Source of the DNA: an uncultured delta proteobacterium
Lineage (GTDB): Bacteria; Desulfobacterota; Desulfomonilia; UBA1062
Direction of reading: 5' to 3'
Assembly: GCA_963798485.1 (NCBI GenBank)
Contig: CAWCTR010000009.1
Location: forward strand, 48,721-112,720
Length of the DNA stretch: 64,000 nucleotides
In this document: positions 1 through 64,000 of the stretch, piece by piece
How the letters are laid out: each line of letters starts with the position of its first letter
Numbering within the stretch: position 1 is the first letter of the stretch
The notes under the pieces: model-generated
Database searches by the model: none
What the model was told of the DNA's origin: nothing
What the model saw: only the letters and a program-made list of their open reading frames with translations
Program-made: the position numbers and the translations under genes

Positions 1-111
1 ATCGCTCGCAGAGAGGCTCTCTGCGCTTCATGAAGATGACCGGGTGACGATTGTACATGCTATGCAAATTCTCCACCGGCTATTCGCACCTACGGACTTA
101 AGGGGGCAGCC

Positions 112-915
112 ATGACAATCCTGAGCATTAACCGACTTACCCGACGATTCGGGACGCTTGCCGCTGTAGATGATCTGACCCTTTCGGTTGAGGAAGGAGA
201 AGTATTCGGGCTGCTCGGGCCGAATGGAGCCGGGAAAACAACTCTCATCAAAATGTTGACGACTCTGCTCCCGCCGACCTCGGGCAATGCTGAAATAGCA
301 GGCTATGATATCCTTCGTCACTCCGGTGATGTACGTCGTATCATTGGTTATGTCCCCCAGATGCTTTCCGCTGACGGCAATCTTACAGGATATGAAAATC
401 TTCTCGTGTTTGCCAAGCTGTACAATATTCCGAGGGCCGAACGAAATAATCGCGTCCATGGGGCGCTGCAGCTCATGGAACTTACCGATGCCGCAGACAA
501 GATCGTCCGCACGTACTCGGGCGGTATGATCCGTCGGCTGGAAATAGCTCAATCCATGCTTCACAGACCGCGTCTGCTGTTTCTGGACGAACCCACCATT
601 GGTCTTGATCCGCTGGCACGCGGGGCGGTATGGGAATATATTGAGCTCCTGCGGGCCGAATACGGAACCACTATCTTTTTGACCACACATTACATGGAAG
701 AGGCTGATATCCTTTGTACCCGTATCTCGATCATGCACATGGGAAAGGTTGTTGTCACCGGGACCCCGGCAGAACTGAAGGAATCCATAGGGGCGGACGG
801 CGCGACATTGGATCACGTCTTTGCCCACTATGCAGGGGCCGAACTTAAATCGGAAAATGGAAGGGGTTACCGTGAGGTCTCAAGAACAAGAAGGACTGCG
901 CGGAGGCTTGGTTAG
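112..915 (+). CDS. ABC exporter ATP-binding protein (DrrA/NodI-like)
   Basis: Walker A GPNGAGKT, signature YSGGM, Walker B LFLDEPT, H-loop TTHYM. Confidence 0.95.
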   Translation: MTILSINRLTRRFGTLAAVDDLTLSVEEGEVFGLLGPNGAGKTTLIKMLTTLLPPTSGNAEIAGYDILRHSGDVRRIIGYVPQMLSADGNLTGYENLLVFAKLYNIPRAERNNRVHGALQLMELTDAADKIVRTYSGGMIRRLEIAQSMLHRPRLLFLDEPTIGLDPLARGAVWEYIELLRAEYGTTIFLTTHYMEEADILCTRISIMHMGKVVVTGTPAELKESIGADGATLDHVFAHYAGAELKSENGRGYREVSRTRRTARRLG

Positions 916-916
916 T

Positions 917-1723
917 ATGTCCGGGTCGGTATGGATGGACGTGATATCATGCATCTTCAATTTTATTGATAAAACCTTCGTGATTGCAGAGGTTGAAGTA
1001 CGAAAACTACGGCATGACTACTTTGAATTGATCACCCGCTCGATTCAGCCTATCCTATGGCTTCTCATCTTAGGGCAAGTCTTCAATCGTACGCACACGA
1101 TACCTACAGGAAATTTATCCTATATCTCGTATATGGCACCCGGCATCCTGGCGCAGAGTGTTCTCTTCGTTGCGATATTCTTCGGTATCGCGATCATCTG
1201 GGAGAGGGATCTGGGAATTCTCCACAAGTTCCTGGCAAGCCCTACACCGCGTGCAGCACTTGTTTTGGGGAAAGCCCTCTCAGCGGGCGTGCGCGGTCTT
1301 TCACAGGCAGCCATTATCTATATCACATCCCTCCTGCTTGGAGTTCAGATGAACTGGAATATTCCTGCGATCGTTATAATGTTAGCGATTGTGATCCTTG
1401 GTTCAGGTCTTTTCGCAACTTTTTCCCTGATCGTTGCCTGCATCGTGAAGACTCGCGACCGGTTCATGGGTATCGGTCAGATTCTGACCATGCCGCTCTT
1501 TTTTGCCAGTAATGCACTTTATCCCATATCCATGATGCCTCATTGGCTGCAGTTTTTCTCCCGCATCAATCCACTGACATACGAAGTGGATGCATTGCGT
1601 GCATTGATGGTGAGTGGGGCGGTAAGTGCCTATGGCGTGGGTACGGATGTGGTCATTTTGCTCCTTTCATTAACTCTTCTCGTCGGAATCGGTGCGTGGA
1701 TGTACCCGAAAATTGTGATTTGA
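917..1723 (+). CDS. ABC-2 type exporter permease (DrrB-like)
   Basis: About six hydrophobic segments, PGILAQSVLF and RINPLTY motifs; ATG at 917 directly after the ATPase stop. Confidence 0.9.
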   Translation: MSGSVWMDVISCIFNFIDKTFVIAEVEVRKLRHDYFELITRSIQPILWLLILGQVFNRTHTIPTGNLSYISYMAPGILAQSVLFVAIFFGIAIIWERDLGILHKFLASPTPRAALVLGKALSAGVRGLSQAAIIYITSLLLGVQMNWNIPAIVIMLAIVILGSGLFATFSLIVACIVKTRDRFMGIGQILTMPLFFASNALYPISMMPHWLQFFSRINPLTYEVDALRALMVSGAVSAYGVGTDVVILLLSLTLLVGIGAWMYPKIVI

Positions 1724-1848
1724 AAATGAAATGTGTCCCCCACAAATAGCTGGAATCAGTAAGGCTGCAACCGGGGGAAAGCCCGCGAAGATTGCTTTCA
1801 ATTATTATCTGTACAGCAAGAGCTTACCTTAGGTAAAAAGAGATAGAC

Positions 1849-3123
1849 ATGCGAGTGCTCCTCATCTCCGCCAATACGGAACAGATAAATATACTTCCCT
1901 TACCTCTCGGTCTGAATTGCGTTGCTGTGGCAACGCGAAACGCCGGGCATGAGGTGCAATTGCTTGACCTTATGGCCCAAAGGAATAACCGGTTGTCTGT
2001 CATGGAGGAACTTGAGGCCTTTCATCCCGAGGCAATAGGCATCTCCGTGAGGAACATCGACGACCAGAATATGAAAAACCCCAGATTCCTCCTGGATCAC
2101 GTTAAAAAGGTGGTGGAAGACTGCCGGAGCCTTTCCTCTGCCCCTATCATTCTGGGAGGTGCAGGCTACAGTATATTTCCGGAAAGTGCCTTACAATATC
2201 TGGAAGCCGACATGGGGATACAGGGAGAAGGTGAGGCGGCATTCCCCATCCTTCTGGATCGGATCGAACGAGGTGTAGGCCTCTCGGGTGTGCCAGGGCT
2301 CTATGTACGGGGTCTCGGCCTCCAGGCGCAAAGGGAGTTTGTGGAAGATGCGGATGCATTACCTCTTCCTGATCCTCATATTTCATCTCTCTCAGCCCCC
2401 GATTATCAAGAAATCTGGATGCCGGTTCAGACAAGGCGCGGCTGTCCCATGAACTGCAGTTTTTGCTCTACCGGGACTATCGAGGGCCGTTCAATCAGGA
2501 TGCGAAGCCCGGAGCTCGTCTTGAAGCAAATTGCCGGTCATGTCGACGTCGGCTTCCGGACGTTCTATTTTGTCGATAACACCTTCAATATTCCGCTGCA
2601 TTATGCTAAAGAAATTTGCCGCAAGCTCATAGAAAGCCGGCTGAACATATCCTGGAGGTGCATCCTTTACCCCGGCATGGTTGATGAAGAGTTTGTCGAG
2701 CTTCTGGCAAAGGCCGGCTGCATAGAAGTCAGCCTGGGTTTTGAAAGCGGCTGCGAGCGAATCCTGCGCATGATGAACAAAAAATATGCTCCCAAGACCA
2801 TTCTACGAACTTCCGAGATGCTTAAGGATGCCGGCATCAAGAGGATGGGATTCCTCCTCCTGGGAGGGCCCGGCGAAACAAAGGAGTCTGTTGAAGAGAG
2901 CCTCTCCTTTGCCGATTCGCTGCAGCTGGATGCATTAAAAGTAACTGTAGGCATCCGTATCTATCCTCACACGGCTTTAGCGAAAACCGCCATGGACGAA
3001 GGTTTGATCCTGACGGAAGAAGAGCTCCTTTTGCCGAGATTTTATATGGTTAAAGAACTTGATGACTGGCTGAACAATACCATGAGCATGTGGATGGCTG
3101 ACCGGCCTCATTGGATGCATTAA
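1849..3123 (+). CDS. B12-binding domain radical SAM protein
   Basis: N-terminal cobalamin-binding-like domain (PLGL..., GISVRNID, ILGGAG) and RGCPMNCSFC (CxxxCxxC). Confidence 0.9.
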   Translation: MRVLLISANTEQINILPLPLGLNCVAVATRNAGHEVQLLDLMAQRNNRLSVMEELEAFHPEAIGISVRNIDDQNMKNPRFLLDHVKKVVEDCRSLSSAPIILGGAGYSIFPESALQYLEADMGIQGEGEAAFPILLDRIERGVGLSGVPGLYVRGLGLQAQREFVEDADALPLPDPHISSLSAPDYQEIWMPVQTRRGCPMNCSFCSTGTIEGRSIRMRSPELVLKQIAGHVDVGFRTFYFVDNTFNIPLHYAKEICRKLIESRLNISWRCILYPGMVDEEFVELLAKAGCIEVSLGFESGCERILRMMNKKYAPKTILRTSEMLKDAGIKRMGFLLLGGPGETKESVEESLSFADSLQLDALKVTVGIRIYPHTALAKTAMDEGLILTEEELLLPRFYMVKELDDWLNNTMSMWMADRPHWMH

Positions 3124-3208
3124 GTTGAGCTTGAAACGAGACATGAGGTGTGATGAATCCCAATTGTCAATGCTGGTACAGGTGACAAAGATAATATCCA
3201 TGAACTGA

Positions 3209-3502
3209 TCACTGCTCGCCCTTGCCGGTTCCCGACTCCTCAGAGGCATCCTGTCTGTCCAGCATCACCCTCACCTTTGGCGGCAGGTAAGTCATATCAG
3301 AATCGGTCTTCCCTATGGCCTCGAGGATCAGCCTGTTCTTCTCCCGGTATGGGGCATGCTCGTCGAAGATCACATGTACCCTGCCTTCCACCCGGCAGAC
3401 CCCGCCTTTACGGTTGATCCTGTCTTCAATGACCTCGATCCCGGCTGAGGATGCCGTCTCGTAGAGCAACACGAAGAGTTCTCTATCCTTGCGATCGTAC
3501 AT
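3209..3502 (-). CDS. Hypothetical protein
   Basis: 97-aa ORF right after the cupin gene; KGGVCRVEG and YLPPKVR look like a conserved small-protein family. Confidence 0.65.
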   Translation of the reverse strand: MYDRKDRELFVLLYETASSAGIEVIEDRINRKGGVCRVEGRVHVIFDEHAPYREKNRLILEAIGKTDSDMTYLPPKVRVMLDRQDASEESGTGKGEQ

Positions 3503-3513
3503 ATCTTCGAGCG

Positions 3514-3876
3514 TCAGCTCCTTCCGAAATCATCTTCAAGGCGGACTATGTCGTCTTCGCCAAAGTACTCGCCCTGCTGGACCTCTATAAATACCAGCGG
3601 CGTATCTCCTATATTCTCGATGCGGTGCTGCGCCCTTAAGGGGATATCAATGGAATCATTTGCGGCAAGCTTCACCTGTCTTCCATCTACGGAAACAAGC
3701 CCGCACCCGGAAACCACTACCCAGTGCTCGCTGCGCCTTTGATGATACTGGAGGCTCAGGCGCTTACCAGGCCGGACAGTGATCCGCTTGACCTTGTGGT
3801 CCTTCCGGTCATCCGAGAGCACCTCATAAAAGCCCCATGGCCTATGCTCTTCTTTCTTATGATTCTCCATGGTCAT
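3514..3876 (-). CDS. Mannose-6-phosphate isomerase type II C-terminal cupin protein
   Basis: RPWG, LSLQYHQRRSEHWVVV and IEVQQGEYFGEDDIVRLEDDFGR motifs; start at 3876 or 3870. Confidence 0.9.
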   Translation of the reverse strand: MTMENHKKEEHRPWGFYEVLSDDRKDHKVKRITVRPGKRLSLQYHQRRSEHWVVVSGCGLVSVDGRQVKLAANDSIDIPLRAQHRIENIGDTPLVFIEVQQGEYFGEDDIVRLEDDFGRS

Positions 3877-3918
3877 ACCCTTGTGGCGCACGATAGCGTC
3901 AGGCAGTGTTGTGATCAA

Positions 3919-3954
3919 GAAAAAAGAGGGGGTGCCTTGTGCACCCCCTCTTTT
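3919..3954 (-). terminator. Intrinsic terminator (potentially bidirectional)
   Basis: aaaagagggggtgc-cttgt-gcaccccctctttt hairpin just after the FeS oxidoreductase stop. Confidence 0.85.
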
Positions 3955-3987
3955 GTGAGATTCAGGGTTGGAACTGTTTGTTGAAAG

Positions 3988-6138
3988 TTAAGCCTCGCCC
4001 TCTTGGGCCTTCTTGCCCTTGAGATCGATGCCCGCGGCCCTGGCCACCAGGGTCGCGATATCCGCCGATTGGAGCTTTTCGCTGAGCTCCAGCTCCTTGA
4101 TACCATCGCTCAGCATGGTGAAACAGAACGGGCATGCAGTGCATATCGTCTTTGCACCGGCATCCAGGGCCTCGTTGGTCCTCTTCTGGTTGATCCTTGT
4201 GCCCAGGTCCTCCTCCATCCACATCCTGCCTCCGCCTGCGCCGCAGCAGAAGCTCTTCTCATGGTGGCTCTTCATCTCCACCATGGGGCTCGAGCTGATG
4301 GCCTTGAGGATGTCGCGCGGCTGGTCGTAGACCTTGTTGTAACGGCCCAGATAGCAGGAGTCGTGATAGGTAATGGTGCCGAGGTCGCTGATGCGTTCTT
4401 TGATCTTGATCTTGCCGCTCTTGATGAGCGTATCGAGGATCTCCGTATAGTGATAGACCTCGAAATTGCCGCCGAGCTCTTTATAGTCGTACTTCAGGGT
4501 ATTGAAACCATGGGGGCACAGGGTGATGATCTTGCTCACGTTATAGCCCTTGAAGGTTTCGATGTTGGCCATGGCCAGGGCCTGATAGATATACTCGTTT
4601 CCGAGCTTCTTGGCCGAGTCTCCGCAGCAGCCCTCCTCGGTGCCGAGGATTGCATAGTCGAGCCCTGCCGCTTCAAAGATCTTAGCCAATGAGACTGCCA
4701 CACGCTTGTTCAGGTCATCGAATGCGCCTGCGCAGCCCACATAGAAGAGGTACTCGGCGCTGCCCTTCTCGGAAAGCAACGGGATCCCGAGGTCTTTGGC
4801 CCAATCGGCGCGGGTATGGGCGCCGATGCTCCACGGGTTGGAGTTATTCTCCATGCCCTTGAATACACCCATAAGCTCGGGGGCGAAGTCGGACTCCATC
4901 ATGACCATGTAACGCCTGAGCTCAATGAGCTTCGGGAACTGGAGAAGATAACACGGACAGGCCTCGACGCAGGCCATACAGGTGGTACAGGCCCAGGCGG
5001 TTTCCTTTTCGATACAGTCGCCAATGAGCTTGGGACCGGTATATTCCTCATCCGGTATGATGCGGTAGCTGCCGTCGGCATCGATTGCGAACTTGGCCTT
5101 CTCTTCGAGATAGGTCCTGATATTCTGGATGACGTCCCTCGGTTTCAAAGGCTTGTCGGTATTGAATGCAGGACAAACCTCCACACACCTTCCGCACCTG
5201 ATGCAAGCCTCTTGGTCGAACAGGTCTTTCCACGAGTATTCCTCAACGTTGTGAATGCCGAAGGTCTCGGCGCACTCGAACATCTCAGGCGGCATGACCC
5301 TGATGGGGGGCACATCGGCGGTTGAACGGAGAAATATGTTCGCCGGCGTCATGAAGATGTGCAGGAGCTTGGTATAACCGATATAGACGAAGAAGGTGAG
5401 CGCCATGAGCACATGGACCCACCAGAGCAGATAATGGGTTCCCCTGATAGCATGTTCGCTCGTACCCGAGAAGAGATATGCAACGATCCTGCCTCCCGGA
5501 GAGAACCACACATATTTATACATGATGCTCGTGGGGTTCAGCTCAACGGCTTGCATCCTCAGGCCTTCTATGAAGAATCCCGTCACCAGGATGGCAAGGA
5601 TGAACCACAGGGTGATGTTATCCTCGGGCTTCTGGTCAAGCCAGTTCGGCTTCATCACGTATCTCCGGTACAACGCCATGAGGATACCGACAATGGCGAG
5701 CATGCCGAATACATTGGCAAAGAGCTTCATGATGAGGTAGAACTTCCCCTTCATAAACCAGATGCCGGTAATAGGAAAGAAGATGTCCGCCTGGAAGAAC
5801 ACGATGGCGGTCGTGATGGTCAGCGCTATGAACCCATAGAAGATGAACAAATGGAATATGCCCTGATAGGGTTCCCTAAGGATCTTCCTATGTCCGAATA
5901 CATCACCGAATGCGAACCAGAACCGGCCCCACAGGTCATCGAGCCTGTTACTCTCCGTGCCGGTGGCCTTCATCATCACCTTCACTCGTGTCCAGAACCC
6001 TCCCTTGTAAAGAGCCCTGCCTAACAGCACGAATGACGTAAGGGCTAATATATAGAGGATAATCTGTTCCGTATAGGAACCAGGACTTAAGATGTTCCAA
6101 AAGACTTCTCTGGTAATTTCTCCCTTTGGACCGTGCAT
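3988..6138 (-). CDS. Membrane FeS/CCG oxidoreductase (FadF/HdrF/ETF:menaquinone oxidoreductase-like)
   Basis: NarI-like His-containing membrane domain, CIRCGRCVEVCP and CTTCMACVEACP, two CCG domains; follows etfAB. Confidence 0.88.
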   Translation of the reverse strand: MHGPKGEITREVFWNILSPGSYTEQIILYILALTSFVLLGRALYKGGFWTRVKVMMKATGTESNRLDDLWGRFWFAFGDVFGHRKILREPYQGIFHLFIFYGFIALTITTAIVFFQADIFFPITGIWFMKGKFYLIMKLFANVFGMLAIVGILMALYRRYVMKPNWLDQKPEDNITLWFILAILVTGFFIEGLRMQAVELNPTSIMYKYVWFSPGGRIVAYLFSGTSEHAIRGTHYLLWWVHVLMALTFFVYIGYTKLLHIFMTPANIFLRSTADVPPIRVMPPEMFECAETFGIHNVEEYSWKDLFDQEACIRCGRCVEVCPAFNTDKPLKPRDVIQNIRTYLEEKAKFAIDADGSYRIIPDEEYTGPKLIGDCIEKETAWACTTCMACVEACPCYLLQFPKLIELRRYMVMMESDFAPELMGVFKGMENNSNPWSIGAHTRADWAKDLGIPLLSEKGSAEYLFYVGCAGAFDDLNKRVAVSLAKIFEAAGLDYAILGTEEGCCGDSAKKLGNEYIYQALAMANIETFKGYNVSKIITLCPHGFNTLKYDYKELGGNFEVYHYTEILDTLIKSGKIKIKERISDLGTITYHDSCYLGRYNKVYDQPRDILKAISSSPMVEMKSHHEKSFCCGAGGGRMWMEEDLGTRINQKRTNEALDAGAKTICTACPFCFTMLSDGIKELELSEKLQSADIATLVARAAGIDLKGKKAQEGEA

Positions 6139-6170
6139 AGCCCCCCCCTGAATCTTAAATTATATACGTC

Positions 6171-6201
6171 AAGGGGCGGACGATATCGCCCGCCCCTTTT
6201 T
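6171..6201. terminator. GC-rich intergenic hairpin between etfA and the FeS oxidoreductase
   Basis: aaggggcgg...ccgcccctt stem; the T-run is on the + side, so it is a weak terminator for the - strand operon. Confidence 0.5.
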
Positions 6202-6209
6202 GCTTTGTG

Positions 6210-7178
6210 TTAACCTTTTATCTTCTTGACTTCGTCGATGAGCGCCGGGACGACATTGAAGAGGTCATCCACTACACCGTAGTCGGCCTTCGTGAAGATA
6301 GGCGCCTCGGCATCCTTGTTGATGGCAACGATCACCTTGGAGGTACCCATACCGGCCATATGCTGAATGGCCCCGGAGATGCCGCAGGCGATGTAAAGGT
6401 TCGGGCTTACGGTCTTACCGGTCTGGCCGACCTGGTAGGAATGTCCCCTCCACCCTGCATCGACCGCGGCCCTGGAGGCGCCGGTGGTGGCAGTGGGGCC
6501 GAAGAGGTGCGCGAGGTCTTCGAGCATCTTGTAGTTCTCAGGACCTTTCATACCTCTGCCGCCTGACACAATGATCTCGGCCTCGGTCTGATCCGGCTCT
6601 GTGGTAGCCGCTACCTCAACCGCCTTCACCTTTGCCTTTATCTTGGCTGCATCGAGGCTTACAGCAACCTTCTCGACTGCTCCTGCCCCTGCGATTTCCT
6701 TGGAACCAAGGGCATTCGGCCTGACTGAGACGACCTGGGGGTTGCCCATGGACTCAACCATGGCATAGGCCTTGCCGGCATACAATGGTCTCTTGGCGAT
6801 GATCTTGTCGCCTTCCTTCTTCACGTCAACACAGTCGGAAACGGCGCCCACATTAAGCCTGGCTGCCATCGCCGGAGCAAAATCCTTGCCCTGTGCGGAT
6901 GCACTGCAGAAGATTACCGCCGGCTGGACCTTCTGTGCTACCTGGACGAACGCCTGGACAAAGGCCTCGGGGATATAGTTTTCAAACTCGGGCCCGTCGA
7001 CCACGTAAATCTTGTCCGCTCCGTACTTTGCAAGCTGCGGAGCCAAAGCCTCTGCGCCCTTGCCGATGACGCATGCGCTGACTTCGCCGCCTAATTCCTT
7101 GGCCTTGCTGGTTATCTCAAAGGCGCCCTTCTTGATTTCGCCCTTCTGAACTTCCGCGTAAATTAATGTTCCTGGCAT
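6210..7178 (-). CDS. etfA: Electron transfer flavoprotein alpha subunit
   Basis: IIVSGGRG, ASRAAVDAGW, QVGQTGKTVSPNLYIACGISGAIQH. Confidence 0.97.
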   Translation of the reverse strand: MPGTLIYAEVQKGEIKKGAFEITSKAKELGGEVSACVIGKGAEALAPQLAKYGADKIYVVDGPEFENYIPEAFVQAFVQVAQKVQPAVIFCSASAQGKDFAPAMAARLNVGAVSDCVDVKKEGDKIIAKRPLYAGKAYAMVESMGNPQVVSVRPNALGSKEIAGAGAVEKVAVSLDAAKIKAKVKAVEVAATTEPDQTEAEIIVSGGRGMKGPENYKMLEDLAHLFGPTATTGASRAAVDAGWRGHSYQVGQTGKTVSPNLYIACGISGAIQHMAGMGTSKVIVAINKDAEAPIFTKADYGVVDDLFNVVPALIDEVKKIKG

Positions 7179-7196
7179 GATTGTCCCCTCCTCACC

Positions 7197-7973
7197 TTAG
7201 ATGATCTTCACTTCTTCATGCAAGGCCTTTGCAAGAGCTGCCGCCTTGACCTTTGCATCGTCGCCCGTGATGATCTTGCCAGCCTGGCGGGCCGGAGGCA
7301 AAGACATCTCCTTAACAACCGTCATGGGGCCTGTGCTCACGCCGAGTCCGCCCGCATTCTTCACGTCAACGGGTTTCTTCTTGGCCTTCATGATGCCGGG
7401 CAGTGAAGCGTACCGTGGCTCGTTCAGACCTTTCTGGGCCGACAACACGGCCGGAAGCGGGACATCAAGGACCATCTGGCCGCCTTCGATCTCTCTGGTT
7501 ACCGTGGCGCTCTTCTTGTCGGCCGCAACATCCAGCTTGATCACCTGGGTCACCACGGGCAGACCGAGCAGCTCGCCGAGCATTGCCGGGACCTGGCCGC
7601 AGTCGTCATCAATGGCCTGCTTGCCAAGGAACACTGCGTCATAGGTAAGCCCCTTGATGGCTGCCGCCAGGACCTGGGCCGTTGCATACGGATCGGCCTT
7701 GTCGTAGTAAGCGCCGTCATTGATGTGGACTGCATCGTCGGCACCCATAGCCAATGCGGTGCGGATAGACTCGATGGCCCTGTCGGGACCGAGCGTAACG
7801 ATGGTCACTTTGCCTGCATTCATCTTCTCCTTCATACGGATTGCCTCTTCAACGGCAAACTCGTCAAAAGAAGAGATGACCCACTTGATTCCTTCTGCTG
7901 CGATTGTCGTACCTGCTATCTTGATCAATGTCTCGGTATCAGGTACCTGTTTCAAGCAAACAACAGTATTCAC
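7197..7973 (-). CDS. etfB: Electron transfer flavoprotein beta subunit
   Basis: VCLKQVPD, GKQAIDDD, NEPRYASLPGIMKAKKKP; GTG start after a GGAGG RBS. Confidence 0.97.
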   Translation of the reverse strand: MNTVVCLKQVPDTETLIKIAGTTIAAEGIKWVISSFDEFAVEEAIRMKEKMNAGKVTIVTLGPDRAIESIRTALAMGADDAVHINDGAYYDKADPYATAQVLAAAIKGLTYDAVFLGKQAIDDDCGQVPAMLGELLGLPVVTQVIKLDVAADKKSATVTREIEGGQMVLDVPLPAVLSAQKGLNEPRYASLPGIMKAKKKPVDVKNAGGLGVSTGPMTVVKEMSLPPARQAGKIITGDDAKVKAAALAKALHEEVKII

Positions 7974-8047
7974 AGTAAACCTCCTTCCTCTTTGTTTTTA
8001 TCCTGTAGGCATCTTTAGTTTATGCCCTGTTTCCCTATGAAACCTGC

Positions 8048-10024
8048 TTACCTATCCTTAAAGACCGGCTTGCGTTTGTTCTGGAAGGCATCGGTCCCTT
8101 CCTTGCCGTCATTCGAGATGGTGACCCTCGCGAAGTTTTCCACCTCGATTTCCAGGCCCTCGTCCATGCTGACATCCAGGCCCGAGCATGCCGCATCAAT
8201 GGCCGCACTTACCGAGAGCCTGCTCTTGGATGCTATTACCTTGGCCAGGGCCCTGGCCTCGTCCATGAGGCTGCCCTGAGGGACAACCTTGTTCACAAGG
8301 CTTGCCGCCAAGGCCTCGGCAGGTGTTATATGGTTACCGGTAAGGATCATCTCCAGGGCCTTGCCCTTGCCGACGATCCTCGGCAGCCGTTGGGTTCCGC
8401 CAAAGCCCGGCATTATCCCCAGGTTGATCTCGGGTAATCCCAGACGCGCCTTGTCGGAGGCGATGCGCATATGGCAGGCCATGGCCAGTTCGAGCCCGCC
8501 GCCAAGGCAGAACCCGTTTATCACGCAGATGATGGGCCTTAATGCGCCTTCAATAGTGTTCATCATGAGGTGGCCCTTGTGCGCATAGTCTTCTACCTGT
8601 TGGATGCTCTTTAATCGCTGGATCTCGCCGATATTGGCGCCGGCGACAAAGGCCTTGCCCTTACCGGTGAGCAGGATCACGCGGACAGAGTTGTCCGCAC
8701 ATGCGGCCAGCACCATATTCGTAATGTCGTCTATTGTCTTGATGCTCAGCACGTTCATGGGCGGATTCTCAATGGCCATAACTGCAACACCGTCCCCATC
8801 AACCTCATAGGTGCAGTTTGCAAAGATGCTCTCGCCCTGGGCGAGTTTGTCCAGGATCGCAGGGGCGCTGAAGCGCTCAGACCCGTACTCGTCGGCCAAC
8901 GCACAGAAGATGTCATGGATCGTTGACCAGCCCACCTTCTCTTCGGCAAAGTGGAGCGGGCCCCAGGAGACCTTGGTGGGGAAGTTGGTGCCGTAGACCA
9001 TGCCCGTATCGCAATCATGGGCACTTGCCAGACCCTCGGATACTATCAGGAGCGACTCCCTTATCTGCACGGTTAATAGCCGCTCAGGAGAGAAGGCAAG
9101 ACCGCTCATGCCGTTCTTCTTCCTCCATGCGGTCAGAAAGGCTTGCGCCTCCTTGGATGGGGCCTTTGTCTTGCCGGAATAGTCATAAAAACCTTTGCCC
9201 GTCTTCTGGCCGTACATGCCCTTCTTCACCAGGGCCTTCATGAGTTCCGGCGTAGGTGCCCGGCTGCCGAATGACTCTTCTAATGACTCGGAGGCGTGCA
9301 GGCCGACATCGAGGCCCACAAGGTCCCACAGTGCAAAGGGGCCCATGGGCATGCCGAACGCTACCATGGCCTCGTCGATCTCCTCCATGGTTGCCTCGCC
9401 ATCCATCAACGAGAGCACTGCCTCGTTCAGATAGGGGATGAGCACGCGGTTCACGGCAAATCCGGGGCCGTTCTTCACCTTGATGGGAACCTTATCAATG
9501 AACAGCGTGAATTCCATCATGGCATTGACGGTCTGGGCAGAGGTATTCTCGTCGTATATTATCTCCAGGAGCTTCATCACAGGGACCGGATTGAAGAAGT
9601 GCAGCCCTACGAAACGGTCTTTTTTCTTGATCGTGCCGGCAATTTCAGTGAGCGACAATGATGATGTGTTGGTGGCGAGGATCGTCCGTTCGGGGCAGAG
9701 CTTTTCGAGCTCTGCAAAGATGACCTGCTTGAGTTTCATGACCTCGGGGACGGCCTCAATAACCAGGTCCACCTCGCTCATGAATTTCTTGTCGTATTGA
9801 ACGGAACCCTTAAGGAGATTCTGTCCGGCCTGGGCCTTCTTCGGGTCGAGTTTGCCCTTGGCGACCAGCTTGTCATAGACCGCCTTGGATGTGGCAAGGG
9901 CCTTGTCCACGAACTTCTGTTCGACGTCCTTGATGAAGCACTCGATGCCCACTGATGAGAGGACATGGGCAATCCCTCCTCCCATGGCACCACCACCGAT
10001 TACAGCGGCCTTCTTAATCTGCAT
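8048..10024 (-). CDS. 3-hydroxyacyl-CoA dehydrogenase / enoyl-CoA hydratase fusion (HAD N-terminal, ECH C-terminal)
   Basis: GGGAMGGG Rossmann motif, ATNTSS, GLHFFNP; C-terminal crotonase AFVAGA, GGGLELA, GLPEINLG. Confidence 0.93.
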   Translation of the reverse strand: MQIKKAAVIGGGAMGGGIAHVLSSVGIECFIKDVEQKFVDKALATSKAVYDKLVAKGKLDPKKAQAGQNLLKGSVQYDKKFMSEVDLVIEAVPEVMKLKQVIFAELEKLCPERTILATNTSSLSLTEIAGTIKKKDRFVGLHFFNPVPVMKLLEIIYDENTSAQTVNAMMEFTLFIDKVPIKVKNGPGFAVNRVLIPYLNEAVLSLMDGEATMEEIDEAMVAFGMPMGPFALWDLVGLDVGLHASESLEESFGSRAPTPELMKALVKKGMYGQKTGKGFYDYSGKTKAPSKEAQAFLTAWRKKNGMSGLAFSPERLLTVQIRESLLIVSEGLASAHDCDTGMVYGTNFPTKVSWGPLHFAEEKVGWSTIHDIFCALADEYGSERFSAPAILDKLAQGESIFANCTYEVDGDGVAVMAIENPPMNVLSIKTIDDITNMVLAACADNSVRVILLTGKGKAFVAGANIGEIQRLKSIQQVEDYAHKGHLMMNTIEGALRPIICVINGFCLGGGLELAMACHMRIASDKARLGLPEINLGIMPGFGGTQRLPRIVGKGKALEMILTGNHITPAEALAASLVNKVVPQGSLMDEARALAKVIASKSRLSVSAAIDAACSGLDVSMDEGLEIEVENFARVTISNDGKEGTDAFQNKRKPVFKDR

Positions 10025-10049
10025 GGCTTGCGAACCTCCTCAAATTGAT

Positions 10050-10640
10050 TCAGTTATTCCCCTTCACCAGTCCGTTGAGGAAGGAGTTCCCCACCATAAT
10101 CGCCACTTCATGGACATCGAAACGTTTGCGCTTGGCCGTTACAAGATAGGTAGAAAGCTCATCCAATGAACCAAAGATAACCCTGGCGCAAAGCTCGGGC
10201 TTAAGCTCGTCCCGAAATACACCCTGCTGCTGGCCCTGGACGACAATGTCTGCAATGATATTGAGATATGCGAGAAAATGCTTGTTCTTGTATTCCCGCA
10301 TGAATTTATTCGACTGTCTGAGCTCGACCTGTATAACCTCTGCCAGCGCCCGGTCGGCCTCTACGATGGTGAGATGGTTGTCACAAAATTTAATGAGCTT
10401 CATGCGCGGGTCGTCGATGGCTTCCAGCTCGGTCTTCACGGTCTTGATGATCCTGGTGAGCTCTTCTTCAAACAGCGAGATCAGGATATCGTCCTTGTTC
10501 TTGAAATAGAGGTATATGGTCCCGTCAGCCACGTGGGCCTCTCGGGCGATTTCGGACACCTTCGAGTTGTAGAAGCCCTCCATTGCAAAAACCTGTTTCG
10601 CAGCATTCAATATCATACGATATTTTTCTTCACCCCTCAT
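10050..10640 (-). CDS. fadR: TetR-family fatty acid metabolism regulator (Bacillus FadR/YsiA-like)
   Basis: IAREAHVADGTIYLYFKNKDDILISLF and VELRQSN closely resemble YsiA; lies upstream of beta-oxidation genes. Confidence 0.85.
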   Translation of the reverse strand: MRGEEKYRMILNAAKQVFAMEGFYNSKVSEIAREAHVADGTIYLYFKNKDDILISLFEEELTRIIKTVKTELEAIDDPRMKLIKFCDNHLTIVEADRALAEVIQVELRQSNKFMREYKNKHFLAYLNIIADIVVQGQQQGVFRDELKPELCARVIFGSLDELSTYLVTAKRKRFDVHEVAIMVGNSFLNGLVKGNN

Positions 10641-10726
10641 TTTGACCCTTCCTTATCGCGTATGATCTTCATGGCGTGATTGCTTCGTGTAAAAAACGCT
10701 ATAATTACTTAATGATAAATGTTTTG

Positions 10727-10758
10727 CGAGGGGGCTCAGGCATGTCTGAGCCCCCTCG
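10727..10758 (-). terminator. Terminator hairpin after acs
   Basis: cgagggggctcag-gcatgt-ctgagccccctcg 13-bp stem. Confidence 0.75.
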
Positions 10759-10772
10759 TACTTTAACTGATC

Positions 10773-12734
<1,962 letters not shown>

Positions 12735-12817
12735 GTAATGCCTCCTTCTTCTAAAGAATATAATTTGCTTGGCATCCGCCATTATATATCCAAAGTCATG
12801 GTCAAGGTCAAGGAAAA

Positions 12818-12833
12818 ATGAATGATCATTCAT
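12818..12833. promoter_or_regulatory. Candidate FadR(YsiA) operator
   Basis: Perfect 16-bp palindrome ATGAATGATCATTCAT upstream of acs, resembling the Bacillus FadR box TGAATGA-N2-NTCA. Confidence 0.7.
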
Positions 12834-12863
12834 ATCTTGTTCCGACGCCTCTTTACAGTTCCT

Positions 12864-12891
12864 TTGCCGGTGAGAATAATTGTGGTATAAT
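12864..12891 (+). promoter_or_regulatory. Sigma70-type promoter
   Basis: TTGCCG-N16-TATAAT with an extended -10 TG. Confidence 0.5.
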
Positions 12892-12927
12892 CAATGCCGA
12901 TCATAGATGTCACAAAAAGGAGTCTGT

Positions 12928-14178
12928 ATGAGAAAGATACTACCGGTTTTGTCTTTCATGGTGTGCCTCTTGGTTCCTGCCTTGGCCTTCAGCATGGAGG
13001 CAACAGTTGAAATAACAGGCCCTCAGGAGCTGACCTCTTTGAAGTCAGGGATAGAAAAGAGTGTGATAACCCGATGCATTGCCAAGGGGATCGCACTCGA
13101 TAAATATCAAAAGATCACCATCTCTTTAAGCAAGTTGGGCGATATTATCTCCTATGATGCATTATTAGACACTAAACCCGCGAGGGCATTTCACAAGGAC
13201 CTCAAAGACACCTCCGCCCTGTCCGCAACCATCGACGAAATGATCGATGTAATCTTTTTTGAAACCGGAAAGCCCCAGGCCGCCGAGCAGAAGCCTTCCA
13301 AAGCATTGACGGACCAGGAGAGTGCCCCGAAGATCGTGTTACCCTTCATTGCAACATCCATTGCCGCTATCGGGGACAGGATATATGTGAGCGATACAAA
13401 GACACTCTATGAACTCAAGGGCGAGAAGACATCCCTCCTGTGGAGGGCGCCCGGGAACAATGAGATCCTCAGGATATATCCCTATGGCGAATCGATCCTT
13501 GTTTTGGCTAAGCTCCTGAATGATTGCAGGACATTCATGATCTTAGGGAAAGAGACAAAAGAACGATGGAGTAAGGCGGTAATTCCGCTGGGCAGTGGCC
13601 TGGTCTCTTCAAACCTGAACTTCGACAGGGTATATGGCGACATTCCATACATATGGTCCAAGGCAACTCAGGTGGCCGGAACATCACCACAGATCCCGGA
13701 TGGCCTTGATGTCGTCAGTTCCCTGTCTTCAGAGGCAATGACCGCATCCACAGGCACCAGGATTTTTACCTACAACCCGAAGGGTACGATGGTGGTCAGC
13801 GACGGCAAATCTATACTATGGACCGATGATACCAGTGCCGGAAACGCCCCCCAGTTCATCGAGGACTTGCCCGTAGATCGCAGCGATTCCGGAGATGAAC
13901 CCATTATTCGCTACTACCTGAGACCAAGAATGGTTACGATTGGGTCAAAGATCATCACCTTCAGGAACGGCCAGGGTACAACCAAGATGATATCAGGGTT
14001 GAATCTGTTTGAGTATTCGCAGGTACTTGCATACACCCAAACAGGAGATAATTTCACTAAAGACGAGCTTGCAACCTTCCCTGATAATTATTGTCCCGAT
14101 ATTGCTGTTATCCAAGGGAAAGTAGCCGCACTTCTCGTGAAAAACAATGTGACCTACGTGCAGTTTCTCGGACTGTAA
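12928..14178 (+). CDS. Hypothetical secreted protein
   Basis: Signal peptide MRKILPVLSFMVCLLVPALAFS after a GGAG RBS; beta-rich C-terminal part. Confidence 0.75.
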   Translation: MRKILPVLSFMVCLLVPALAFSMEATVEITGPQELTSLKSGIEKSVITRCIAKGIALDKYQKITISLSKLGDIISYDALLDTKPARAFHKDLKDTSALSATIDEMIDVIFFETGKPQAAEQKPSKALTDQESAPKIVLPFIATSIAAIGDRIYVSDTKTLYELKGEKTSLLWRAPGNNEILRIYPYGESILVLAKLLNDCRTFMILGKETKERWSKAVIPLGSGLVSSNLNFDRVYGDIPYIWSKATQVAGTSPQIPDGLDVVSSLSSEAMTASTGTRIFTYNPKGTMVVSDGKSILWTDDTSAGNAPQFIEDLPVDRSDSGDEPIIRYYLRPRMVTIGSKIITFRNGQGTTKMISGLNLFEYSQVLAYTQTGDNFTKDELATFPDNYCPDIAVIQGKVAALLVKNNVTYVQFLGL

Positions 14179-14193
14179 CGGTTAAGAATGCCC

Positions 14194-14394
14194 TTACATG
14201 GGCCAGAGGCCCTTTTTCGGCTTCTTACCGGTATCTTTGGATCCGGACTGTTTTGCTGCTTCCTCCTCCAGGTCCGAGTTCTTAATGGCCATGTCTCGGC
14301 TGAAATCAGGGCAGTGGATGCCCGCACCAGGTTTGAATTTCTTATTACAGTCGGCTCTCCATGCACATATGGGGCATAATGATCTGTCACTCAT
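14194..14394 (-). CDS. Small Cys-rich hypothetical protein
   Basis: CPICAWRADCNKKF...HCPDFSRD putative metal-binding motif. Confidence 0.65.
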   Translation of the reverse strand: MSDRSLCPICAWRADCNKKFKPGAGIHCPDFSRDMAIKNSDLEEEAAKQSGSKDTGKKPKKGLWPM

Positions 14395-14574
14395 GCTGCT
14401 AGTAATAAAGGGCATTTGGTACGTTGTCAACGGGAAATGAGGTGCACTGAAAAACCTGAAGTCCATAGAAGATTCATTCTTTATGGGTTGACAGGTAAAC
14501 CGGCCTACGTTAGTGGTGATAGGATGGTCATATAGTCATACAAGAGATCAATCAGACAGAAGGAGGTACTTGAA

Positions 14575-16473
14575 TTGTATAAATCTTATAGTGAAGCCTA
14601 CCGGCTTTCCCTGGAGGATAAGGACGGCTTCTGGTCGGAAGCGGCTGAAAAGATCCAATGGGAGAAAAAGTGGGACAAGGTACTGGATGATTCGAAGAAA
14701 CCATTCTACCGGTGGTTTGCAGGCGGCAGGCTGAACACCTGCTACAATGCCGTCGACTATCATGTAAATAACGGCCGTGGCGACCAGGTGGCAATCATCT
14801 ATGACAGCCCGGTGACAGGGATTGTCCGGAAGATAACCTATAAGGAATTCCTGAGCGATGTATCGTTGTGCGCCGGCATGCTGAAAAACTTGGGCGTGAT
14901 CAAGGGCGACCGGGTAATCATCTATATGCCCATGATCCCCGAGACCATGGTCGCCATGCTGGCCTGCGCACGCATCGGGGCGATCCACTCGGTGGTATTC
15001 GGCGGGTTTGCCCCCAACGAGCTGGCTGTGAGGATCGAGGATGCCAAGCCTAAAGTCTGCATATCGGGTTCCTGCGGCATCGAGCCCAAGGGTGCGATTC
15101 CCTACAAACCCCTGCTTGACAAGGCCATCGAGCTGTCATCGCACAAACCCGAAAAGTGCATAATCTTCCAGCGGCCCCAGGTGAAGGCCGACCTCATACC
15201 CGGCAGGGACATCGACTGGGCTGAGGCCGTCAAGGGAGCATCACCTGCGGATTGCGTCATGGTGGATGCTGTCGATCCGCTCTATATCCTCTATACATCA
15301 GGTACAACCGGCAAGCCTAAGGGGGTCATGAGGGATAACGGGGGCCATGCCGTAGCGCTCAAGTGGAGCATGGAGAACATTTACAACGTGAAACCCGGAG
15401 ATGTCTACTGGGCCGCTTCAGACGTGGGCTGGGTCGTGGGACATTCCTACATTGTATATGCCCCGCTGCTCTATGGGTGCACCACCATACTCTACGAGGG
15501 CAAGCCCGTGGGAACACCCGACCCCGGTGCATTCTGGCGGGTCATCTCAGAGTACAAGGTAAAGGTGCTCTTCACGGCACCCACTGCGTTCCGTGCAATC
15601 AAAAAGGAAGACCCTGAAGGGTCATATATCAAAAAATACGATATCTCCTGCCTGAAGCACCTCTTCCTGGCAGGGGAGCGGCTCGACACGGACACCTACC
15701 ACTGGGCAAGCAGTCTGCTGAATATCCCGGTCATAGACCACTGGTGGCAGACAGAGACCGGCTGGGCCATTGCAGCCAACTGTATGGGTATCGAGCATCT
15801 GAGGGTAAAGGCAGGCTCCCCCACAAAACCGGCACCCGGTTTTGATGTGCACATCCTTGATGAAACTGCAAAAGAGCTGCCCAAAGGCAAGGAAGGCGTT
15901 ATCGGCATAAGGCTCCCCCTGCCGCCCGCCTGCCTGCCCACGCTCTGGCAGAACGACGAGGGCTTCGTGTCCTCGTACCTGAGTGAGTATCCCGGCTATT
16001 ATGCAACCGGCGACGGCGGGTACATGGATGACGATGGTTATATCTACATCATGGGCAGGGTGGACGACGTCATCAATGTTGCGGGTCACCGGCTCTCAAC
16101 AGGCGGCATGGAGGAGGTGGTTGCAAAGCACCAGGATGTGGCCGAGTGCGCGGTCATCGGCGTAAACGACGTCCTGAAGGGCCAGGTGCCTATAGGCTTT
16201 ATCGTGCTGAAGGCCGGCGTAAGCAGGCCGAATAACGAGATCACGAAGGAAGTGGTTACCATGGTGCGGGGTGAGATCGGGGCCTTGGCCTGCCTGAAGG
16301 ACGTGGTCGTGGTTCCTCGCCTTCCCAAGACACGAAGCGGCAAGATCCTGCGGGCCACCATGCGCAAGATCGCTGATGGAGAGGAGTACAAGGTACCCTC
16401 CACCATCGATGACCCGGCATCGCTGCAGGATATCCAGGGGGCCACGAAGATCATCGGCTACCCGAAGAACTAA
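14575..16473 (+). CDS. prpE: Propionyl-CoA synthetase
   Basis: [47 protein letters not shown]; TTG start after GGAGG. Confidence 0.92.
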   Translation: MYKSYSEAYRLSLEDKDGFWSEAAEKIQWEKKWDKVLDDSKKPFYRWFAGGRLNTCYNAVDYHVNNGRGDQVAIIYDSPVTGIVRKITYKEFLSDVSLCAGMLKNLGVIKGDRVIIYMPMIPETMVAMLACARIGAIHSVVFGGFAPNELAVRIEDAKPKVCISGSCGIEPKGAIPYKPLLDKAIELSSHKPEKCIIFQRPQVKADLIPGRDIDWAEAVKGASPADCVMVDAVDPLYILYTSGTTGKPKGVMRDNGGHAVALKWSMENIYNVKPGDVYWAASDVGWVVGHSYIVYAPLLYGCTTILYEGKPVGTPDPGAFWRVISEYKVKVLFTAPTAFRAIKKEDPEGSYIKKYDISCLKHLFLAGERLDTDTYHWASSLLNIPVIDHWWQTETGWAIAANCMGIEHLRVKAGSPTKPAPGFDVHILDETAKELPKGKEGVIGIRLPLPPACLPTLWQNDEGFVSSYLSEYPGYYATGDGGYMDDDGYIYIMGRVDDVINVAGHRLSTGGMEEVVAKHQDVAECAVIGVNDVLKGQVPIGFIVLKAGVSRPNNEITKEVVTMVRGEIGALACLKDVVVVPRLPKTRSGKILRATMRKIADGEEYKVPSTIDDPASLQDIQGATKIIGYPKN

Positions 16474-16486
16474 GACGAGGCGGAAT

Positions 16487-16522
16487 GAACGAGGGCAGTG
16501 CCAAAGTAGCCCTCGTTCTTTT
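16487..16522 (+). terminator. Intrinsic terminator after prpE
   Basis: gaacgagggc/gccctcgttc stem followed by TTTT. Confidence 0.7.
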
Positions 16523-16551
16523 ATTATAACTTATGAAAGTGGGGGTATTGC

Positions 16552-17115
16552 ATGTCTGAACAGAAAATAGGTAATCCTGCGGTTGTCGGCCTGGCCGGAT
16601 TCGGTATGACCACGCTGATTCTCCAGTTCCACAATGTCGGATGGTGCGGCGCCGGTCCGGTCGTAGCCATGGGGCTCATCTTCGGGGGGCTGGCGCAATT
16701 GATCGCAGGCCTGCAGGAGATCAAGACAGGTAATAATTTCGGGTACAGCGCATTCACTGCGTACGGTGCATTCTGGATCGGGCTAGCGGTGATCCTATTG
16801 TGCAACAACTATGGGGTATATGCCTCCTCCCCGACAGACCTCGGATGGTATCTTGTGGGCTGGACAATCTACACCGCCATCATGTGGATAGGGTCCATGC
16901 GGGTCAACTCTATGCTGGCCTTAACCTTCACCCTGCTGCTCATCGGATTTATCCTGCTGGACCTCGTACATTTCGGCTACCCGGCCCTTAAGTCAATTGC
17001 AGGCTACGATCTCATGGCCTGTGCCTTTTCTGCATGGTATGTGATGGCGCACCTCATCTACGCAGACGTGTTCGGGAGAGATGTGCTGCCGGTGGGCAAG
17101 CCCTGGATTAACTAA
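16552..17115 (+). CDS. satP: Acetate/succinate uptake transporter (GPR1/FUN34/YaaH family)
   Basis: N-terminal NPAVVGLAGFG, GGLAQLIAG and AFTAYGAFW motifs. Confidence 0.9.
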   Translation: MSEQKIGNPAVVGLAGFGMTTLILQFHNVGWCGAGPVVAMGLIFGGLAQLIAGLQEIKTGNNFGYSAFTAYGAFWIGLAVILLCNNYGVYASSPTDLGWYLVGWTIYTAIMWIGSMRVNSMLALTFTLLLIGFILLDLVHFGYPALKSIAGYDLMACAFSAWYVMAHLIYADVFGRDVLPVGKPWIN

Positions 17116-17118
17116 TAT

Positions 17119-18357
17119 TTAAAGCAGCGGTTCGAGGGCCTGGATGTAGCGATCGGTGACACCCTGCTCACCCTTGAGGGCATCCAGGGCCCTTTTTCCC
17201 TTTTCACGTGAGCCATCAAGGTTCTTCAGGATCTTGATGATCGCTTCTGCAAGCCCACGTGCATCCCTTACTACAAAGGTGTTGCCTTTGACGGCATCCA
17301 GTGCCCAGGTGAAGTTGTCCATGTGCGGGCCATGCATGGTGGGGACCCCCCAGGCGACAGGCTCAAGGATGTTCTGTCCGCCGAGATCCACAAGCGAGCC
17401 CCCCACAAAGGCTGCATCGCTTACCCCATAGAGCCTGAACAGCTCGCCCATAGTATCGATGATGAGAAGGTCGACATCCTTTGCCCCTTTGCTTCGAAGC
17501 CCCCATTTTATATCGAGCCCCGCGGCCATTTGTGCGATATATTCGATCCTGTCCGGGTGCCGGGGCGCGATGATGGAATAGAGCCCTTTGATAGAAGATG
17601 CCGCCCTTATGATGGCATCGACCACCATGTTCTCCTCACCTTCACGGACACTTCCGGCAATGAAAATGGGCCTCGATCCTGACCCGAGGCCCTCCCGCAA
17701 AGATGCCGCTTGGGCATTGTCGGATGCTCTCACTGCGTCAAGCTTCAGGTTGCCCAGCACCTCCACCCGAAGTGCCCCCAAGGCGGAAAACCTCTGAGCA
17801 TCGGGGGCTGCTATGGCAAGGACCCTTACCTTTTTGAACATATCTTTTAAGAACCATGACACCTTGCGATAGTTCTCATAAGACTTCCCGGACATACGCG
17901 CATTCACAAACACAACCGGTATGGACAGATCTTGCGCGGCAAGGAGCATATTCGGCCAGATCTCCGTCTCCACCACCAGGATGGCGCATGGCATGAGCCT
18001 GAGGAGATACCTCTTCATCACCCAGAAAATATCAAAGGGAAAGGGGAAGACAAGGTCCTTTTCAGGCATCTTGCAGGCCTCCTCCCTGCCTGTGGCGGTC
18101 ATGGGAGACATGAATATGAACACCTCAGGCCACCTGTGCCTTATTGCCTTGACCAGGCCGGATACTGCCTTGACCTCCCCCACTGAGGCCGCATGAATCC
18201 AGACGGCCTTTCTGAGCGCAGGGGCCTCGGGTAGCACGAATCCAAGCCTCTGGGCAATAGTGCCCTTGAAATTCGGATGACGCCTAAGGAAGAAGGCCAG
18301 AGGCCACACGCCGATGGCACCGAGGAGCCGGTAGACGAAGAGCGCTAGCGCTGCCAT
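17119..18357 (-). CDS. waaA: 3-deoxy-D-manno-octulosonic acid transferase
   Basis: WIHAASVGE, ETEIWPN, APRHPDR, FVGGSL...GGQNILEP. Confidence 0.95.
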   Translation of the reverse strand: MAALALFVYRLLGAIGVWPLAFFLRRHPNFKGTIAQRLGFVLPEAPALRKAVWIHAASVGEVKAVSGLVKAIRHRWPEVFIFMSPMTATGREEACKMPEKDLVFPFPFDIFWVMKRYLLRLMPCAILVVETEIWPNMLLAAQDLSIPVVFVNARMSGKSYENYRKVSWFLKDMFKKVRVLAIAAPDAQRFSALGALRVEVLGNLKLDAVRASDNAQAASLREGLGSGSRPIFIAGSVREGEENMVVDAIIRAASSIKGLYSIIAPRHPDRIEYIAQMAAGLDIKWGLRSKGAKDVDLLIIDTMGELFRLYGVSDAAFVGGSLVDLGGQNILEPVAWGVPTMHGPHMDNFTWALDAVKGNTFVVRDARGLAEAIIKILKNLDGSREKGKRALDALKGEQGVTDRYIQALEPLL

Positions 18358-19058
18358 TGTTTAAGGAGCCTTTCTAAATCCTGTGGTGTATTGATCTCGT
18401 AGAATTCTCCCTGGGCTATGATAACCCTGATGGGTATGCCGTTTTCCAGGGCCCTCAACTGCTCCAGCGATTCGGTGCTCTCAAGGGAGGAAGGGGGAAG
18501 AGAGGTAAACCGCAGGAGCGTCTGCCTTGAAAACCCATAGATCCCGATATGCTTGAGCATGGTCGCATCTCCGGCATTGCGGGTAAAGGGTATGGGGGAA
18601 CGGGAGAAGTACAAGGCATTTCCGGCGAGGTCGCATACCACCTTTACACAGTTCGGGTCATCCCTATCATCGGGCAAGGCCTTTGTTGCTATAGTCGCCA
18701 TGGAAGCGCCTGCCTTAAGCTCCTTCACGAGCCGGGCAAGGGCATCGATATCAAGGATAATCTGGTCGCCCTGGACATTCACGATATAATCTGCATTTAT
18801 CCCGGAGATGGCCTGTGCCACACGGTCTGTGCCAGAAGGACACTCGGGACTTGTCATGGCCACTTGGCCGCCGAACGCCTCAGCGGCATTTTGTATCCTT
18901 ACATCATCAGTGGCTATAAGCACCTTGTCGATATCTTCGCAGGCTGCCACCTGCTCATAGATGCGCCTGATCATGGGCTTGCCTGCGATATCCACAAGCG
19001 GTTTGCCGGGAAAACGCGATGCACCGTAACGGGCGGGGATAACGGCTACAACGCTCAT
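18345..19058 (-). CDS. kdsB: CMP-KDO synthetase
   Basis: IPARYGASRFPGKPL, SGTDR, NVQGD, ESLEQLRALENG. Confidence 0.96.
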   Translation of the reverse strand: MSVVAVIPARYGASRFPGKPLVDIAGKPMIRRIYEQVAACEDIDKVLIATDDVRIQNAAEAFGGQVAMTSPECPSGTDRVAQAISGINADYIVNVQGDQIILDIDALARLVKELKAGASMATIATKALPDDRDDPNCVKVVCDLAGNALYFSRSPIPFTRNAGDATMLKHIGIYGFSRQTLLRFTSLPPSSLESTESLEQLRALENGIPIRVIIAQGEFYEINTPQDLERLLKQWQR

Positions 19059-19059
19059 A

Positions 19060-19608
19060 TCAGCTTATATCCACGCCGGCATTGACGGCGTCAAGGGCAC
19101 GCAAGTGCTCATTATAGGAACCATCATCATACAAAACCATACGGACAAGCTCGATGCCCGTATTGCCTTCGAGATACTCCTTGATGGCCTTGATGGCAAC
19201 ATAGGCGGCCTTATCAACCGGGTAACCGAAGATCCCGGTGCTCAGTGCAGGAAAGGAGATGGACTTGACCTTATGCATGTCGGCAAGTTGAAGGGAATTG
19301 ACATAGCACGAACTCAACAATACCGCATCCTCCTTAGAACCGCTGTAGACCGGCCCTACCGTGTGGATCACATAGGTATTCGGCAAACCATGTCCGCCTG
19401 TGATCTTGGCCTGGCCCGTCTCACAGCCGCCGAGCATCTTGCATTCCTCCCACAACCCGGGCCCCGCAGCCCGGTGAATGGCCCCTGCAACACCGCCGCC
19501 CGGTGCAAGCTTCTTGTTCGCTGCATTCACCACTGCCTCGGTGTCCTGGGCCGTTATATCCCCCTTCATGAACTGGAGCCTGGATTTTCCAACTCGGGTT
19601 TCCTTCAT
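19060..19608 (-). CDS. Macro domain protein (YmdB-like ADP-ribose hydrolase)
   Basis: GDIT, VNAAN, GGGVAGAIHRAAG, HTVGP, PALSTGIFGYP. Confidence 0.93.
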   Translation of the reverse strand: MKETRVGKSRLQFMKGDITAQDTEAVVNAANKKLAPGGGVAGAIHRAAGPGLWEECKMLGGCETGQAKITGGHGLPNTYVIHTVGPVYSGSKEDAVLLSSCYVNSLQLADMHKVKSISFPALSTGIFGYPVDKAAYVAIKAIKEYLEGNTGIELVRMVLYDDGSYNEHLRALDAVNAGVDIS

Positions 19609-19806
19609 CTTCACCCTCCCCTGCAATGAAGAATCTTTTCAAACACTATACCCTTAAGAACTCTTTTTCTGTATACCGTATTCCCCATCAGTGCAATCAA
19701 AGCTGTAAGGATATTGGCCATGTCCTTAAGGCTATTCTTCACTCATCCATTATTCCTCCAACCTTGACTCATAAAATATTGTGTGCTACCCAAGGGAGGC
19801 TCACGT

Positions 19807-19879
<73 letters not shown>

Positions 19880-20069
19880 TAAGGAATATCAATTACTTAA
19901 ACAGATTCACCAATTCTTTCGATCTTTAATTTTTAACCTATTGCTAACCTGGATACAGTTTTTACTCTTTGGTCAAATCCTCACTTCATGAAAAAAAGAC
20001 GGGGTATACAACCGCCTGCGTTATGCCTTCAACTGTTGAGTATGGTGCATTATCTATAATATAAAGACA

Positions 20070-20168
20070 TCATTTCTGTGATTTTGATTTTTCCAACTTC
20101 TGCATGAATTCACTGGCCAGTCGTTGTGCTTCGGCAATTTGAGCCGGAGTCATCACCCTAGCAATTAC
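20070..20168 (-). pseudogene. C-terminal remnant of a Sel1-repeat protein
   Basis: Reads IARVMTPAQIAEAQRLASEF..., the typical Sel1 protein C-terminal cap; no upstream gene body. Confidence 0.6.
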
Positions 20169-20237
20169 ACGTGATCTTCAGTTTGCGATCTTCAAGTCAG
20201 CAACTAAGTAGATTTCTAGTCCAAATATATCTTTTTA

Positions 20238-22790
20238 TCACATCTTGCCTTTGAAAAAAGCCTGCTTTAGCTCTGTGATGTCACGGGCATGAATAGCAAT
20301 TCTGGTAACCTTACCCTGTTCATTAAGAACTGGAAACAAGCTGGTGTGCATTAATCTTCCTCGATTCTCATCTTCAAAACGTCTAGGGTCCCCTGAGCTG
20401 ATGACTTGTTCGAAGTAAATCTTTCTCCTATTCAACACCTCTTTTGGCAGGTAATCCAAAAGACAGGTCCCCAACAATTCGTTAACACTTCTGCCTAAAC
20501 TCTCTGAAGCAGCTTTGTTTATATAAATTATTGTACCGGTGATGTCGATCAAAACCATGAAATCTGTGCATGCATTCACTAGCGCCTGGGCTGTTGCTTC
20601 AGTCTCCCGCAGTAACCCTTCCTTCTTGATGCGTTCTGTGATTTCTCTGGCAACAGAGATTACCTCCACCACACGGCCATCCCGTTTCAGGGGGCTGCTG
20701 CTTATCACGCCAAATTTTCGTTTTCCATCTTTGGCGATGAACTCGTAGATGGAAGAATTGATTGTCTGTCCTGAGAGTAGATGCAAAGCTTCATCAAGAG
20801 CCTCATCCATGTATTCAGGAGATAACACACCAACTCTATGGACGGGTTTTCCAATAAGGTCCTCAGGTTTGTACCCAAGGACTTTCTCTACGTTCGGTGA
20901 GACACTTTTGATCCTTAATTTGTGATCAAAGGAAAACATGACATCATCAGTGAGTGAGAAATGGGTACGGTACCTATCCAGGGTTTCGAGAAGGGCCTGT
21001 TCTTTTTCGATGCGCTCGGTAACGTCCCTGGCTACAGAGATCAAAGTGGCGCCACTACTTTTCTTTATGAGGGGGACACCGCTCAACTCGCCGAATTTCG
21101 TCTTTCCATCTTTCGTGATGAATCGGTAAGTCGGATGGTGAGTCTCTCCTCCTGAGAGCACATGCTTAGCATCGTCATAGGCCTTGCCCATGTCGTCCGG
21201 ATGGAGTACGTCCATCTCCTGAAAGGTCCTGCCGACCAGTTCCTGTGGCTTGTATCCGAGGACCCTTTCCACGTTCGGTGTGACACTTAGGACCCTGAAC
21301 TCATCATCACTTGTGAACATGACATCGTTGCTGAGTGAAAAATGGATGCGGAATATCTCTTCATTTACGCGCAACGCATCCTTCGTCCGCTTGCTCGCCT
21401 CGATCTCCTGTTTCAGTCTCTTATTTGCCTGAATGAATTTGGTTGTGCGTTCTCCGACCAGGTCTTCCAGATGATCACGGTAAGTCTTCAGTTCCTCTTC
21501 AGCCCGTTTGCGCTCAGTGATGTCGCGAGCAGTTATTACAATGCCATTGATTGCAGGATCTTCGAGGAGATTCTGCCCAAGGGCCTCCAGGTAAACCCAG
21601 GTGCCGTCAGCCTTGCGGCAACGGAATTCAGTAGGTATACCGGGATTGGTCTTCAGGTAGACTTCGTTTAGATCGTTTGTAACCCTTTCGAAATCATCGG
21701 GATGGATTAATTCAAATGGCGACTTGCCAATAAGATAACCAGGTTGGTAACCGAGGATGCTCTCCAAGGATAGGGTTTCATAGGTAATAACCCCGTCCGC
21801 GTTCAGCATTATGATCATATCCAAAGATTTCTGAATGAGGGAACGAAAGCGTTTCTCACTCTCCCGCATGGCTGATTCGGCACGCCTGCGGTCAGTGATA
21901 TCACGCGATACTCCATGGATTCCAATGATTTTGGCTGAATCGTCCCGTATTGCAGACACAACACATTCCATCCATACGGTGGAACCATTCTTGTGATAAT
22001 ATTCCAGCTCCAGTTTGATAGTTCTATCTGGATCAACACCCTCTTCCTGCTCGCGCTTGAGTTCTGCACTCAGGACTTCTAGCGCTTGTGCAAAAGAATC
22101 AGGGGTTAGCATCTTGTGGGCTTCCTGTGTCATGCGCTCGTTCACGGTGAACCCCAGGACTCTTTCTACTGCAGGACTGTCATAGGTGACATTGAAATCC
22201 AGATCCGCCGTCCAGACGATGTCGTTCATGTTTTCTGTAAGAAACCGGTACTTGGCCTCGCTCTTGCGCAGCGCTTCCTCAGCTCTCTTACGCTCAGAAA
22301 TGTCACTGGTGATCCCCATAATACCCTTGATCCTACCTGCCTTATTATGGAGAGGATTCATGGTGACTTCGACCCAGAAAGTAGAACCGTCCTTGTGGAT
22401 CATTTCAAACTCAGAAGTGATTGACCAATCAGGGCCGTGCCGATGGCCGCTCATCTCCAAATGTTGCTCTCTCTCGAACATCTCCATGGCCTTCTTATAG
22501 GAATCGGACGTCAGGATTTGGTCGAGCTTTTGTTGCATAGCCTCCTCAACGCTGTATCCTCTTAAGCGTTTGACCGATGGGCTTATATAAGTGTAGCCTA
22601 GATTGAGATCAAAGACCCAGACTACATCGTGTGCATTCTCTACAAGATTGCGAAAGTGCTCTTCGCTCCCCTTGATTGCCTCTTCAATTCTTTTATGATC
22701 TGATGCTGATTTTCTTAATTCATAAATCAGTTGTCGTGCTTCAGCCAATTCGATCATGAGCTGATCTTTAGTTGGTTTTGTGTGTCTCAT
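20238..22790 (-). CDS. Multi-PAS sensor protein without an output domain
   Basis: Six PAS/PAC units (SP.V...LGY; KDG...W; RDITER); ends right after the last DITE motif. Confidence 0.88.
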   Translation of the reverse strand: MRHTKPTKDQLMIELAEARQLIYELRKSASDHKRIEEAIKGSEEHFRNLVENAHDVVWVFDLNLGYTYISPSVKRLRGYSVEEAMQQKLDQILTSDSYKKAMEMFEREQHLEMSGHRHGPDWSITSEFEMIHKDGSTFWVEVTMNPLHNKAGRIKGIMGITSDISERKRAEEALRKSEAKYRFLTENMNDIVWTADLDFNVTYDSPAVERVLGFTVNERMTQEAHKMLTPDSFAQALEVLSAELKREQEEGVDPDRTIKLELEYYHKNGSTVWMECVVSAIRDDSAKIIGIHGVSRDITDRRRAESAMRESEKRFRSLIQKSLDMIIMLNADGVITYETLSLESILGYQPGYLIGKSPFELIHPDDFERVTNDLNEVYLKTNPGIPTEFRCRKADGTWVYLEALGQNLLEDPAINGIVITARDITERKRAEEELKTYRDHLEDLVGERTTKFIQANKRLKQEIEASKRTKDALRVNEEIFRIHFSLSNDVMFTSDDEFRVLSVTPNVERVLGYKPQELVGRTFQEMDVLHPDDMGKAYDDAKHVLSGGETHHPTYRFITKDGKTKFGELSGVPLIKKSSGATLISVARDVTERIEKEQALLETLDRYRTHFSLTDDVMFSFDHKLRIKSVSPNVEKVLGYKPEDLIGKPVHRVGVLSPEYMDEALDEALHLLSGQTINSSIYEFIAKDGKRKFGVISSSPLKRDGRVVEVISVAREITERIKKEGLLRETEATAQALVNACTDFMVLIDITGTIIYINKAASESLGRSVNELLGTCLLDYLPKEVLNRRKIYFEQVISSGDPRRFEDENRGRLMHTSLFPVLNEQGKVTRIAIHARDITELKQAFFKGKM

Positions 22791-23124
22791 TTTGATTCCC
22801 TCGATTGTTAATCATGTAAAATAACAAATAAATATACCTAATAAATATTATATGTTAATACAATTCATATTATTGCTCAGGCAAGTAAATATGTAAACAT
22901 ATGAACAGAGCGTTGGAGATTAAGGGCTAGCCTTGTCATATGACTCGATCATTTTTCATTGATGTTTTTAATTGCCGAAGCAATAATCTATTTAATTTTA
23001 TCAATAATTGATGAGACCCCTCGAGTCAATCCAGGAATGAATGACCTGACTCTTTGATAATGTCCTTTGTTGAACTCGTTAGAAATGTCTCCCCATGAAA
23101 AGATAGCTAAGATATAGGGTAATC

Positions 23125-23320
23125 GGTTTTCTTTATAGCAATCACATACGATAGGAAAGTTGATTCCTGCTATATCTTCCCAGTTATATGATGCTCAGAA
23201 ACTGATGATTTTGGAAATAAATCTATGCCAAGGGGCATGAATACTCAGAGTGCCGATTTTGTCACGTGATCTATGGTTTTGAAAATCCCAACTCAGTTCG
23301 ATGCCTCTGGCACATTATCT
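23125..23320 (+). repeat. Dispersed repeat family copy R1 (with duplicated tctatg...tggcac sub-block)
   Basis: gaaactgatgattttgg...tctatg...cagag; 23271-23313 is near-identical to 36632-36674. Confidence 0.7.
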
Positions 23321-23699
23321 CCAGTTAGAGTCAACTAGTTATTACTTCATTCCAATTATTGCACAAGGATCATAATGTTATAATGTTGAAGGTCGATTAA
23401 CCATTATTGCTTAATGCAAAAGCATGACTCAGAGGGACTATGTTTTTATTTTTTTATAATTGCTTGAGCACAAGTGGAGTAAGATGTACTTATACTTATA
23501 CCACCTTGAGGAACCCAGCCTTGCTTTATTTCTTCATTTACTAGTCCTTCTAGTCTTTTAATAGCATCTTCATAATCTTTTCCAGAATATGTGGTGAGAA
23601 TTTTGTATTGCATGGTCTACCTCCAATTATAATCTGGTGTAATATTGTGCCAGTCGTTTTGGGGGACCATTATATCATGAGCTTTGTATCAGATCTATT

Positions 23700-23830
23700 T
23701 CAGAGATTATATTTCTTCGATTTCATCACGGTTTTGAGAATGCTGAAAACTGATGATCTTAAGTTCAAACCTATGCAGCAGGCGCTCTATATCAGAGCAT
23801 CAAGCGTGGCACGAAATCTTCACTTAAAGA
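23700..23830 (+). repeat. Dispersed repeat family copy R2
   Basis: cttcgatttcatcacggtttt...gaaaactgatgatctt...aaacctatg...gtggcacgaaat; shares its first ~20 nt with R8. Confidence 0.8.
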
Positions 23831-23881
23831 GTGTTATTTGTGTAATGTCTGTTAGTGTTTTTTTAGTTTCACGTAGTTAAT

Positions 23882-24688
23882 TCAAAAACGGATATGAGCC
23901 CCGAGAGCAATATTGCCATGTCCTATACTGACCTCAGGTTGAATATCGTTATCCAAGCCCATGAATGCATTATGGAAGAAGGCTGCCATGAAATTACCTA
24001 AAGCAAAACCCGCCAGCACATCCGAAGGATAATGCTTTTGGGCCTCCACCCGAGCCCAGCCTGTGCCAAGCGATACGGTGTACAGGGAAGCATCAGCTAT
24101 CCACCTGACCGGATCTGGCATGTCGATAGATTTAAGGTTGAGAGTTGCAAGTCGTGTGGAAACAGCAGCATGGGAAGCATGCCCTGAGGGCATGCTGTAG
24201 TAATCGGATCCATCCGGGCGAAGGCGATGTGTTGCATCCTTGAAAGATGTGGTGGACAGGCTAGTCGCTCCAATGGCTGCGGCATCCACAGCGAAGCCCT
24301 TTGTTTTGTTGCTCATCCACTCCTGTGACGTATCGCCGCTTGGTGTAGCTAAAAAGCTTGCCACATAAGCACCAGTGGCGATCCCTGCGAGCACGTTACT
24401 CGCATTCGCAGCACTGTCCTGGGAACCGAAAACGGGATTGTGTTCAGAAGCATAATGCGAAATCCTGCGGTCAAAGTCACGGTATTGAAGCGCTAAGGCC
24501 GTTACACAAGGCAACCAGACATCCAGTGATGTCACTGCATCTAAGGCTGAATTGCCTGCCTTTTTCCATCCTGGAGTTATGGTAGCATCCTGTCCCCACC
24601 CCCGACCAGTGTTAAGAGTTCCACAGGCAGGGAGTAATCCGAGGATGAATAGACCAGCAATAAATAGATAACTCAAATGGAGTTTCAT
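23882..24688 (-). CDS. PAP2-family phosphatase lipoprotein
   Basis: Lipobox LPAC; K...RP, PSGH and ARV...HYPSDV motifs. Confidence 0.9.
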   Translation of the reverse strand: MKLHLSYLFIAGLFILGLLPACGTLNTGRGWGQDATITPGWKKAGNSALDAVTSLDVWLPCVTALALQYRDFDRRISHYASEHNPVFGSQDSAANASNVLAGIATGAYVASFLATPSGDTSQEWMSNKTKGFAVDAAAIGATSLSTTSFKDATHRLRPDGSDYYSMPSGHASHAAVSTRLATLNLKSIDMPDPVRWIADASLYTVSLGTGWARVEAQKHYPSDVLAGFALGNFMAAFFHNAFMGLDNDIQPEVSIGHGNIALGAHIRF

Positions 24689-24770
24689 AATTGTATATGA
24701 ATAAAACCTATATGTAAAATTTCAAGAGCTTATTATATTGAAAACTACTTTCTATCTTATTAGTAATTCA

Positions 24771-25280
24771 ATGAAGGTGGCTGGTATAAAACCTTGGGAA
24801 GTGATCATTATCCCTGTACTCTTCTTTGCCACAACATCAGCACATGCAGATGGTGTATTTCTTGAAGGTGGACTTGGTTTCCAGTTCTCAACGGATTCTC
24901 AAGCCATGTTCCTCAACTATCATATCGACTCATCCCCAATTTTTGGGCTTGAGAGCTTTTATGATTTAGAACTCGGTTCCTGGAATGGACAGAATCACAA
25001 TGATGCGATCATTCTTGCCAAGGGAATGTGGTGGGATCTGCCTAAGAATACCTATTTCAGCTTTGAGCCTGGTGGTGCCTACATGGTAAAGACATCAAAC
25101 AATCTGGGCACACATCTTCAATTTGCATTCAGATTTGCTCTAGGTATGAGAACAGAAAAAATTGATTTCTCGATTGGTTATAGACACTTCTCTAATGGTG
25201 CAAAGGTTTTCCATTGGACAGATCCATCTAATAATAACGGTGAAAATTTCATTACACTCCAGATAGGCTACCTTTTATAA
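24771..25280 (+). CDS. Outer-membrane acyloxyacyl hydrolase / lipid A 3-O-deacylase (PagL-like)
   Basis: Signal peptide, LGTHLQF, YRHFSN catalytic motif, beta-barrel-type C-terminus; start uncertain. Confidence 0.8.
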   Translation: MKVAGIKPWEVIIIPVLFFATTSAHADGVFLEGGLGFQFSTDSQAMFLNYHIDSSPIFGLESFYDLELGSWNGQNHNDAIILAKGMWWDLPKNTYFSFEPGGAYMVKTSNNLGTHLQFAFRFALGMRTEKIDFSIGYRHFSNGAKVFHWTDPSNNNGENFITLQIGYLL

Positions 25281-25423
25281 TTCAAGCGAACAAGAACTAA
25301 GTCTTGTTTCAAAAGTTCGAAGGCATATATTCACAGTAGATCAAATTTTCTAAAATATAGAATATTAGAATAGAGATCTCTTCGATTAAAATAGGTAACC
25401 CCAAACATAGATTATGAACCATT

Positions 25424-25480
25424 GATAACTGCGATAAACTGGCGCTTTCCAAAGGCCCTAAAATCGATGATCTTGGTTTG
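25424..25480 (+). repeat. Dispersed repeat copy R3, interrupted by the group II intron
   Basis: gataactgcgataaa...aaaatcgatgatcttggtttg; repeat-like sequence (ctatg...cagag) resumes near 25846. Confidence 0.8.
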
Positions 25481-25837
25481 GTGTGTCACGAATGCCGCGA
25501 GGCAATGCTGTGTAAGAGATGAGGGAAGGTCCCTCGGCGCCGGTTTACAGGAGCAGGCTTCAAACCGCCTTAAGCTGCGATGGTAAAGAGCCATGGTGGT
25601 GAGCGTTAGGGGAAATGGCACAAGAATTAAAATGCGTCACGGTGAGTATCGGAGAGACGAGCGAAAGCGAACCAATCGATGAGGCATCGAAAGATCATGG
25701 ATGATGTCAAAACCAGGGTCCCAAACCAACTCTGGGAACAGCTCAGAGGAAACCTGTTTACTGTCTGAGTGGCATCCGGTGTATAGATGGCGTGAATCCG
25801 ATACGGGCTTTTACACGGAACGTGAGAACCTGTCGTC
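25481..25837 (+). mobile_element. Group II intron 5' fragment (domain I, class D/RmInt1-like), no RT ORF
   Basis: Starts GTGTG; typical domain I text (ggtggtgagcgttagggga, gagcgaaagcgaacc, ggcatccgg, ggaacgtgagaacctgtcgtc); EBS1 CAAACCA and EBS2 AGATCAT pair with the upstream exon. Confidence 0.85.
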
Positions 25838-26005
25838 TGGAGTCACTATGAAAAGCTATATTCAGAGAGCATAGATGCATGGTTAACGTCGCCCGATGAT
25901 ATATTCAATTCATCAAGACCTTGGATAGCCTCAAAACGGCTGAACTCTAACTTAAAAAGTGGTACAAGTATTGGTGGCCGGTCACATATGATGATGGGAT
26001 ATTAA

Positions 26006-26599
26006 ATGGTACGAATAAGTATCCGGAATCTTTTGATTGTTATAACAGTTGTACTCTGGTTGGATCCGACATCTGCCATATCAAGTGAATGGTCTCCTCC
26101 CGAGACCACAACCGATTGGATGAAGTTTACGAGTGGCATGGTCAGTTGTATTGCTGCTCATGAATTGTCACATGTTTTGGTTGCTCTAGAAAGCGGATAT
26201 ACAATCCATCATGATGGTTTATCGATTACCTATTCGCCGGAATTTAGATCTCGTGCCGATCATCTCCGCATCGCTTCAGCAGGTCTTCAGGGACAGTGGA
26301 TAGCATCCGAAGCTGCCTTTGCAGCTGGTGGGAAAGAGGGTAATTTTACGTCTGGGATTATAAGTGGGCACCTCGCCATAACGCTTGCGTATATCGTTGT
26401 GCTCAGGAACCACCCAGAAGGCGATACCGTTGGAATAGCCTCAGCAAGCGGCCTTAACGTCAATCAGGTTGTTTTCCTCGCTGCCCTACCAGCAGTTCTT
26501 GATGCCTGGCGTCTCTTCGGCAATGAAGTTCCGAAGTGGGTGCCTGTCCTTTCCCTCGCCCTCAAGGGCGCGGAGGCTTCATGGGTGTGGACGTTCTAA
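26006..26599 (+). CDS. Hypothetical membrane/secreted protein with HExxH motif
   Basis: N-terminal hydrophobic segment; AAHELSH; IASAG. Confidence 0.75.
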   Translation: MVRISIRNLLIVITVVLWLDPTSAISSEWSPPETTTDWMKFTSGMVSCIAAHELSHVLVALESGYTIHHDGLSITYSPEFRSRADHLRIASAGLQGQWIASEAAFAAGGKEGNFTSGIISGHLAITLAYIVVLRNHPEGDTVGIASASGLNVNQVVFLAALPAVLDAWRLFGNEVPKWVPVLSLALKGAEASWVWTF

Positions 26600-26780
26600 C
26601 TCGCATCTCCTATGAGCTATATTCAACCGAACAATCCTGCATCTTGAGATATTTTAGCAATCAGAGAGTCTTGAAATTAGTTTAGCTCCATAGAAGATAT
26701 CATTTGCCGATCTCAACGAGTGGGTGACAGTTCCAAACTGAATATATCTATAAGGAATTGAAGCTCCAGCCAGACTGAAT

Positions 26781-26955
26781 ATAACTGCGATAAATCGGTG
26801 GTTTCAAACGGACAAGGAAGAGTAGATGTTTTGTTTCGAAATCTTCGGTATGGGCAAAGCGTGACGATTATCACCATTATCATTAGTTTCTCAGGACATA
26901 TGGAACCGATTGATTTTATCGCATAATCTACAGTCCAGATGATTAGCTCCTGATA
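26781..26955 (+). repeat. Dispersed repeat copy R4
   Basis: 26781-26869 matches 34977-35065 at 87 of 89 nt. Confidence 0.9.
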
Positions 26956-26998
26956 CCACTTTGCGATTTAATGATGAATTCAGAATTACTTATCAGTG

Positions 26999-28090
26999 TT
27001 AGGGGTTTCCGACCTTTGAAGCCAAGTCCATGGCCAGTTTTCTGAGTATAGTTGCTTCTTCGAGACCATCGATAAAGCGTTGAGGGATGCCAGAAAAACC
27101 TGTTTGGGCAGCGACAAGGGCTCCGGTGAGGATTGCACGCTCCTGGTTTTGTCCCCCGCCATTGATAGCATGGAGCACTGCAGATTCGAAATCGTTGTGG
27201 AACCGTGCAGCAAGGTAGTAGGCTGCAGGAAGCTGGTGGTAAATAGCGCAGGGCATACCGTAAACGATTGACACCTTCCACGCAGGTTCTATACATATAC
27301 TCGGATCTGCTGCAGCTTCGGCCATATAAGATGGTGTAAGCAGGGCATCCGGCGAGGCAAACCGACCCGCACGGGGAGGGTCCGGATCACCGGGGAGGGG
27401 CGGCTGGAGGTTTTCTCGGGTCACTGCATGAAAAGGCAATTCCCCGCTATGAACCATTTCCATGAGTTTCATTGACAGTTTCCTGTCGAGCGTATGCCCC
27501 TGAACCACTAGACTCAGCACGGCGCAGAATGCAACTGTCAAGGAGATCAAGATATCATCTGACTGCGTAAGGATGGTATTGCTGGTTACGGCAGATGCGA
27601 GCCGGGCAGGTTGAAAAGCATAACGCACAGCAATGGCAAGGCAGCGATCGAGTGCTTCAGTGGTGTCCGCATGGCCTCCGGTCTGCCCCCAGGGCAGGCC
27701 CTGCTGCACACGACGCCTCCATGCCTCCCTGATTGACTGGCTGGTATATTGCCCCGGGCCATTCACCGGTGTCCCGTCAAGAAGAGGAAAGAGCTCCTCA
27801 TCCATCCGGCGGCAGAAATCCGCTTCGTCGTAACCACCGCAATCGACAAGGGAGCGGACCATGAGTTTCAGGATGAAACCTTCCTGGGAAAGTTGACCTG
27901 CCTTGAGTCCGTCGTGGTATCGACCGGGTTTGGGATCGGTATAGCCAGTGATCCAGTCACCATAGTCGTGGTGAAGTTCAGCGAGACTGTAATACCAGTG
28001 AGGACCCAACGCCATGGCATCGCCTATAAAGGCCCCCATGATTGCACCGGCAGCACGGTCTTTGATTCTGCTTTGGTCTGTCATATCCAC
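26999..28090 (-). CDS. ADP-ribosylglycohydrolase family protein
   Basis: GAIMGAFIGDAMALGPHWYY, AINGGGQN...AILTGALV. Confidence 0.88.
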   Translation of the reverse strand: MDMTDQSRIKDRAAGAIMGAFIGDAMALGPHWYYSLAELHHDYGDWITGYTDPKPGRYHDGLKAGQLSQEGFILKLMVRSLVDCGGYDEADFCRRMDEELFPLLDGTPVNGPGQYTSQSIREAWRRRVQQGLPWGQTGGHADTTEALDRCLAIAVRYAFQPARLASAVTSNTILTQSDDILISLTVAFCAVLSLVVQGHTLDRKLSMKLMEMVHSGELPFHAVTRENLQPPLPGDPDPPRAGRFASPDALLTPSYMAEAAADPSICIEPAWKVSIVYGMPCAIYHQLPAAYYLAARFHNDFESAVLHAINGGGQNQERAILTGALVAAQTGFSGIPQRFIDGLEEATILRKLAMDLASKVGNP

Positions 28091-28227
28091 CTCTGGTTTA
28101 TTTCAATCATGTTTATCAGTCTCATGAACTCAAAAGAATGCATCCGGTCTTGCTATCAATGCTTGTATGCAGGTTTGTCCGGAGAAATTGAGCGGTATCA
28201 TGCTTGTATTTGGTGATAAGCTCATGA

Positions 28228-30321
28228 TTATTGTCGCTGCGCCTTGCTTAAACGGCACATGAAGCTTCTGCTGGTGGATGTCCCAGTAACCCTGCCCCTC
28301 CGGTCATCCTCGGTAAGCGTGTTAAGGTTGCATCGCATGTCATGATCGCCCCATCCCCAGGCAAGCTGAATTGTGCCCGGCCGCACAGTGGTTGAGATTC
28401 TCGCTGCCATTTCGATGGCGCCTTTCGGAGATTCAATCCGCACGGAATCGCCCTCTGTCAGGTTGTAACGCTGGGCATCATCGGGATGGATATCGATAAC
28501 ACAGCGCGGACCGGCCTGAAGCAGGGAGGGGATGGTGCGAAACTGCGAGTTGGTGAAGCAGATGTCGCGGCTTCCGCTGATTCCCAGTACGGGATAGTGT
28601 TCGCTCTGATCTGAAAAGCTAATGGGGTCACCGTCCAGGCCTTGTTCGAACGGCACACCCGGTAATCCGGCCTTAGCCAGGCGCCTTGAGAAGAATTCGA
28701 CCTTGCCCGATGGAGTCCTGAATGGCTCCTCCAGGTATTTTTCGTAGCGCAAGCTCTCTATCCGCAAGCCATTGCCGTTCTGCCGCAGTTTTTCCACCGT
28801 CACCCCAGCGGGTTCCAGCTGATAATCTATGGCATCCTCTGCACTTTCCCAGGGAAATTCGGCGGCAAAACCGAGCCTACGTCCCAACTCAAAGATGATC
28901 CGCCAGTTCGGCCACGAATCATCAACCGGTTCGATGACTGCATTTTGCAGGAACATCGGATTGTTGCGGATGGAGGAACGGTTGAGCTGGGTCGTTTCAA
29001 AACAACTGGCGGCCGGGAGAACAATATCGGCCAGTTTTGCCGTCTCGGTCAGAAACATGTCAATCACCACCAGGGTTTCCAATTTGCCGAAGGCAGCTCG
29101 AGTCCGGATGGAATCGGCCATGGTTACGAGGGGATTTCCTGACTGGACCACCACCATCTTCAGCGGATAGGGGTATCCATCCAGAATTGCATCGATCAGG
29201 CAGCCCTGAACCTGGTTGCCCCAGGTGTCGCTGAAAGTGTTGAACAGGGGATAGTCACGGGTGATGGGAACAGTGCCATCCGGGAGTCGGTCCTTTAACT
29301 GGATGTTTCTCACCGGTATCGGTTGCGGTAGAACATCGCCGCCTGTTTTGTCAAGATTTCCGGTCAAGGCACGTAACATGGCGATGCTCCTGGTGGTGTC
29401 GAAGACCTCGCGGTGCATGTCCAAGCCATTACCATCGATGATTGAGGAGGGTCCGCACGTGGCATACAGACGGGTAGTCTGCCTGATCTGATCCGCTGTC
29501 AGCCAGATTTTTCCGGCAACCTCATCGGTGGGATATCGTGCTGCCACCTCTTTGAGCGCATCAAAACCAATGGTATGGCGCTCGACAAACTCAGTGTCAT
29601 ACCAGCCTTCCCTGATGATCTCGTTGATCATGGCCATGGCCAGCAGGCCGTCGTGGCCTGGCTTGATCTGTAGCCAGAGGTCGGCCATGTGGGCAAGGGA
29701 GGTCTTCACCGGGTCAATGACTATTAGTGTTGCCCCGTGCTCTTTTGCATAGTGGATAGATTCCGCCGCGCCCAGAGCAGTGTTCCGATCGTTCTTACCC
29801 CAGACAAGGATACACTGGGAGTTCTTCGCCTCCGGAAAGGCCATGGCCCCATAGGTAAAAGAATGGGCAAAATCCCTTGCCACAAAGCAGACGGAACCAT
29901 TACCGATCGTATTGGGGGAGCCGAAGAGATTCATTAGACGGTTGGGATAATCCCAGGGTGCGCCCCAGTCGGCGGCCATGCCCCGCAGCCAGGCCACCGA
30001 ACGCGACCCGGATTCTTCCCGATGACGGAGAAACCTCTGTGCCACGAGATCAAGGGCTTCATCCCAGCCTGCCTCGCGGAAGCCCGAACCCTCACCCTTT
30101 TTGATCAGTGGAGTTTTCAGGCGCCGGGGTGAATAAACGATATCAGGGGCAGAATCTAGCTTGGGGCACTGGAGCCTTTTTTCAGGGGGGAGGAAGGATT
30201 TCCGCCGGGCCGATATAAGGTGGCCACCAGTCACCTCGGCCTCTATGGGACAGCAGGCGGAACAGAGACGGCAGACTGTATCATAGATCATCTTTTTCCT
30301 CCTATCGTATAGCGTAGACAT
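28228..30321 (-). CDS. Molybdopterin-dependent oxidoreductase (acetylene hydratase/DMSOR family)
   Basis: CRLCSACC...CPK FeS motif, GSVC ligand region, ADIVLPAA, TPSGKVEF, IHPDDA; start may be 30291. Confidence 0.9.
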   Translation of the reverse strand: MSTLYDRRKKMIYDTVCRLCSACCPIEAEVTGGHLISARRKSFLPPEKRLQCPKLDSAPDIVYSPRRLKTPLIKKGEGSGFREAGWDEALDLVAQRFLRHREESGSRSVAWLRGMAADWGAPWDYPNRLMNLFGSPNTIGNGSVCFVARDFAHSFTYGAMAFPEAKNSQCILVWGKNDRNTALGAAESIHYAKEHGATLIVIDPVKTSLAHMADLWLQIKPGHDGLLAMAMINEIIREGWYDTEFVERHTIGFDALKEVAARYPTDEVAGKIWLTADQIRQTTRLYATCGPSSIIDGNGLDMHREVFDTTRSIAMLRALTGNLDKTGGDVLPQPIPVRNIQLKDRLPDGTVPITRDYPLFNTFSDTWGNQVQGCLIDAILDGYPYPLKMVVVQSGNPLVTMADSIRTRAAFGKLETLVVIDMFLTETAKLADIVLPAASCFETTQLNRSSIRNNPMFLQNAVIEPVDDSWPNWRIIFELGRRLGFAAEFPWESAEDAIDYQLEPAGVTVEKLRQNGNGLRIESLRYEKYLEEPFRTPSGKVEFFSRRLAKAGLPGVPFEQGLDGDPISFSDQSEHYPVLGISGSRDICFTNSQFRTIPSLLQAGPRCVIDIHPDDAQRYNLTEGDSVRIESPKGAIEMAARISTTVRPGTIQLAWGWGDHDMRCNLNTLTEDDRRGRVTGTSTSRSFMCRLSKAQRQ

Positions 30322-31240
30322 AATGACTGCGGATCAGCTCGAAATGGTTGCTGTGTGTCCGAATTTTCCACCAGACGTGACCGTGGCGTTCGACCTGCCA
30401 AAGGGGGGCAAGGACACTAGTTTTCTCCTCAAGAAGAGCAATGACATTCTCCTTGCCCCGTCCGGAAAAGATTCCGTCAAGCGTGCCACCCAACCAGCTT
30501 TCCGGATCGGCCACCTCGGTCGACCATGAAAAGGGATCGGAAAACAGAAATTGCGCATCTTTTACTCTTGCCACACGATTGATTTCAGTCAGATGGGTCA
30601 AGGGGTTCGGCACCTTGTCGACGATATTGAGGGAGGAAACCGAGGAAAACAATCCAGATCGAAAGGGCATCGCCTGCGCATCGCCCACGATAAATTCGGT
30701 GTTCTGCGTTTTCCAATCTTCCGGAAAAGTGAGCGTTACCTGCCGTTTCAGTAATCCCTCTTCCGGAAGTGCGAGGCTCGCTCCTCGGCGGTCCATGAGT
30801 TCCCGCGATGCCCGTATGAAGGAGACGGAGTTGTCGATGCCGACGACAAAGTCGCATTTTTGTGCCATTTCGAATGAAAACCGTCCCGTTGCCGAGCCGG
30901 TATCGAGGCAGGCGCCGGTATGCGGCTTCATCAGGTCCGCCCATGCCCGGTAAGCGTCGGAGGCCTGTTCGTCCTGCAGAAGATCTCCGTAGTGGCTCCA
31001 GAGGTAGGAGGACAGAAGCGGCAGCGTTTCATATCGATTCTTTGCAAGGTCCGCTTCCGAGTGGTTTGGGTCTAAAAAGGCAATGCCGTCCCGGATCGGA
31101 TAATCAGTACGGCAATGTTCGCACCGGAGCTTTCCCTCCACGATATTCTCCGGAGAGGCCTCCACGAGGGTTTCCCGCAGTCGATGTTCCTCTGGAAGGC
31201 AAAGGGGACAGATGAGCATGTCGAGCAGCGCCTTTTTCAT
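30302..31240 (-). CDS. Trm112-like zinc ribbon fused to a SAM methyltransferase
   Basis: LICPLC...CEHC..YPIRDGIA, LDTGSATGR, VGIDNS, VGDA, DPFSW...WLGG; GGAGG RBS. Confidence 0.88.
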   Translation of the reverse strand: MKKALLDMLICPLCLPEEHRLRETLVEASPENIVEGKLRCEHCRTDYPIRDGIAFLDPNHSEADLAKNRYETLPLLSSYLWSHYGDLLQDEQASDAYRAWADLMKPHTGACLDTGSATGRFSFEMAQKCDFVVGIDNSVSFIRASRELMDRRGASLALPEEGLLKRQVTLTFPEDWKTQNTEFIVGDAQAMPFRSGLFSSVSSLNIVDKVPNPLTHLTEINRVARVKDAQFLFSDPFSWSTEVADPESWLGGTLDGIFSGRGKENVIALLEEKTSVLAPLWQVERHGHVWWKIRTHSNHFELIRSHYVYAIR

Positions 31241-31769
31241 CTCTTCCTCCTTGAATGATATCTGGCCGCGAGACCTGGGGAAGCTCAGGCGATCCGACTG
31301 GTACCGGGGCGATGAATCTCTGCCCGGATCGGACTGATAAAACGATACCGTCGAATGAGATCTTGCCTGCATGGAGAGTAGGAAATTTATTTTGATAAGA
31401 ACTTGCTTTCAAGGGAATGGAGTATAGGAAAATTATTCTTGTATGTCAATAAATAGCTGACCATAAAATGTGGGGGTGGGCGTGGTTGATGGGGTAAGGG
31501 ATGTGATGTAGCACTCATCATTGATAAGGCAGCCGAGCTGGATCTGATAGAACAGGCATCATGGATTGAGGTTGAGCGTCTTATGATGGGTATCAAGAGG
31601 GGAAAAGGGGTTGCGCACTGGCTAGAGATCTGCTTCTGCTACCCCTTCAAGCTTAGGTATTCCAGAGTATAGATTTTTTGGTAATCATAGCAAATGGTGG
31701 GCATGGAAATTATAGATTATAGCTTCCATGCCAGAAGATACGGGTTCTGATTACTAAATGTTTCTAACC

Positions 31770-31935
31770 ATAATCATCGCTTTGTCCAAAGTGAACATAA
31801 CTGCGATAAATTGACGCGTTCGAAAGGCCTTAAAACCGATGATCTTGGTTTGAAACCTATGCTGCAAGGCACTTCATATCATACCGTTGCCACTGGCACT
31901 AACGAAATCTATGCTCTGGAATAACCATTGGCCTT
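31770..31935 (+). repeat. Dispersed repeat copy R5 (most complete unit; intact intron target at 31839-31852)
   Basis: ataatcatcgctttg...ataactgcgataaa...aaaaccgatgatcttggtttgaaacctatg...tggcac. Confidence 0.85.
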
Positions 31936-32082
31936 CGGCACCATCGGCAACCCGGGTACGGTATCGGCTATGATCACCTGCTGGGTGAGCAATGCCTAGT
32001 GCGAAACGCACTGCACACGATGGTTTGCCGAGAGAAATAAGAAACCCGGTACAACCCGCTGATACTCATTATTTCAAGACAT

Positions 32083-32117
32083 TAGAAAAGGGCCCTCACA
32101 TGAGTGCCCTTTTTCTC
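32083..32117. terminator. Terminator-like hairpin
   Basis: aaaagggc-cctcacatgagt-gcccttttt. Confidence 0.55.
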
Positions 32118-32162
32118 TTAAAGGTACTTGGAATGAGCTCTTGCATATATTATTATTCTGTT

Positions 32163-32753
32163 ATGAAAAAAATAATGAGAAGCCTGATTATTTGCATGAT
32201 CCTGTTCGGCATCATACCCCTTTCTAGCTATGCGGCTGCATCGGAGCAGGATTGCCTTGCTGCCATAACAAAAGTTAAACTCAAGCTGCCTGACGATCCT
32301 GTCGCCGCTGCTTCACTGGGCATCACGCAGAAGGACGGGCAAATAACGCTTAATGATATCGATGCCGAGGTAATCATCATCGAGATCTTCAGCATGTACT
32401 GCCCTTTCTGCCAGAGACATGCACCCATGACTAACAAGCTGCAAACAGTAATAGAAACACGCAGCGACACAAGAGGCAAGGTCAGGCTGTTGGGCATCGG
32501 TGTTGGCAATTCACCCTATGAAGTGAAGTTTTTCAAGAAGAAGTACGGCATTCAATTCCCCCTGTTTGATGATGCAAACTCAGCAGTCCTGAACATTCTT
32601 CCCGATATAAGAACGCCATATTATTTCGCCATTAGAAAAACAGGCAGATCCCTGAATGTTTTTTTCACACAACAAGGGGCCTTTGAAGATCCCGAGAAAT
32701 TCCTCAATACCGTGCTGAACAAGTCCAAACAATTACCCGGGAGAAACCAATGA
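32163..32753 (+). CDS. TlpA/redoxin-family thiol-disulfide protein
   Basis: Signal peptide; FSMYCPFC (CxxC); FPLFDD; RTPY. Confidence 0.85.
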   Translation: MKKIMRSLIICMILFGIIPLSSYAAASEQDCLAAITKVKLKLPDDPVAAASLGITQKDGQITLNDIDAEVIIIEIFSMYCPFCQRHAPMTNKLQTVIETRSDTRGKVRLLGIGVGNSPYEVKFFKKKYGIQFPLFDDANSAVLNILPDIRTPYYFAIRKTGRSLNVFFTQQGAFEDPEKFLNTVLNKSKQLPGRNQ

Positions 32754-33358
32754 AGAACCCACGACATCATTTACTTGTTGAGATAATATCCATCTTCTGT
32801 CTTGTCTTTTTCGGCATGCCTGTCCTGCATGCATCCGATGCATTGAAGGATGAAATTTACCAGGTGGGAACGCTCAAACCTATCGACAGTACACTGAAGG
32901 TGAAAGTCGGTGAGATGGCGCCGGATTTCACCCTTATGTCTCTTTCCGGCAAGGCCGTATCCCTGAAGGATTACCTGGGGAAGAAGAATGTCATGCTGTC
33001 ATTCGTGCCGGCAGCCTGGACCCCGGTTTGTTCAGATCAGTGGCCGGGATATAATATCGCAAAGGATGAATTCGACAGTTATAATACGGTTCTGCTCGGT
33101 ATAACAGTGGACAACATACCGACCCTCTATGCGTGGACAAAAGCCATGGGTACCCTGTGGTTTCCGGTGTTATCGGATTTCTGGCCCCACGGGAAAACGG
33201 CCCAGTCCTATGGTGTCCTACGTTCCAGCGGAACAGCGGAAAGGGCGATTTTCATCATCGACAAAAAGGGCCTGGTCCGGTACATCGATGTCCACGACAT
33301 CAACAAGAGACCTCCCCTGGAAACCATCATGGCTGAGCTGGAGAAGCTGAATAAGTAA
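32750..33358 (+). CDS. Peroxiredoxin (AhpC/TSA, AhpE-like)
   Basis: APDFTL, PAAWTPVC, LSDFWPHG, ERAIFIID. Confidence 0.9.
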   Translation: MKNPRHHLLVEIISIFCLVFFGMPVLHASDALKDEIYQVGTLKPIDSTLKVKVGEMAPDFTLMSLSGKAVSLKDYLGKKNVMLSFVPAAWTPVCSDQWPGYNIAKDEFDSYNTVLLGITVDNIPTLYAWTKAMGTLWFPVLSDFWPHGKTAQSYGVLRSSGTAERAIFIIDKKGLVRYIDVHDINKRPPLETIMAELEKLNK

Positions 33359-33611
33359 CGCCTTCTCATCCCAAGAGCAGCTTTTAAGGCGTTTGAAGAA
33401 TTATCTCCACGTTTTCCTGAATAACTCGAACTCGACTTCATGCATCCCAGGATGTTTGTTTATGATGTGAGCAATAAAATAGTTACAACAGATTATGTAA
33501 GGGGTCATTATCTAAAGATTTTTTGACATTGCAATATGATGGGTCTTGTTTTTTGGGGTTACTGCATTAAGATATCATATTTGTAGTAAAAAATTAAGAA
33601 TAGGGGGAAAT

Positions 33612-34184
33612 ATGAAAGGTAAAATATTTTCATCAATCATGGTGTTTTTAATAGCTCTCTTCTTTCAATCTGCTTGCTTATCTGCCGATGAATTTGAAGC
33701 TGGTCTCTGCCAATGGGTGCCGAGGGATATAATTTCCAAAGTCACGGCTATTAATGTGAAAGCCATGGAAATAACCTTGAAAACCTCCCGTGGAAAATTG
33801 ATCACTTTTGCTGTTGATAAAAGTGTGAAGGATCTATCCACCTTCGCTGTAGGTAATAAAGTCAAGGCAAGATATTATATGTCTTTAGCAGCAGAAGTCC
33901 GCAAGCCCACTCCTGAGGAAAAAAAGACTCCATTTGTAAAACTCGATGAAACCTGTCCATTGCCACCCAGGGCAACTCCAGGATCAGAGATAAAGATGTT
34001 TCGAGAAGTTGTAACTGTAAAAGAGTCTGATCCTGACCTTGGTTTTTTATTAATTAAGAAATCAGATGGTAAGGAAGAATGGGTAAACACCAGTGAACAG
34101 GCATTCCCGGTATCTGTAGAAATTGGGAATAAAGTCGTGATGAAATATTCACAGCCTTTTATTATTGCCCTTAAAAAACTTTAA
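33612..34184 (+). CDS. Hypothetical exported protein (OB-fold-like)
   Basis: Signal peptide; long ORF with RBS. Confidence 0.7.
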   Translation: MKGKIFSSIMVFLIALFFQSACLSADEFEAGLCQWVPRDIISKVTAINVKAMEITLKTSRGKLITFAVDKSVKDLSTFAVGNKVKARYYMSLAAEVRKPTPEEKKTPFVKLDETCPLPPRATPGSEIKMFREVVTVKESDPDLGFLLIKKSDGKEEWVNTSEQAFPVSVEIGNKVVMKYSQPFIIALKKL

Positions 34185-34207
34185 ACACCATACAGATACC
34201 GAGATTA

Positions 34208-34240
34208 CCTGGCTCTTGCCTTATTACGCAGGAGCCAGGT
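34208..34240 (+). terminator. Hairpin after the hypothetical gene
   Basis: cctggctcttgc...gcaggagccagg. Confidence 0.55.
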
Positions 34241-34447
34241 TCATAGAATTCTTCGTAAGACCACTCCCGGATAATATACACTTTCAGAAAGTCAAGTAGA
34301 GATGGTGAAAGTGTCAAAGGTCTTCAGAAATTTCCCCTAGTTTTAAATGTCCCACCTCTACTTGACTCATCATATTTCATTGCTATTATAGAAGTATCTT
34401 CTCTGAATTATTCCCCAGAAGAATACTTTGAATAGAGATTTATATTT

Positions 34448-34898
34448 ATGTTTGAACCCAAGAAGATTCTCGTTCCGACAGATTTTTCAGGATATTCAGA
34501 TAATGCACTCAAACAAGCTGTGGACATTGCAGAAAAATTTAATGCAAAGATTGTTCTCTTGCATGTCATAGATGAGAACTTTCTACAGTGTGCAGCAGAT
34601 TATTGTATCAGCAATGATGCTGTTGAACAGTTAAAAAAAGAAAGTATGAAGACATCAGAAGATAAGATTAATAAGACAATTAATACTATTGAAGGGATCA
34701 ACAAAGGTTGACGTCTCCTCTGTAGTTAAGAAGGGGGTTCCTGCTGAGGTTATATTGGATGAGCAGATGAAAAATGGGATCGGTTTGATAGTTATTGCAT
34801 CTCATGGAAAGACTGGCATCTTGAAGCACCTCATTGGTAGCGTTACCGACAAGGTTGTCAGGGCTGCTAAATGCCCAGTTATGGTGATTCGGGCATAG
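34448..34898 (+). pseudogene. Universal stress protein, frameshifted near 34690
   Basis: KKILVPTDFS in frame 1; GVPAEVI...IASHG...GSVTDKVVRAAKCPV in a second frame. Confidence 0.85.
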
Positions 34899-34976
34899 CA
34901 TCGAATTTTTCTTAGTTCCTTCTGGTGTAGATATATTTATCTATGCAGAAGGAAACTATCCTTCAAAAAAGTGTCG

Positions 34977-35070
34977 ATAACTGCGATAAATCGGTGGTTC
35001 CAAACGGACAAGGAAGAGTAGATGTTTTGTTTCGAAATCTTCGGTATGGGCAAACCGTGACGATTGGCAC
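34977..35070 (+). repeat. Dispersed repeat copy R6, left half (continues at 36627-36690 after IS110)
   Basis: Near-identical to R4; rejoining the halves gives tggCACattatc as in R1 and R8. Confidence 0.88.
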
Positions 35071-36626
35071 CCATTAAAAGGCCCCTGTCAATAAAAACAT
35101 AGTTCACCATCGCACTTTTTTTTGCAGGTCTAACGTATAGCCAGCTGGGATCATGCCAACGATTCCCTTTCTGCGCCCTGTTTTTCATTATGCTCAGGTG
35201 ACAGATTACAATCTGCACCAGGCACCCATCGGGTTTTAGACTGCACAGCGAGAGGATGAACCTAGATGAGTAGCCCTCTCAACCCGTACGCCCCTAACAG
35301 CATCTGCTGTCCCAGAAAAATATCGGTTCCTTGCCATGTTCAATTGTAAGTGACACGACAATAGGCTCTTCCGGCCACACCTTAAAGACTCATGGCAAAG
35401 GCAGATCTGAACCATCGGAATTACCTCCACTGGATTCTTGTTTATAAGAGAGGGGTAAACGGCGGAGCAACCACGAAAATGGTTCTTAGCCACCAAACGT
35501 CTGGTCTCGCCGTTTTCCCCTGCTCAGCAAAAGAGCATCTCTTCCTTGAACTCAACGCCATCTCTGAGCATATAGTAGCAGGCCCTGGCAAGCTTGCTTG
35601 CTATGGTCTTGATTGCCACCATCCTGTGAGTTTTCGAAGCCTTCCTTTTGTAGTAGCCGGCAATCTTCGGGGACTGCCTTAGGGAGATAAACGCCGCTTC
35701 AACAAATGCCCAAGCCAGATACCGGTTCCCATTCTTTGCATTGCCTTTGCCCTTGCTCTTCCCGTTCGAAAACCTCCCGGTAGGAACACAACGGCAGTAA
35801 GAGGAGAAGTCTCCCACCCTTGCAAACCGCGAAATATCTCCCACTTCCAGCATGATCGTCATGGCAAGGATGTCACCGATCCCAGGAACCATGTGCAGTT
35901 TCTCAAAAGCATCCCTCGTCTTCACTTCTCTCTTTACCGTCTTCTCGATATTCCTGATGTTCTTCCCGAGAAAGGCTATGGTTTCAAGGCTCGTTGTACC
36001 AAGGAGAACTAAGTGCTCCTCCTTCAATATCCCTTTGATGTCTTCCGATTTAACCTTCCTCAGTGCATTCGCACTCATGTGCACACCGGTGTTCCTCTCG
36101 ATCATGGACTGCAGCGAGATGATATGGGCTGTTCTTTGCTTTACCAGGAATGATCTCTTCCTCAAGAGATCTCGAACCGGTCGCTCTTCCCTGGGATAGA
36201 TATATCCTTCAGGGAGAATGCCGAGAGACATCATCTGCGCAAGCCAGAAGGCATCATGTCGGTCATCCGCATACTTGAGCCCTTTGTACTGCTGTATCGC
36301 TGCAGGATTGGCAAGATGTACACAATCATACCCTGCCTCATTGAGCCCATCCACCAGCCAGTACCAGTTAAAGGTGCTTTCGACAGCTATCCCCCTGATC
36401 TCTTCACGGTAAGGGTTTAGGGTCCAAACGAGTTCTTCCAGGTTATTCTTTACACGCTTCTCGAAAACTCGCTTCATTGTTCCCTTCTCGATCAGCCCTA
36501 TGTACGTGTTCCCTGAATGGAGATCCAACCCGGCATACAGCTCACTCATGACACACCTCCTCCTGAGTTATTGTCTGTATTATAGCCGTGCGATCTTGGC
36601 GAAAGTGCCTTTTAGATGATTATCAC
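35071..36626 (-). mobile_element. IS110-family (IS1111 group) insertion sequence
   Basis: Subterminal IRs TAAAAGGC at 35075 and 36614, CAC core at both junctions, ~450-nt non-coding end downstream of the transposase. Confidence 0.85.
35524..36549 (-). CDS. IS110 family transposase
   Basis: GLDLH, VEST, K..D..DA (DEDD), VPGIG, SNG...GNRYL. Confidence 0.95.
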   Translation of the reverse strand: MSELYAGLDLHSGNTYIGLIEKGTMKRVFEKRVKNNLEELVWTLNPYREEIRGIAVESTFNWYWLVDGLNEAGYDCVHLANPAAIQQYKGLKYADDRHDAFWLAQMMSLGILPEGYIYPREERPVRDLLRKRSFLVKQRTAHIISLQSMIERNTGVHMSANALRKVKSEDIKGILKEEHLVLLGTTSLETIAFLGKNIRNIEKTVKREVKTRDAFEKLHMVPGIGDILAMTIMLEVGDISRFARVGDFSSYCRCVPTGRFSNGKSKGKGNAKNGNRYLAWAFVEAAFISLRQSPKIAGYYKRKASKTHRMVAIKTIASKLARACYYMLRDGVEFKEEMLFC

Positions 36627-37049
36627 ATTATCTATGGTTTTGGAAATCCCAACTCAGTTCGTTGCCTCTGGCACAGGATCAACAGATTATTCACATGGGG
36701 TGGAAAATTTAAACGCTCATTTTTTACAGGCAGTTTTTATCACGCTCAATCACCCCACCTGTCAAAGTGCGGTTAAATCGGCGCTTACAAATATCCCGAG
36801 GATAATTGCAAATAATATTAATACCAACCATTCCATAAGTGGAATATCCTTTTTGTGAGGCGTTCAAGTAACTCATCCTTGTTGTTTAATCCCACATGAT
36901 ATTTAAGGTCGGTTAAAAAGTGCCGGAACTTAAGCATTACGAAAGTGTGGTGGGAACAAAGCCAAGGTCTTTACAGTGCACGTTTGCAATCCAGGAACAC
37001 CATTATAAAGTCAGACTCGGGCAAAGATTTTCTGGACCATCCTCATGGG

Positions 37050-37170
37050 TGATTTCTTCGATTTCTTATCGGTTTTAGGATGTCTGAAAACCGAAGATCT
37101 TGGGCTGAAACATACAGAGCATATCATTTCATACTAAAGCATGACACATGACGTAACGAGATTTATACTT
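37050..37170 (+). repeat. Dispersed repeat copy R7
   Basis: gatttcttcgattt...tcggttttag...ctgaaaaccgaagatcttgggctgaaacatac. Confidence 0.8.
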
Positions 37171-37373
37171 ACATCAGACTCCCTTAAAAATGAATCTGTC
37201 ACCTTTTCTTTCTTTGGCAGATTGTATGATATACTCTATAGCATGTTTCTCCGGGCAGCTTAGGCAAATCTTTTAGGCTTGCCCATGGTTCTTCGTATTT
37301 CATGATAATCCTGCCAAACTCGACGAGCTTGGTCTGAAGGGCCAGGTTGTGAATCTATGAATTCAACTTACCA

Positions 37374-39029
37374 CTAGATTACATCTCCCGCAGCAGCTCT
37401 GCCTGCGGTCCGTCCTGAGAACATGCACCCGCCAAGGAACGTGCCTTCGAGCGCCCTGTAGCCGTGCATGCCCCCACCACCGAATCCCGCAACCTCGCCT
37501 GCGGCATAGACACCAGGAAGTGGTCGGCCGCCGTACATAAGGACGCGGCCTGAGAGGTCGGTCTCAAGGCCGCCCAGGGTCTTGCGGGTGAGGATCCACA
37601 GCCGCACCGCAATCAAGGGACCTGCAGCCGGGTCAAGGATCCGGTGCGGCCTTGCCACTCGGACCAGTTTGTCCCCGAGATAGGCCCGTGCCGCTCTGAT
37701 GGCCGTTACTTGGGCATCCTTGCAGAAGGCATTGGTGATCTCCCGGTCGCGGGCCATCACCTCCCGCTCAAGTTCGGACGGATCGATCAGGTTCTCACCG
37801 GTCAGGGTGTTCATACCCTGCACAAGCTCAGGCAACGTGCTACGGACTATGAAATCTACCCCTCGCTTTTTGAAAGTCTCCACAGGTCCCGGCGCCCCGG
37901 GAAGGACACGGCCTAAGATCATGAGGAGGCTACGGCCAGTGAGGTCAGGATTCTGCTCGGAGCCGGACAAGGCGAACTCGCGGGCAATGATGCGCTGGTT
38001 GAGCAGGAACCACGAATAGTCATACCCTGAGGAGGAGATATGCTTGAGCGCACCCAGGGTGTCGAACACGGGGAACAGTGGAATGGGTAAGCGATGCCCC
38101 ATTGCATCCAGCCACAAAGGTGATGGCCCGCTTAAGATGCGGATGCCGTGGCGGGTCCAGATGGGAGCATAGTTTTGGATGCCCTCGGGGTAGTGCCACA
38201 TCCGGTCCGGGTTGATTATGCGGCCGCCGCTCGCACCAACGATCTCAAGCATTCGCCCATCCACATGGTCAGGCACGCCGGAGATCATGCGTTGCGGTGG
38301 CTCACCCATGTGCCTCGGCCAATTACGGCGCACCAGGTCGTGATTTCCTCCGATCCCCCCGGAGGTGACGATCACCGCCTGGGCACGAAGTGAAAAGTCA
38401 CGTGAGACTACTCGGGAACTAGGGGTACCGCGTTCCGCACTGCTCGGTTCCAACACCTCGCCATAGACGCCTTCCACCACGCCCCCGGTCATGTTCAAAC
38501 TTGTGACACGGTGTCGGAACCGCAGTGTCACAAGGCCCTGTTTTTCTCCCTCATGAACACGACGGATAAATGGCTCCAGCACCCCCGGACCTGTACCCCA
38601 TGTCACATGAAAGCGGGGGACCGAGTTACCAGGTCCGTTCGCCAGGTAACCTCCCCGTTCCGCCCACTGCACAATGGGAAATATGCGCACACCCAGGCCC
38701 TTAAGCCAGGCACGCTTTTCTTCTGAAGCAAAACCCACATAGGCCTCGGCCCACTTACGCGGCCAATAGTCTTCGTCCCGATCAAACCCTGCTGTTCCAA
38801 GCCAGTCCTGCAGTGCCAAGTCGTAGGAATCCCTTATGCCGAGCCTGCGCTGCTCTGGCGAGTTGACGAAGAACAGGCCGCCGAAAGACCAGAAGGCCTG
38901 CCCTCCCAATGAGGTCTCCGGCTCCTGATCCAGCACTATCACCCGGCGTCCGGCACTGACAAGTTCACAGGCGGCTACAAGACCGGCAAGACCCGCACCG
39001 ATTATAATTACATCTGCATCACTGGCCAT
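37374..39029 (-). CDS. FAD-binding dehydrogenase (KsdD-like)
   Basis: GAGLAG, LGGQAFWSFGG, RFHVTWGTG, RKTLGG, LEGTFLGGC. Confidence 0.9.
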   Translation of the reverse strand: MASDADVIIIGAGLAGLVAACELVSAGRRVIVLDQEPETSLGGQAFWSFGGLFFVNSPEQRRLGIRDSYDLALQDWLGTAGFDRDEDYWPRKWAEAYVGFASEEKRAWLKGLGVRIFPIVQWAERGGYLANGPGNSVPRFHVTWGTGPGVLEPFIRRVHEGEKQGLVTLRFRHRVTSLNMTGGVVEGVYGEVLEPSSAERGTPSSRVVSRDFSLRAQAVIVTSGGIGGNHDLVRRNWPRHMGEPPQRMISGVPDHVDGRMLEIVGASGGRIINPDRMWHYPEGIQNYAPIWTRHGIRILSGPSPLWLDAMGHRLPIPLFPVFDTLGALKHISSSGYDYSWFLLNQRIIAREFALSGSEQNPDLTGRSLLMILGRVLPGAPGPVETFKKRGVDFIVRSTLPELVQGMNTLTGENLIDPSELEREVMARDREITNAFCKDAQVTAIRAARAYLGDKLVRVARPHRILDPAAGPLIAVRLWILTRKTLGGLETDLSGRVLMYGGRPLPGVYAAGEVAGFGGGGMHGYRALEGTFLGGCMFSGRTAGRAAAGDVI

Positions 39030-39317
39030 TCATCTTCCTCCTATGGGATACCTTCTTAATTTTCTCTCCCAACGGCTCTTATTTATATAAGTCCTGAAAG
39101 ATTAAAAGGGAGATGACACTTAAAATCTCTCTGCTCCTATGCCTTTTCGGAAAGAGCAGAGAGAAAGACTTCTGGATCTCTCCATGACCTTCCACTCAAA
39201 AACAATTTTCCAGAAATCCCACCAGAGATTTATTAGAAAAGTAGGGGTCAAAGATGATTTTCTAATATGATTGATCTCTGTAATAACTCATCTGCCTCAA
39301 TCTTTGAGTATCAACCA

Positions 39318-39505
39318 TAGATTACTTCGATTTCATCACGGTTTTCAAAAGTCCAAAAGCTGATGATCTTGGTTTCAAATCAATGGTATTCTGGCTACAG
39401 ATTCAAAGCGCCGCTCATGGCACATTATCATCGGTTTCTTGGGACGTGTGGGATCGATGATTTTATTGTATAATCATCGCTTTAGCCTATATGAATAGTT
39501 CTGAT
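39318..39505 (+). repeat. Dispersed repeat copy R8 (one unit plus start of next)
   Basis: attacttcgatttcatcacggtttt...gatgatcttggtttc...tggcacattatcatcgg...cgatgattttattgtataatcatcgc. Confidence 0.85.
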
Positions 39506-39523
39506 CAGTTGCTACGCATCATC

Positions 39524-40267
39524 CTATTGCTCTCCTCTATCGTCCAGGCATACCGAAGAGATATCCGTCTCAAGGGGGAGATCGACAATAAATGTGGTCC
39601 CTGTCCCTATAGAGCTCTCCACCCTGATAGCCCCTTTGTGCTTCATAATAATGCCAAGAGAGATGGACAGACCGAGGCCGGTCCCTTTCCCCGCTTCCTT
39701 GGCGGTGAAGAAGGGCTCGAAAATCTTTTCTCTCTGCTCAGGAGATATCCCGCAACCAGTATCTGCAATGCTGATATGGATACAGCCATCAGATTCCCAG
39801 GTTTTGATGGTGATCTTACCACGGTTATCAATGGCATGGGCGGCGTTCACTAAGAGGTTTATAAATACCTGGCTAAGTTGCTGGGGAAAGCATCTGAGCT
39901 TGGGGATATCACCCAGCTCCATTATCACCTCGGCCTTGTACTTGAGCTCGTTCCAGACAACGGTAAGAGTACTCTCAATGCAGGTACTGATGTCAGAAAA
40001 GACAAGCTCAGGCTCGTCCTTGCGGGAGAAGCTCTTGAGGTCGATCACGATTTTCTTCACCCTGTCCGCACCATCTAAGGACTCGGAGATGAGGTCGAGG
40101 ATATCCTTGAGGATGTAATCAATCTTGAGAGATTTCCTCTTTTCGATAAGGTCCTTGCTGCTGTCCTGACTGCATGAAGCCAGAATATCGTCCTGGTATT
40201 TCAGGTACTCGGTTATCCACTGGGAATATTTCCCCATGGTGTTCAGGTTGCTGGTGATGAATCCAAT
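39524..40267 (-). pseudogene. Sensor histidine kinase C-terminal fragment
   Basis: QVFINLLVNA, DTGCGI, FEPFFT, GTGLGL; begins at IGFITSN, just after the missing H-box. Confidence 0.85.
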
Positions 40268-40579
40268 GGAATCAAAGGAGATTTGTATCCCAGGGGGATT
40301 AGCCCTTTGCTTATATCGCCTCCTCCTTTATAAAATATAGGGGAGAGACTGATGGCCTGTTCTGGGCCGAGGTGGGCGCCAACCCCCGGGATATTGAGGA
40401 AAAGACCGAGGAAGGCAGGGGCGAGACCGTGCAGCGTTGCCGGACCATATTTTCCGAATGCGGGTGGGGGTGCTGGGAAGGGTCGTCACGTTTCTACCTG
40501 CAGCTCTAATGAGTTCCTCCGGTTTGACAATCGAGTACTGTTGTTGTAGGGCGTGGTGGTAACGACTATGGGTAAGAAT

Positions 40580-40812
40580 ATGGATATCAATGCTCTTATA
40601 AGAAGGATAAAGGCCCTTCCGGATTTGAAAAGGTCGGAATGATCCTCTGTCACAACGGCATCGTGCGTGGAACCTCACAGGACGGGCGCCCCGTAACCGG
40701 CATAACTGTTCATGCCGATTATACTGCCCTTACGCAGATCATCGCCCAACAGAGCAAGCGACCCGGGATCATTAATATCCAGGTTGAAGTCAATGAAGGC
40801 ATTAAAAGCAGG
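40580..40812 (+). pseudogene. moaE: Molybdopterin synthase large subunit fragment (frameshifted, truncated)
   Basis: MDINALIRRIKALPD / KVGMILCHNGIVRGTSQDGRPV...RPGI..I.VEVNEG. Confidence 0.65.
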
Positions 40813-40882
40813 GTCTTGACTATGTTGATCTGCAGGCTATTTACGCTGTCAACATACTACAATTAATCTCAAAGGAGTTTTT

Positions 40883-41271
40883 ATGAAAAGAGTTCCAATC
40901 ATTCTTACTCTCATGACACTCCTTCTGTGGTGTTTTTCGGCATCTGCAGCTGAGGTAAACAAAGAAACAACACCTTATCGCTCAATCAGGCACTTCAGGA
41001 GATCATGAAGGCCCAAGGTGTCAATGAGATTAAATCCATTGATTGCAGCAAGGTGACGGAAAAGCAGATGGAAGATCTTGGCGATGCGTTCATGGATGTC
41101 GTGCATCCAGATTCTTCTGAACATGAATTCATGGACCGGATGATGGGTGGAGAAAAATCCCCTACGCTGGTTTCGATGAAAAGAATGATAGGAGCACGGT
41201 ATCTAGGCTGCTACAAGGGAGAGCTCACAAAAGAGGAGTTTGAGCAGAAGAAAAAAAACCTTGGCCTATAA
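40883..41271 (+). pseudogene. Small exported protein, frameshifted near 40990
   Basis: RBS and signal peptide at 40883 are out of frame with IDCSKV...HEFMDRMMGGE...YLGC. Confidence 0.6.
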
Positions 41272-41336
41272 GATTTTATTACCCGGAACTCTCGAACTCC
41301 AGGAATCAAGTAGAACATTAGACAGGAGTTGAATGT

Positions 41337-41723
41337 ATGCAATATTATTTCAGTAAGAGTTTAGATATGAGCTTTGATGAAGCCGTTGCAAAAGTTATAG
41401 ATGAGCTGATGAAAGAAGGTTTCGGAATTCTCACTGATATCGATGTTCAAAAGACATTGAAAAACAAGCTTGATGTCGACTTCATGAAGTATAGAATTCT
41501 AGGTGCCTGCAACCCATCCTTTGCATATAAGGCATTACTTGCAGAGAACGAGATTGGCACAATGCTGCCTTGCAATGTCATAGTACGAGAAGCTGATGGT
41601 GATAAGGTTGAGGTTGCAGCCATCGACCCTATCGCCTCCATGCAGGCTGTTCAGAATCCCTCACTAGGAGAGATCGCTTTACAGATTCAGGCTAAACTGA
41701 AAAAGGTAATAGATGGCTTATAA
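41337..41723 (+). CDS. DUF302 domain protein
   Basis: GFGILTDID, ILGACNP, LPCNVIV. Confidence 0.9.
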   Translation: MQYYFSKSLDMSFDEAVAKVIDELMKEGFGILTDIDVQKTLKNKLDVDFMKYRILGACNPSFAYKALLAENEIGTMLPCNVIVREADGDKVEVAAIDPIASMQAVQNPSLGEIALQIQAKLKKVIDGL

Positions 41724-41757
41724 TTTCAGCAATAGCTTTTCATAAAGGGGGTGTACT

Positions 41758-42720
41758 ATGTCCCATAATAAGCTTTTATATGGCCTCCAAGGCAGCACAT
41801 ATCTTTTGAAGGATCTTAACTGAGCACTTGCCACCCTGGAGGTCGTCCAGGATATGGTCGGCAAGCAAGAAGACATAGTATTGAGGTCTGTCACAGGCTT
41901 GGAAGGAGGGCTCGTTGCTCGTGGATCTACCTGTGGTGTAGTGACGGGAGGGGCACTGGGTATTGCACTTATGAGGGTAAATGAAATTGACAAAGGTGGA
42001 GAGGCTGCACAAAAGGCCATTATGCAGGAGGCCAGGGAGTATATCGACTGGTTCCAGAACGGATTTAAAACCACCCTCTGCAGGGAAAGGACGAGTGTTG
42101 ATTTTTATAAGACTTTTGGCCAGCTTCGGTACTTTCTCCCGAATGCAGTGGGAAGATGTTTGTGGCACACAGGTAAGGCTACGAGCTATCTAAATTCTCT
42201 GAGCACGTCCCCGCTTCAAGTATCAATCAAAAATTCCACGAACCTTGATGCAGAAACTATCCATTGTGCGACAAAGGTCCTCAAGGGTGTGCGTGAATCA
42301 TGCGGGGTTGGTGATGAAATCGTGGAGAAGATCACCTTTGTATTGGATGGTGGAGTTGCTCTGAGCGGTGGTCTCTGCGGGGCCATGGCAGGGGCTGTGA
42401 TGGCGGCCAATCTTGTTTTTGGATGGAACATCCGCAAGATGAGTTATCCTACAACCATCAAGGAATTCGTACGGGGGCATGTGAACCTTCTCAGGAAGCA
42501 TACCTCAGAAAAACCTGAAACATTTGCTATCGGCAAGGATATTATGAATCGGTTCCGGGGTATGGAGACCTCATTGGAGTGTTCCCATATAACAGGGAAG
42601 ACTTTCTCAAGCTGGGACGATTTCCAAACTCATTTGCACTCGTCGTGCTCATGCCAAGATCTTATTAAGGAGGCAATTAAAGTTACATGTAATGTCATCA
42701 CCCATGCTCTTCCTCTATAG
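41758..42720 (+). CDS. Two-domain C-GCAxxG-C-C family selenoprotein (Sec at TGA 41821-41823)
   Basis: RBS and ATG at 41758; in-frame TGA at the family's first Cys position (LN-U-AL, versus IH-C-AT in domain 2); STCGVVTG and LCGAMAG; SECIS-like hairpin. Confidence 0.8.
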
Positions 42721-42794
42721 GAAGAACTAGTTGTCAGCAATCTACATACCCAAAAGGGTTTATACAATGAGCATAAGCAAGAGAAGATGAGTGT

Positions 42795-43595
42795 ATGATG
42801 TTCTCCATTACGAGGCTAAGGAACAGGGTCATTGCAAAGGTGATTACAAGTTTCCCTGCGTTGGCTAAAGGATTCATCGAAGCATATAAACCATGGGAAT
42901 CTGAGGATATCCCTTGGACTCCTGTGAAAAAGCCTTTAGCAGAGAGTACTGTTGCCATCGTCACTACTGCAGGTGTACATCGTAAAGACCAAAAACCCTT
43001 CTACATGCATGATAAAAATGGTGACCCTTCTTTTCGAGAGATCGACGGCAATACTCCTGTACAAGATCTCATGATCACCCATGACTATTATGACCATACC
43101 GATGCCGGGAAAGACTTGAACATAGTCTTCCCTATAGAACGTCTGCAGGAATTCGTTTCAGAGGGTATTATTGGAAAGATGGCGGATGCGCATTACACCT
43201 TCATGGGTCACATAATGGGGCCGCACATCTACACGCTCATTGAAGTGAGTGTCCCGGAGGTAGCTGCCAGATTGAAGAAGAAGGAAGTGGACTATGTACT
43301 GTTAACACCGGGTTGAGCTATCTGCAATCAGTCCGTGGGACTGATCCAGCGGGGTATTGAGGCTACCGGTATACCCACCATCGGAATCTCTATTGTCAGG
43401 CAGTATACTGAAAAGGTTAAACCGCCCAGGACAATCTTCCTCAAGTGGCCCTTCGGGCACCCGCTGGGTGAGCCAAATCACATTGTTCAACAACGTGCTG
43501 TTATGCATAAGGCATTTGAAGCCCTGATGGAAATTAAAACACCCGGAACAATTATTGATGTACCCTGGAAGTGGAAAAGAGAAAGATTTAAATAG
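42795..43595 (+). CDS. PrdB/GrdB-like selenoprotein (Sec at TGA 43314-43316)
   Basis: TTAGVH, VFPIERL, LLTPG-U-AIC...GLIQRGIEATGIPT (UxxC); the two track ORFs are in frame; hairpin at 43327-43345. Confidence 0.88.
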
Positions 43596-43638
43596 CAAAC
43601 TTGAACATATTTTGCCTGAACCCCAGAAGAGTGATGGG

Positions 43639-44112
43639 TCATGACTGAACCTTTTTTTTCAGCCCGAACAAAGAGGAGATCATTCTTAAGATGAGGCCTG
43701 TTCCAACGCCCCAGGCCCCATTGATGATCAATGCTGTCACAAGGAGCGGAACATGCCAGCCTCCCCCCATTGGCTTACCCTTGAGTGGTAGAACCACAAA
43801 AAACGCTACTAGGGACGGCAGAATTGCCCCGAACAAAAAGGCTATAACCCAATAGTTACCATACCGTGTGAACAACCTGTCTATAAGGGCGAATAAGATG
43901 CCCCATACCCCACCCCAGATTGAAAGCGAAAACATCGCTGGAAGATTAAATGGCTTGGTTGCTGCAAAAGAGAATGGAGGAAACGGCGCCAGACCAATGC
44001 CCCACAGAACGGCCAATGATAACTGGTGAAAGATCAAAGTGGCAAGAAACCCTGCGATAAAGCCCAGTAAAAGACGTTCAAAAAACATTATATTTGAGTT
44101 TGAATGAACCAT
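43639..44112 (-). CDS. Hypothetical membrane protein
   Basis: Four hydrophobic segments, WGGVWG and NGAWG; GGAGG RBS. Confidence 0.8.
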   Translation of the reverse strand: MVHSNSNIMFFERLLLGFIAGFLATLIFHQLSLAVLWGIGLAPFPPFSFAATKPFNLPAMFSLSIWGGVWGILFALIDRLFTRYGNYWVIAFLFGAILPSLVAFFVVLPLKGKPMGGGWHVPLLVTALIINGAWGVGTGLILRMISSLFGLKKKVQS

Positions 44113-44284
44113 AACTCACCTCCTGAAGGTATCCGGCAGCATGAACAAGCACTGTCATAAGCATAACTAATCGCCTCTCTTTCTAAGTCAAGAGACGAAA
44201 GAAACAAAATCATTAACACCAAAAACGAACTGAAGATTTGTGTCAGAAGCAACGACCTGAGTTGGGTTTTTCAAAACCATAGAT

Positions 44285-44430
44285 TTCATGATAATCATCG
44301 CTTTGCCCATATTGAATATCTCTTCGATAGATGATCGCTTTCTTGATCATCTAAAATGTACATATCTTGAGTTGAGATCTATCCTTTGCTGGTGGCATTC
44401 ACAAAGTAACGATCCTGGCACGCTCTTACC
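44285..44430 (+). repeat. Dispersed repeat copy R9
   Basis: ataatcatcgctttgccc...gatcctggcacg. Confidence 0.7.
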
Positions 44431-44460
44431 CCGGGACAACGCCACATGTGCCTCGTTTGA

Positions 44461-44676
44461 TAATTCCCTGTTCCTCGATTTTATTTCCCTGATATGTTAA
44501 AAAATTTCCCTGTTATGTTGAGTAGGGAATTTAGTTGTAACTCACTAGAATGAGAGATCATATCGATGCAATTTCTTTAATAAAGGTCCCAGAAACGATA
44601 AAATTCCCTGTAAATTCCCTGATAAACAGGGAATTTGGTGTAGAGAATGGTTCGCACTTGACTGCCTGCACCACCA
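44461..44676 (+). mobile_element. att-like end of an integrative element
   Basis: Multiple TTCCCTG/CAGGGAA boxes followed by a tRNA-3'-like ggttcg...gcaccacca. Confidence 0.55.
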
Positions 44677-44896
44677 TCTTTTTCTTACTTTGTGAAACCC
44701 TCAAAGGAGTTCCGCCAACAAAATGGTAAACCTCCCTCTGATGACATGATGCCCAATGGACAAATGATAGTTGCATCATAAGCCCAAGACGATTACTTGC
44801 TGAATTGACCTATCCTTTAATGGGAGCTCAACCATCCCTGATATCCCTGATAGAGATATTGAAGATCCCTACGATAATTCAATGGTCCCATCTCCC

Positions 44897-45030
44897 TACC
44901 CTCTGCTAGAGATATCGAAATATAATCTATTGTCTCAGGAAAGGCCAACTTTGCGTTATCTGGGTTGTATAACCATGAGTGATCCTGAAGAAATAAGCAG
45001 CCAACTATCTGTATCTGACCATCTTCCAAA
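44897..45030 (-). repeat. Divergent repeat copy R10 (inverted counterpart of 51152-51278)
   Basis: gtcagatacagata..ttggctgct...ggatcactcatg...gataacg...atagattatatttcgatatc shared with R13. Confidence 0.8.
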
Positions 45031-45131
45031 CTTTTCCACCTGTAGTCTCTTATAAATAAATGTTGTTAAAGAATGGGAAGGGTTCTGACGAAAATCATAA
45101 GTGATAATAGAATTCAGGTAAAGGTGTACAC

Positions 45132-45521
45132 ATGGAAGTAAAAGATAAACGGCGTTATACCAGGAACCCAATAAAGATCGAGGCCAGGTATCAGGACTCT
45201 AACAGAAAAGTTCTGAAGGGCACGGTGACAAACATTGGCATCAATGGTCTATACATTGAAACTCCTCACGTCTTAGAAAGCGGCGAGATCATACGCATGA
45301 CCCTGGATTTGATTGACGAGGGAAGGGTCATTTATGTGGAAGGTAAGGTCGTCCACTGTGCGCCTAGGAAAGGGATGGGTATTGAGTTCATGGATCAGGA
45401 CAACCGCGAGATTAAAAAGCTCATCAGCACTATGAGCAAGCTCGAAGAGGCATCGCTAATTGCCCTGGTAGATTGGCTTTCGATACCGACCAATAACAAA
45501 TCATCGGCCAGCAAGCCCTAA
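45132..45521 (+). CDS. PilZ domain protein
   Basis: KRRYTR (RxxxR) and NIGING (D/NxSxxG-like), GMGIEF. Confidence 0.85.
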   Translation: MEVKDKRRYTRNPIKIEARYQDSNRKVLKGTVTNIGINGLYIETPHVLESGEIIRMTLDLIDEGRVIYVEGKVVHCAPRKGMGIEFMDQDNREIKKLISTMSKLEEASLIALVDWLSIPTNNKSSASKP

Positions 45522-45766
45522 TCCACCTTTGAGTCAGGAACCAATTTCTGAAGGCCATCGCTATTCCTCAATACTTTCCTTGCTTTCATGAGGGCATCAA
45601 TGACTTTGTCGATACTCCAATTATTAATGGCAATTCCTTTATCCGTAGGAAACAATTGCCCCTGAGCATTCTTCGTGTATACCCGACAGTTGATGAAGGT
45701 TGTGCCCAGGTATTCATCAACATAAGTTTGCCTTATTCGAGCAGGACGAGTTTTGATTGCTTCCAC
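45518..45766 (-). CDS. PC4/YdbC-like ssDNA-binding protein (possibly degenerate)
   Basis: DEYLGTTFINCRVY...PTDKGIAI resembles the PC4 fold signature; start is poor. Confidence 0.6.
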   Translation of the reverse strand: MEAIKTRPARIRQTYVDEYLGTTFINCRVYTKNAQGQLFPTDKGIAINNWSIDKVIDALMKARKVLRNSDGLQKLVPDSKVD

Positions 45767-45957
45767 TATCCAAAGGGTGAGGTTACGATCGATCTCTTAC
45801 TCAGGACGAATATAGGCCGGTTGTTTGAGCTGTCAGGTATGCTACACATCTTTACATTTCAATAAAAACGCCGAATCGGCGTTTTTCTCCATTGAGTAAA
45901 TGGGGAGTGGACGAAGGATTAGGAGTGGAGTGACTTATATAAAAAACAGGATCGGGA

Positions 45958-46085
45958 GGATATAAATTCGATTTATTTTCGGTTTTAAGATAGCTGAAAA
46001 CTGAATATATTGTTTCCAAATCTATGGTATTAAGGCTATCGGCTCAGAGCGCCGATCCTGGCACGAACTATACAATATTTCCATA
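45958..46085 (+). repeat. Dispersed repeat copy R11
   Basis: ttcgattt..tcggtttt...ctgaaaactga...aaatctatggtatt...cagagcgccgatcctggcacgaa. Confidence 0.8.
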
Positions 46086-46426
46086 TTTCCATGCTAATAA
46101 AACCGATGCTTCTTTGCGTAATCAATGGTAAACCGTTCGAAATGGGAAGTATATATTCCTTATGAGACTGTCGAAAAAGTCAAAGGATAAAAATTAACAA
46201 AAAAATGATCTCGTAAAATGCCCTGCAATGGAAAATCTTGAATCGGGGAATGTGTTTTGATGTTCAAAATAATCAATATTGAATAACGTATTATTCTATG
46301 ATATTTTAGTAGATAGTTTTTCCATCTTGATTATGAATCCTTCAAGGGGAAAAGGGAAAAGCCTTTGCATCTATGAAGCGAATGCTTCTGAGAAGATAAC
46401 AATAGCATTTAGAGAGGAGGGTCTCT

Positions 46427-47221
46427 ATGTCTACCAAACGGGTTTCGTGTATGCGCAGGTTATTTCTCATTCTTTCCATCTTTCCACTCTTAGTCAGCTG
46501 CGGTGGCGGCGGCGGCGGTAGTAGTAGCGGCGACCAGACGAATGGCGTCACGGTAAACGTACAGACGGCGTTAACCTCGATTACGACAAAGGGGCTCAAC
46601 CAGAACTTCACTATCGGGGGAACATATTCATCGTACCAAGCGACTGGCAGCGGCAACGAAACAGCACTACCGGCGACTGCGGCCACCTTGAACGGGACAG
46701 ACGTGCTGTTGCAATCCGCAACGTTCAGCGGGACCATCACCGTCAGCGGCTACAATGTGGCGATCTCGCAGACCAATAAGTTCTATTTCGACACGACTAA
46801 TAACTACGAGATCATCGCGGAGGACGTCTCGGCTAACTCAGCCATTTCAGGCAGCTCAGGATATTTCATAGAGCATACGCCTGGGGCCGATACCTATCCG
46901 ACGACGGTTAAGGCAGGTGATAGCGGCCAAGTAGGAACCATGAAGCTGTATACCGACAGCACAATGACAGACCAGATCGGGACTGCAACGATGACGTATT
47001 CTGTAGCCGCGGACGGCTCTAGCACGTCGTCGCTGCTGGTCACGTTTGTTACCGACGAGTACGACATGAGCAATACTCACACCCTAAAGGAAGATATGAC
47101 GTACAGCGTGGACACGTCTGGAAACGTCTTGCTGGTTTCTGTTTCAAGGTCCAATGATGGTGGCAATGCCAACAGCACTGCGGGGACGACGGCGTACAAC
47201 ATCACGTATACATTCCAGTAA
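46427..47221 (+). CDS. Ser/Thr-rich lipoprotein
   Basis: Lipobox LVSC followed by GGGGGGSSSG linker; GAGGAGG RBS; downstream hairpin at 47249-47289. Confidence 0.82.
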   Translation: MSTKRVSCMRRLFLILSIFPLLVSCGGGGGGSSSGDQTNGVTVNVQTALTSITTKGLNQNFTIGGTYSSYQATGSGNETALPATAATLNGTDVLLQSATFSGTITVSGYNVAISQTNKFYFDTTNNYEIIAEDVSANSAISGSSGYFIEHTPGADTYPTTVKAGDSGQVGTMKLYTDSTMTDQIGTATMTYSVAADGSSTSSLLVTFVTDEYDMSNTHTLKEDMTYSVDTSGNVLLVSVSRSNDGGNANSTAGTTAYNITYTFQ

Positions 47222-47589
47222 GCTACATAAGCTTCTGCGTCAGACATCAGGCCGATGCGTGCTTACCCTTTGAGCGCGCAATCGGCTTATTGGCTGCACT
47301 TTTTGGCGTTTTACCTCATAAGTTGGTTCCTATCGAGAATTGTGCAGAGTTCCTCGCGCTATATGCACTGTGATTAGCAAAGTCCTGAGTATCGATTGCA
47401 CCTGAATACCTGTACTTTGGACCTCAGTCATATTTTGTAGATGTGTGTACTTCATCTGGCACATCAATGAATATAGATTGTTAATAATATACAATAATAT
47501 CATACTGTTGATTATACTACAAACTATATGATTATCTTAATGTGGTTCAGATCGAATATAATGTGCCAAGATCGAAACACTACACAGAG

Positions 47590-47705
47590 CGTAGATAACT
47601 GCGATAGATATGTACTTTTTGCAGAGACCAAGAACCGTTGATCTTGGTTTGAAACATACGGAGCTTATCACTTCTCACCAGAGCGTGATAATGGTATGTT
47701 ATCTA
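47590..47705 (+). repeat. Dispersed repeat copy R12
   Basis: gataactgcgata...accgttgatcttggtttgaaacatac...cagagcg. Confidence 0.8.
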
Positions 47706-47885
47706 TAGTTTTACCCCAACTGCACTTGGTTTTTCATTCAAAACACCATCCAATATATCGACCGCTTTGACCTTGTGACTTGGGGCAAGATGAGCATATC
47801 TAAGGGTTATGGTAAGGGTTTTATGCCGTAGAAGCTCTTTAATCGTTGTAAGGTCTACCCCAGCCATGACAAGGTGACTTGCAAA
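47703..47885 (-). pseudogene. Tyrosine integrase C-terminal fragment
   Basis: FASHLVMAGVDLTTIKELLRHKTLTITLRYAHLAPSHK (box II with catalytic Tyr); not shown in the ORF track. Confidence 0.85.
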
Positions 47886-48556
47886 GGAATGCCTCTGAGT
47901 TTGTTATTCAGACCGTATTTCCGATAAACCCAATCGGCATAGTTGTAATTCATTCGGTCAACTATTACATAATCAACCCTTCCATTAAGTGTCTCCACGA
48001 GACCTTCTGCACCAGGAAGCATGGGGGCAATCATGGCATAAGTTCTAATTCTGGCTCGGTGCAATTCATCAAGGGCATCTAGTCGATCCTTAATTGGCGG
48101 CGCATAGGGTTCGAATAATTTCCTGATACTATCGTCCGCTGTGGTAACAGTAAGTCCGACTTCAGAATCGCTCGCTTACTGAAGTATATCCACATCCCTC
48201 AGCACCAGAGGGGATCGTGTCTGCACTATCACCGGCCAGCTATTCTGTACCAGTATTTCCAGGCATCTTCTGGTGATTCCATATTTTGCCTCCAGCGGTT
48301 GGTATGGATCACATACTCCGCTCATCCAAACGCTTCCTTTCTTTTTCTTATTGATCTCCACCCGCAGCAAATAAGGAGCGTTTATTTTAACATCGACAAA
48401 TTCACCCCAAGGTTCTTTGTGTCCAGTAAACCTTTTCATAAAGCGAGCATAACAGTAAGTGCAAGCATGCTGACAGCCAGTGTAGGGATTGACGACATAA
48501 TCGTAGACCTTCGACGCGGAGAGAATAGACTTTGCCCGAATTTCCTTTACAATCAT
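47886..48556 (-). pseudogene. Spore photoproduct lyase-like radical SAM protein with internal stop, 3'-truncated
   Basis: NPYTGCQHACTYCYA, CDPYQP; TAA at 48176-48178, then continues in frame (EVGLTVTT...FEPYAPP). Confidence 0.85.
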
Positions 48557-48950
48557 ACTTAATGCCCTATCCCAGCACATATTTCTGTCATAACAGAACC
48601 TCGCGTTTTCATGGAAACTATAGTGTGATACAGACAATCGTTCTTGTCAATCAGCATGGGGCTTTACCCTGCCGGAAGATTTCATTAAATTTAGATGGCC
48701 CCTTTACCTCTCAAGGGGCCTTATTTTTAAACTTTTCATGAGATAGAGCTTCAGGCAGCATATTCTCGTTTCCATTGAAAACAGTCGTGTAGACTAAACT
48801 CTCAAATTGAACGTCATAATACTCAAGGGAAATGACGCTAAAGAGGATCTATTGTTTTATATTTAGAGTAATGCATCCTATATATCCAGGAGGAACCATG
48901 AAGAGAGTACTCGTGGTAGATTTTGAAGAATATTTCGAGGAGGCTTAACA

Positions 48951-49565
48951 ATGAAAAGATATCTTCATGTATTTCTTTGTTGTATTATAACAATAATATT
49001 AACAGGTTGTGCAAGTCTTAATGGGAATGCCCCTTTTCAATACCCGAATTCTCTCGTAACGTTTCAGAGTCCTGTCGATAAAATTGTCGGTATGAAATTG
49101 TTAACAGATAATCGTCCAGAGGAAGATAAAGAAAACACGATTCGTATCTCGGATGTGCCTGAGAAAATTTCAGCAAGACTGCTTGCAGATATTAACTCAT
49201 CCAGGATTTATAGTGATATTCACTACCCTTCGAGGTCAGGTGACATGGTCATAATTGAAGGATCTATTGACAAGTTCATGTGGAAGTATACACCGGAACC
49301 CTATGCGGTCATTCCATTAGTTAATCTGATTGTTTATTTTGGTGTTCCTTCGGCACATGCAACTGGAACAGTACAAATAACTCTGGAAGTAAAGAATGCG
49401 CAATCCGGGATGCTCCTCGGCAAATTTACAGAGAGCGCTTCAAATACATCCACTTTCACGATGTATAATAGGAGTGCAGGGGAGTCTGGAGGAGAGTTGG
49501 CCGATGCATTCCGCGAAGTGGCAAAAAAATTGAAAGAAGATCTTATTAATAAAACATCTTATTAA
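48951..49565 (+). CDS. Hypothetical lipoprotein
   Basis: Lipobox LTGC; GAGGAGG RBS. Confidence 0.8.
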   Translation: MKRYLHVFLCCIITIILTGCASLNGNAPFQYPNSLVTFQSPVDKIVGMKLLTDNRPEEDKENTIRISDVPEKISARLLADINSSRIYSDIHYPSRSGDMVIIEGSIDKFMWKYTPEPYAVIPLVNLIVYFGVPSAHATGTVQITLEVKNAQSGMLLGKFTESASNTSTFTMYNRSAGESGGELADAFREVAKKLKEDLINKTSY

Positions 49566-49614
49566 TGAAAGCCGTTAGGATCGTTCCCAGGTTTCTTCTC
49601 TCATGAACGATCAT

Positions 49615-49752
49615 AAAAGGAATTGCCCTTAATGATTGGAGTATCGACAAAGTCATCGATGCCCTCATGAAGGCAAGGAAAGTATTGAGGAATAGCGATA
49701 GCCTTCAGAAATTGGTCCCTGATCATAAAGTGGATTAGGATCTGCTGGCTGA
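49615..49752 (+). pseudogene. Inverted partial copy of the PC4-like gene 3' end
   Basis: KGIALNDWSIDKVIDALMKARKVLRNSDSLQKLVPD; highly similar to 45500-45641 on the - strand. Confidence 0.85.
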
Positions 49753-49935
49753 CTTGGATTAGCCTCGATGAATTAATACAGGAAAGTGGGTATTGTTCTA
49801 TTATTCCCTTTATCAGAACAGCTGCATATCCCTTGAGGCGGGATTATTTCAGTAAAGAGCTGCCTCACCAAGTCTCGGGCTCTTTTCGGTAGATTTCTGA
49901 ATCAACTTTGCATACTCCCTTTGTTAACTTCATTA

Positions 49936-51048
49936 TCACGACTCTATAAACATCGTCTGCCCGTGCTTCAGTTCTACTAGCTTATCCAGAAGCCCCGCCT
50001 TTTTCATTTCCCTGCGGATGTCATTAGGCGGAAAATAGACCGGCTCATCACCCAGCCTGAATGTGCCCCAGTGGACTACAAGCAGCTTTTTTGCCCCAAT
50101 CTCCCGGAATGCTTGAACAACTTCTTCAGGGTTCATATGGGACGTCTTCATGAACCACCGGGGTTCATAGGCTCCGAGATTAAAGATGGCAAGGTCTATG
50201 TTGTAATGCTCCCCGATCTCCTTGAACCCGTTGAAGTAGGCAGTATCTCCCGAGACATAGATGGTTCGGCCTGGAGAGGTCTTGATAATATACGAACCCC
50301 ACAATGCAGTGTTCGGGCCTATGAAGGGGTTACGCATAGTCCAATGGTTGCATGGAAGGAATGTTATCTCAAAAGATCCTATTGTCGTACTATCCAGCCA
50401 ATCAAGCTCCTGGACCTGACTCGATCCATTCTCTTTGAGAAGGCTGCCATAGCCGAGAGAACAGAGAAAACGTGCATGGTCGTTGAAGATCTGTAGTGAT
50501 TTTAGATCGAGATGATCATAATGCCCATGGGTTATGAGCACGGCATCGATCTTCGGCATCTCTCCGGGCGAAAAGGCAATGGGACTGAAATTCTTAATGG
50601 GCCAGATCAGACCGAACAGCACCGGGTCTACGATAATACTTGTGCTGTTGTCTTTGATGAGAACGGTGGCGTGGGTGATATAGGTGATGCTCAGACTCCT
50701 ATGTTTTTTTAATTGTCCCCAATCGATTCTTACAGGCTCGATCTTTTCATCTTTATAAAAGGGCTCGAAGGAGTTTCTTGATAAGAATCGCCATTTGATC
50801 ATATCCCAGAAGCTTCTCTTCTTAAAGGAGGGGTTGAAAGGGTTAATGAAATGTCCATCACCATGATGGACTTTACTTCTGGCAATATCCCACAGGCTCA
50901 TCTTCGAAACATCCAGCTTGTTGGTACCAACATTAAAACCCTCAACTTGATTAAATTTAAATGTAAGTATGGAGGCAATACCGAAAAAAGCAGCTGAGAA
51001 TAGATACTTTAAAAACCCTCTTCTTTCAATAGCGGTATCCTCTTTCAT
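49936..51048 (-). CDS. MBL-fold metallo-hydrolase (NAPE-PLD/RomA-like), Tat-type signal
   Basis: ERRGFLK, ITHGHYDHLD, SGDTAY, GAYEPRW...HMNPEE, VHWGTF. Confidence 0.9.
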   Translation of the reverse strand: MKEDTAIERRGFLKYLFSAAFFGIASILTFKFNQVEGFNVGTNKLDVSKMSLWDIARSKVHHGDGHFINPFNPSFKKRSFWDMIKWRFLSRNSFEPFYKDEKIEPVRIDWGQLKKHRSLSITYITHATVLIKDNSTSIIVDPVLFGLIWPIKNFSPIAFSPGEMPKIDAVLITHGHYDHLDLKSLQIFNDHARFLCSLGYGSLLKENGSSQVQELDWLDSTTIGSFEITFLPCNHWTMRNPFIGPNTALWGSYIIKTSPGRTIYVSGDTAYFNGFKEIGEHYNIDLAIFNLGAYEPRWFMKTSHMNPEEVVQAFREIGAKKLLVVHWGTFRLGDEPVYFPPNDIRREMKKAGLLDKLVELKHGQTMFIES

Positions 51049-51100
51049 TGCTCTCCTGATTTCTAGTTTCGGAACAGGCTACAATCTTTTTTTATTTTAC

Positions 51101-51285
51101 ATGATAATCACCTCTGCCATTTATTAACATCAAAATATCTGGTGGATAAAGTTTGAAAGATAGTCAGATACAGATAGGTTGGCTGCTACACCTTCTGGAT
51201 CACTCATGCTTCCTCATCCTGGATAACGTCCATCTGGCTTGGCCTGGCCTGAGATGGATAGATTATATTTCGATATCATTGGTCA
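51101..51285 (+). repeat. Divergent repeat copy R13
   Basis: atgataatca...gattatatttcgatatcatt spans ~170 nt; inverted match to R10. Confidence 0.65.
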
Positions 51286-51456
51286 CTTGTTTACAAACGA
51301 AATTGACGATTTATCTAAGGATACTCACTCTGAAGGATAGTCTAGGTAGTCTGCAGTAATAAGGTTAGAGGTTATTATAAAATCAATAATACAAGGCGTA
51401 ATGCTTGACCACTTCCATTTAAAAGATGTATCGAATCATTGGTCTTAGGAATATCA

Positions 51457-52128
51457 ATGAATAAAAAGACAATCGTTCAGGTTATTATCCTTTTTTCCAT
51501 ATTCGTCTTTTGCACCTATATGTTCTTTCACTATCATCTTAGTATTTTTTTTACTGATCAGGATAAAGCAATTACCTTCATCAAATCCTTCGGACCCTTG
51601 TCCATTGTAGTCTTTATATTTCTTCAGATTCTTCAAGTCGTTTTGGCACCTATTCCGGGAGAGGTTACAGGAATAATCGGTGGTTATCTTTTCGGGCCGA
51701 TCCTTGGTACTCTTTATTCCACTGTAGGATTAACTGTAGGATCATGGTTGGCTTTTAGCCTTGCCAATGCTTTTGGTGAGCCGCTTGTGGAAAAGGTTGT
51801 TAAAGCAGAAACACTTAACAAGTTTGATGCTTTTCTGGAACATAAGGGAGGGCTTGTCATTTTCTTCCTCTTTCTCATTCCAGGGTTCCCTAAAGACTAT
51901 CTCTGTTACATCTTGGGGCTGAGTAAAATGCGTGCATGGCCTTTCATTATAATCTCCACTGTAGGCCGTCTGTTGGGTACTATCTCATTGTCCCTCATTG
52001 GCAGCTTCGCGAAAAATAGGGATTACCACGGTCTCATTGCAATCATCTTTCTCTGTTGTCTGGTCTTTATTATTGCTTATCTCTATCATGACAAAATATT
52101 AAATAAGCTCAAAGGGCATAATGGATAA
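51457..52128 (+). CDS. TVP38/TMEM64 (VTT/DedA) membrane protein
   Basis: QVVLAPIPGE, FLIPGFPKD. Confidence 0.9.
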   Translation: MNKKTIVQVIILFSIFVFCTYMFFHYHLSIFFTDQDKAITFIKSFGPLSIVVFIFLQILQVVLAPIPGEVTGIIGGYLFGPILGTLYSTVGLTVGSWLAFSLANAFGEPLVEKVVKAETLNKFDAFLEHKGGLVIFFLFLIPGFPKDYLCYILGLSKMRAWPFIIISTVGRLLGTISLSLIGSFAKNRDYHGLIAIIFLCCLVFIIAYLYHDKILNKLKGHNG

Positions 52129-52170
52129 TAAAACTCCAAGCAGTATATGCTTTTTATGAAATGAATATAT

Positions 52171-54108
52171 ATGGAGGCAGGATTGGAAAATGATACTGTT
52201 CTGTCAGAACAGGAGAATAATGAAAAAGAGAAGAGTCAGTTCGGCCTTCTCGCTACAAGGAGGTTTGCACCTTTCTTCTGGACACAGTTTTTAGGTGCCT
52301 TCAATGATAATGTTTTCAAGAATGCCCTGGTACTTTTCATTGCATTTAAGATGGGGAATACCCTTGCTGCAAAATCCGACATTCTGATTAATTTTGCTGC
52401 AGGCCTTCTCATCCTTCCGTTTTTCCTCTTCTCTGCAACGGCAGGGCAGATTGCTGATAAATATGAAAAATCCAGATTGATCCGTTATATCAAAGTGGTT
52501 GAGATTATCATCGCGATCTTTGCCGCATTCGCATTTTACTTTAAAGACGTTACGTATCTCATGATCCTTCTTTTCCTTCTGGGGACACAGGCTACCTTTT
52601 TCGGGCCGGTAAAGTACAGCATTTTACCACAGCATCTGAAAGGCAAAGAGATAGTCGGCGGCAACGCCATGGTTGAAAGCGGAACCTTTGTAGCGATACT
52701 TCTCGGCACAATCACGGGCGGATTTTTTGCCCAGGTTGAAAACGGCGAAATCTGGGTCGGCGCAGGCCTTATCGTTTTTGCCGTGATAGGGTGGTCGGCA
52801 AGCAGGATGATCCCTAATGCCCCAGCTGATTCCCCGGGTTTGAAAATTGATTTTAATCCTATTACTCAGACTTGGGAAACCATCAAAATCCCCATGGAAA
52901 GAAGGTCCATATTCCTCGCAATCCTGAGCATATCATGGTTCTGGGCGCTGGGACTTGCGTATTTGAGTCAGTTTCCCAACTATACCAAGAACATACTCCA
53001 CGGTTCTGAAGGAGTGGTAACCCTCTTGCTTACCATGTTTTCCGTGGGGATTGGTATCGGGTCACTGTTGTGTGAGCGCTTGTCAGAGAAGAAGATCGAG
53101 CTTGGACTTGTGCCTATTGGAACCTTTGGGTTCAGTCTCTTCGGGATCGACCTTGTTTTCGCTTCCTCTGCAATACCGGCTAGCCACCTGTCAATGGGCG
53201 TTTTACCGTTGCTAGGTATAGCCGGGAGCAAGAGGATTCTTTTTGATCTGGTTATGATTGGTGTTTCCGGAGGGATCTATATCGTTCCGCTCTATTCAAT
53301 GATACAGGTGAGAACAAGGATGGAAGTTCGATCACGTGTTATCGCCGCGAATAATATTTTGAACGCACTTTTTATGGTGGCCTCCTCTGTCATTGCGGCT
53401 TTAATGATTGGCATGCTGAAGTTGTCTATCCCTCACTTCTTTTTGTTCCTCGCATTATTTAATCTGATTGTCGCTTGTTGTATCTATTCCCTTGTGCCTG
53501 AGTTTGTAATTCGATTTTTCATGTGGGTGCTTTCCAAGATAATGTACCGGGTCACCAGGTACAATCTGGATATTATCCCGGAGGAAGGCGCTGCGGTTCT
53601 TGTCAGCAACCATGTAACATTTGTTGATTCGCTCTTTATTGCCGGATCAATACAGAGGCGTATCCGATTTGTCATGGATCACTCTTATTTCAAGATGCCC
53701 GTTCTGAGTTATATTTCCAGAAAAAGTGGTGTCATCCCTATCGCCTCGAAAAAAGAACACCCGGAAGTCTATGAAATGGCATTCGATCTGATTTCACAAG
53801 CCTTAAGAAACAAAGAACTGGTTTGTATATTCCCCGAGGGCAAGCTTACCGGAGACGGAAAGATCGATGAGTTCAGGCCGTTAATCGAAAAGATATTAAG
53901 CAGAGATCCTGTCACGGTTATTCCCCTGGCCTTACGAGGGCTCTGGGGAAGCTTTTTCAGCAGAAAATTCGGAGCTGCCATACCTCACTTGTCCGGACGT
54001 TTCAGATCGAAAATCGAAGTTGTTGCCGGTGATCCTATAGAACCTCAGAAGGTAACTGCCGAGTATTTACATGAGACTGTTTCTCATCTCCGGGGCGAAT
54101 TCGCATAA
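52171..54108 (+). CDS. MFS lysophospholipid transporter fused to acyltransferase (LplT/Aas-like)
   Basis: TQFLGAFNDN, FFGPVKY; C-terminal NHVTFVD and IFPEG. Confidence 0.9.
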   Translation: MEAGLENDTVLSEQENNEKEKSQFGLLATRRFAPFFWTQFLGAFNDNVFKNALVLFIAFKMGNTLAAKSDILINFAAGLLILPFFLFSATAGQIADKYEKSRLIRYIKVVEIIIAIFAAFAFYFKDVTYLMILLFLLGTQATFFGPVKYSILPQHLKGKEIVGGNAMVESGTFVAILLGTITGGFFAQVENGEIWVGAGLIVFAVIGWSASRMIPNAPADSPGLKIDFNPITQTWETIKIPMERRSIFLAILSISWFWALGLAYLSQFPNYTKNILHGSEGVVTLLLTMFSVGIGIGSLLCERLSEKKIELGLVPIGTFGFSLFGIDLVFASSAIPASHLSMGVLPLLGIAGSKRILFDLVMIGVSGGIYIVPLYSMIQVRTRMEVRSRVIAANNILNALFMVASSVIAALMIGMLKLSIPHFFLFLALFNLIVACCIYSLVPEFVIRFFMWVLSKIMYRVTRYNLDIIPEEGAAVLVSNHVTFVDSLFIAGSIQRRIRFVMDHSYFKMPVLSYISRKSGVIPIASKKEHPEVYEMAFDLISQALRNKELVCIFPEGKLTGDGKIDEFRPLIEKILSRDPVTVIPLALRGLWGSFFSRKFGAAIPHLSGRFRSKIEVVAGDPIEPQKVTAEYLHETVSHLRGEFA

Positions 54109-54282
54109 GAGGCCACCTCTATGGTCCTGGCCTAATAGCAGATCCTCTAAAAAGATGGATTTTTGCCATGGCTGGTGCTCTGATTGTGCTGCCTGTTGAC
54201 CAGAGATCTGTTTTCAATACCATCGATTTTAAACAGAGATGGGTTTGCATTAAGAAATTCTGCCTCTTAACGATTTGATTAT

Positions 54283-56850
54283 TCATGGTGTGAGCAAGAG
54301 GACGTCCATATACTGATCTTTAGCTGCCTTATCTCCGAAGGGCATGGGGATGTAACGACCCTTGAGCCATGCGGTGATAGCATCGTCATAGTGAGGACTA
54401 GAAGGGTTATCCGATTGACCAGAGCTGTTCATCATATACATAGGCTCCTTCAAACTGAAATCGACAATTAAGCGCATGGCAGGAATCAACCAGGTGTCAA
54501 AGTCCTTTCCTATGTGATAGGCGGACACATCCAGTGTAGTATGGTCTCCAGGTGCTGGGTATGGGCCTCTGTTAAAGTATGACCACAGCGACCACAAGGC
54601 AAATCGATTGATTATGCCCATGTGGGGTGCCATCTTTGAGCTCTCCGTCTCCCATACGTAGGTGTGGAGATCTCCCCAGCGCCAGCGAGATCTATCACTG
54701 CCCAACTTGGATTCCAACAGTTCATAAGCGTCCTTGAAAGTGCGTGAGATAATTTGAGCCTTGGACTCTTTTGAAGAGTTTCTTGCTTTATCCCAGAACG
54801 GACTTTCGTTACCCCTGACCAGGAGGTGATCGCAGGTGGCGTTGTATCTTATATTGTTTATGGTGAGGAATGCCTGCCACGTATTTGAATCCTCAGGGCC
54901 TAACTCACCAAGGAAAATGTTTCGGGTAGAGCAGTATAAGAAAGCCCCGACAATGGCTGCATCTGGTGAATCAGTGGTCATGTTCCCATCGAAACGGGAG
55001 AGCATCTCAATAGCAGTTTGAGCCTTTTTCTTTGCGCTCTCGTCTTTCCATGATTTGATCTCTTGTGAGATTTCACCGAAGAGCTTCCCGGAGAGGATGA
55101 CCTCCTTCAACTTGGGTACCAGTAGTGAGTGGGTATCGAGCTGCATCTCCATGCTTGACTGATATGTATGCTTGTTAGTGGAAGCAATCATCTGTGAAAT
55201 GCGTTCAGCACGCTCCGGCCAATACCATGACGATGATAGGATGTATGGATAATTCTTGGGTATGGTCCGGTTATTTGCTGTGCCGATGAATCCTTCTGGG
55301 GGGTTCTTGGCCCAAGGGAGCGCTGCTACATCTAGGAACCCCTTCCAATCGTAATCGCCGGTCCATCCCGGTGAAGGCATCAGACCTCGTCCTTTTGACC
55401 GGATGGGGTAATTCCCAGTCACCTGCCATGCGATGTTATCTTTGTCTGTGCAGACCATGTTCAGGGCCATTGCTCTTATCTGTTTCAAGATGGGCATTGC
55501 TTCCTCTACCGAGGTGGCAGAGCTCAGTTTAAAGAATGCATCCATGCTGTGGTCGTTCTCATTGTTTGCAGCCCAGCTGAGCGCTATACCATAGGGCAGA
55601 TCAACGGGTGAAGGCTGGATAAGGTTTGCAGGATCTCTCTTGAGGCTTTCATTGATCAGAGGTCCATGACGTGTCTCGGAAATAGTGACCTGCACCGGTT
55701 TCTTGCCACGGACATTAAAGATCTCTACTCGGCTAGTCACCGGAAGCCACTGGCCCTTATAGAGGTAGTGAAGTTTGCCGTCAACATTCTTCAACTGCTC
55801 CAGGAAGATGTCCTGATTGTCGCCCATGACCATAGTCATGCCCCAGGCAATATGGCCGTTGTACCCTGCACAAATCCCTGGTATGCCTGCAATGCCAACT
55901 CCTGCTGCCTCATACAATCCACACTTGACATGCATTATGTTCCACAGAGAGGGCATGCTAAGCATGAGGTGGGTGTCATTCGCCAGAATGCTTGATCCAC
56001 GAGCTGTCCTCTCCTTGGAGATAACCCAGTTATTAGAGGCTACAATACCATCCAGTCCCAGCATGTTCAGGAGAGACTGAGCTTCAGTAAGCCTGGTAGA
56101 TGCCTCAACAGCCTTGTTAAGATCAATATCCTTGAGCTTGGCAGCCTCGTCGAGGGGTATAGGCTCATCTGGGTAGAGGGGCAGCAACCATGCCGTCTTC
56201 TCGATGCCAAGGGCCTTTGCTAAAGAAAGTGTAGCGATTTCCTCATGTAGATTGAAGGATAGTGCCAGGTTCACGATTGCAAAGATTGAGATGGAATCAA
56301 TAGGCCTCCATTTGTCTGGGACATAGCCAGATAGCGCAAGGCCTGGAGGAAGCCTGTCTTTATGCTGCTCTAGGTATGCGTTTACCCCCTCAGCGTAATG
56401 CTCAAGCAACGTCTGATTCTCATGGCTCATATTCTTTAACAGTATCTCTGCAATACGTGGCAGCCCAATCGTACGGATATAAATATCCAGATCTAGAGCT
56501 GAGGACCCTACCATTTCTGAAAGCCTACCCTGTGACACGAGTTTGAGTCCTACCATCTGTGTGAGCCTATCCGAGGCATTGACATAGCCGATGGCCCTTG
56601 CCATATCTTCCATGTTTTGTGCCTCGACAAAGGGGATTCCAAAATTATCTCTCCTAACAATCACCTGTTTAGAGAGAATAGGTATCTTAACTGAGCCCTG
56701 AGGATTATCAATGGAATTTCGGAAGTGTTCAAAAGTGAGATAGGAGCAGCCTCCGACAAGTAGTCCAGCCACAAGAACAGAGCAGAATATGTAAGCAACA
56801 AAGATGCCCCTGTAGTTCCCGAATCTCCTAGGAAAATTCATGGCCCTCAT
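54283..56850 (-). CDS. Penicillin acylase family Ntn-hydrolase (QuiP-like AHL acylase)
   Basis: ASNNW nucleophile site, LANDTHL, HGP, TANNR, SGQS. Confidence 0.9.
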   Translation of the reverse strand: MRAMNFPRRFGNYRGIFVAYIFCSVLVAGLLVGGCSYLTFEHFRNSIDNPQGSVKIPILSKQVIVRRDNFGIPFVEAQNMEDMARAIGYVNASDRLTQMVGLKLVSQGRLSEMVGSSALDLDIYIRTIGLPRIAEILLKNMSHENQTLLEHYAEGVNAYLEQHKDRLPPGLALSGYVPDKWRPIDSISIFAIVNLALSFNLHEEIATLSLAKALGIEKTAWLLPLYPDEPIPLDEAAKLKDIDLNKAVEASTRLTEAQSLLNMLGLDGIVASNNWVISKERTARGSSILANDTHLMLSMPSLWNIMHVKCGLYEAAGVGIAGIPGICAGYNGHIAWGMTMVMGDNQDIFLEQLKNVDGKLHYLYKGQWLPVTSRVEIFNVRGKKPVQVTISETRHGPLINESLKRDPANLIQPSPVDLPYGIALSWAANNENDHSMDAFFKLSSATSVEEAMPILKQIRAMALNMVCTDKDNIAWQVTGNYPIRSKGRGLMPSPGWTGDYDWKGFLDVAALPWAKNPPEGFIGTANNRTIPKNYPYILSSSWYWPERAERISQMIASTNKHTYQSSMEMQLDTHSLLVPKLKEVILSGKLFGEISQEIKSWKDESAKKKAQTAIEMLSRFDGNMTTDSPDAAIVGAFLYCSTRNIFLGELGPEDSNTWQAFLTINNIRYNATCDHLLVRGNESPFWDKARNSSKESKAQIISRTFKDAYELLESKLGSDRSRWRWGDLHTYVWETESSKMAPHMGIINRFALWSLWSYFNRGPYPAPGDHTTLDVSAYHIGKDFDTWLIPAMRLIVDFSLKEPMYMMNSSGQSDNPSSPHYDDAITAWLKGRYIPMPFGDKAAKDQYMDVLLLTP

Positions 56851-56928
56851 CTGTAGCCCTCCTTAATTGCTGATACTTCTTATTCATCATTCCTTTGTTA
56901 ATGAACTGAACCCACGTTTTATTATATA

Positions 56929-58341
56929 GAGCCAATTGCAAAACTCTCTTCCGTTATAGATATTGAAACATAATGCCATTGTATACTTCAATGTTAAAGA
57001 TCATAAGCACCATTTACCCGGTGATTCTATTCTCAAGGCCATCCATAGTTCGATTTCCGAGCACAGCTATCCAGCTTAGTGTCCAAAAGATGTTACGAAT
57101 ATATACAGGCTCTGTTCATTCATCCTTCAACAAAGCATCTGGAAGAGTTGGTTTGCAGTAATGACAATGAGTCCGAACATAAGATGTGCCATGACCTTGG
57201 AGGCTCCCCTCACCCGTATATGACTCCCTCCATGATTATCTTTCAGATACGAATTCACCCGCTCCACGCTGCTCCTCTGCACAAACCGGGCCTTCCTGGC
57301 AAGCTCAAGCGGTATCTTCTCCCCTCGCCGAGGATTGGGATCGATAATCGGCACATGAAAGAGTGTTTCACTGAACTCCTTGATCTGCGGTGCATCATAG
57401 GCAGAATCCATAAGATCATAAAGGCTGACTACCCGCTCGGAGGTCATCTGCATGAGCGGTATCGCAGCCTGGGAATCATGCAATGATGCCGAGGTTAATA
57501 ATGCACTCACCGGAATGTCCCCATCGATACAGTCGATGTGCAGTTTGTAACCTCTCCATGTCATTTTGTATCCCTTGCTGTCCTTCATGGTACCAACTTA
57601 ACAATGATAAGGCAGATCCAACAGGTTCTCCTCAAGACTCCGCCCGCCCTGAAGATCCAACCTCTTCGGAGCCTTGGGGGATACTTCTTCCCCTTGCTTC
57701 GAGCGACCCCGCTTCCTCTTCGGCCCAGGTTCCGACTCATCCTCCTGCTTCTTTACTGCTTTCTCTCGCGCTTCAATCGCCGTCGCATCCCGGCTCACGT
57801 GCCCTGCAAGCTTGCCCCCACAATGCGTCTTTACCATGGCCTCGTGGATCTTCTGCGGAAGACACCCTCGCGAATACTCCGCAAATGCTCGTGAAAAGGT
57901 CGACTCCGATGGAATGTCCCCCCGGCTCTCCCATCCGCATAACCGCCTTATGTTCTTACAGCCATGGAGGTATTCAATGAGCACCTTCGTCGTCTCGAAA
58001 TTGTACACCGCCTTGGCAATAAATGCCTTCGCTATAGATGCCCTGTCCTCACGCTTCCTCCCTATCCCGATCCACCGATACTCATGCATATGCTTGCTCA
58101 GATCCATAAGAGAAACTACCTGCACAAACCTCTCCTCCTTCTCGCTTAATGGATCGAGCCTCTCTTCCAGCCATGGAAAAGTCTCGTCTGTGGGTATGCC
58201 AGATATCGAAGAGAGTGCTCATTGTTGCTCCTTCCTTTTGTTTGTCGTAGAATAAAAGGATAAAGTACTCTCTTCATTATTTCAACTACTTATCATCCTT
58301 TTTACAATATTATCGTAAATTGTGAGTTTTGCAATTGGCTC
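56929..58341 (-). mobile_element. IS5/IS1182-like insertion sequence
   Basis: Perfect inverted repeats agagccaattgcaaaactc (56928-56946) and gagttttgcaattggctct (58324-58342). Confidence 0.85.
57127..58223 (-). pseudogene. DDE transposase, disrupted
   Basis: LCGW...PSESTFSR, SRDATAI, GYKLH, SLHDSQ, DSAYD, RSSVER; split by a stop at 57598 and a 5' frameshift. Confidence 0.88.
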
Positions 58342-60590
58342 TTTCTTCTTAGAAATAGAGATATAGGTATAAGGAGTAGGATCGTAAAGATCGTGATGAT
58401 TGATCCAATATACAAACTCATAGGCCGATAGATGACGGTTATAGAATGCTGACCAGCATCCAACTTAACAGCTCTCAAGAGGTAATCTGCTCGTAAAATC
58501 GGGACATCCTTGTTATCGACATATGCTTTCCAACCAGGGTAATAGAGTTCACTGAGAAGAAGAATGGTACTGCTGGGGGAATCAGACCTAAGGTCCAGCC
58601 TGTTAGGGGTATAATTAGTAGAAACAACCTTATCCTGATCTGATGAGCCTGCACTGATGTTATTTGAAAGTACGTAGTTTCTCTCAGACTCATCAAGCAG
58701 TATTATCTTGCGTGGATTAAAATTAGATTGTTTCAAGATACGAAGTTGATCTTCAATTTGAGATGTAAACTTTACATCCCTAATAAGTATTGCACGAGGC
58801 TGGATTTCTTTGGCAGTTAACAACTGAAACCCTGATGGTGTTACCGCATAAGCATATTTGGCACTGAGGATTTTTGAACTAAATACTTTATCGGGATAGA
58901 ACAATTTTTCAATGAAGGTGTGTGTATGTTGCTCAGGCTCTGGAATATCGGCCATGCCATAAATAAAGTCAAAATACTCTTTCAATATAAGAGGTGTGTA
59001 TCCGCTTATGCCATAATAATGGAACTTGATCGCACGGTTTGGGACACCCCAGATTGGATTATTAATTTCATCTGGGCCAAATCCTGGTATATTCACCCTA
59101 TAGAACCCTTTGTCATTTTTAAAGACATGCTCAAAGTTTTTTTCCTGAACCAAATCTTTTTCTTTTAGCTCTGGTATGAGAGGTGAACAGACTAAATAAA
59201 GATCAAGAAATAAAACGCTTATAAACAATCCTGCCACTATATGTTTATTGTGAATGAAATGAAATGTGCTTATAATTACAAAACTCAAAAAGGTGAATAA
59301 CAATGCATATCCAAGTGATGTTGAGCTTAATGGTACATTAGGAAGTATAGTTCCATGATCCTGATAAGCTGAGATAGCAACAAATATGCAGATCGAAATA
59401 ATAACCAGCCCAGCTATAGCATATAATCGCTGATATTCTTTAAGCCCTAACTCACATATATGCTGGAGCCCGAAACCAACTAAAATAGAAAGTAAAAAAT
59501 CAAATATAACATTACATCTGGCGGGGATACGGAATGATGAAAATAAAGGAAGGAATTTATAATAAACATAGTAAATTGGAGTATTGTTGCCTAACATGAA
59601 GGTAAATGCTGCAAGCAACATAATGATAAGGGGAATTGTATACTGTCTATGTCTTGAAAATGCCCCGCCAATAAATGCAAGGATAATTGACAATATCCCT
59701 ACATAACATGCAAATTCAGGTGCCAACTTTATTGATGGAGATACAAAGTAGGGAGCAATATAATGAAATAAATTTAAAGGATTGAATGACAAAAATGTAA
59801 CAAATTCATATGTGTTCATTGCTCGTATGCTGAGAGACCTAAATTCCATAGTGGGAACTATCTGAATTGCACTTATGCCCAAGGCAACAAGGGGAATTAT
59901 TATATAAAATCCAAACGCTCTCATGACATTATTGAAGTGCAAAGGCTTCGAAACTGAGAACCATCTGATAAAAAAATATAAGGTAAAGAACAAGGATGTA
60001 TAATAACTGCTTTGAACAGCTCCGCTCAGAATCTGAATCCCCCAAATAAGACCAGAAATAAATAGAAAATATATTCTTTTAGATATCATGGCTTTTTCTA
60101 TATAATAGAAAATCCAGGGGATAAGAGCAGATGCATAAATATATGCAGTATGTCCTAGATAGATTCTCCACAAGTAATAACCACTTAGGCTAAACACAAT
60201 TGCAGAGGCTAATCCTGCATATCGGGACTGTGTTATCAATTTTACGAGAAAATACATTCCAAAAGCTGTAATGATAACATGAAGAAGAATGTCTAGATTG
60301 AAAGCCAAGGTAAGGGGCATTAACACATAAAGTAATGTAGTAGGGTAAAAAACAGAATTTGGACTTGCGAGAAAAGGATGACCGCAATAAATATAAGGGT
60401 TCCAAAGAGGTAACGTACCCGAAAGTAGCATTTCTTTTGTAAATCCTTCAGTCCAATAGGAATAACCGATTATATCAACACCACCCATGAAGCTACCATC
60501 AGGATTAAAGATGTTTTTTCCAAAGAAAATAATTATTAATATTACAAGGATACTACAGCAAACAAAATCTAACGGAAGCTTCTTAATCAT
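58302..60590 (-). CDS. YfhO family membrane protein (GT-C-like)
   Basis: LPLWNPYIYCGHPF, FRIPAR, YYPGWKAYVD; many TM segments; last residues are read from the IS end. Confidence 0.85.
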   Translation of the reverse strand: MIKKLPLDFVCCSILVILIIIFFGKNIFNPDGSFMGGVDIIGYSYWTEGFTKEMLLSGTLPLWNPYIYCGHPFLASPNSVFYPTTLLYVLMPLTLAFNLDILLHVIITAFGMYFLVKLITQSRYAGLASAIVFSLSGYYLWRIYLGHTAYIYASALIPWIFYYIEKAMISKRIYFLFISGLIWGIQILSGAVQSSYYTSLFFTLYFFIRWFSVSKPLHFNNVMRAFGFYIIIPLVALGISAIQIVPTMEFRSLSIRAMNTYEFVTFLSFNPLNLFHYIAPYFVSPSIKLAPEFACYVGILSIILAFIGGAFSRHRQYTIPLIIMLLAAFTFMLGNNTPIYYVYYKFLPLFSSFRIPARCNVIFDFLLSILVGFGLQHICELGLKEYQRLYAIAGLVIISICIFVAISAYQDHGTILPNVPLSSTSLGYALLFTFLSFVIISTFHFIHNKHIVAGLFISVLFLDLYLVCSPLIPELKEKDLVQEKNFEHVFKNDKGFYRVNIPGFGPDEINNPIWGVPNRAIKFHYYGISGYTPLILKEYFDFIYGMADIPEPEQHTHTFIEKLFYPDKVFSSKILSAKYAYAVTPSGFQLLTAKEIQPRAILIRDVKFTSQIEDQLRILKQSNFNPRKIILLDESERNYVLSNNISAGSSDQDKVVSTNYTPNRLDLRSDSPSSTILLLSELYYPGWKAYVDNKDVPILRADYLLRAVKLDAGQHSITVIYRPMSLYIGSIITIFTILLLIPISLFLRRKSQLQNSQFTIIL

Positions 60591-60940
60591 AATATGCCTA
60601 CCTCAAACTAATCGTTTTATTGCTAACCGCTTAAATATCATTTTACCCCCAAAAGGTATTTTAAGACAAGAGAGCTTCTTGCAAAATGAATCACCCAAGT
60701 GCTGATTTAATGGTACAGTCCATCATGAGGTCATTATGGGCTTGAAAGCAGAATCAGATAATAAAGAAGGGGAATTAATATTTTGCTCTTGATGGAAGAT
60801 TAGCACCTATGCATAATCATTTGTGGTTAGTATGTATACTGAGAAGACGAGTGTATATTATTCGAAATTAATCAGGTAGGATTACTACATTATTTTATAA
60901 ATGTGTCTTTATGAGAGGTTATTTAAGACAAGTTAAATAA

Positions 60941-62200
60941 TTGAGAATCAAGTATTCTGAATTAATTGAAAGGAATAAAACCTTGTCCCGAGCTAACTGT
61001 ATCAAACAGAGTATAAAAGACCTTGGAATATTCGGTGGTAACCCGGCTTTCTCAAACAAAATTCATGTAGGCCGTCCCAATATTGTAAACCGAAAAGGAT
61101 TTTTCGATCGTATCAATACGATCTTTGACAATCACTGGCTTACAAATAATGGACCTTTTGTTCGGGAATTCGAAAAAAATGTTGAGGAGTTAGTTGGAGT
61201 AAGACATTGCATAGCCATGTGCAATGGGACTATAGCACTTGAAATCGCAATACGTGCGCTTGGTATGACTGGTGAAGTGATCATCCCTTCAGCGACCTTT
61301 ATCGCAACAGCTCATGCTTTACAGTGGCAGGCTATCGCGCCTATTTTTTGTGATATAGATGATAAAACACATAACATCGATCCTAATATGATCGAACGCA
61401 TGATAACTCCCCGGACTACCGGGATTATTGGTGTACACTTATGGGGACGCCCCTGTGATACTGAATCGATCGATAAAATTTCAAAGAGACATGGCCTTAA
61501 GGTACTATACGATGCAGCTCATGCTTTTTCATGCAAACACAATGACAAGATGATAGGTAATTTCGGTGATGCCGAGGTGTTCAGCTTTCATGCTACAAAA
61601 TTTATAAATACCTTTGAAGGTGGAGCCGTTGTAACAAATAATGACGATCTAGCCTCAAAAATTAGATTGATGAAGAATTTTGGATTCAAAGGATATGACA
61701 ATGTAATCTATATAGGCACGAACGGCAAGATGAGTGAAATATCAGCAGCCATGGGTTTATCATCCCTTGAATGCATCAAGGAAGTAATCGAAAATAATCG
61801 TATTAATTTCATGCACTATAAAAACATAATTGGACCCATCCCAGGCATATCTTGTATTGAATACCATGAAAATAACCTGCCAAACTATCAGTATGTAATT
61901 ATCGACATAGATGATAGTAAGGTATCCCTATCCAGGGACCAGATCGTTAAAATACTTCATGCAGAAAATATTCTTGCCAGGCGTTATTTTTTTCCTGGAT
62001 GCCACCGGATGGAACCCTACAAATCGTATTTCCCTAATGCATGGATGCTGTTACCCAACACAGATAAGATTTTCTCTAGGATAATAAGCCTCCCTACAGG
62101 CACATCAGTAACCCTCGATGACATAGATTCAATATGCAATTTATTACATTACATCATTATTCATGACCAAGAGATCAAGGAGAAACTACCACATGAATGA
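60941..62200 (+). CDS. DegT/DnrJ/EryC1/StrS sugar aminotransferase (VioA-like)
   Basis: NGTIAL, YDAAHAF, SFHATK (PLP Lys), EGGA, NGKMSE; start may be TTG 60983. Confidence 0.92.
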   Translation: MRIKYSELIERNKTLSRANCIKQSIKDLGIFGGNPAFSNKIHVGRPNIVNRKGFFDRINTIFDNHWLTNNGPFVREFEKNVEELVGVRHCIAMCNGTIALEIAIRALGMTGEVIIPSATFIATAHALQWQAIAPIFCDIDDKTHNIDPNMIERMITPRTTGIIGVHLWGRPCDTESIDKISKRHGLKVLYDAAHAFSCKHNDKMIGNFGDAEVFSFHATKFINTFEGGAVVTNNDDLASKIRLMKNFGFKGYDNVIYIGTNGKMSEISAAMGLSSLECIKEVIENNRINFMHYKNIIGPIPGISCIEYHENNLPNYQYVIIDIDDSKVSLSRDQIVKILHAENILARRYFFPGCHRMEPYKSYFPNAWMLLPNTDKIFSRIISLPTGTSVTLDDIDSICNLLHYIIIHDQEIKEKLPHE

Positions 62201-63122
62201 AAAGCAGGTGGACTTCTCGATTGTAATTCCGGTTTACTATAACGAAGGAAGCCTAAAACTAATTTATAAGGCTTTAGAAGAAAAGGTTATCAATATTAAC
62301 ACTGATAAATCATGTGAAATCATCTTTGTGGATGATGGATCTGGAGACAACTCTTTTAATGAACTCATGGAAATCCGAAATGAGAACCCTCATCTAGTGA
62401 AGGTAATCAAGTTTGTACGGAATTTCGGCCAACTTCAGGCTGTAATAGCGGGCTATAAAATTGCCAGAGGTAAATGTGTTATCTCAATTTCGGCCGACCT
62501 ACAGGACCCCCCCGAAATGATCAATGACATGCTAAATTATCACTTTAATGAAGGATATCCTATTGTTGTGTGTAGTCGAGAATCCCGTGATGAATCCTTC
62601 TTCAGGCGAAGTACTTCACAAATATTTTATTCTCTCATGAAGAAGTTAAGTTTTCCTAATATGCCTACAAAAGGGTTTGATTACATATTATTAAGCGAGA
62701 CTGTAAAAAATATCATTCTTGAAAATCAAGAAACTAATGCGTTCTTTCAAGGCCAGGTTTTATGGACCGGATACAATATTAAATTTATTCCCTATAAACG
62801 TGAGAAAAGAGCCATCGGTAAATCTAGGTGGACTTTCAGCAAGAAGTTGAAATACCTCATAGATGGCCTTTTAAGTTATTCATACTTCCCATTGAGAGTT
62901 ATGTCGGTTACTGGACTCATTGTAGCTTTACTTGGTTTTTTATATGCTTTAATCATTTTAATAGGTCGCATATTTGGCTCTGTACCTGTCCAAGGATGGG
63001 CTCCATTGATGATCATTATCCTTGTTCTATCAGGTATCCAGATGCTTATGCTTGGTATAATCGGTGAATATTTGTGGAGGGCCCTAGAACGTAGTTTGAA
63101 ACAGACAACCCTACATTATTGA
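62193..63122 (+). CDS. GT2 polyprenol-phosphate glycosyltransferase (GtrB/ArnC-like)
   Basis: IPVYYNE, VDDGSGD, RNFG, ADLQDPP, two C-terminal TM segments, GIIGEY; tail possibly frameshifted. Confidence 0.9.
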   Translation: MNEKQVDFSIVIPVYYNEGSLKLIYKALEEKVININTDKSCEIIFVDDGSGDNSFNELMEIRNENPHLVKVIKFVRNFGQLQAVIAGYKIARGKCVISISADLQDPPEMINDMLNYHFNEGYPIVVCSRESRDESFFRRSTSQIFYSLMKKLSFPNMPTKGFDYILLSETVKNIILENQETNAFFQGQVLWTGYNIKFIPYKREKRAIGKSRWTFSKKLKYLIDGLLSYSYFPLRVMSVTGLIVALLGFLYALIILIGRIFGSVPVQGWAPLMIIILVLSGIQMLMLGIIGEYLWRALERSLKQTTLHY

Positions 63123-63329
63123 GAAGAGAATCTGAGTGAGCAATAAGGAATGGAAAGCTACTTATTAGGTTAGATGAAGAGTGCTTTTATTTAATGACTC
63201 AGAGTAGCCCTTTGGTTTAAATCACGGCTTTGGAGTTTGCCAGTTCACATGTAATCTTATAGAATTTGAAGGGAATATATTCTACTGATCATATCTGAGT
63301 GAGCTAATACATGTTTAAAGGCCGAATTC

Positions 63330-63757
63330 ATGGTAAAACACAATGTCAAAATCAAGTTTATCATCGTAGGCATTTGGAATACAATATTTGGGTATCTTGT
63401 CTATATTAGTCTTGATTCACTTTTTCCCATCTATTTTCTCAAAGACATCTAGGTGATATGTTGGGCCTTGTTGTTGGTCTGAACATCATTGCTATCATCA
63501 ATGCCTACATTTTTCATAAGTATGTGACTTTTGAATCAAAAATTAAGGGGATTGGAATCATTTTTGAGTTTATAAAATTCTCATTAACCTATCTAGTCTC
63601 GTTTTGTTTAAGCTTGTTTTTACTTCCTTTTTTTGTTGAGGTTATGGATATACAGCCTAAAATAGCAGGTGCATGTGTTATTTTCTTATGCTGCACAATT
63701 ATAAGCTATTTGGGACACACAAGAATCTCTTTTTATAAAAAACCTGATGAAGTATGA
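63330..63757 (+). pseudogene. GtrA family flippase, frameshifted in the T-run near 63421
   Basis: KFIIVGIWNTIFGY from ATG 63330 is out of frame with AYIFHKYVTF...ISYLGH. Confidence 0.78.
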
Positions 63758-64000
63758 GCTCCTATTCACGAAATCATTACTTTCTTCCATCACAACGAAA
63801 ACCTTAATAGTCTAAATAACGGTTGTTTCTAGTGGTGCAGGGTAATTTTAAATACGATCTTTAATAGATTCATGCCTTGCTAAAACGAACACCTTATTCA
63901 AAATTGGATATGAGGCTCTGTGCGATTCAGGATTCATGTTTACTGCAGATCCCATACTGTTGAAAATCAGGGCTTCATATCACGCCGAATCAGTCAGATG

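What the first reader, a model, noticed from the sequence alone, without database searches (positions are those of the whole stretch)
23125..51285. Unrecognised ~170-180 bp repeat family punctuating a gene-cassette-like accessory region
Seen: about 13 degenerate copies (near 23.2, 23.7, 25.4, 26.8, 31.8, 35.0/36.6, 37.1, 39.3, 44.3, 44.9(-), 46.0, 47.6 and 51.1 kb), nearly all on the + strand. The motif order is conserved: ATAATCATCGC / ATAACTGCGATA or TTCTTCGATTT / GGTTTT...AAAACCGATGATCTTGGTTTGAAA / CTATG...CAGAGC / TGGCACATTATC. The copies lie between unrelated cargo modules of either orientation, and I saw none in the core region before tRNA-Ala. Gene fragments end right at copies (kinase at R8, integrase at R12). 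The copies look mosaic, mixing alternative blocks. Inference: they may be recombination or capture sites of an integron-like platform that is not attC, REP or CRISPR, or relic ends of one mobile element family.
Basis: partly seen in the sequence, partly recalled or inferred. Interest (0 to 1): 0.9.

Follow-up and report, generated by a model that had tools for sequence, protein, structure and literature searches.

The report
Mosaic intergenic repeat, mobile-element docking site
The repeats are real: a non-coding, roughly 125-base mosaic element, specific to one lineage of uncultured sulfate-reducer-like bacteria, that sits at the joints between swapped gene modules and is a favoured landing site for several mobile elements, but it is not an integron.

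Summary
Eleven units, in 12 pieces because one is split by an insertion sequence (IS), lie on the + strand between 23155 and 47721. None lies before 23000.

The unit has a ~125-nt core (GTAGAT..CTKCGAT … AAAACYGATGATCTTGGTTTGAAAC … CAGAGCG … TGGCAC-G..ATCTAC) with alternative flanking blocks that extend it to ~190 nt.

- **Distribution:** about 98 copies in this genome, 93 intergenic. They are clustered in low-GC regions and locally co-oriented. A model of the unit matches 12 of 14 species of the genus.
- **Excluded:** it is not coding, matches no Rfam family, has no shared fold and shows no target duplication. It is not linked to RAYT-type (REP-associated) transposases or to the genome's three integron integrases.
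- **Mobile-element docking:** four kinds of element insert at fixed unit positions. These are an IS110-family IS (5 of 5), two group II intron lineages (7 of 7 and 2 of 2) and an IS1182-like IS (2 of 3).
- **Module boundaries:** high-identity modules shared between species end at the unit tips.

Best reading: a new NIME/BIME-like intergenic mosaic repeat that serves as a junction and landing pad in accessory islands. The recombinase is unknown. The integron-like capture reading is not supported but not excluded.

The parts
23155..23325 (+). unit 1, long form with a second TGGCAC..ATCT motif in its right extension
   Evidence: nhmmer profile columns 23-191, 101 bits; R1 23157-23280, E 3.5e-21
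23701..23832 (+). unit 2, core only
   Evidence: R1 23707-23826, E 4.5e-26; 92% identical to the copy at contig C17 216651
25415..25480 (+). unit 3, left half only, cut after GATCTTGGTTTG by a group II intron fragment
   Evidence: R1 model positions 3-65; junction read
25481..25841 (+). 5' fragment of a group II intron (lineage B), starting GTGTG
   Evidence: Rfam RF01999 at 25521-25642, 95.6 bits; 86% identical to contig C4 162709-163064
26757..26934 (+). unit 4, long form with an inverted copy of the left tip at its right end; 95-96% identical to unit 6 over its first ~100 nt
   Evidence: (family D4)
31768..31929 (+). unit 5, with the left extension block ATAATCATCGCTTTG..
   Evidence: 124.7 bits; R1 E 8.1e-26
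31904..34255 (+). cargo module (two AhpC/TSA-like genes and a 212-aa ORF). It starts in the right tip of unit 5 (GAAATCTATG) and ends in a solitary left-tip-like TAGAATTCTTCG at 34244-34255
   Evidence: 93% identical to G002:C16:44278-46629, against 74% for core genes; boundaries read; a contig of run X4 covers 31904-34255; Pfam; tip match
34961..35070 (+). unit 6, left part up to TGGCAC
   Evidence: profile columns 15-133; junction
35071..36626 (-). IS110-family insertion sequence inside unit 6 (transposase 35524-36549). CAC is present at both junctions. The long non-coding region lies 3' of the gene
   Evidence: Pfam DEDD_Tnp_IS110 and Transposase_20; 5 of 5 full copies in the genome sit at the same unit position
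36627..36688 (+). unit 6, right part (ATTATCTATGG.. and the right extension)
   Evidence: profile columns 130-189; R1 36629-36688
37045..37209 (+). unit 7
   Evidence: 91.6 bits; R1 E 1.9e-23
39303..39481 (+). unit 8, long form, followed by the start of another left extension block
   Evidence: 117.3 bits; R1 E 4.2e-25
44290..44427 (+). unit 9, divergent central block
   Evidence: 65.4 bits; R1 E 2.2e-14
45954..46129 (+). unit 10
   Evidence: 100.7 bits; R1 E 8.7e-24
47565..47721 (+). unit 11, with paired ends GTAGATAAC / GTTATCTA
   Evidence: 94.8 bits; R1 E 2.8e-22; DNA fold z -3.74
19806..19880 (+). tRNA-Ala(GGC). Synteny with the closest species (G007) ends about 80 nt after it, so the accessory region starts here

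Best explanation
The copies belong to a lineage-specific, non-coding intergenic mosaic repeat. The closest known parallels are the neisserial NIME arrays and the enterobacterial BIME/REP elements.

Each unit has two conserved tips: 5'-GTAGAT..CTKCGAT on the left and TGGCAC-G..ATCTAC-3' on the right, which are partly inverted copies of each other. Between them lies a ~90-nt central block. Alternative extension blocks can be attached on either side.

I think the units do two things. First, they are neutral, multi-copy landing pads that site-specific mobile elements have learned to target. Second, they are the joints at which foreign or paralogous gene modules are connected in accessory islands. 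Arrays would then grow by repeated joining of modules at resident units, which keeps neighbouring units in one orientation.

**Shown:** the anatomy, the distribution, the insertions at fixed positions, and the breakpoints at the tips.
**Inferred:** that joining happens at the tips by some recombination step, and that this builds the arrays. The enzyme is unknown.
For: **Family and anatomy**
- 98 non-overlapping profile hits in the genome; 73 score 30 bits or more.
- The core is about 125 nt. Sequence identity between copies breaks off sharply at block boundaries.
- Model R1 matches 12 of 14 species of the genus and 34 of 52 genomes of the family, with 0 to at least 66 matches per genome.

**Placement**
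- 93 of 98 copies are intergenic, with no rule relative to flanking genes.
- Median spacing is about 3.5 kb, against 59 kb if copies were spread evenly.
- Flanking GC is 46.8% against 50.8% at random places, Mann-Whitney p 2.5e-18.
- Neighbours within 10 kb: 25 co-oriented, 8 opposite, binomial p 0.0046. Co-orientation fades at longer distances.
- A unit's closest sequence relative is a near neighbour in only 5 of 50 cases, so arrays are not tandem duplications.

**Docking of mobile elements**
- IS110-family IS: 5 of 5 full copies are inserted at TGGCAC|G. Unit matches in G003:C8 and G002:C5 end just where an IS match begins.
- Group II intron lineage A: 7 of 7 copies follow CTKCGAT plus three bases. 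In 1 of the 7 the unit visibly resumes, at profile column 44, after the intron.
- Intron lineage B: 2 of 2.
- IS1182-like IS: 2 of 3 at the central GATCTTG|AAAC site.

**Joints**
- The AhpC module at 31904-34255 is 93% identical to G002, against 74% for core genes. It starts in a right tip and ends in a solitary left tip.
- The flank upstream of unit 1 is almost identical to G004 over the ~150 nt before the unit, judged by eye from the alignment, up to the left tip. The unit interior is much less alike and the downstream DNA is unrelated.
- The left block of unit 5 is identical in G007 and G002 up to CTGCGATAA, where a different central block follows.
- 22 of 546 ends of duplicated segments lie within 40 nt of a copy, against 0.44% of the genome. 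More than half of these are IS110 ends.

**Known parallels**
- NIME arrays, with the dRS3-recombination hypothesis and a phage that integrates into dRS3 (PMC1797815, passages read).
- REPs as 100%-same-position targets of IS110-family and other IS (PMC1525189, passages read).
Against: - No recombinase or transposase is tied to the units. No circular or empty-site form was seen.
- The laid contigs were short and gave no clean excision joint.
- Breakpoints fall at two places, after CTKCGAT(A)A and after TGGCAC. A single-crossover site would give one.
- The right end of the AhpC module carries only a 12-nt tip and no unit in either genome.
- Part of the 'ends at tips' signal could arise because BLAST extends alignments into tips that all units share.
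- Copies are old: median pairwise identity is 55% and the maximum 92%. Current activity is therefore unproven.
- Many copies are solitary.
- My gene calls came from a crude longest-ORF method.
Confidence: 0.55

Rival explanations
1. The units are relics of an old MITE-like non-autonomous transposon. They spread by transposition in trans, the parent is now lost or unrecognised, and the copies are decaying neutrally. Module boundaries and mobile-element insertions coincide with them only because they mark junk-rich accessory DNA.
For: The units are small, intergenic and multi-copy, and copy number varies between species from 0 to at least 66. Part of the copies have short inverted termini GTAGAT(AAC)…(GTT)ATCTAC, with apparent compensating pairs such as GATTCC/GGAATC, seen by eye. 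Long forms carry a ~30-nt inverted copy of the left tip. Closest relatives are scattered over the genome (45 of 50 are not local). Divergence is high.
Against: I saw no target-site duplication in 31 full-length copies. No element with matching ends was found, though the search was not exhaustive. Random transposition does not predict 25:8 co-orientation of neighbours. Neutral decay does not predict the strongly uneven column conservation.
Confidence: 0.25
2. One reading: the units are attC-like capture sites of an integron-like cassette platform, served by a dedicated site-specific recombinase.
For: Arrays are co-oriented with 0.5-5 kb spacing between unrelated cargo. Modules shared between species are bounded by unit tips. 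The units are targeted by an IS110-family IS and by group II introns; from recall, both element types also target attC sites. The genome encodes three integron integrases above the TIGR02249 cut-off. Some units have AAC…GTT at the inner side of paired ends.
Against: The integrase genes are on contigs C5, C12 and C19, with no unit within 100 kb on C5 and none on C12 or C19. The sites next to the C12 integrase are GC-rich and unlike the units. No hairpin fold is shared: RNAalifold predicts 0 pairs, and DNA z-scores run from +0.71 to -3.74 with 1 of 12 below -2. R''/R' boxes (RYYYAAC/GTTRRRY, consensus recalled) are not met on inspection. Cargo genes face either way and modules hold up to 7 ORFs. 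Many units are solitary.
Confidence: 0.12
3. The units are REP/REPIN-type elements spread by a RAYT (REP-associated Y1 transposase).
For: There is a GTAG head at the left end and CTAC at the right end. The size is like a REPIN doublet. The genome holds Y1_Tnp-like ORFs of 220-232 aa.
Against: None of 7 Y1 loci is flanked by units; one has a weak hit about 900 nt away on one side. Y1-like genes are present in G012 (0 units) and G009 and G014 (1 unit each), and were not found in G004 (24 units, 71% complete). The unit does not fold as one long hairpin.
Confidence: 0.04
4. The units are genes for a structured small RNA or a cis-regulatory leader, or they are decayed pieces of a protein-coding gene.
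For: A local hairpin CGGTTTT…AAAACYG recurs. Four σ70-like sites lie near the right ends of units in a scan of 23000-42999. Some minus-strand reading frames look peptide-like.
Against: No Rfam match at E<=5. No consensus structure. Orientation is unrelated to neighbouring genes. Promoter-like and terminator-like sites are no more frequent than in shuffled sequence: 31 against 26.4, and 18 against 17.3. There is no 3-base periodicity, and the best frame is open in only 15 of 39 copies.
Confidence: 0.04

Closest known systems
Neisserial intergenic mosaic elements (NIMEs: dRS3 inverted repeats flanking RS elements)
   Same: Both are non-coding units of ~50-150 bp bounded by short inverted motifs. 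Both are mosaic, clustered in arrays that also hold IS insertions, and sit next to variable genes. The boundary motif is used for integration by an element with a transposase/recombinase. Recombination with foreign DNA at the boundary motif has been proposed for NIMEs (PMC1797815, passages read).
   Different: The sequences look unrelated: on inspection the tips are GTAGAT/ATCTAC-type, not ATTCCC-N8-GGGAAT. Here there is one central block family with a few variants, not more than 100 RS families. Units are mostly separated by 0.5-5 kb of cargo and are not packed head to tail. Neighbours are co-oriented. The host is an uncultured lineage labelled Thermodesulfobacteriota.
REP/BIME elements as specific IS targets (ISPpu9, ISPpu10, ISPa11, IS621)
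   Same: Both show a 'type 1' association: every copy of an IS110-family IS sits at the same position in the repeat (here 5 of 5). Several IS families and a group II intron use the same repeat (PMC1525189, passages read; PMC11187229 and PMC11208160, seen only as listing and abstract).
   Different: The unit is 125 nt and not a 20-40-nt GC-rich palindrome. It has no RAYT link. Four kinds of element use three different fixed positions within one unit.
Integron attC sites and CALIN arrays
   Same: Both form co-oriented arrays between unrelated cargo. From recall, attC sites are also targeted by IS1111-type IS and by group II introns. Cassette-like modules are shared between species.
   Different: No attC-type fold or boxes. 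No linked IntI. Cargo lies in either orientation and holds several genes. The sequence, not the structure, is what is conserved.
MITEs and Correia / BOX-type elements
   Same: Size, copy number, intergenic position, partial terminal inverted repeats and modular build.
   Different: No target-site duplication and no identified parent transposase. Neighbours are co-oriented. No subfamilies of near-identical copies: the highest pairwise identity is 92%.

Membership tests
Integron attC / CALIN | Single strand folds into an imperfect hairpin (R''-L''…L'-R') | tested here: not met
   RNAalifold predicts 0 pairs on 29 and on 34 copies. DNA folding of 12 units gives z from +0.71 to -3.74, with no common fold.
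Integron attC / CALIN | R'' RYYYAAC and R' GTTRRRY boxes at the ends (consensus recalled, not taken from a call) | tested here: not met
   By inspection of alignments A1 and A2 and of the unit ends, only a minority have ..ATAAC / GTTATC... The purine and pyrimidine positions do not fit. IntegronFinder's attC model was not available.
Integron attC / CALIN | Integron integrase next to the array (not required for CALIN) | tested here: not met
   Three TIGR02249 hits above the cut-off lie on contigs C5, C12 and C19. No unit lies near them. Different GC-rich sites lie beside the C12 gene.
Integron attC / CALIN | Cassettes of mostly one promoterless ORF, co-oriented with the array | tested here: not met
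   Flanking gene orientations are 22/26/28/20 across the four classes. Window modules hold 0-7 ORFs on either strand.
MITE | Terminal inverted repeats | tested here: inconclusive
   6-9-nt inverted termini are present in part of the copies. Long forms carry a ~30-nt inverted left tip.
MITE | Target-site duplication flanking each copy | tested here: not met
   None seen, by eye, in the flanks of 31 full-length copies.
MITE | A parent IS with the same ends | tested here: inconclusive
   None noticed among repeated segments and neighbouring gene families. The tip regex was too loose to settle it. ISfinder was not available.
REP/REPIN with RAYT | A RAYT gene flanked by the repeats, co-occurring with them across genomes | tested here: not met
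   0 of 7 Y1 loci are flanked on both sides. Y1-like genes occur in genomes with 0-1 units and were not found in one genome with 24 units.
NIME-like intergenic mosaic element (filed as 'works like', not as a member) | Short inverted boundary motifs around repeat blocks; arrays; IS insertions; variable neighbouring genes | tested here: met
   Membership proper is limited to Neisseria dRS3/RS sequences, which on inspection these are not.
Any Rfam RNA family | Covariance-model match | tested here: not met
   At the gathering threshold, only tRNA and RF01999 match in the window. At E<=5 over 23000-48000, no unit is matched.
Decayed protein-coding gene | Open frame, 3-base periodicity of conservation | tested here: not met
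   Lag-3 autocorrelation is 0.115, below lags 1 and 2. The three phases are equally informative. The best frame is open in 15 of 39 copies.

The most novel reading that the evidence does not exclude
The units are the joining sites of an undescribed cassette-accretion system in an uncultured lineage labelled Thermodesulfobacteriota. In this reading, foreign gene modules are spliced in at the conserved unit tips (after CTKCGAT and after TGGCAC) by a site-specific enzyme. One candidate is the IS110/IS1111-type DEDD recombinase, thought to be RNA-guided, that already docks at TGGCAC|G. The result would be co-oriented arrays that work like an integron but without IntI, attC hairpins or cassette polarity.
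Probability: 0.13. Interest if true: 0.85.

Novelty: new variant of a known kind. Interest (0 to 1): 0.5.

Why it matters
If the tips really are recombination joints, this would be a second, independent example of what has been proposed for NIME/dRS3 in Neisseria: a dispersed non-coding repeat that organises the exchange of accessory genes. It would come from a little-studied environmental lineage, and it comes with a testable enzyme candidate.

Even on the modest reading there is practical value. The family is a natural example of one repeat that four kinds of mobile element (an IS110-family IS, an IS1182-like IS and two group II intron lineages) have each come to use at a fixed position. That is useful for studying target choice by bridge/seek-RNA recombinases and by retrohoming introns. 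It also helps in annotating metagenome-assembled genomes of this group, where such repeats break assemblies.

Tried and rejected
**Coding remnant.** Six-frame translations of the minus strand looked peptide-like in places. Periodicity and stop counts across 39 copies rejected this.

**Structured RNA or single-stranded DNA.** RNAalifold on A1 and on the profile alignment predicted no pairs. RNA and DNA z-scores were weak. Rfam gave nothing.

**Promoter or terminator.** Counts were no higher than in shuffled sequence.

**Replication-strand bias.** Contig GC skew does not track unit strand, and co-orientation fades beyond 30 kb.

**Tandem duplication as the origin of arrays.** Rejected: the nearest sequence relative is local in only 5 of 50 cases.

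**RAYT link.** Rejected.

**Integron link.** Rejected.

**Guide-RNA complementarity of the IS.** A k-mer look between the IS and its target was uninformative, and no result from it is used.

**Palindromic 'solo site' counts** (ATCWAY-N-RTWGAT). Slightly above a crude control, but most hits are inside genes, so nothing is built on them.

**Tip regexes over the genome.** Too loose to be useful. In the window the tip pattern gave 30 matches against 15.4 expected, including solitary tips at 25373 and 34244.

**Strain comparison from public runs.** Only Logan contigs at low depth were available.
- The 'joints' 23739>37087, 23737>36644 and 26868>39418 are best read as other mosaic copies laid partly on two units, not as excisions.
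- No support for or against cassette excision came from this.
- Parts of the stretch without cover, and runs holding only small shares, are not used as evidence of anything.

**Right-hand synteny of the island.** No return to G007:C3 was found up to the end of the contig, so the island's far border is undefined.

**Literature.** Searches found no description of this repeat.
- The only paper holding both 'Desulfobacterota' and 'miniature inverted-repeat transposable' was a review of integrons, seen as a listing only.
- This shows no more than that those four searches of the held library found nothing. Supplementary files were not opened.

Full report

Yes, for most of it.
- The repeat finder recovers the copies as families D1, D2 and D4-D7.
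- A profile seeded from eight window copies and iterated on the whole genome found 72, then 92, then 103 hits, which reduce to 98 non-overlapping copies.
- In the window, the profile and the sequence-only Infernal model R1 agree on 11 units in 12 pieces, all on the + strand, from 23155 to 47721. Nothing matches at E<=1 in 1-23000.
- Weak partial minus-strand matches lie at 31711-31784, 44273-44365 and 54150-54232.
They form an inverted pair of another small family (44911-45062 and 51118-51277, 76% over 161 nt) with two more matches on contig C17.

**2. Anatomy**

- Matches to R1 in this and related genomes run almost always from model positions 2-6 to 123-128 of 129. The conserved core is therefore about 125 nt: GTAGAT..CTKCGAT – CGGTTTT..AAAACYGATGATCTTGGTTTGAAAC.TATG – variable stretch – CAGAGCG – TGGCAC-G..ATCTAC.
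- Some copies carry a left extension, either ATAATCATCGCTTTG.CCAAAGTG or ..CTCAATCTTTGAGTATCAAC.. .
- Some carry one of two right extensions. One of these is an inverted copy of the left ~30 nt.
- Conservation along the unit is very uneven.
- Alignments with other species show abrupt switches of block. The left block of unit 5 is identical in G007 and G002 up to CTGCGATAA, where a different central block follows.

**3. What it is not**

- **Not coding.** There is no 3-base periodicity, and the best frame is open in only 15 of 39 copies.
- **Not a known RNA.** At the gathering threshold Rfam finds only the tRNA and a group II intron domain. At E<=5, no unit is matched.
- **Not a conserved fold.** RNAalifold predicts no pairs on 29 or on 34 copies. 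Twelve units folded as DNA give z-scores from +0.71 to -3.74, with only one below -2 and no common structure.
- **No promoter or terminator signal above shuffles**.
- **No target-site duplication,** judged by eye in 31 full-length copies.
- **No RAYT link.** None of 7 Y1-transposase loci is bracketed by units. Y1-like genes occur in species with 0-1 units and were not found in one species with 24 units.
- **Not part of a classical integron.** Three integron-integrase genes pass the TIGR02249 cut-off, but they lie on contigs C5, C12 and C19. The sites beside the C12 gene are GC-rich and unlike the units. No unit lies nearby.

**4. Distribution**

- The genome has 4.30 Mb in 32 contigs and 50.6% GC.
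- Its closest named relatives are metagenome-assembled genomes labelled Thermodesulfobacteriota or 'delta proteobacterium'.
- The best-holding public run is a freshwater-sediment metagenome that may be the source sample.
- 93 of 98 copies are intergenic by a crude ORF call. Flanking genes face all four ways about equally: 22 ++, 26 --, 28 +-, 20 -+.
- Copies are clustered: median spacing is about 3.5 kb, against 59 kb if evenly spread.
- They lie in lower-GC DNA: 46.8% against 50.8%, p 2.5e-18.
- Neighbours within 10 kb are co-oriented 25:8 (p 0.0046). Beyond 30 kb this is lost. Over the genome the strands are 36 + and 37 -.
- The closest relative of a unit is local in only 5 of 50 cases, and median pairwise identity is 55% with a maximum of 92%. 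The arrays are therefore old and are not tandem duplications.
- R1 finds the family in 12 of 14 species of the genus (0 to at least 66 matches each; scoring stops at 66). It is found, thinly, in 6 other genera: 34 of 52 genomes of the family in all, counting G000. A plain BLAST search found it in no genome of the sister family, 0 of 16.
- Local runs of co-oriented units also appear among the listed matches in relatives, for example four minus-strand units within 5 kb on G002:C7 (only the best 150 matches are listed).

**5. Mobile elements dock at fixed positions**

- **IS110-family IS in the window** (35071-36626; transposase 35524-36549; Pfam). It splits unit 6 at TGGCAC|ATTATC. All 5 full copies in the genome sit at the same position, with CAC at both junctions. 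In G003:C8 and G002:C5 a unit match ends at model position 112, just where an IS match begins.
- **Group II intron lineage A.** All 7 copies begin GTGCG directly after CTKCGAT plus three bases. In one, a truncated intron, the unit resumes at profile column 44. In the other six no resumed unit was found within 3.2 kb.
- **Group II intron lineage B.** The 25481-25841 fragment in the window (RF01999) and one copy on contig C4 follow the GATCTTGG… block, 2 of 2.
- **IS1182-like IS.** Pfam families DDE_Tnp_1_6 and DUF772. It sits in the central GATCTTG|AAAC site in 2 of 3 copies; the third lies about 100 nt beside a unit.
- This matches the 'type 1 association' described for REPs and IS110-family IS (PMC1525189, passages read).

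**6. Units mark module boundaries**

- **Start of the accessory region.** Synteny with the closest species (G007, 88% over core genes) ends about 80 nt after tRNA-Ala. G007 has a different accessory region there that also holds units.
- **AhpC module.** The module at 31904-34255 is 93% identical to G002:C16, while core genes of G002 are 74% identical. A peat-metagenome contig (run X4) covers the same span. The shared stretch begins at GAAATCTATG, the right tip of unit 5, and ends at TAGAATTCTTCG, a solitary left tip. The two genomes differ beyond both points.
- **What precedes the module in G002.** There is no full unit there, only tip-like motifs including ATCTAC-GA-GTAGAG.
- **The 212-aa gene.** In G003 it is preceded by a full unit 20 nt before homology starts. 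In a contig of run X3, a TGGCAC..ATC.. tip abuts position 33459.
- **PAS-kinase flank.** The flank upstream of unit 1 is almost identical to G004 over the ~150 nt before the unit, judged by eye, up to the left tip. The unit interiors then differ and the downstream DNA is unrelated.
- **Within the genome.** 22 of 546 ends of duplicated segments of 700 bp or more lie within 40 nt of a copy, against 0.44% of the genome. More than half of these are IS110 ends. The rest fall near profile columns 39-41, 83, 123 and 147.

**7. Interpretation**

The sequence facts fit a dispersed intergenic mosaic repeat. The nearest described analogue is the NIME array of Neisseria, where short inverted dRS3 motifs flank RS blocks, arrays hold IS insertions, a phage integrates into dRS3, and recombination with foreign DNA at dRS3 has been proposed (PMC1797815, passages read).

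I think the most likely account is this. The units persist as neutral, multi-copy sequence. Site-specific mobile elements have adapted to them. The tips act as preferred joints when modules are gained or exchanged, and that builds co-oriented arrays.

The last step is inference. Three things remain unexplained:
- the enzyme is unknown;
- there are two breakpoint positions where one crossover site would be expected;
- the co-orientation of neighbouring units has no demonstrated cause.

A plain old-MITE reading remains a serious rival. The integron-like reading fails its defining tests but is kept as the boldest possibility.

**8. Limits**

- Only one genome per species was available.
- The laid public data were short contigs.
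- Gene calls were crude.
- The attC covariance model and ISfinder were not at hand.
- Some statements rest on recall and come from no call: that IS1111-type elements carry their guide RNA 3' of the transposase, the attC box consensus, and that attC sites are targeted by IS1111-type IS and by group II introns.

Noticed in passing
window 44911-45062 and 51118-51277: An inverted pair of a second, small repeat family: 76% identity over 161 nt, with two more matches on contig C17. It brackets about 6 kb holding a PilZ gene, two units, an integrase fragment, a radical-SAM fragment and a metallo-beta-lactamase-fold gene. Its outer end (..ATCGAAATATAATCTAT) resembles the unit tip.
   Followed up: partly
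genome contigs C5:12795-13733, C12:6524-7471, C19:228-1175 (outside the window): Three integron-integrase genes score above the TIGR02249 cut-off. Contig C12 shows short co-oriented ORFs and GC-rich attC-like sites beside the gene. C12 and C19 are near-duplicates of each other.
   Followed up: partly
whole genome G000: Many long near-identical stretches are shared between contig ends, for example C12/C19, C22/C29, C26/C27, C27/C28 and C4/C25. With 6.96% estimated contamination, this suggests assembly redundancy or two strains in the bin.
   Followed up: no
window 31904-34255: A module of two AhpC/TSA-like genes and a 212-aa ORF of no known family is 93% identical to another species of the genus (core genes 74%), and a contig of a peat metagenome run covers the same span. 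This suggests recent horizontal spread. In G002 a 192-aa ORF lies just upstream; from its sequence I guess it is AhpD/CMD-like, but it was not scanned.
   Followed up: partly
window 20238-22790 (-) and 20689-21351: An 850-aa protein made of six or more PAS domains, with internal 381-bp periodic DNA repeats (families D3 and D8). It belongs to a large paralogous sensor-kinase family that is often found next to units.
   Followed up: no
window 23701-25480, compared with contig C17 17593-21028: The segment unit–PAP2–PagL-like–unit is duplicated on C17 at 83-89% identity, together with the neighbouring PAS-kinase gene. This is a segmental paralogue that includes its units.
   Followed up: partly
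window 42795-43316 and 48176-48637: There are truncated genes in the island: a GRDB-like (selenoprotein B family) C-terminal piece and a weak radical-SAM N-terminal piece. This fits a decaying accessory region.
   Followed up: no
contigs C24:19944-22859, C4:216297-219215, C4:159254-161418 (outside the window): MobA/MobL relaxase-helicase genes (971 aa) recur in unit-rich regions. This hints that some arrays lie within integrated mobilisable elements.
   Followed up: no

What the first reader, a model, noticed from the sequence alone, without database searches (positions are those of the whole stretch)
25467..25837. Group II intron whose exon-binding sites match the repeat's most conserved core
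Seen: the intron starts GTGTG at 25481, directly after ATGATCT-TGGTTTG. EBS1 CAAACCA (25722-25728, loop of stem ccagggt/actctgg) pairs with IBS1 TGGTTTG, and EBS2 AGATCAT (25692-25698) pairs with IBS2 ATGATCT, 14 of 14 nt. The same 14-mer is unoccupied at 31839-31852, and 13/14 versions occur at 39363 and 47638. Known: some group II introns specialise on multi-copy targets (IIC-attC introns; RmInt1 in ISRm2011-2). Inference: this intron lineage is adapted to the repeat family, which would imply the repeat is abundant and long-lived. The RT ORF and 3' domains are missing.
Basis: partly seen in the sequence, partly recalled or inferred. Interest (0 to 1): 0.82.

Follow-up and report, generated by a model that had tools for sequence, protein, structure and literature searches.

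The report
Dead intron inside a shared repeat target
This is the dead front third of a mobile group II intron sitting inside one copy of an abundant genus-specific DNA repeat, and its relatives, a second intron family and an insertion sequence all use that same repeat as their landing site.

Summary
Window 25481-25840 is the first ~360 nt (domain I) of a group II intron. It scores 95.6 bits against RF01999, whose cut-off is 36. No domain V or RT is found nearby.

EBS2 (25692-25698) and EBS1 (25722-25728) pair 14/14 with the 14 nt before the intron. That 14-mer lies in a ~130-nt interspersed repeat with 87 copies in this genome.

The inference is largely right, and the pattern is wider than proposed:
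- 16 of 19 copies of this intron lineage, from the own genome, relatives and metagenomes, lie in the repeat.
- They use three points within a 21-nt stretch, on both strands.
- EBS1 complements IBS1 in 12 of 13 readable copies.
- The window copy is the only sense-strand insertion found among those 19 copies.
- A second intron family (8 of 8 own-genome copies) and an IS110 element (5 of 5 full copies) target the repeat's two end boxes.

Three caveats apply:
- The 14-mer is not the repeat's most conserved part (rank 60 of 112).
- Three metagenomic copies, one with an RT, use an unrelated target.
- What the repeat itself is remains unresolved; it is not attC-like.

The introns look class-D-like, and most copies are ORF-less. 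I rate this a new variant of a known kind.

The parts
25416..25480 (+). 5' half of one repeat copy (repeat-model positions 8-72). It is the 5' exon of the intron. IBS2 is 25467-25473 and IBS1 is 25474-25480.
   Evidence: The nhmmer hit has E 2.1e-13 and ends exactly at the intron start. Sequence read.
25481..25840 (+). Truncated group II intron (family 1): domain I only, ~360 nt, starting with GTGTG. A dead remnant.
   Evidence: RF01999 match at 25521-25642. 92-93% identity to copies in G002 and G003, and 86% to the own-genome copy at C4:162709, with all similarity ending at 25840. No RF00029 match nearby.
25692..25698 (+). EBS2 (AGATCAT). It pairs with IBS2 (ATGATCT).
   Evidence: This position varies among relatives in step with their exons.
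25722..25728 (+). EBS1 (CAAACCA), in the loop of a 7-bp stem. It pairs with IBS1 (TGGTTTG).
   Evidence: The hairpin appears in the consensus fold, and stem positions 3 and 6 are compensated between the two intron families.
31781..31915 (+). Complete, unoccupied repeat copy carrying the exact 14-mer target at 31839-31852.
   Evidence: E 4.4e-30.
23156..47711 (+). Array of 11 co-oriented repeat copies: 23156, 23700, 25416, 26764, 31781, 34967, 37045, 39313, 44304, 45958 and 47583. One to four unrelated genes lie between neighbouring copies.
   Evidence: nhmmer table; Pfam of the genes between copies; the segment is not syntenic in 5 relatives.
35065..36640 (-). IS110-family insertion sequence (~1576 nt; transposase ORF 35524-36549), inserted at the TGGCAC|G box of the repeat copy at 34967.
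   Evidence: Pfam DEDD_Tnp_IS110 and Transposase_20. Boundaries come from 5 full copies in the genome, all at the same box.
47757..47903 (-). C-terminal fragment of a tyrosine recombinase, just past the last repeat of the array.
   Evidence: Phage_integrase, E 9.5e-09, profile positions 133-171 of 172.

Best explanation
Window 25481-25840 is the inactive 5' remnant (domain I) of a class-D-like group II intron. The intron inserted by reverse splicing into one copy of a ~130-nt interspersed repeat.

The site was chosen by base pairing. EBS2 and EBS1 pair with the 14 nt ATGATCT-TGGTTTG in the central part of the repeat. In this bacterial genus the lineage lives in that repeat, mostly as ORF-less mini-introns of ~640 nt. 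Such copies would need an intron RT supplied in trans.

The lineage has diversified by changing its EBS loops. Different sub-lineages now enter at three points within 21 nt of the repeat centre:
- antisense after model position ~51/52;
- antisense after position 63/64;
- sense after position 72, in this window copy alone.

The repeat centre is roughly symmetric (AAACC..GATC..GGTTT). A few EBS changes therefore redirect the intron to the other strand. Later a deletion removed domains II-VI and the 3' half of the repeat copy, leaving the fragment seen here.

Shown: intron identity, the pairings, the covariation, the insertion census and the truncation. Inferred: retrohoming as the route of insertion, dependence on a trans RT, the direction of the EBS changes, and deletion as the cause of truncation.
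For: (1) Intron identity. RF01999 scores 95.6 bits against a cut-off of 36, and the element starts with GTGTG. The consensus fold of 14 copies from two families places EBS1 in a hairpin loop whose stem covaries.

(2) Pairing. The window shows 14 of 14 complementarity. Five different EBS1/IBS1 pairs occur in relatives: CAAACCA/TGGTTTG, TTTTGTT/AACAAAA, AAAACT/GGTTTT or AGTTTT, TCTTGGT/ACCAAGA and TAGTAGC/GCTACTA. They are complementary in 12 of 13 copies where both could be read.

(3) Census. 19 family-1 copies were examined: 2 in the own genome, 4 in G002/G003 and 13 metagenome loci. 16 lie in the repeat: 1 sense after position 72, 5 antisense after position 63/64 and 10 antisense after position 51/52.

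(4) Precise insertion. Two G002 copies are complete ORF-less introns of ~640 nt with domain V/VI, and the repeat continues on both sides at the same model position.

(5) Free targets. The 14-mer occurs 5 times exactly and 16 times with <=1 mismatch in this genome. All 16 are inside repeat copies in sense orientation.

(6) Class. The related RTs have only RVT_1 and GIIM domains. The family-2 RT is 417 aa. Its C-terminal tail fits 6 of 8 specified positions of the class D motif quoted in PMC4615759. RF01999 also matches a multi-copy S. meliloti intron whose RT is 61.6% identical.

(7) Truncation. Contigs of relatives in public runs continue at 25841 with intact-intron sequence, while the window diverges there. 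The sequence after 25840 is unique in the genome and shows no repeat signal.
Against: - Three of 19 copies (L060, L067, L070), including the only RT-bearing one, sit in an unrelated target with matching EBS. Specialisation on the repeat therefore belongs to a sub-lineage, not to the whole family.
- One copy (L066) sits at the position-63 site but carries EBS loops of the position-51/52 type. It could be a recombinant, an assembly chimera, or a sign of relaxed specificity.
- The window copy is the only sense insertion in the census. One short contig in a public run spans the same 5' junction, but no intact intron with this EBS pair is known.
- The target 14-mer is only averagely conserved within the repeat.
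- Class D membership rests on RT architecture and a partial motif. No RT phylogeny was made.
- No public run holds the window stretch (best share 0.14). The truncation junction could therefore not be checked against reads of the source organism.
- No replication-strand bias was detectable.
Confidence: 0.85

Rival explanations
1. The repeats are recombination sites of an integron-like gene-cassette system. The introns and the IS110 would then be its parasites, as IIC-attC introns and IS1111-attC elements are for attC sites. On this view the intron is specialised on a cassette recombination site, not on a selfish repeat.
For: - 11 of 11 repeat copies in the window array are co-oriented.
- 12 of 13 are co-oriented in a second array in G002, which lies between RACo and CdhD genes and holds small accessory genes: Usp, PEP-CTERM, HIT, PilZ and an MCP.
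- The window array is a mosaic whose segments map to scattered contigs in 5 relatives.
- The genome encodes three integron integrases above the NCBIfam cut-off: 437-460 bits against 265.
- A tyrosine-recombinase fragment lies at the end of the array.
Against: - No repeat copy lies near any of the three intI genes. The repeat model finds none on C12 or C19, and on C5 only hits more than 100 kb from intI. Self-comparison of those regions also found no short repeat array.
- The position equivalent to the attC R' triplet GTT is variable in the repeat.
- Eight copies folded as single-stranded DNA give z-scores from -3.6 to +1.3, with only 1 of 8 below -2. No end-to-end hairpin forms.
- Homologues of the 'cassettes' in relatives do not keep a repeat at the same relative place. 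Three of 8 loci have none within ~1.5 kb.
Confidence: 0.1
2. The truncation is an assembly artefact. The real genome would carry a complete ORF-less intron at this site, and the contig would be mis-joined at 25840.
For: The genome is fragmented (32 contigs) with 6.96% estimated contamination. No public run holds the stretch, so the junction could not be verified.
Against: - The only other family-1 copy in the assembly is 86% identical, which is too different to cause a collapse.
- The sequence after 25840 is unique and runs on into an ORF and the next repeat.
- Truncated and internally deleted copies are common in this lineage: C4, the second G002 C12 copy and L069.
Confidence: 0.08
3. The repeat is spread by the introns themselves, or derives from them, for instance as exon flanks carried along during mobility. 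The association would then not reflect targeting.
For: Introns of two families and the repeat co-occur in the same genomes: G000, G002, G003 and G007.
Against: - The genome has 87 repeat hits, of which only about 10 are intron-occupied. Unoccupied copies are continuous across all insertion points.
- The repeat also occurs in genomes where neither intron family was found: G004, G008, G010 and G011.
- Different introns enter at four different points, which fits independent targeting of a pre-existing sequence.
Confidence: 0.02

Closest known systems
RmInt2 (class D) in the inverted repeats of ISRm17, Sinorhizobium meliloti
   Same: RmInt2 is an endonuclease-less class D intron that uses a multi-copy target in both orientations. 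It tolerates partial EBS2/IBS2 pairing (PMC4615759 and PMC5894124; passages read). Here too, related introns enter both strands of one repeated sequence.
   Different: RmInt2 uses one EBS set on two inverted copies of the same sequence in an IS. Here the two strands are reached by sub-lineages with different, compensating EBS loops. The target is a short non-coding interspersed repeat. Most copies here are ORF-less.
RmInt1 (IIB3/class D) in ISRm2011-2
   Same: RmInt1 specialises on an abundant multi-copy element. Its IEP of ~419 aa lacks D/En domains, and fragmented copies are common (PMC5894124; passages read).
   Different: RmInt1's target is inside an IS630-family transposase gene at a single site. 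I did not show that the S. meliloti intron I compared (L055, L090) is RmInt1. It sits inside another RT gene.
IIC-attC group II introns and IS1111-attC elements in integron attC sites
   Same: In both cases one repeated site is shared as a landing pad by a group II intron lineage and by an IS110/IS1111-family element, inside co-oriented arrays. This comparison is recalled from general knowledge and comes from no call.
   Different: This intron has an EBS2 and matches RF01999, with class-D-like RT relatives, so it is not class C. The repeat fails the attC tests made here.
IS110-family elements targeting REP sequences (ISPa11, ISPpu9, ISPpu10, IS621)
   Same: Those elements show 100% association with a species-specific intergenic repeat: 6/6, 7/7 and 7/7 in Tobes and Pareja 2006 (PMC1525189; tables and passages read). 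Here 5 of 5 full IS110 copies lie at one box of the repeat.
   Different: In that survey the P. putida group II intron was REP-associated in only 2 of 9 copies. Here two intron families are associated almost exclusively. This repeat is ~130 nt with inverted end boxes, not a 35-nt palindrome, and no flanking RAYT gene was found.
ORF-less group II intron proliferation with target divergence (Thermosynechococcus elongatus; Methanosarcina)
   Same: ORF-less derivatives multiply alongside RT-bearing relatives and diverge in target specificity. For Mohr et al. 2010 (PMC2882425) I saw only the search listing. Dai and Zimmerly 2003 is recalled, and I saw it only in reference lists.
   Different: Here the divergence stays inside one 21-nt stretch of a single repeat family and includes a strand switch.

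Membership tests
Group II intron (ribozyme) | 5' GUGYG, and a domain I that matches a curated covariance model | tested here: met
   GTGTG at 25481. RF01999 full-length match, 95.6 bits against a cut-off of 36.
Group II intron (ribozyme) | Catalytic domain V/VI present | tested here: not met
   No RF00029 match in 24500-28500 at E<=10. This copy is a fragment. Relatives in G002 do have domain V/VI.
Group II intron (ribozyme) | EBS1-IBS1 and EBS2-IBS2 pairing with the 5' exon, supported by covariation | tested here: met
   14 of 14 in the window. 12 of 13 readable copies are complementary across five distinct pairings. Family 2 shows UUUAUCG/CGATAAA and GUUAUCG/CGATAAC.
Bacterial class D (IIB3) introns | IEP of ~419 aa with RT and X domains and no D/En domain | tested here: met
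   The family-2 RT is 417 aa with RVT_1 and GIIM only. The family-1 RT from L070 also has RVT_1 and GIIM, but its C-terminus is cut by the end of the locus. The window copy has no RT.
Bacterial class D (IIB3) introns | C-terminal class D motif LX3AX3PXLF[V/A]HW (PMC4615759) | tested here: inconclusive
   The family-2 RT tail reads LGRIAKRNVDLFVLW, which fits 6 of 8 specified positions (V replaces P, L replaces H). This could not be read for family 1.
Bacterial class D (IIB3) introns | RT groups with class D in a phylogeny | not tested
   Only pairwise values exist: 58.5% between the two families' RTs and 61.6% to an S. meliloti multi-copy ltrA. No reference set with class labels was at hand.
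IIC-attC introns | Class C ribozyme without EBS2, inserted after an attC stem-loop | tested here: not met
   An EBS2 is present and covaries. The D1 model matched is RF01999, shared with class-D-like RT bearers. The target does not fold as a hairpin.
Integron attC site (the repeat) | Conserved R' GTTRRRY / R'' RYYYAAC, a single-strand hairpin pairing the two ends, and an array next to intI | tested here: not met
   The triplet at the R'-equivalent place varies: GAA, GTT, GTA, ATT, GGA, GTG. ssDNA fold z-scores run from -3.6 to +1.3, with 1 of 8 below -2. No repeat lies near the three intI genes. No attC covariance model was available.
REP/BIME (the repeat) | Short palindromic units, with an associated RAYT (Y1 transposase) flanked by the units | tested here: inconclusive
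   Eight Y1_Tnp matches occur in the genome, but none is within ~5 kb of a repeat copy, judged by coordinates. Inverted ~14-nt boxes exist, but the unit is ~130 nt.
MITE (the repeat) | Terminal inverted repeats, a target-site duplication and an autonomous partner with the same ends | tested here: inconclusive
   Inverted end boxes (RTAGATWWC) are present and partly co-vary within copies. No consistent duplication was seen in the flanks. No partner element was found. The exact ends are undefined.

The most novel reading that the evidence does not exclude
The ~130-nt repeat may be the recombination site of an undescribed gene-cassette system that does not use attC sites. Co-oriented arrays (11 of 11 in the window, 12 of 13 in a relative) bound small, non-syntenic accessory gene sets that sit between housekeeping genes. 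Two class-D-like intron lineages and an IS110 would then have each evolved to parasitise a different box of that site. This would be a second, independent case of the integron/attC parasite guild, with EBS-guided strand switching.
Probability: 0.1. Interest if true: 0.85.

Novelty: new variant of a known kind. Interest (0 to 1): 0.55.

Why it matters
Group II introns are known to survive in bacteria by homing into harmless multi-copy sites. Clear natural records of how they change target are few.

Here one lineage shows five EBS1/IBS1 pairings. Four of them lie within 21 nt of a single repeat and include a switch of strand. Each is backed by compensating changes, so the steps of retargeting can be read directly from sequence.

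The same repeat also hosts a second intron family and an IS110 element at its two best-conserved boxes. This makes it a compact natural system for two questions: how site-specific elements share a safe haven, and how ORF-less introns depend on RTs supplied in trans.

The window fragment itself is a dead remnant with no evident function.

Tried and rejected
**Repeat structure**
- RNAalifold on 37 full repeat copies, both strands, gave only a 6-bp local hairpin: -3.2 and -0.4 kcal/mol.
- Per-copy folds found a hairpin in one subfamily only. Region H1 had 11 of 37 copies with z<-1.5, H2 had 3 of 37 and the control region 1 of 37. I dropped the idea of a structured RNA or single-stranded DNA element.

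**Identity of the repeat**
- attC reading: rejected on the three tests listed under membership.
- Sigma-54 promoter reading of the TGGCACG box: the -12 TTGC element is missing in the copies I read. This was an inspection only.
- RAYT/REPtron reading: no Y1 transposase lies next to a repeat copy.

**Strand, empty site and 3' half**
- Replication-strand bias: 31 against 24 copies by local GC skew, and the skew is weak throughout. Uninformative.
- Empty-site search: a paralogous PAP2-PagL segment on C17 (89% identity) diverges before the repeat, so it is not an empty site.
- 3' half of the interrupted repeat after 25840: no hit even with nhmmer --max at E<=100.

**RmInt1 comparison**
I tried to tie RF01999 to RmInt1 through PLSDB. 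The best S. meliloti hits match RF01999 but sit inside another RT gene, not in ISRm2011-2. Identity with RmInt1 is therefore not shown.

**Public runs**
No run held more than 0.14 of the sampled words. Laying four runs showed only short contigs of related introns. This gives no evidence on habitat, on expression, or on the junction in the source organism.

**Not done or unavailable**
- Supplements of the papers were not opened. The target-site figures S1/S2 of PMC4615759 could bear on the comparison with RmInt2.
- The three loci from the genome-contig scan (L056-L058, 4 matches) were not analysed beyond their titles.
- Partial IS110 matches (4 places) were not examined.

Full report
**1. What is at the coordinates**

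The sequence reads as described. ATGATCT-TGGTTTG lies at 25467-25480 and is followed by GTGTG at 25481. AGATCAT is at 25692-25698. CAAACCA is at 25722-25728, in the loop of ccagggt/actctgg. Both heptamers are exact reverse complements of the two exon heptamers.

Rfam model RF01999 (group-II-D1D4-2) matches 25521-25642 over its whole length at 95.6 bits against a cut-off of 36. A permissive scan of 24500-28500 found no domain V/VI and no other group II model. No RT ORF follows. Alignment with relatives shows that similarity ends at 25840/25841. The element is therefore about 360 nt of domain I and is a dead fragment.

The 165 nt between the fragment and the next ORF (26006) are unique in the genome. 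They carry no trace of the repeat's 3' half. Whatever removed domains II-VI also removed the rest of that repeat copy.

**2. The repeat**

An iterated nhmmer model of 133 positions finds 87 copies at E<1e-4 in the 4.3-Mb genome, and 105 at E<=0.01. Eleven lie in the window between 23156 and 47711, all on the + strand.

Copies are 60-85% alike. They share two inverted end boxes (RTAGATWWC followed by TGCGAT at the 5' end; TGGCACG followed by WWATCTAY at the 3' end) and a roughly symmetric centre (AAAAC-YGATGATC-TTGGTTTG).

The centre is not the best-conserved part. The 14-mer target has a mean of 0.872 bits per column against 0.861 for the whole repeat, which ranks 60 of 112 windows. The top windows are the two end boxes.

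With one copy as query, the repeat is found in 7 of 14 genomes of the same genus and in 1 genome of a sister genus. It is not found in the other 33 genomes searched of the same family, nor in the 32 of the other family. Those counts are limited to what a single-copy BLAST can see.

**3. The organism**

It is a bacterium. A bacterial class A RNase P lies in a same-genus genome. Records that carry the same intron are titled Desulfomonilia or 'delta proteobacterium' MAGs.

**4. The intron lineage (family 1)**

The own genome holds one other copy, at C4:162709. It is 86% identical, has a 102-aa RT remnant and no domain V.

Among 80 relatives, G002 has three copies and G003 one, at 92-93% identity. 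G015 has a 94-nt fragment. Two G002 copies are complete ORF-less introns of ~640 nt with domain V/VI. A metagenome scan with a 5'-end pattern gave 13 more loci. Some of these share flanks with the G002 copies and may be the same insertions.

The census covers 19 copies with a readable 5' junction:
- 10 lie antisense in the repeat after model position ~51/52, with the exon ending ..GATCATCGGTTTT.
- 5 lie antisense after position 63/64, with the exon ending ..TTTCAAACCAAGA or, in the diverged C4 repeat copy, ..GGAAACAAAA.
- 1, the window copy, lies sense after position 72.
- 3 (L060, L067, L070) lie in an unrelated non-coding sequence ending ..GGTCTTAGCTACTA, next to an rve-type transposase gene.

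In each group EBS1 is the complement of the last 6-7 exon bases: AAAACT, TCTTGGT, TTTTGTT, CAAACCA and TAGTAGC. EBS2 follows the exon in the same way. Of 13 copies where both partners could be read, 12 pair. L066 does not. It has the position-63 exon but EBS loops of the position-51/52 type, so it is either a recombinant or an assembly chimera.

The pair ACCAAGA/TCTTGGT against AACAAAA/TTTTGTT is a double compensatory change at the same site.

The only RT-bearing family-1 copy (L070) is in the unrelated target. Its RT has RVT_1 and GIIM domains.

**5. How the window copy got onto the other strand**

The window copy is 92-93% identical to the position-51/52 type. Its EBS1 loop differs from theirs by two substitutions, and its EBS2 by a 2-nt deletion with neighbouring changes.

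The repeat centre reads similarly on both strands: GATC flanked by AAACC and GGTTT. The same GATC-centred stretch therefore serves as IBS2 on either strand, and the neighbouring heptamer serves as IBS1.

The direction of change is inferred, not shown. It rests on the window type being 1 of 19 copies.

In this genome the window-type target occurs 5 times exactly and 16 times with <=1 mismatch, always inside repeat copies and always in sense. Free targets exist, yet only this dead copy is present. One 283-nt contig in an unrelated public run spans the same 5' junction (25447-25692, with 5 differences and 2 gaps). That is weak support that sense insertions are real.

**6. A second intron family and an IS use the same repeat**

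Family 2 is 67% identical over domain I and starts with GTGCG. It has 8 copies in the own genome. All 8 follow the 5' box directly, with exons ending ..CGATAAA..CGATAAC or ..CGATTTC.

Their EBS1 (UUUAUCG) and EBS2 (AAGUUA) pair with CGATAAA and TAACTT. Two G007 copies have GUUAUCG with the exon CGATAAC, and one G003 copy lies in the same box. A copy in a genome of another family (L045) lies elsewhere, in what reads as an RT YADD-coding stretch.

At least four copies are ORF-less (~675 nt), and two carry a 417-aa RT.

Independently, an IS110-family element of 1576 nt (window 35065-36640) has 5 full copies in the genome. All 5 are inserted at the TGGCAC|G box.

So the repeat's two most conserved boxes are the targets of family 2 and of the IS110, and the centre is the target of family 1.

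**7. Class of the introns**

The family-2 RT has only RVT_1 and GIIM domains. It is 58.5% identical to the family-1 RT. It is also 61.6% identical to a multi-copy S. meliloti ltrA whose ribozyme also matches RF01999.

Its tail fits 6 of 8 specified positions of the class D motif given in PMC4615759. This makes both families class-D-like. A phylogeny was not made.

**8. What the repeat is**

This stays open.
- It does not fold as a conserved RNA or as a single-stranded DNA hairpin.
- It fails the attC tests.
- It is not near the genome's three integron integrases.
- It has no neighbouring Y1 transposase.
- It shows no clear target-site duplication.

Against a plain MITE reading stands the co-orientation: 11 of 11 copies in the window and 12 of 13 in a 14-kb array in G002, which lies between RACo and CdhD genes and holds small accessory genes. 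The mosaic, non-syntenic content of the window array points the same way.

A strand-specific insertion mechanism could give this pattern, and so could site-specific recombination of cassettes. I could not decide between them.

**9. Comparison with what is known**

The closest precedent is RmInt2. It is a class D intron that uses both inverted repeats of ISRm17, so that one target is always on the lagging-strand template (PMC4615759, PMC5894124; passages read). RmInt1 in ISRm2011-2 is the classic case of specialisation on a multi-copy element.

IS110-family elements that insert only in REP sequences are documented. In the same survey the P. putida group II intron was REP-associated in only 2 of 9 copies (PMC1525189). 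My searches for group II introns with ORF-less copies in repeats, and with REP sequences, listed no case of intron lineages confined to a short interspersed repeat with several EBS-defined entry points. Those searches cover only the held library.

**10. Verdict**

The thing is a new variant of a known strategy, and its interest lies in the lineage-level pattern, not in the dead fragment itself.

Noticed in passing
window 35065-36640 (-), and G000 C30:65289, C14:160490, C14:379915, C10:90965: An IS110-family element of ~1576 nt has 5 of 5 full copies inserted at the TGGCAC|G box of the repeat. The triplet CAC is present at both junctions.
   Followed up: partly
window 23156-47711; G002:C12:92203-106638 (L091/L092): Dense arrays of co-oriented repeat copies (11 of 11 and 12 of 13) separate small accessory gene sets. 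The window array is not syntenic in 5 relatives. The G002 array lies between RACo and CdhD genes. This is unexplained.
   Followed up: partly
G000 C5:12795-13733, C19:228-1175, C12:6524-7471 (outside the window): Three integron integrases score 437-460 bits against the NCBIfam cut-off of 265. No repeat copies or obvious sequence repeats lie beside them.
   Followed up: partly
window 47757-47903 (-): A 49-aa C-terminal fragment of a tyrosine recombinase lies just past the last repeat copy. A tRNA gene lies at 19807-19879, on the other side of the array.
   Followed up: no
window 23882-25345 and G000 C17:17904-20849: A paralogous PAP2-PagL segment (83-89% identity) is present elsewhere in the genome. 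It is also followed by a repeat copy, but similarity ends before the repeat.
   Followed up: partly
window 45504-45640 and 49616-49752: A 137-nt inverted repeat, 89% complementary, encloses ~4 kb that includes two repeat copies and the recombinase fragment.
   Followed up: no
G000 C18:3063-5047 and C7:265183-267167: Unusually long RF00029 matches (94 nt) are each followed at once by the domain I of another intron type (RF02005 on C7). That second intron has its own RT and a domain V 1.9 kb further on. These look like back-to-back or nested introns.
   Followed up: no
L055, L090 (S. meliloti plasmids) and L045 (G063): Relatives of family 2 outside this genus sit inside other RT genes, directly after a stretch that reads as the YADD-coding sequence. 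This suggests the older target of the lineage was intron RT genes.
   Followed up: partly
L066 (metagenome contig): This family-1 copy has the 5' end and exon of the position-63 type but the EBS loops of the position-51/52 type. It is a possible recombinant between copies, or an assembly chimera.
   Followed up: no
window 42795-43316 (+): This ORF matches only the C-terminal part (profile positions 209-345 of 347) of glycine/sarcosine/betaine reductase selenoprotein B. The missing front could lie upstream of an in-frame stop read as selenocysteine, or the gene may be a fragment.
   Followed up: no

Follow-up and report, generated by a model that had tools for sequence, protein, structure and literature searches.

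Insertion sequences of the IS1111 branch that use a seekRNA, such as ISEc11, ISPa11, ISKpn4 and ISPst6, are characterized, in the sections of Siddiquee et al. (2024, PMC11187229) that deal with their structure, by a DEDD transposase of 330-350 aa, subterminal repeats, a long 3' and a short 5' non-coding region, a promoter formed at the circle junction and an RNA of 70-100 nt located just 3' of the gene. In this RNA, which the transposase binds, the complement of the top strand lies 5' of the complement of the bottom strand, and the targets of such elements include repeats, REP in the case of ISPa11 (PMC11187229). A second described system is the IS621 bridge RNA, which comprises target and donor guide loops and a 2-nt core common to donor and target (Durrant et al., 2024, PMC11208160; Hiraizumi et al., 2024, PMC11208158); the parts of these papers that treat the guides also report 'handshake' dinucleotides that match non-cognate DNA (PMC11208160; PMC11208158; Hiraizumi et al., 2026, PMC13626964). 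PMC11208160 also cites IS4321 and IS5075, whose targets are terminal repeats of Tn21-type transposons, as well as the IS1111-attC group and REP-targeting ISs. ISPpu9 of Pseudomonas putida, as portrayed in part of PMC12288879, is an IS110-family element that sits in repetitive extragenic sequences, possesses a downstream small-RNA gene and is accompanied by orphan RNA copies.

The element described here lies in the window, i.e. the whole stretch of 64,000 nt that was analysed, and we assign it, with a probability of roughly 0.85, to the IS1111 branch of the IS110 family, as an active-looking insertion sequence with guide-RNA-directed site choice. It is a real, precisely bounded and site-specific IS1111-type element for which a guide RNA is credible. 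The class of mechanism is already known, and the present findings leave the known working of IS1111 elements unchanged; what they add is a well-bounded, multi-copy element of this type from an uncultured, sulfate-reducer-like lineage. The features of the locus are collected in Table 1.

Table 1. Features of the element and of the interrupted repeat (window coordinates; a point marks features given without strand)
Feature	Position	Strand	Remarks
Interrupted repeat, part before the insertion point	34977..35070	+	96% identical to uninterrupted copy 26781-26875
Shared CAC, right-end side of the element (GTG in transposase direction)	35068..35070	.	core proper probably CA
Insertion sequence body	35071..36623	-	genome copies (three at 100%, two at 87% identity) end at these bases
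Non-coding region 3' of the transposase gene, 453 nt	35071..35523	-	
Subterminal inverted repeat, right-end arm TAAAAGGC (+ strand letters)	35075..35082	.	arms covary in relatives
TTGACA, predicted -35 half of circle-junction promoter	35086..35091	-	
Block A, GAUGGGUGCC	35221..35230	-	copies right end (ATGG), core and first two flank bases (CC)
seekRNA-like hairpin (predicted)	35448..35525	-	long basal stem, internal loop with both target guides, small apical hairpin 35480-35492
B guide (putative), UUUUCGUG + GU	35470..35479	-	same sense as left flank + core
T guide (putative), ACGUUUGG	35493..35500	-	antisense to right-end-side flank after core; here CCAATCGT, 7/8
Transposase gene, 341 aa, stop codon included	35524..36549	-	DEDD/RuvC-like N-terminal domain and PF02371 C-terminal domain
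Subterminal inverted repeat, left-end arm GCCTTTTA (+ strand letters)	36607..36614	.	arms covary in relatives
GATAAT, predicted -10 half of circle-junction promoter	36619..36624	-	
Shared CAC, left-end side of the element	36624..36626	.	
Interrupted repeat, part after the insertion point	36624..36685	+	second TGGCAC module at 36669-36674

The body of the element measures 1553 bp without either copy of CAC and 1555-1556 bp with one copy; read in the direction of the gene, it starts with ATAATCATCTAAAAGGC and ends with TTGACAGGGGCCTTTTAATGG. Both junctions given in the initial annotation are present, gattggCAC^ccattaaaagg at 35063-35081 and ccttttagatgattatCAC^attatct at 36608-36633 (^ marks the end of the element here and below). 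The transposase ORF is the sole long ORF of the element. Like the four seekRNA elements named above (PMC11187229, structural sections), the element combines a DEDD transposase, whose 341 aa fall within the IS1111 range of 330-350 aa, with subterminal repeats, a long downstream non-coding region (453 nt after the stop codon; 74 nt precede the ATG), a predicted circle-junction promoter and, directly 3' of the gene, a predicted hairpin that would match the published RNA. The arms TAAAAGGC/GCCTTTTA form an inverted repeat of 8 perfect bp, or 11 bp if one indel is allowed, and they covary among relatives, for instance ATCTAGAAGG paired with CCTTCTAATGG. Outside the arms, the terminal extensions amount to 5-8 nt at the left end and 1-4 nt at the right end, varying with the assignment of the shared bases; for IS1111 elements, the published description of the ends gives arms of 7-17 bp, mostly 11-13, with short asymmetric terminal extensions. 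Together with one target, one orientation and the lack of a true target duplication, the junctions sharing only 2-3 bases, the 3'/5' asymmetry and the subterminal repeats place the element in the IS1111 branch.

The assignment to IS110/IS1111 made in the initial annotation agrees with this layout as well as with the protein families. The transposase matches Pfam PF01548 DEDD_Tnp_IS110 (E 9e-10) and PF02371 Transposase_20 (E 6.9e-16), both above the cut-offs and arranged as the N-terminal and C-terminal pair that marks the IS110 family, and it scores 186.7 bits against NCBIfam NF033542, 'IS110 family RNA-guided transposase' (cut-off 140). The nearest structures are the solved ISCro4 and IS621 transposases, to which the sequence match is distant (for IS621 E 3.6e-07, C-terminal part only). 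D9, E57, D95/D96/D99 and S261 are invariant in the six relatives compared, the PDB match being mainly C-terminal; the catalytic residues listed for IS621 are D11, E60, D102, D105 and S241. The C-terminal motif reads V-P256-TGRF-S261-N262, with S261 and N262 invariant in the six relatives; it keeps the published spacing of the IS1111 motif GL-P----S(T)G and differs from it in having N where G or A is published (SN versus SG, TG or TA). IS621 differs from the present element in having its RNA encoded 5' of the gene and CT as its core, and the proteins are only distantly similar. Among plasmid-collection genes the best amino acid identity to the transposase is at most 49%, one gene labelled ISGsu4-family reaching 43%, and the nearest named relatives among the matches listed belong to Desulfobacterales and 'delta proteobacterium' assemblies. 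The initial annotation had taken this element for a second, independent one that targets the repeat family; no other transposase was recognized among ten ORFs scanned with Pfam, eight of them between 39.5 and 52.5 kb.

The host genome contains five full copies and three end remnants of the element, all at the same position of the same repeat and in the same orientation, so the link between insertion and repeat that had been proposed from the window holds in 5/5 full copies and 3/3 remnants. Nine genome matches were found: three are 100% identical, two are 87% identical over the full length, and four are partial, consisting of right-end pieces of 555, 85, 47 and 64 nt. CAC precedes the element at 8/8 right-end junctions (seven TGGCAC, one GATCAC), and at 5/5 left-end junctions CAC followed by (A/G)(T/A)(T/G)ATC, on the window + strand, comes after it. 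This junction pattern exceeds chance; outside the conserved blocks of the repeat family, the flanks vary from copy to copy. The remnants L007 and L008 terminate at an internal CAC, and L006 is an orphan 3' region of the element, resembling in this respect the orphan RNA copies reported for ISPpu9 in the part of PMC12288879 concerned, although host, repeat and sequence differ. The initial annotation had suggested aligning the flanks of homologous copies; four copies in three sister genomes (L011, L012, L022, L023), with 91-93% amino acid identity or in a broken state, occupy the same position of the same repeat. An orthologous empty site was not found in 15 genomes of the genus, in which flank homology comprises the neighbouring Usp gene only (query 75-634) and stops before the repeat. 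In the four of 20 public runs (with contigs holding parts of the stretch) that were checked, no joint, circle junction or empty site appeared.

The target is a dispersed repeat of about 111 nt with at least 67 copies in the genome. Iterated nhmmer searches (E <= 1e-3) gave 58, 66, 68 and 67 copies in rounds 2-5, and 67 is a lower bound because nhmmer missed the window's own interrupted copy, a diverged member. The consensus terminates in ...ATCAGAGCGTGGCTCATGGCACGAAATCTAC, and the insertion point directly follows TGGCAC, at about consensus position 103 on the 3' edge of the repeat, with a single orientation of the element. The use of one position in a repeated sequence is shared with IS4321/IS5075, the IS1111-attC group and the REP-targeting ISs. 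The targets of those elements are transposon ends, attC sites or REP hairpins; the present repeat has no significant fold (one copy folded as DNA gave z -1.42, with 15/200 shuffles equal), and the inverted match between its consensus ends is limited to ATTTC (5 nt). In comparison with the published seekRNA ISs, the target is a different, non-palindromic repeat. The initial annotation had noted that removal of the element restores TGGCACATTATC, as in copies R1 and R8. This 12-mer is indeed exact in the window at 23308 and 39418, with about 0.008 exact occurrences expected (64 kb, both strands), and the instance at 39418 occupies the homologous position of an uninterrupted repeat. The instance at 23308 (copy R1) does not: it belongs to a further TGGCAC module that lies 45 nt downstream of the homologous site, where this copy has TTGTCAC^GTGATC. 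With up to two mismatches allowed, TGGCACATTATC is not enriched (9 found versus 6.5 expected; 22/100 shuffles reach 9). A reading of TGGCAC-N5 as a sigma-54 promoter was rejected by eye: the sigma-54 consensus includes a GC element at -12, which is absent, the repeat consensus having CTAC.

The similar flanks could also come about if the copies belonged to a larger duplicated segment, or if repeat and IS moved together as a composite unit, and the left flank of the window copy is in fact 96% identical over 95 nt to 26781-26875. That segment, however, is free of the IS and continues as an uninterrupted repeat, the three 100%-identical IS copies sit in different flanking repeat variants, and most of the 67 repeat copies carry no IS. 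Joint duplication is therefore hardly credible. For annotation, the element accounts for the recurrent interruption of the repeat family at one base, and its exact ends are now available.

What is new is a covariation, across about 50 relatives, between the flanks and three segments of the 3' non-coding region; such guide-like segments support the RNA-guided class named in the initial annotation. The relatives comprised ten loci from the order and 80 of 585 confirmed relatives (named public genomes, 49-60% amino acid identity); ends were parsed in 59 of the 90 loci and the hairpin in 49 of those 59, the ten missed by the pattern being left out of the guide statistics. All 59 parsed loci share a left end (N)TG^ATAATC... 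and a right end ...TAATGG^(G/A)TG. The first segment (T) consists of 8-10 nt directly 5' of a conserved small hairpin, TGGC...AACCA, and is antisense to the right flank. In the window copy, ACGTTTGG matches its own flank CCAATCGT at 7/8 positions, and further examples are ACAGTCTC in L014 (8/8), ACCCCATT in L066 (8/8) and GCGCTT in L064. The second segment (B), located via a register histogram, consists of 5-9 nt directly 3' of the small hairpin and repeats the left flank and the core, as in AAGGCCTGAT in L016, AAAAGTGAT in L053, AGAAATGAT in L058 and TAACATG in L011. It is followed by two bases (AT in most relatives, GT here and in the sister class) and then by TGG; in most relatives these two bases equal the first two of the left end of the element (AT).

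The T guide agrees with its own right flank at 5.41/8 positions and with the flanks of other loci at 3.30 (n = 46 dereplicated), and the B guide agrees with its own left flank at 6.29/8 and with those of other loci at 3.87/8 (n = 28); for each guide 0/10,000 permutations reach the observed sum, figures that overstate independence because related loci share ancestry. Close pairs that differ concordantly, L053/L058 and L010/L011 in B and L064/L082 and L070/L077 in T, support the guide reading despite this shared ancestry. Moreover, the two IS variants of the host genome carry different T guides, and the own guide beats that of the other variant at 4/5 sites, with one tie (hand count on 8-mers). 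When the distal half of the non-coding region was screened for a left-flank guide by longest common substrings, the matches did not exceed those of cross pairs.

The third segment, block A, reads GATGG(G/A)TGxC in relatives and is located about 160 nt before the right end and ~210 nt beyond the hairpin. Its x equals the first flank base in 30/31 dereplicated loci (A 15, C 9, G 3, T 3), and the base before TG/core matches in 31/31. By analogy with IS621, block A may serve as a donor-end guide that includes a handshake dinucleotide; candidates for IS621-like handshake bases would be its two flank bases and the AT that follows the B core in most relatives (GU here). Compared with the published seekRNA ISs, as the relevant parts of PMC11187229 present them, the 453-nt region holds an additional flank-matching segment. 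The variable stretch GAGCATAATGAAAA, which follows the hairpin next to block A, was also considered as a copy of the left junction and was discarded, being inconsistent across target classes. For the guide code of this branch, the two variants with different right-flank guides in one genome, the ~50 relatives with four classes of core-adjacent bases and the remnants ending at internal core copies form a natural data set.

The T and B guides lie in the internal loop of a predicted hairpin of ~80 nt that begins at the transposase stop codon. Its computed fold has -36.7 kcal/mol (z -4.09; 0/200 shuffles fold equally well), and 10/11 pairs of the basal stem show compensatory changes across 48 relatives. 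The T guide is placed 5' of the B guide; position, size and guide order of the predicted hairpin fit those published for IS1111 seekRNAs. No Rfam family matched in a scan of 34500-37200 at E <= 1, and when the final ~210 nt of the non-coding region were aligned with MAFFT, RNAalifold predicted four pairs only, without a useful structure. An RNA library contains a contig of 365 nt that maps entirely within 35127-35491 (96% identity, 14 differences), which may be a weak hint of the candidate RNA.

The T and B guides as read do not fully explain site choice, because B fits the occupied flanks poorly and well-scoring sites are empty. The B guide UUUUCGUG agrees with the five occupied left flanks at only 4-6/8 positions and with the repeat consensus GATTTCGTG at 7/8 (hand count). 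In the nhmmer repeats, ten sites have the consensus sequence CAC^GAAATC or deviate from it by one base, all of them empty, and of the (A/G)T(T/G)ATC type seven are empty and five occupied; for occupancy by site type, Fisher's test gives p = 0.04, the classes having been defined post hoc. On a 16-position score the occupied sites reach 10-13, which is the upper tail and not the top, and better-scoring empty sites exist: for type A 1,119 of 591,828 TG sites score >=11, and for type B 209 score >=12. Possible causes of the imperfect fit are subfamily linkage in the repeat, a further determinant, or the loss of well-matched insertions by guided re-excision. As regards a further determinant, another part of the RNA of L022 is antisense to its left flank at 13/13 positions, which is not general; a partial homologue is found here at 35410-35424. 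A more far-reaching proposal, which we regard as speculative and rather improbable, combines 'mismatch trapping', in which a left-flank guide is tuned to the repeat consensus although all retained copies occupy off-consensus repeats, matched insertions are efficiently re-excised by the RNA-guided reaction itself and only mismatched ones become fixed, with a two-part bridge RNA made of the target hairpin and a donor-end block with a handshake dinucleotide 210 nt further on. If mismatch trapping were true, genomic copies of IS1111-type elements would systematically under-report the preferred target.

The same mismatches could be taken to mean that the transposase protein alone picks the site by binding TGGCAC...ATC and that the RNA of the non-coding region has no more than a regulatory or structural role. 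The occupied sites have few bases (CGTG^CCA) in common, their left flanks deviate from the B guide at 2-4/8 positions, and other places in the genome that match the guides better are empty, as protein-only choice would allow. A fixed protein specificity, however, does not predict that three internal segments co-change with the flanks over targets as different as ACCCC..., TCCTATT..., GCGCTT... and ACAGTCTC..., and RNA guidance has been demonstrated for the family (PMC11187229, in the part on target choice). Site choice by the protein alone is for these reasons very unlikely, and guidance by the RNA is the reading followed below.

When the two ends of the element were joined in silico by script, TTGACA, a 17-nt spacer and GATAAT resulted, which reproduces the TTGACA-N17-GATAAT junction predicted in the initial annotation. 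The hexamer pair recurs in relatives: among the 37 with both ends parsed, GATAAT occurs in 37/37 and TTGACA in 25/37, the remaining 12 having TTGACC/G/TTGATC, and the spacer is 17 nt in 28, 15 in six, 18 in two and 13 in one. In the integrated copy, the flank gives TTTCCA-16-GATAAT, which is not above shuffle expectation. A promoter formed at the circle junction is also a published IS1111 trait (PMC11187229, structural sections).

For the RNA, the circle, the promoter activity and the chemistry of recombination, we infer a life cycle from the published mechanism of the family. The element would excise in circular form, with its ends joined, and this joint would create the strong promoter TTGACA-17-GATAAT, from which the transposase gene and the long non-coding region 3' of it are transcribed. 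The ~80 nt that follow the stop codon would then fold into the hairpin, whose internal loop may present two short guides, ACGUUUGG being antisense to the flank that comes to adjoin the right end and UUUUCGUG matching, in the sense direction, the left-end flank together with the core. Block A, about 210 nt on, probably binds the donor end and makes the 'handshake' with the target. Finally, the complex of transposase and RNA would recombine the circle with ...CG-TG^CCA... at the 3' edge of the repeat, always in one orientation.

The extent of the core is the point at which the comparison of relatives departs from the initial annotation, which had set it at 3 nt (CAC). In that version CAC is the crossover site and is duplicated upon insertion, and indeed CAC (GTG) stands on both sides of all five full copies in the host genome, and the remnants L007 and L008 end at an internal CAC. 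Among relatives, however, the two junctions agree in TG alone (CA on the + strand): the left junction reads TTG, CTG or ATG against GTG on the right, some relatives having ATG at both. In L011 the left junction is ATG, and its B guide TAACATG treats the third base as flank. Because the third base differs between the junctions and is read as flank in L011, the core is taken as TG. Moreover, in the published view one copy of such a 'duplication' is assigned to the IS, according to the portion of PMC11187229 on element ends. A 3-nt core is thus doubtful, and more likely the core is 2 nt, probably TG, the third shared base at this locus being a coincidental part of flank and end. Two relatives, L014 and L015, are odd in that their guides fit at 8/8 positions, yet their junctions read TTG on the left and GCA on the right.

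Apart from the full-length insertions, the host genome G000 carries several pieces derived from the element (Table). Two of them, L007 and L008, are remnants of the right end (about 77 and about 45 nt, respectively) that end at an internal CAC, the trinucleotide shared by both junctions of the IS, and are directly followed by the normal right flank, GTTATCTTCA in L007 and GTAATCTTCAG in L008. Judged by their sequences, both look like deletions at internal copies of the core. Another, L006, is an orphan right part of 555 nt, which comprises the entire 3' non-coding region and the end of the gene. The guides in its hairpin, segments matching the flanks of the target, have decayed, and the B guide, which copies the left flank and core, reads TTTTTGTA. 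L006 is a copy of the guide region devoid of transposase.

A repeat copy without interruption, 96% identical to the flank of the IS, contains GATTATCAC at the place where the occupied copy has GATTGGCAC. The same GATTATCAC is also formed, on the same strand, by the last 9 nt of the IS together with CAC. The agreement may be due to chance, or it may be a footprint left when an IS was lost by recombination in AATC.

Location of IS-related features and neighbouring loci
Feature	Sequence	Position
IS-end-like module, ~26 nt	G000 C7	627367
IS-end-like module, ~26 nt	G000 C15	1340
IS-end-like module, ~26 nt	G000 C18	40324 (-)
IS-end-like module, ~26 nt	G000 C24	71386 (-)
IS-end-like module, ~26 nt	G000 C24	74887 (-)
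Second TGGCAC module	window	36669-36680
Second TGGCAC module	window	23308-23319
Remnant L007	G000 C10	about 122524
Remnant L008	G000 C22	about 18516
Orphan right part L006	G000 C14	50153-50703
Uninterrupted repeat copy	window	26781-26890
Truncated repeat copy and following sequence	window	44418-44660
GTAATTCCGATGGTT	window	35410-35424 (-)
Metatranscriptome contig	window	35127-35491
Universal stress protein gene	window	34448-34898
First ORF	window	34448-34711
Second ORF	window	34689-34898

Some empty target sites of the repeat in G000 lie about 15-20 nt from modules of ~26 nt (ATAATCATCG/A...GGGGCATGG), whose start resembles the left end of the IS and whose finish resembles its right end; a comparable module adjoins the IS in L011, from a sister genome. 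In one subfamily of the repeat, a further TGGCAC module lies 45 nt downstream from where the IS inserts. Another repeat copy is truncated directly after TGGCAC and continues with GCTCTTACCCCGGG and a stretch in which the words TTCCCTG/CAGGGAA occur at least six times. This could be the end of a different element with the same target site; a Pfam scan of 8 ORFs at 39.5-52.5 kb of the window revealed no transposase.

In L014 and L015, copies from sister genomes, the T guide (antisense to the right flank) and the B guide match their own flanks at 8/8 positions, and despite this the junction bases differ between the sides, the left reading TTG and the right GCA. The non-coding region of L022, another sister-genome copy, contains GTTATTTATGGTT, which is antisense to its own left flank (13/13). 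Its homologue in the window copy, GTAATTCCGATGGTT, has only AACCAT in common with the flank, and no such left-flank match was found at this position in the other target classes.

A 365-nt contig from a metatranscriptome run (X20), with 96% identity, falls entirely inside the 3' non-coding region and stops short of the transposase gene. The neighbouring universal stress protein gene seemingly consists of two overlapping ORFs, the first of which contains the Pfam Usp match, a split that suggests a frameshift.
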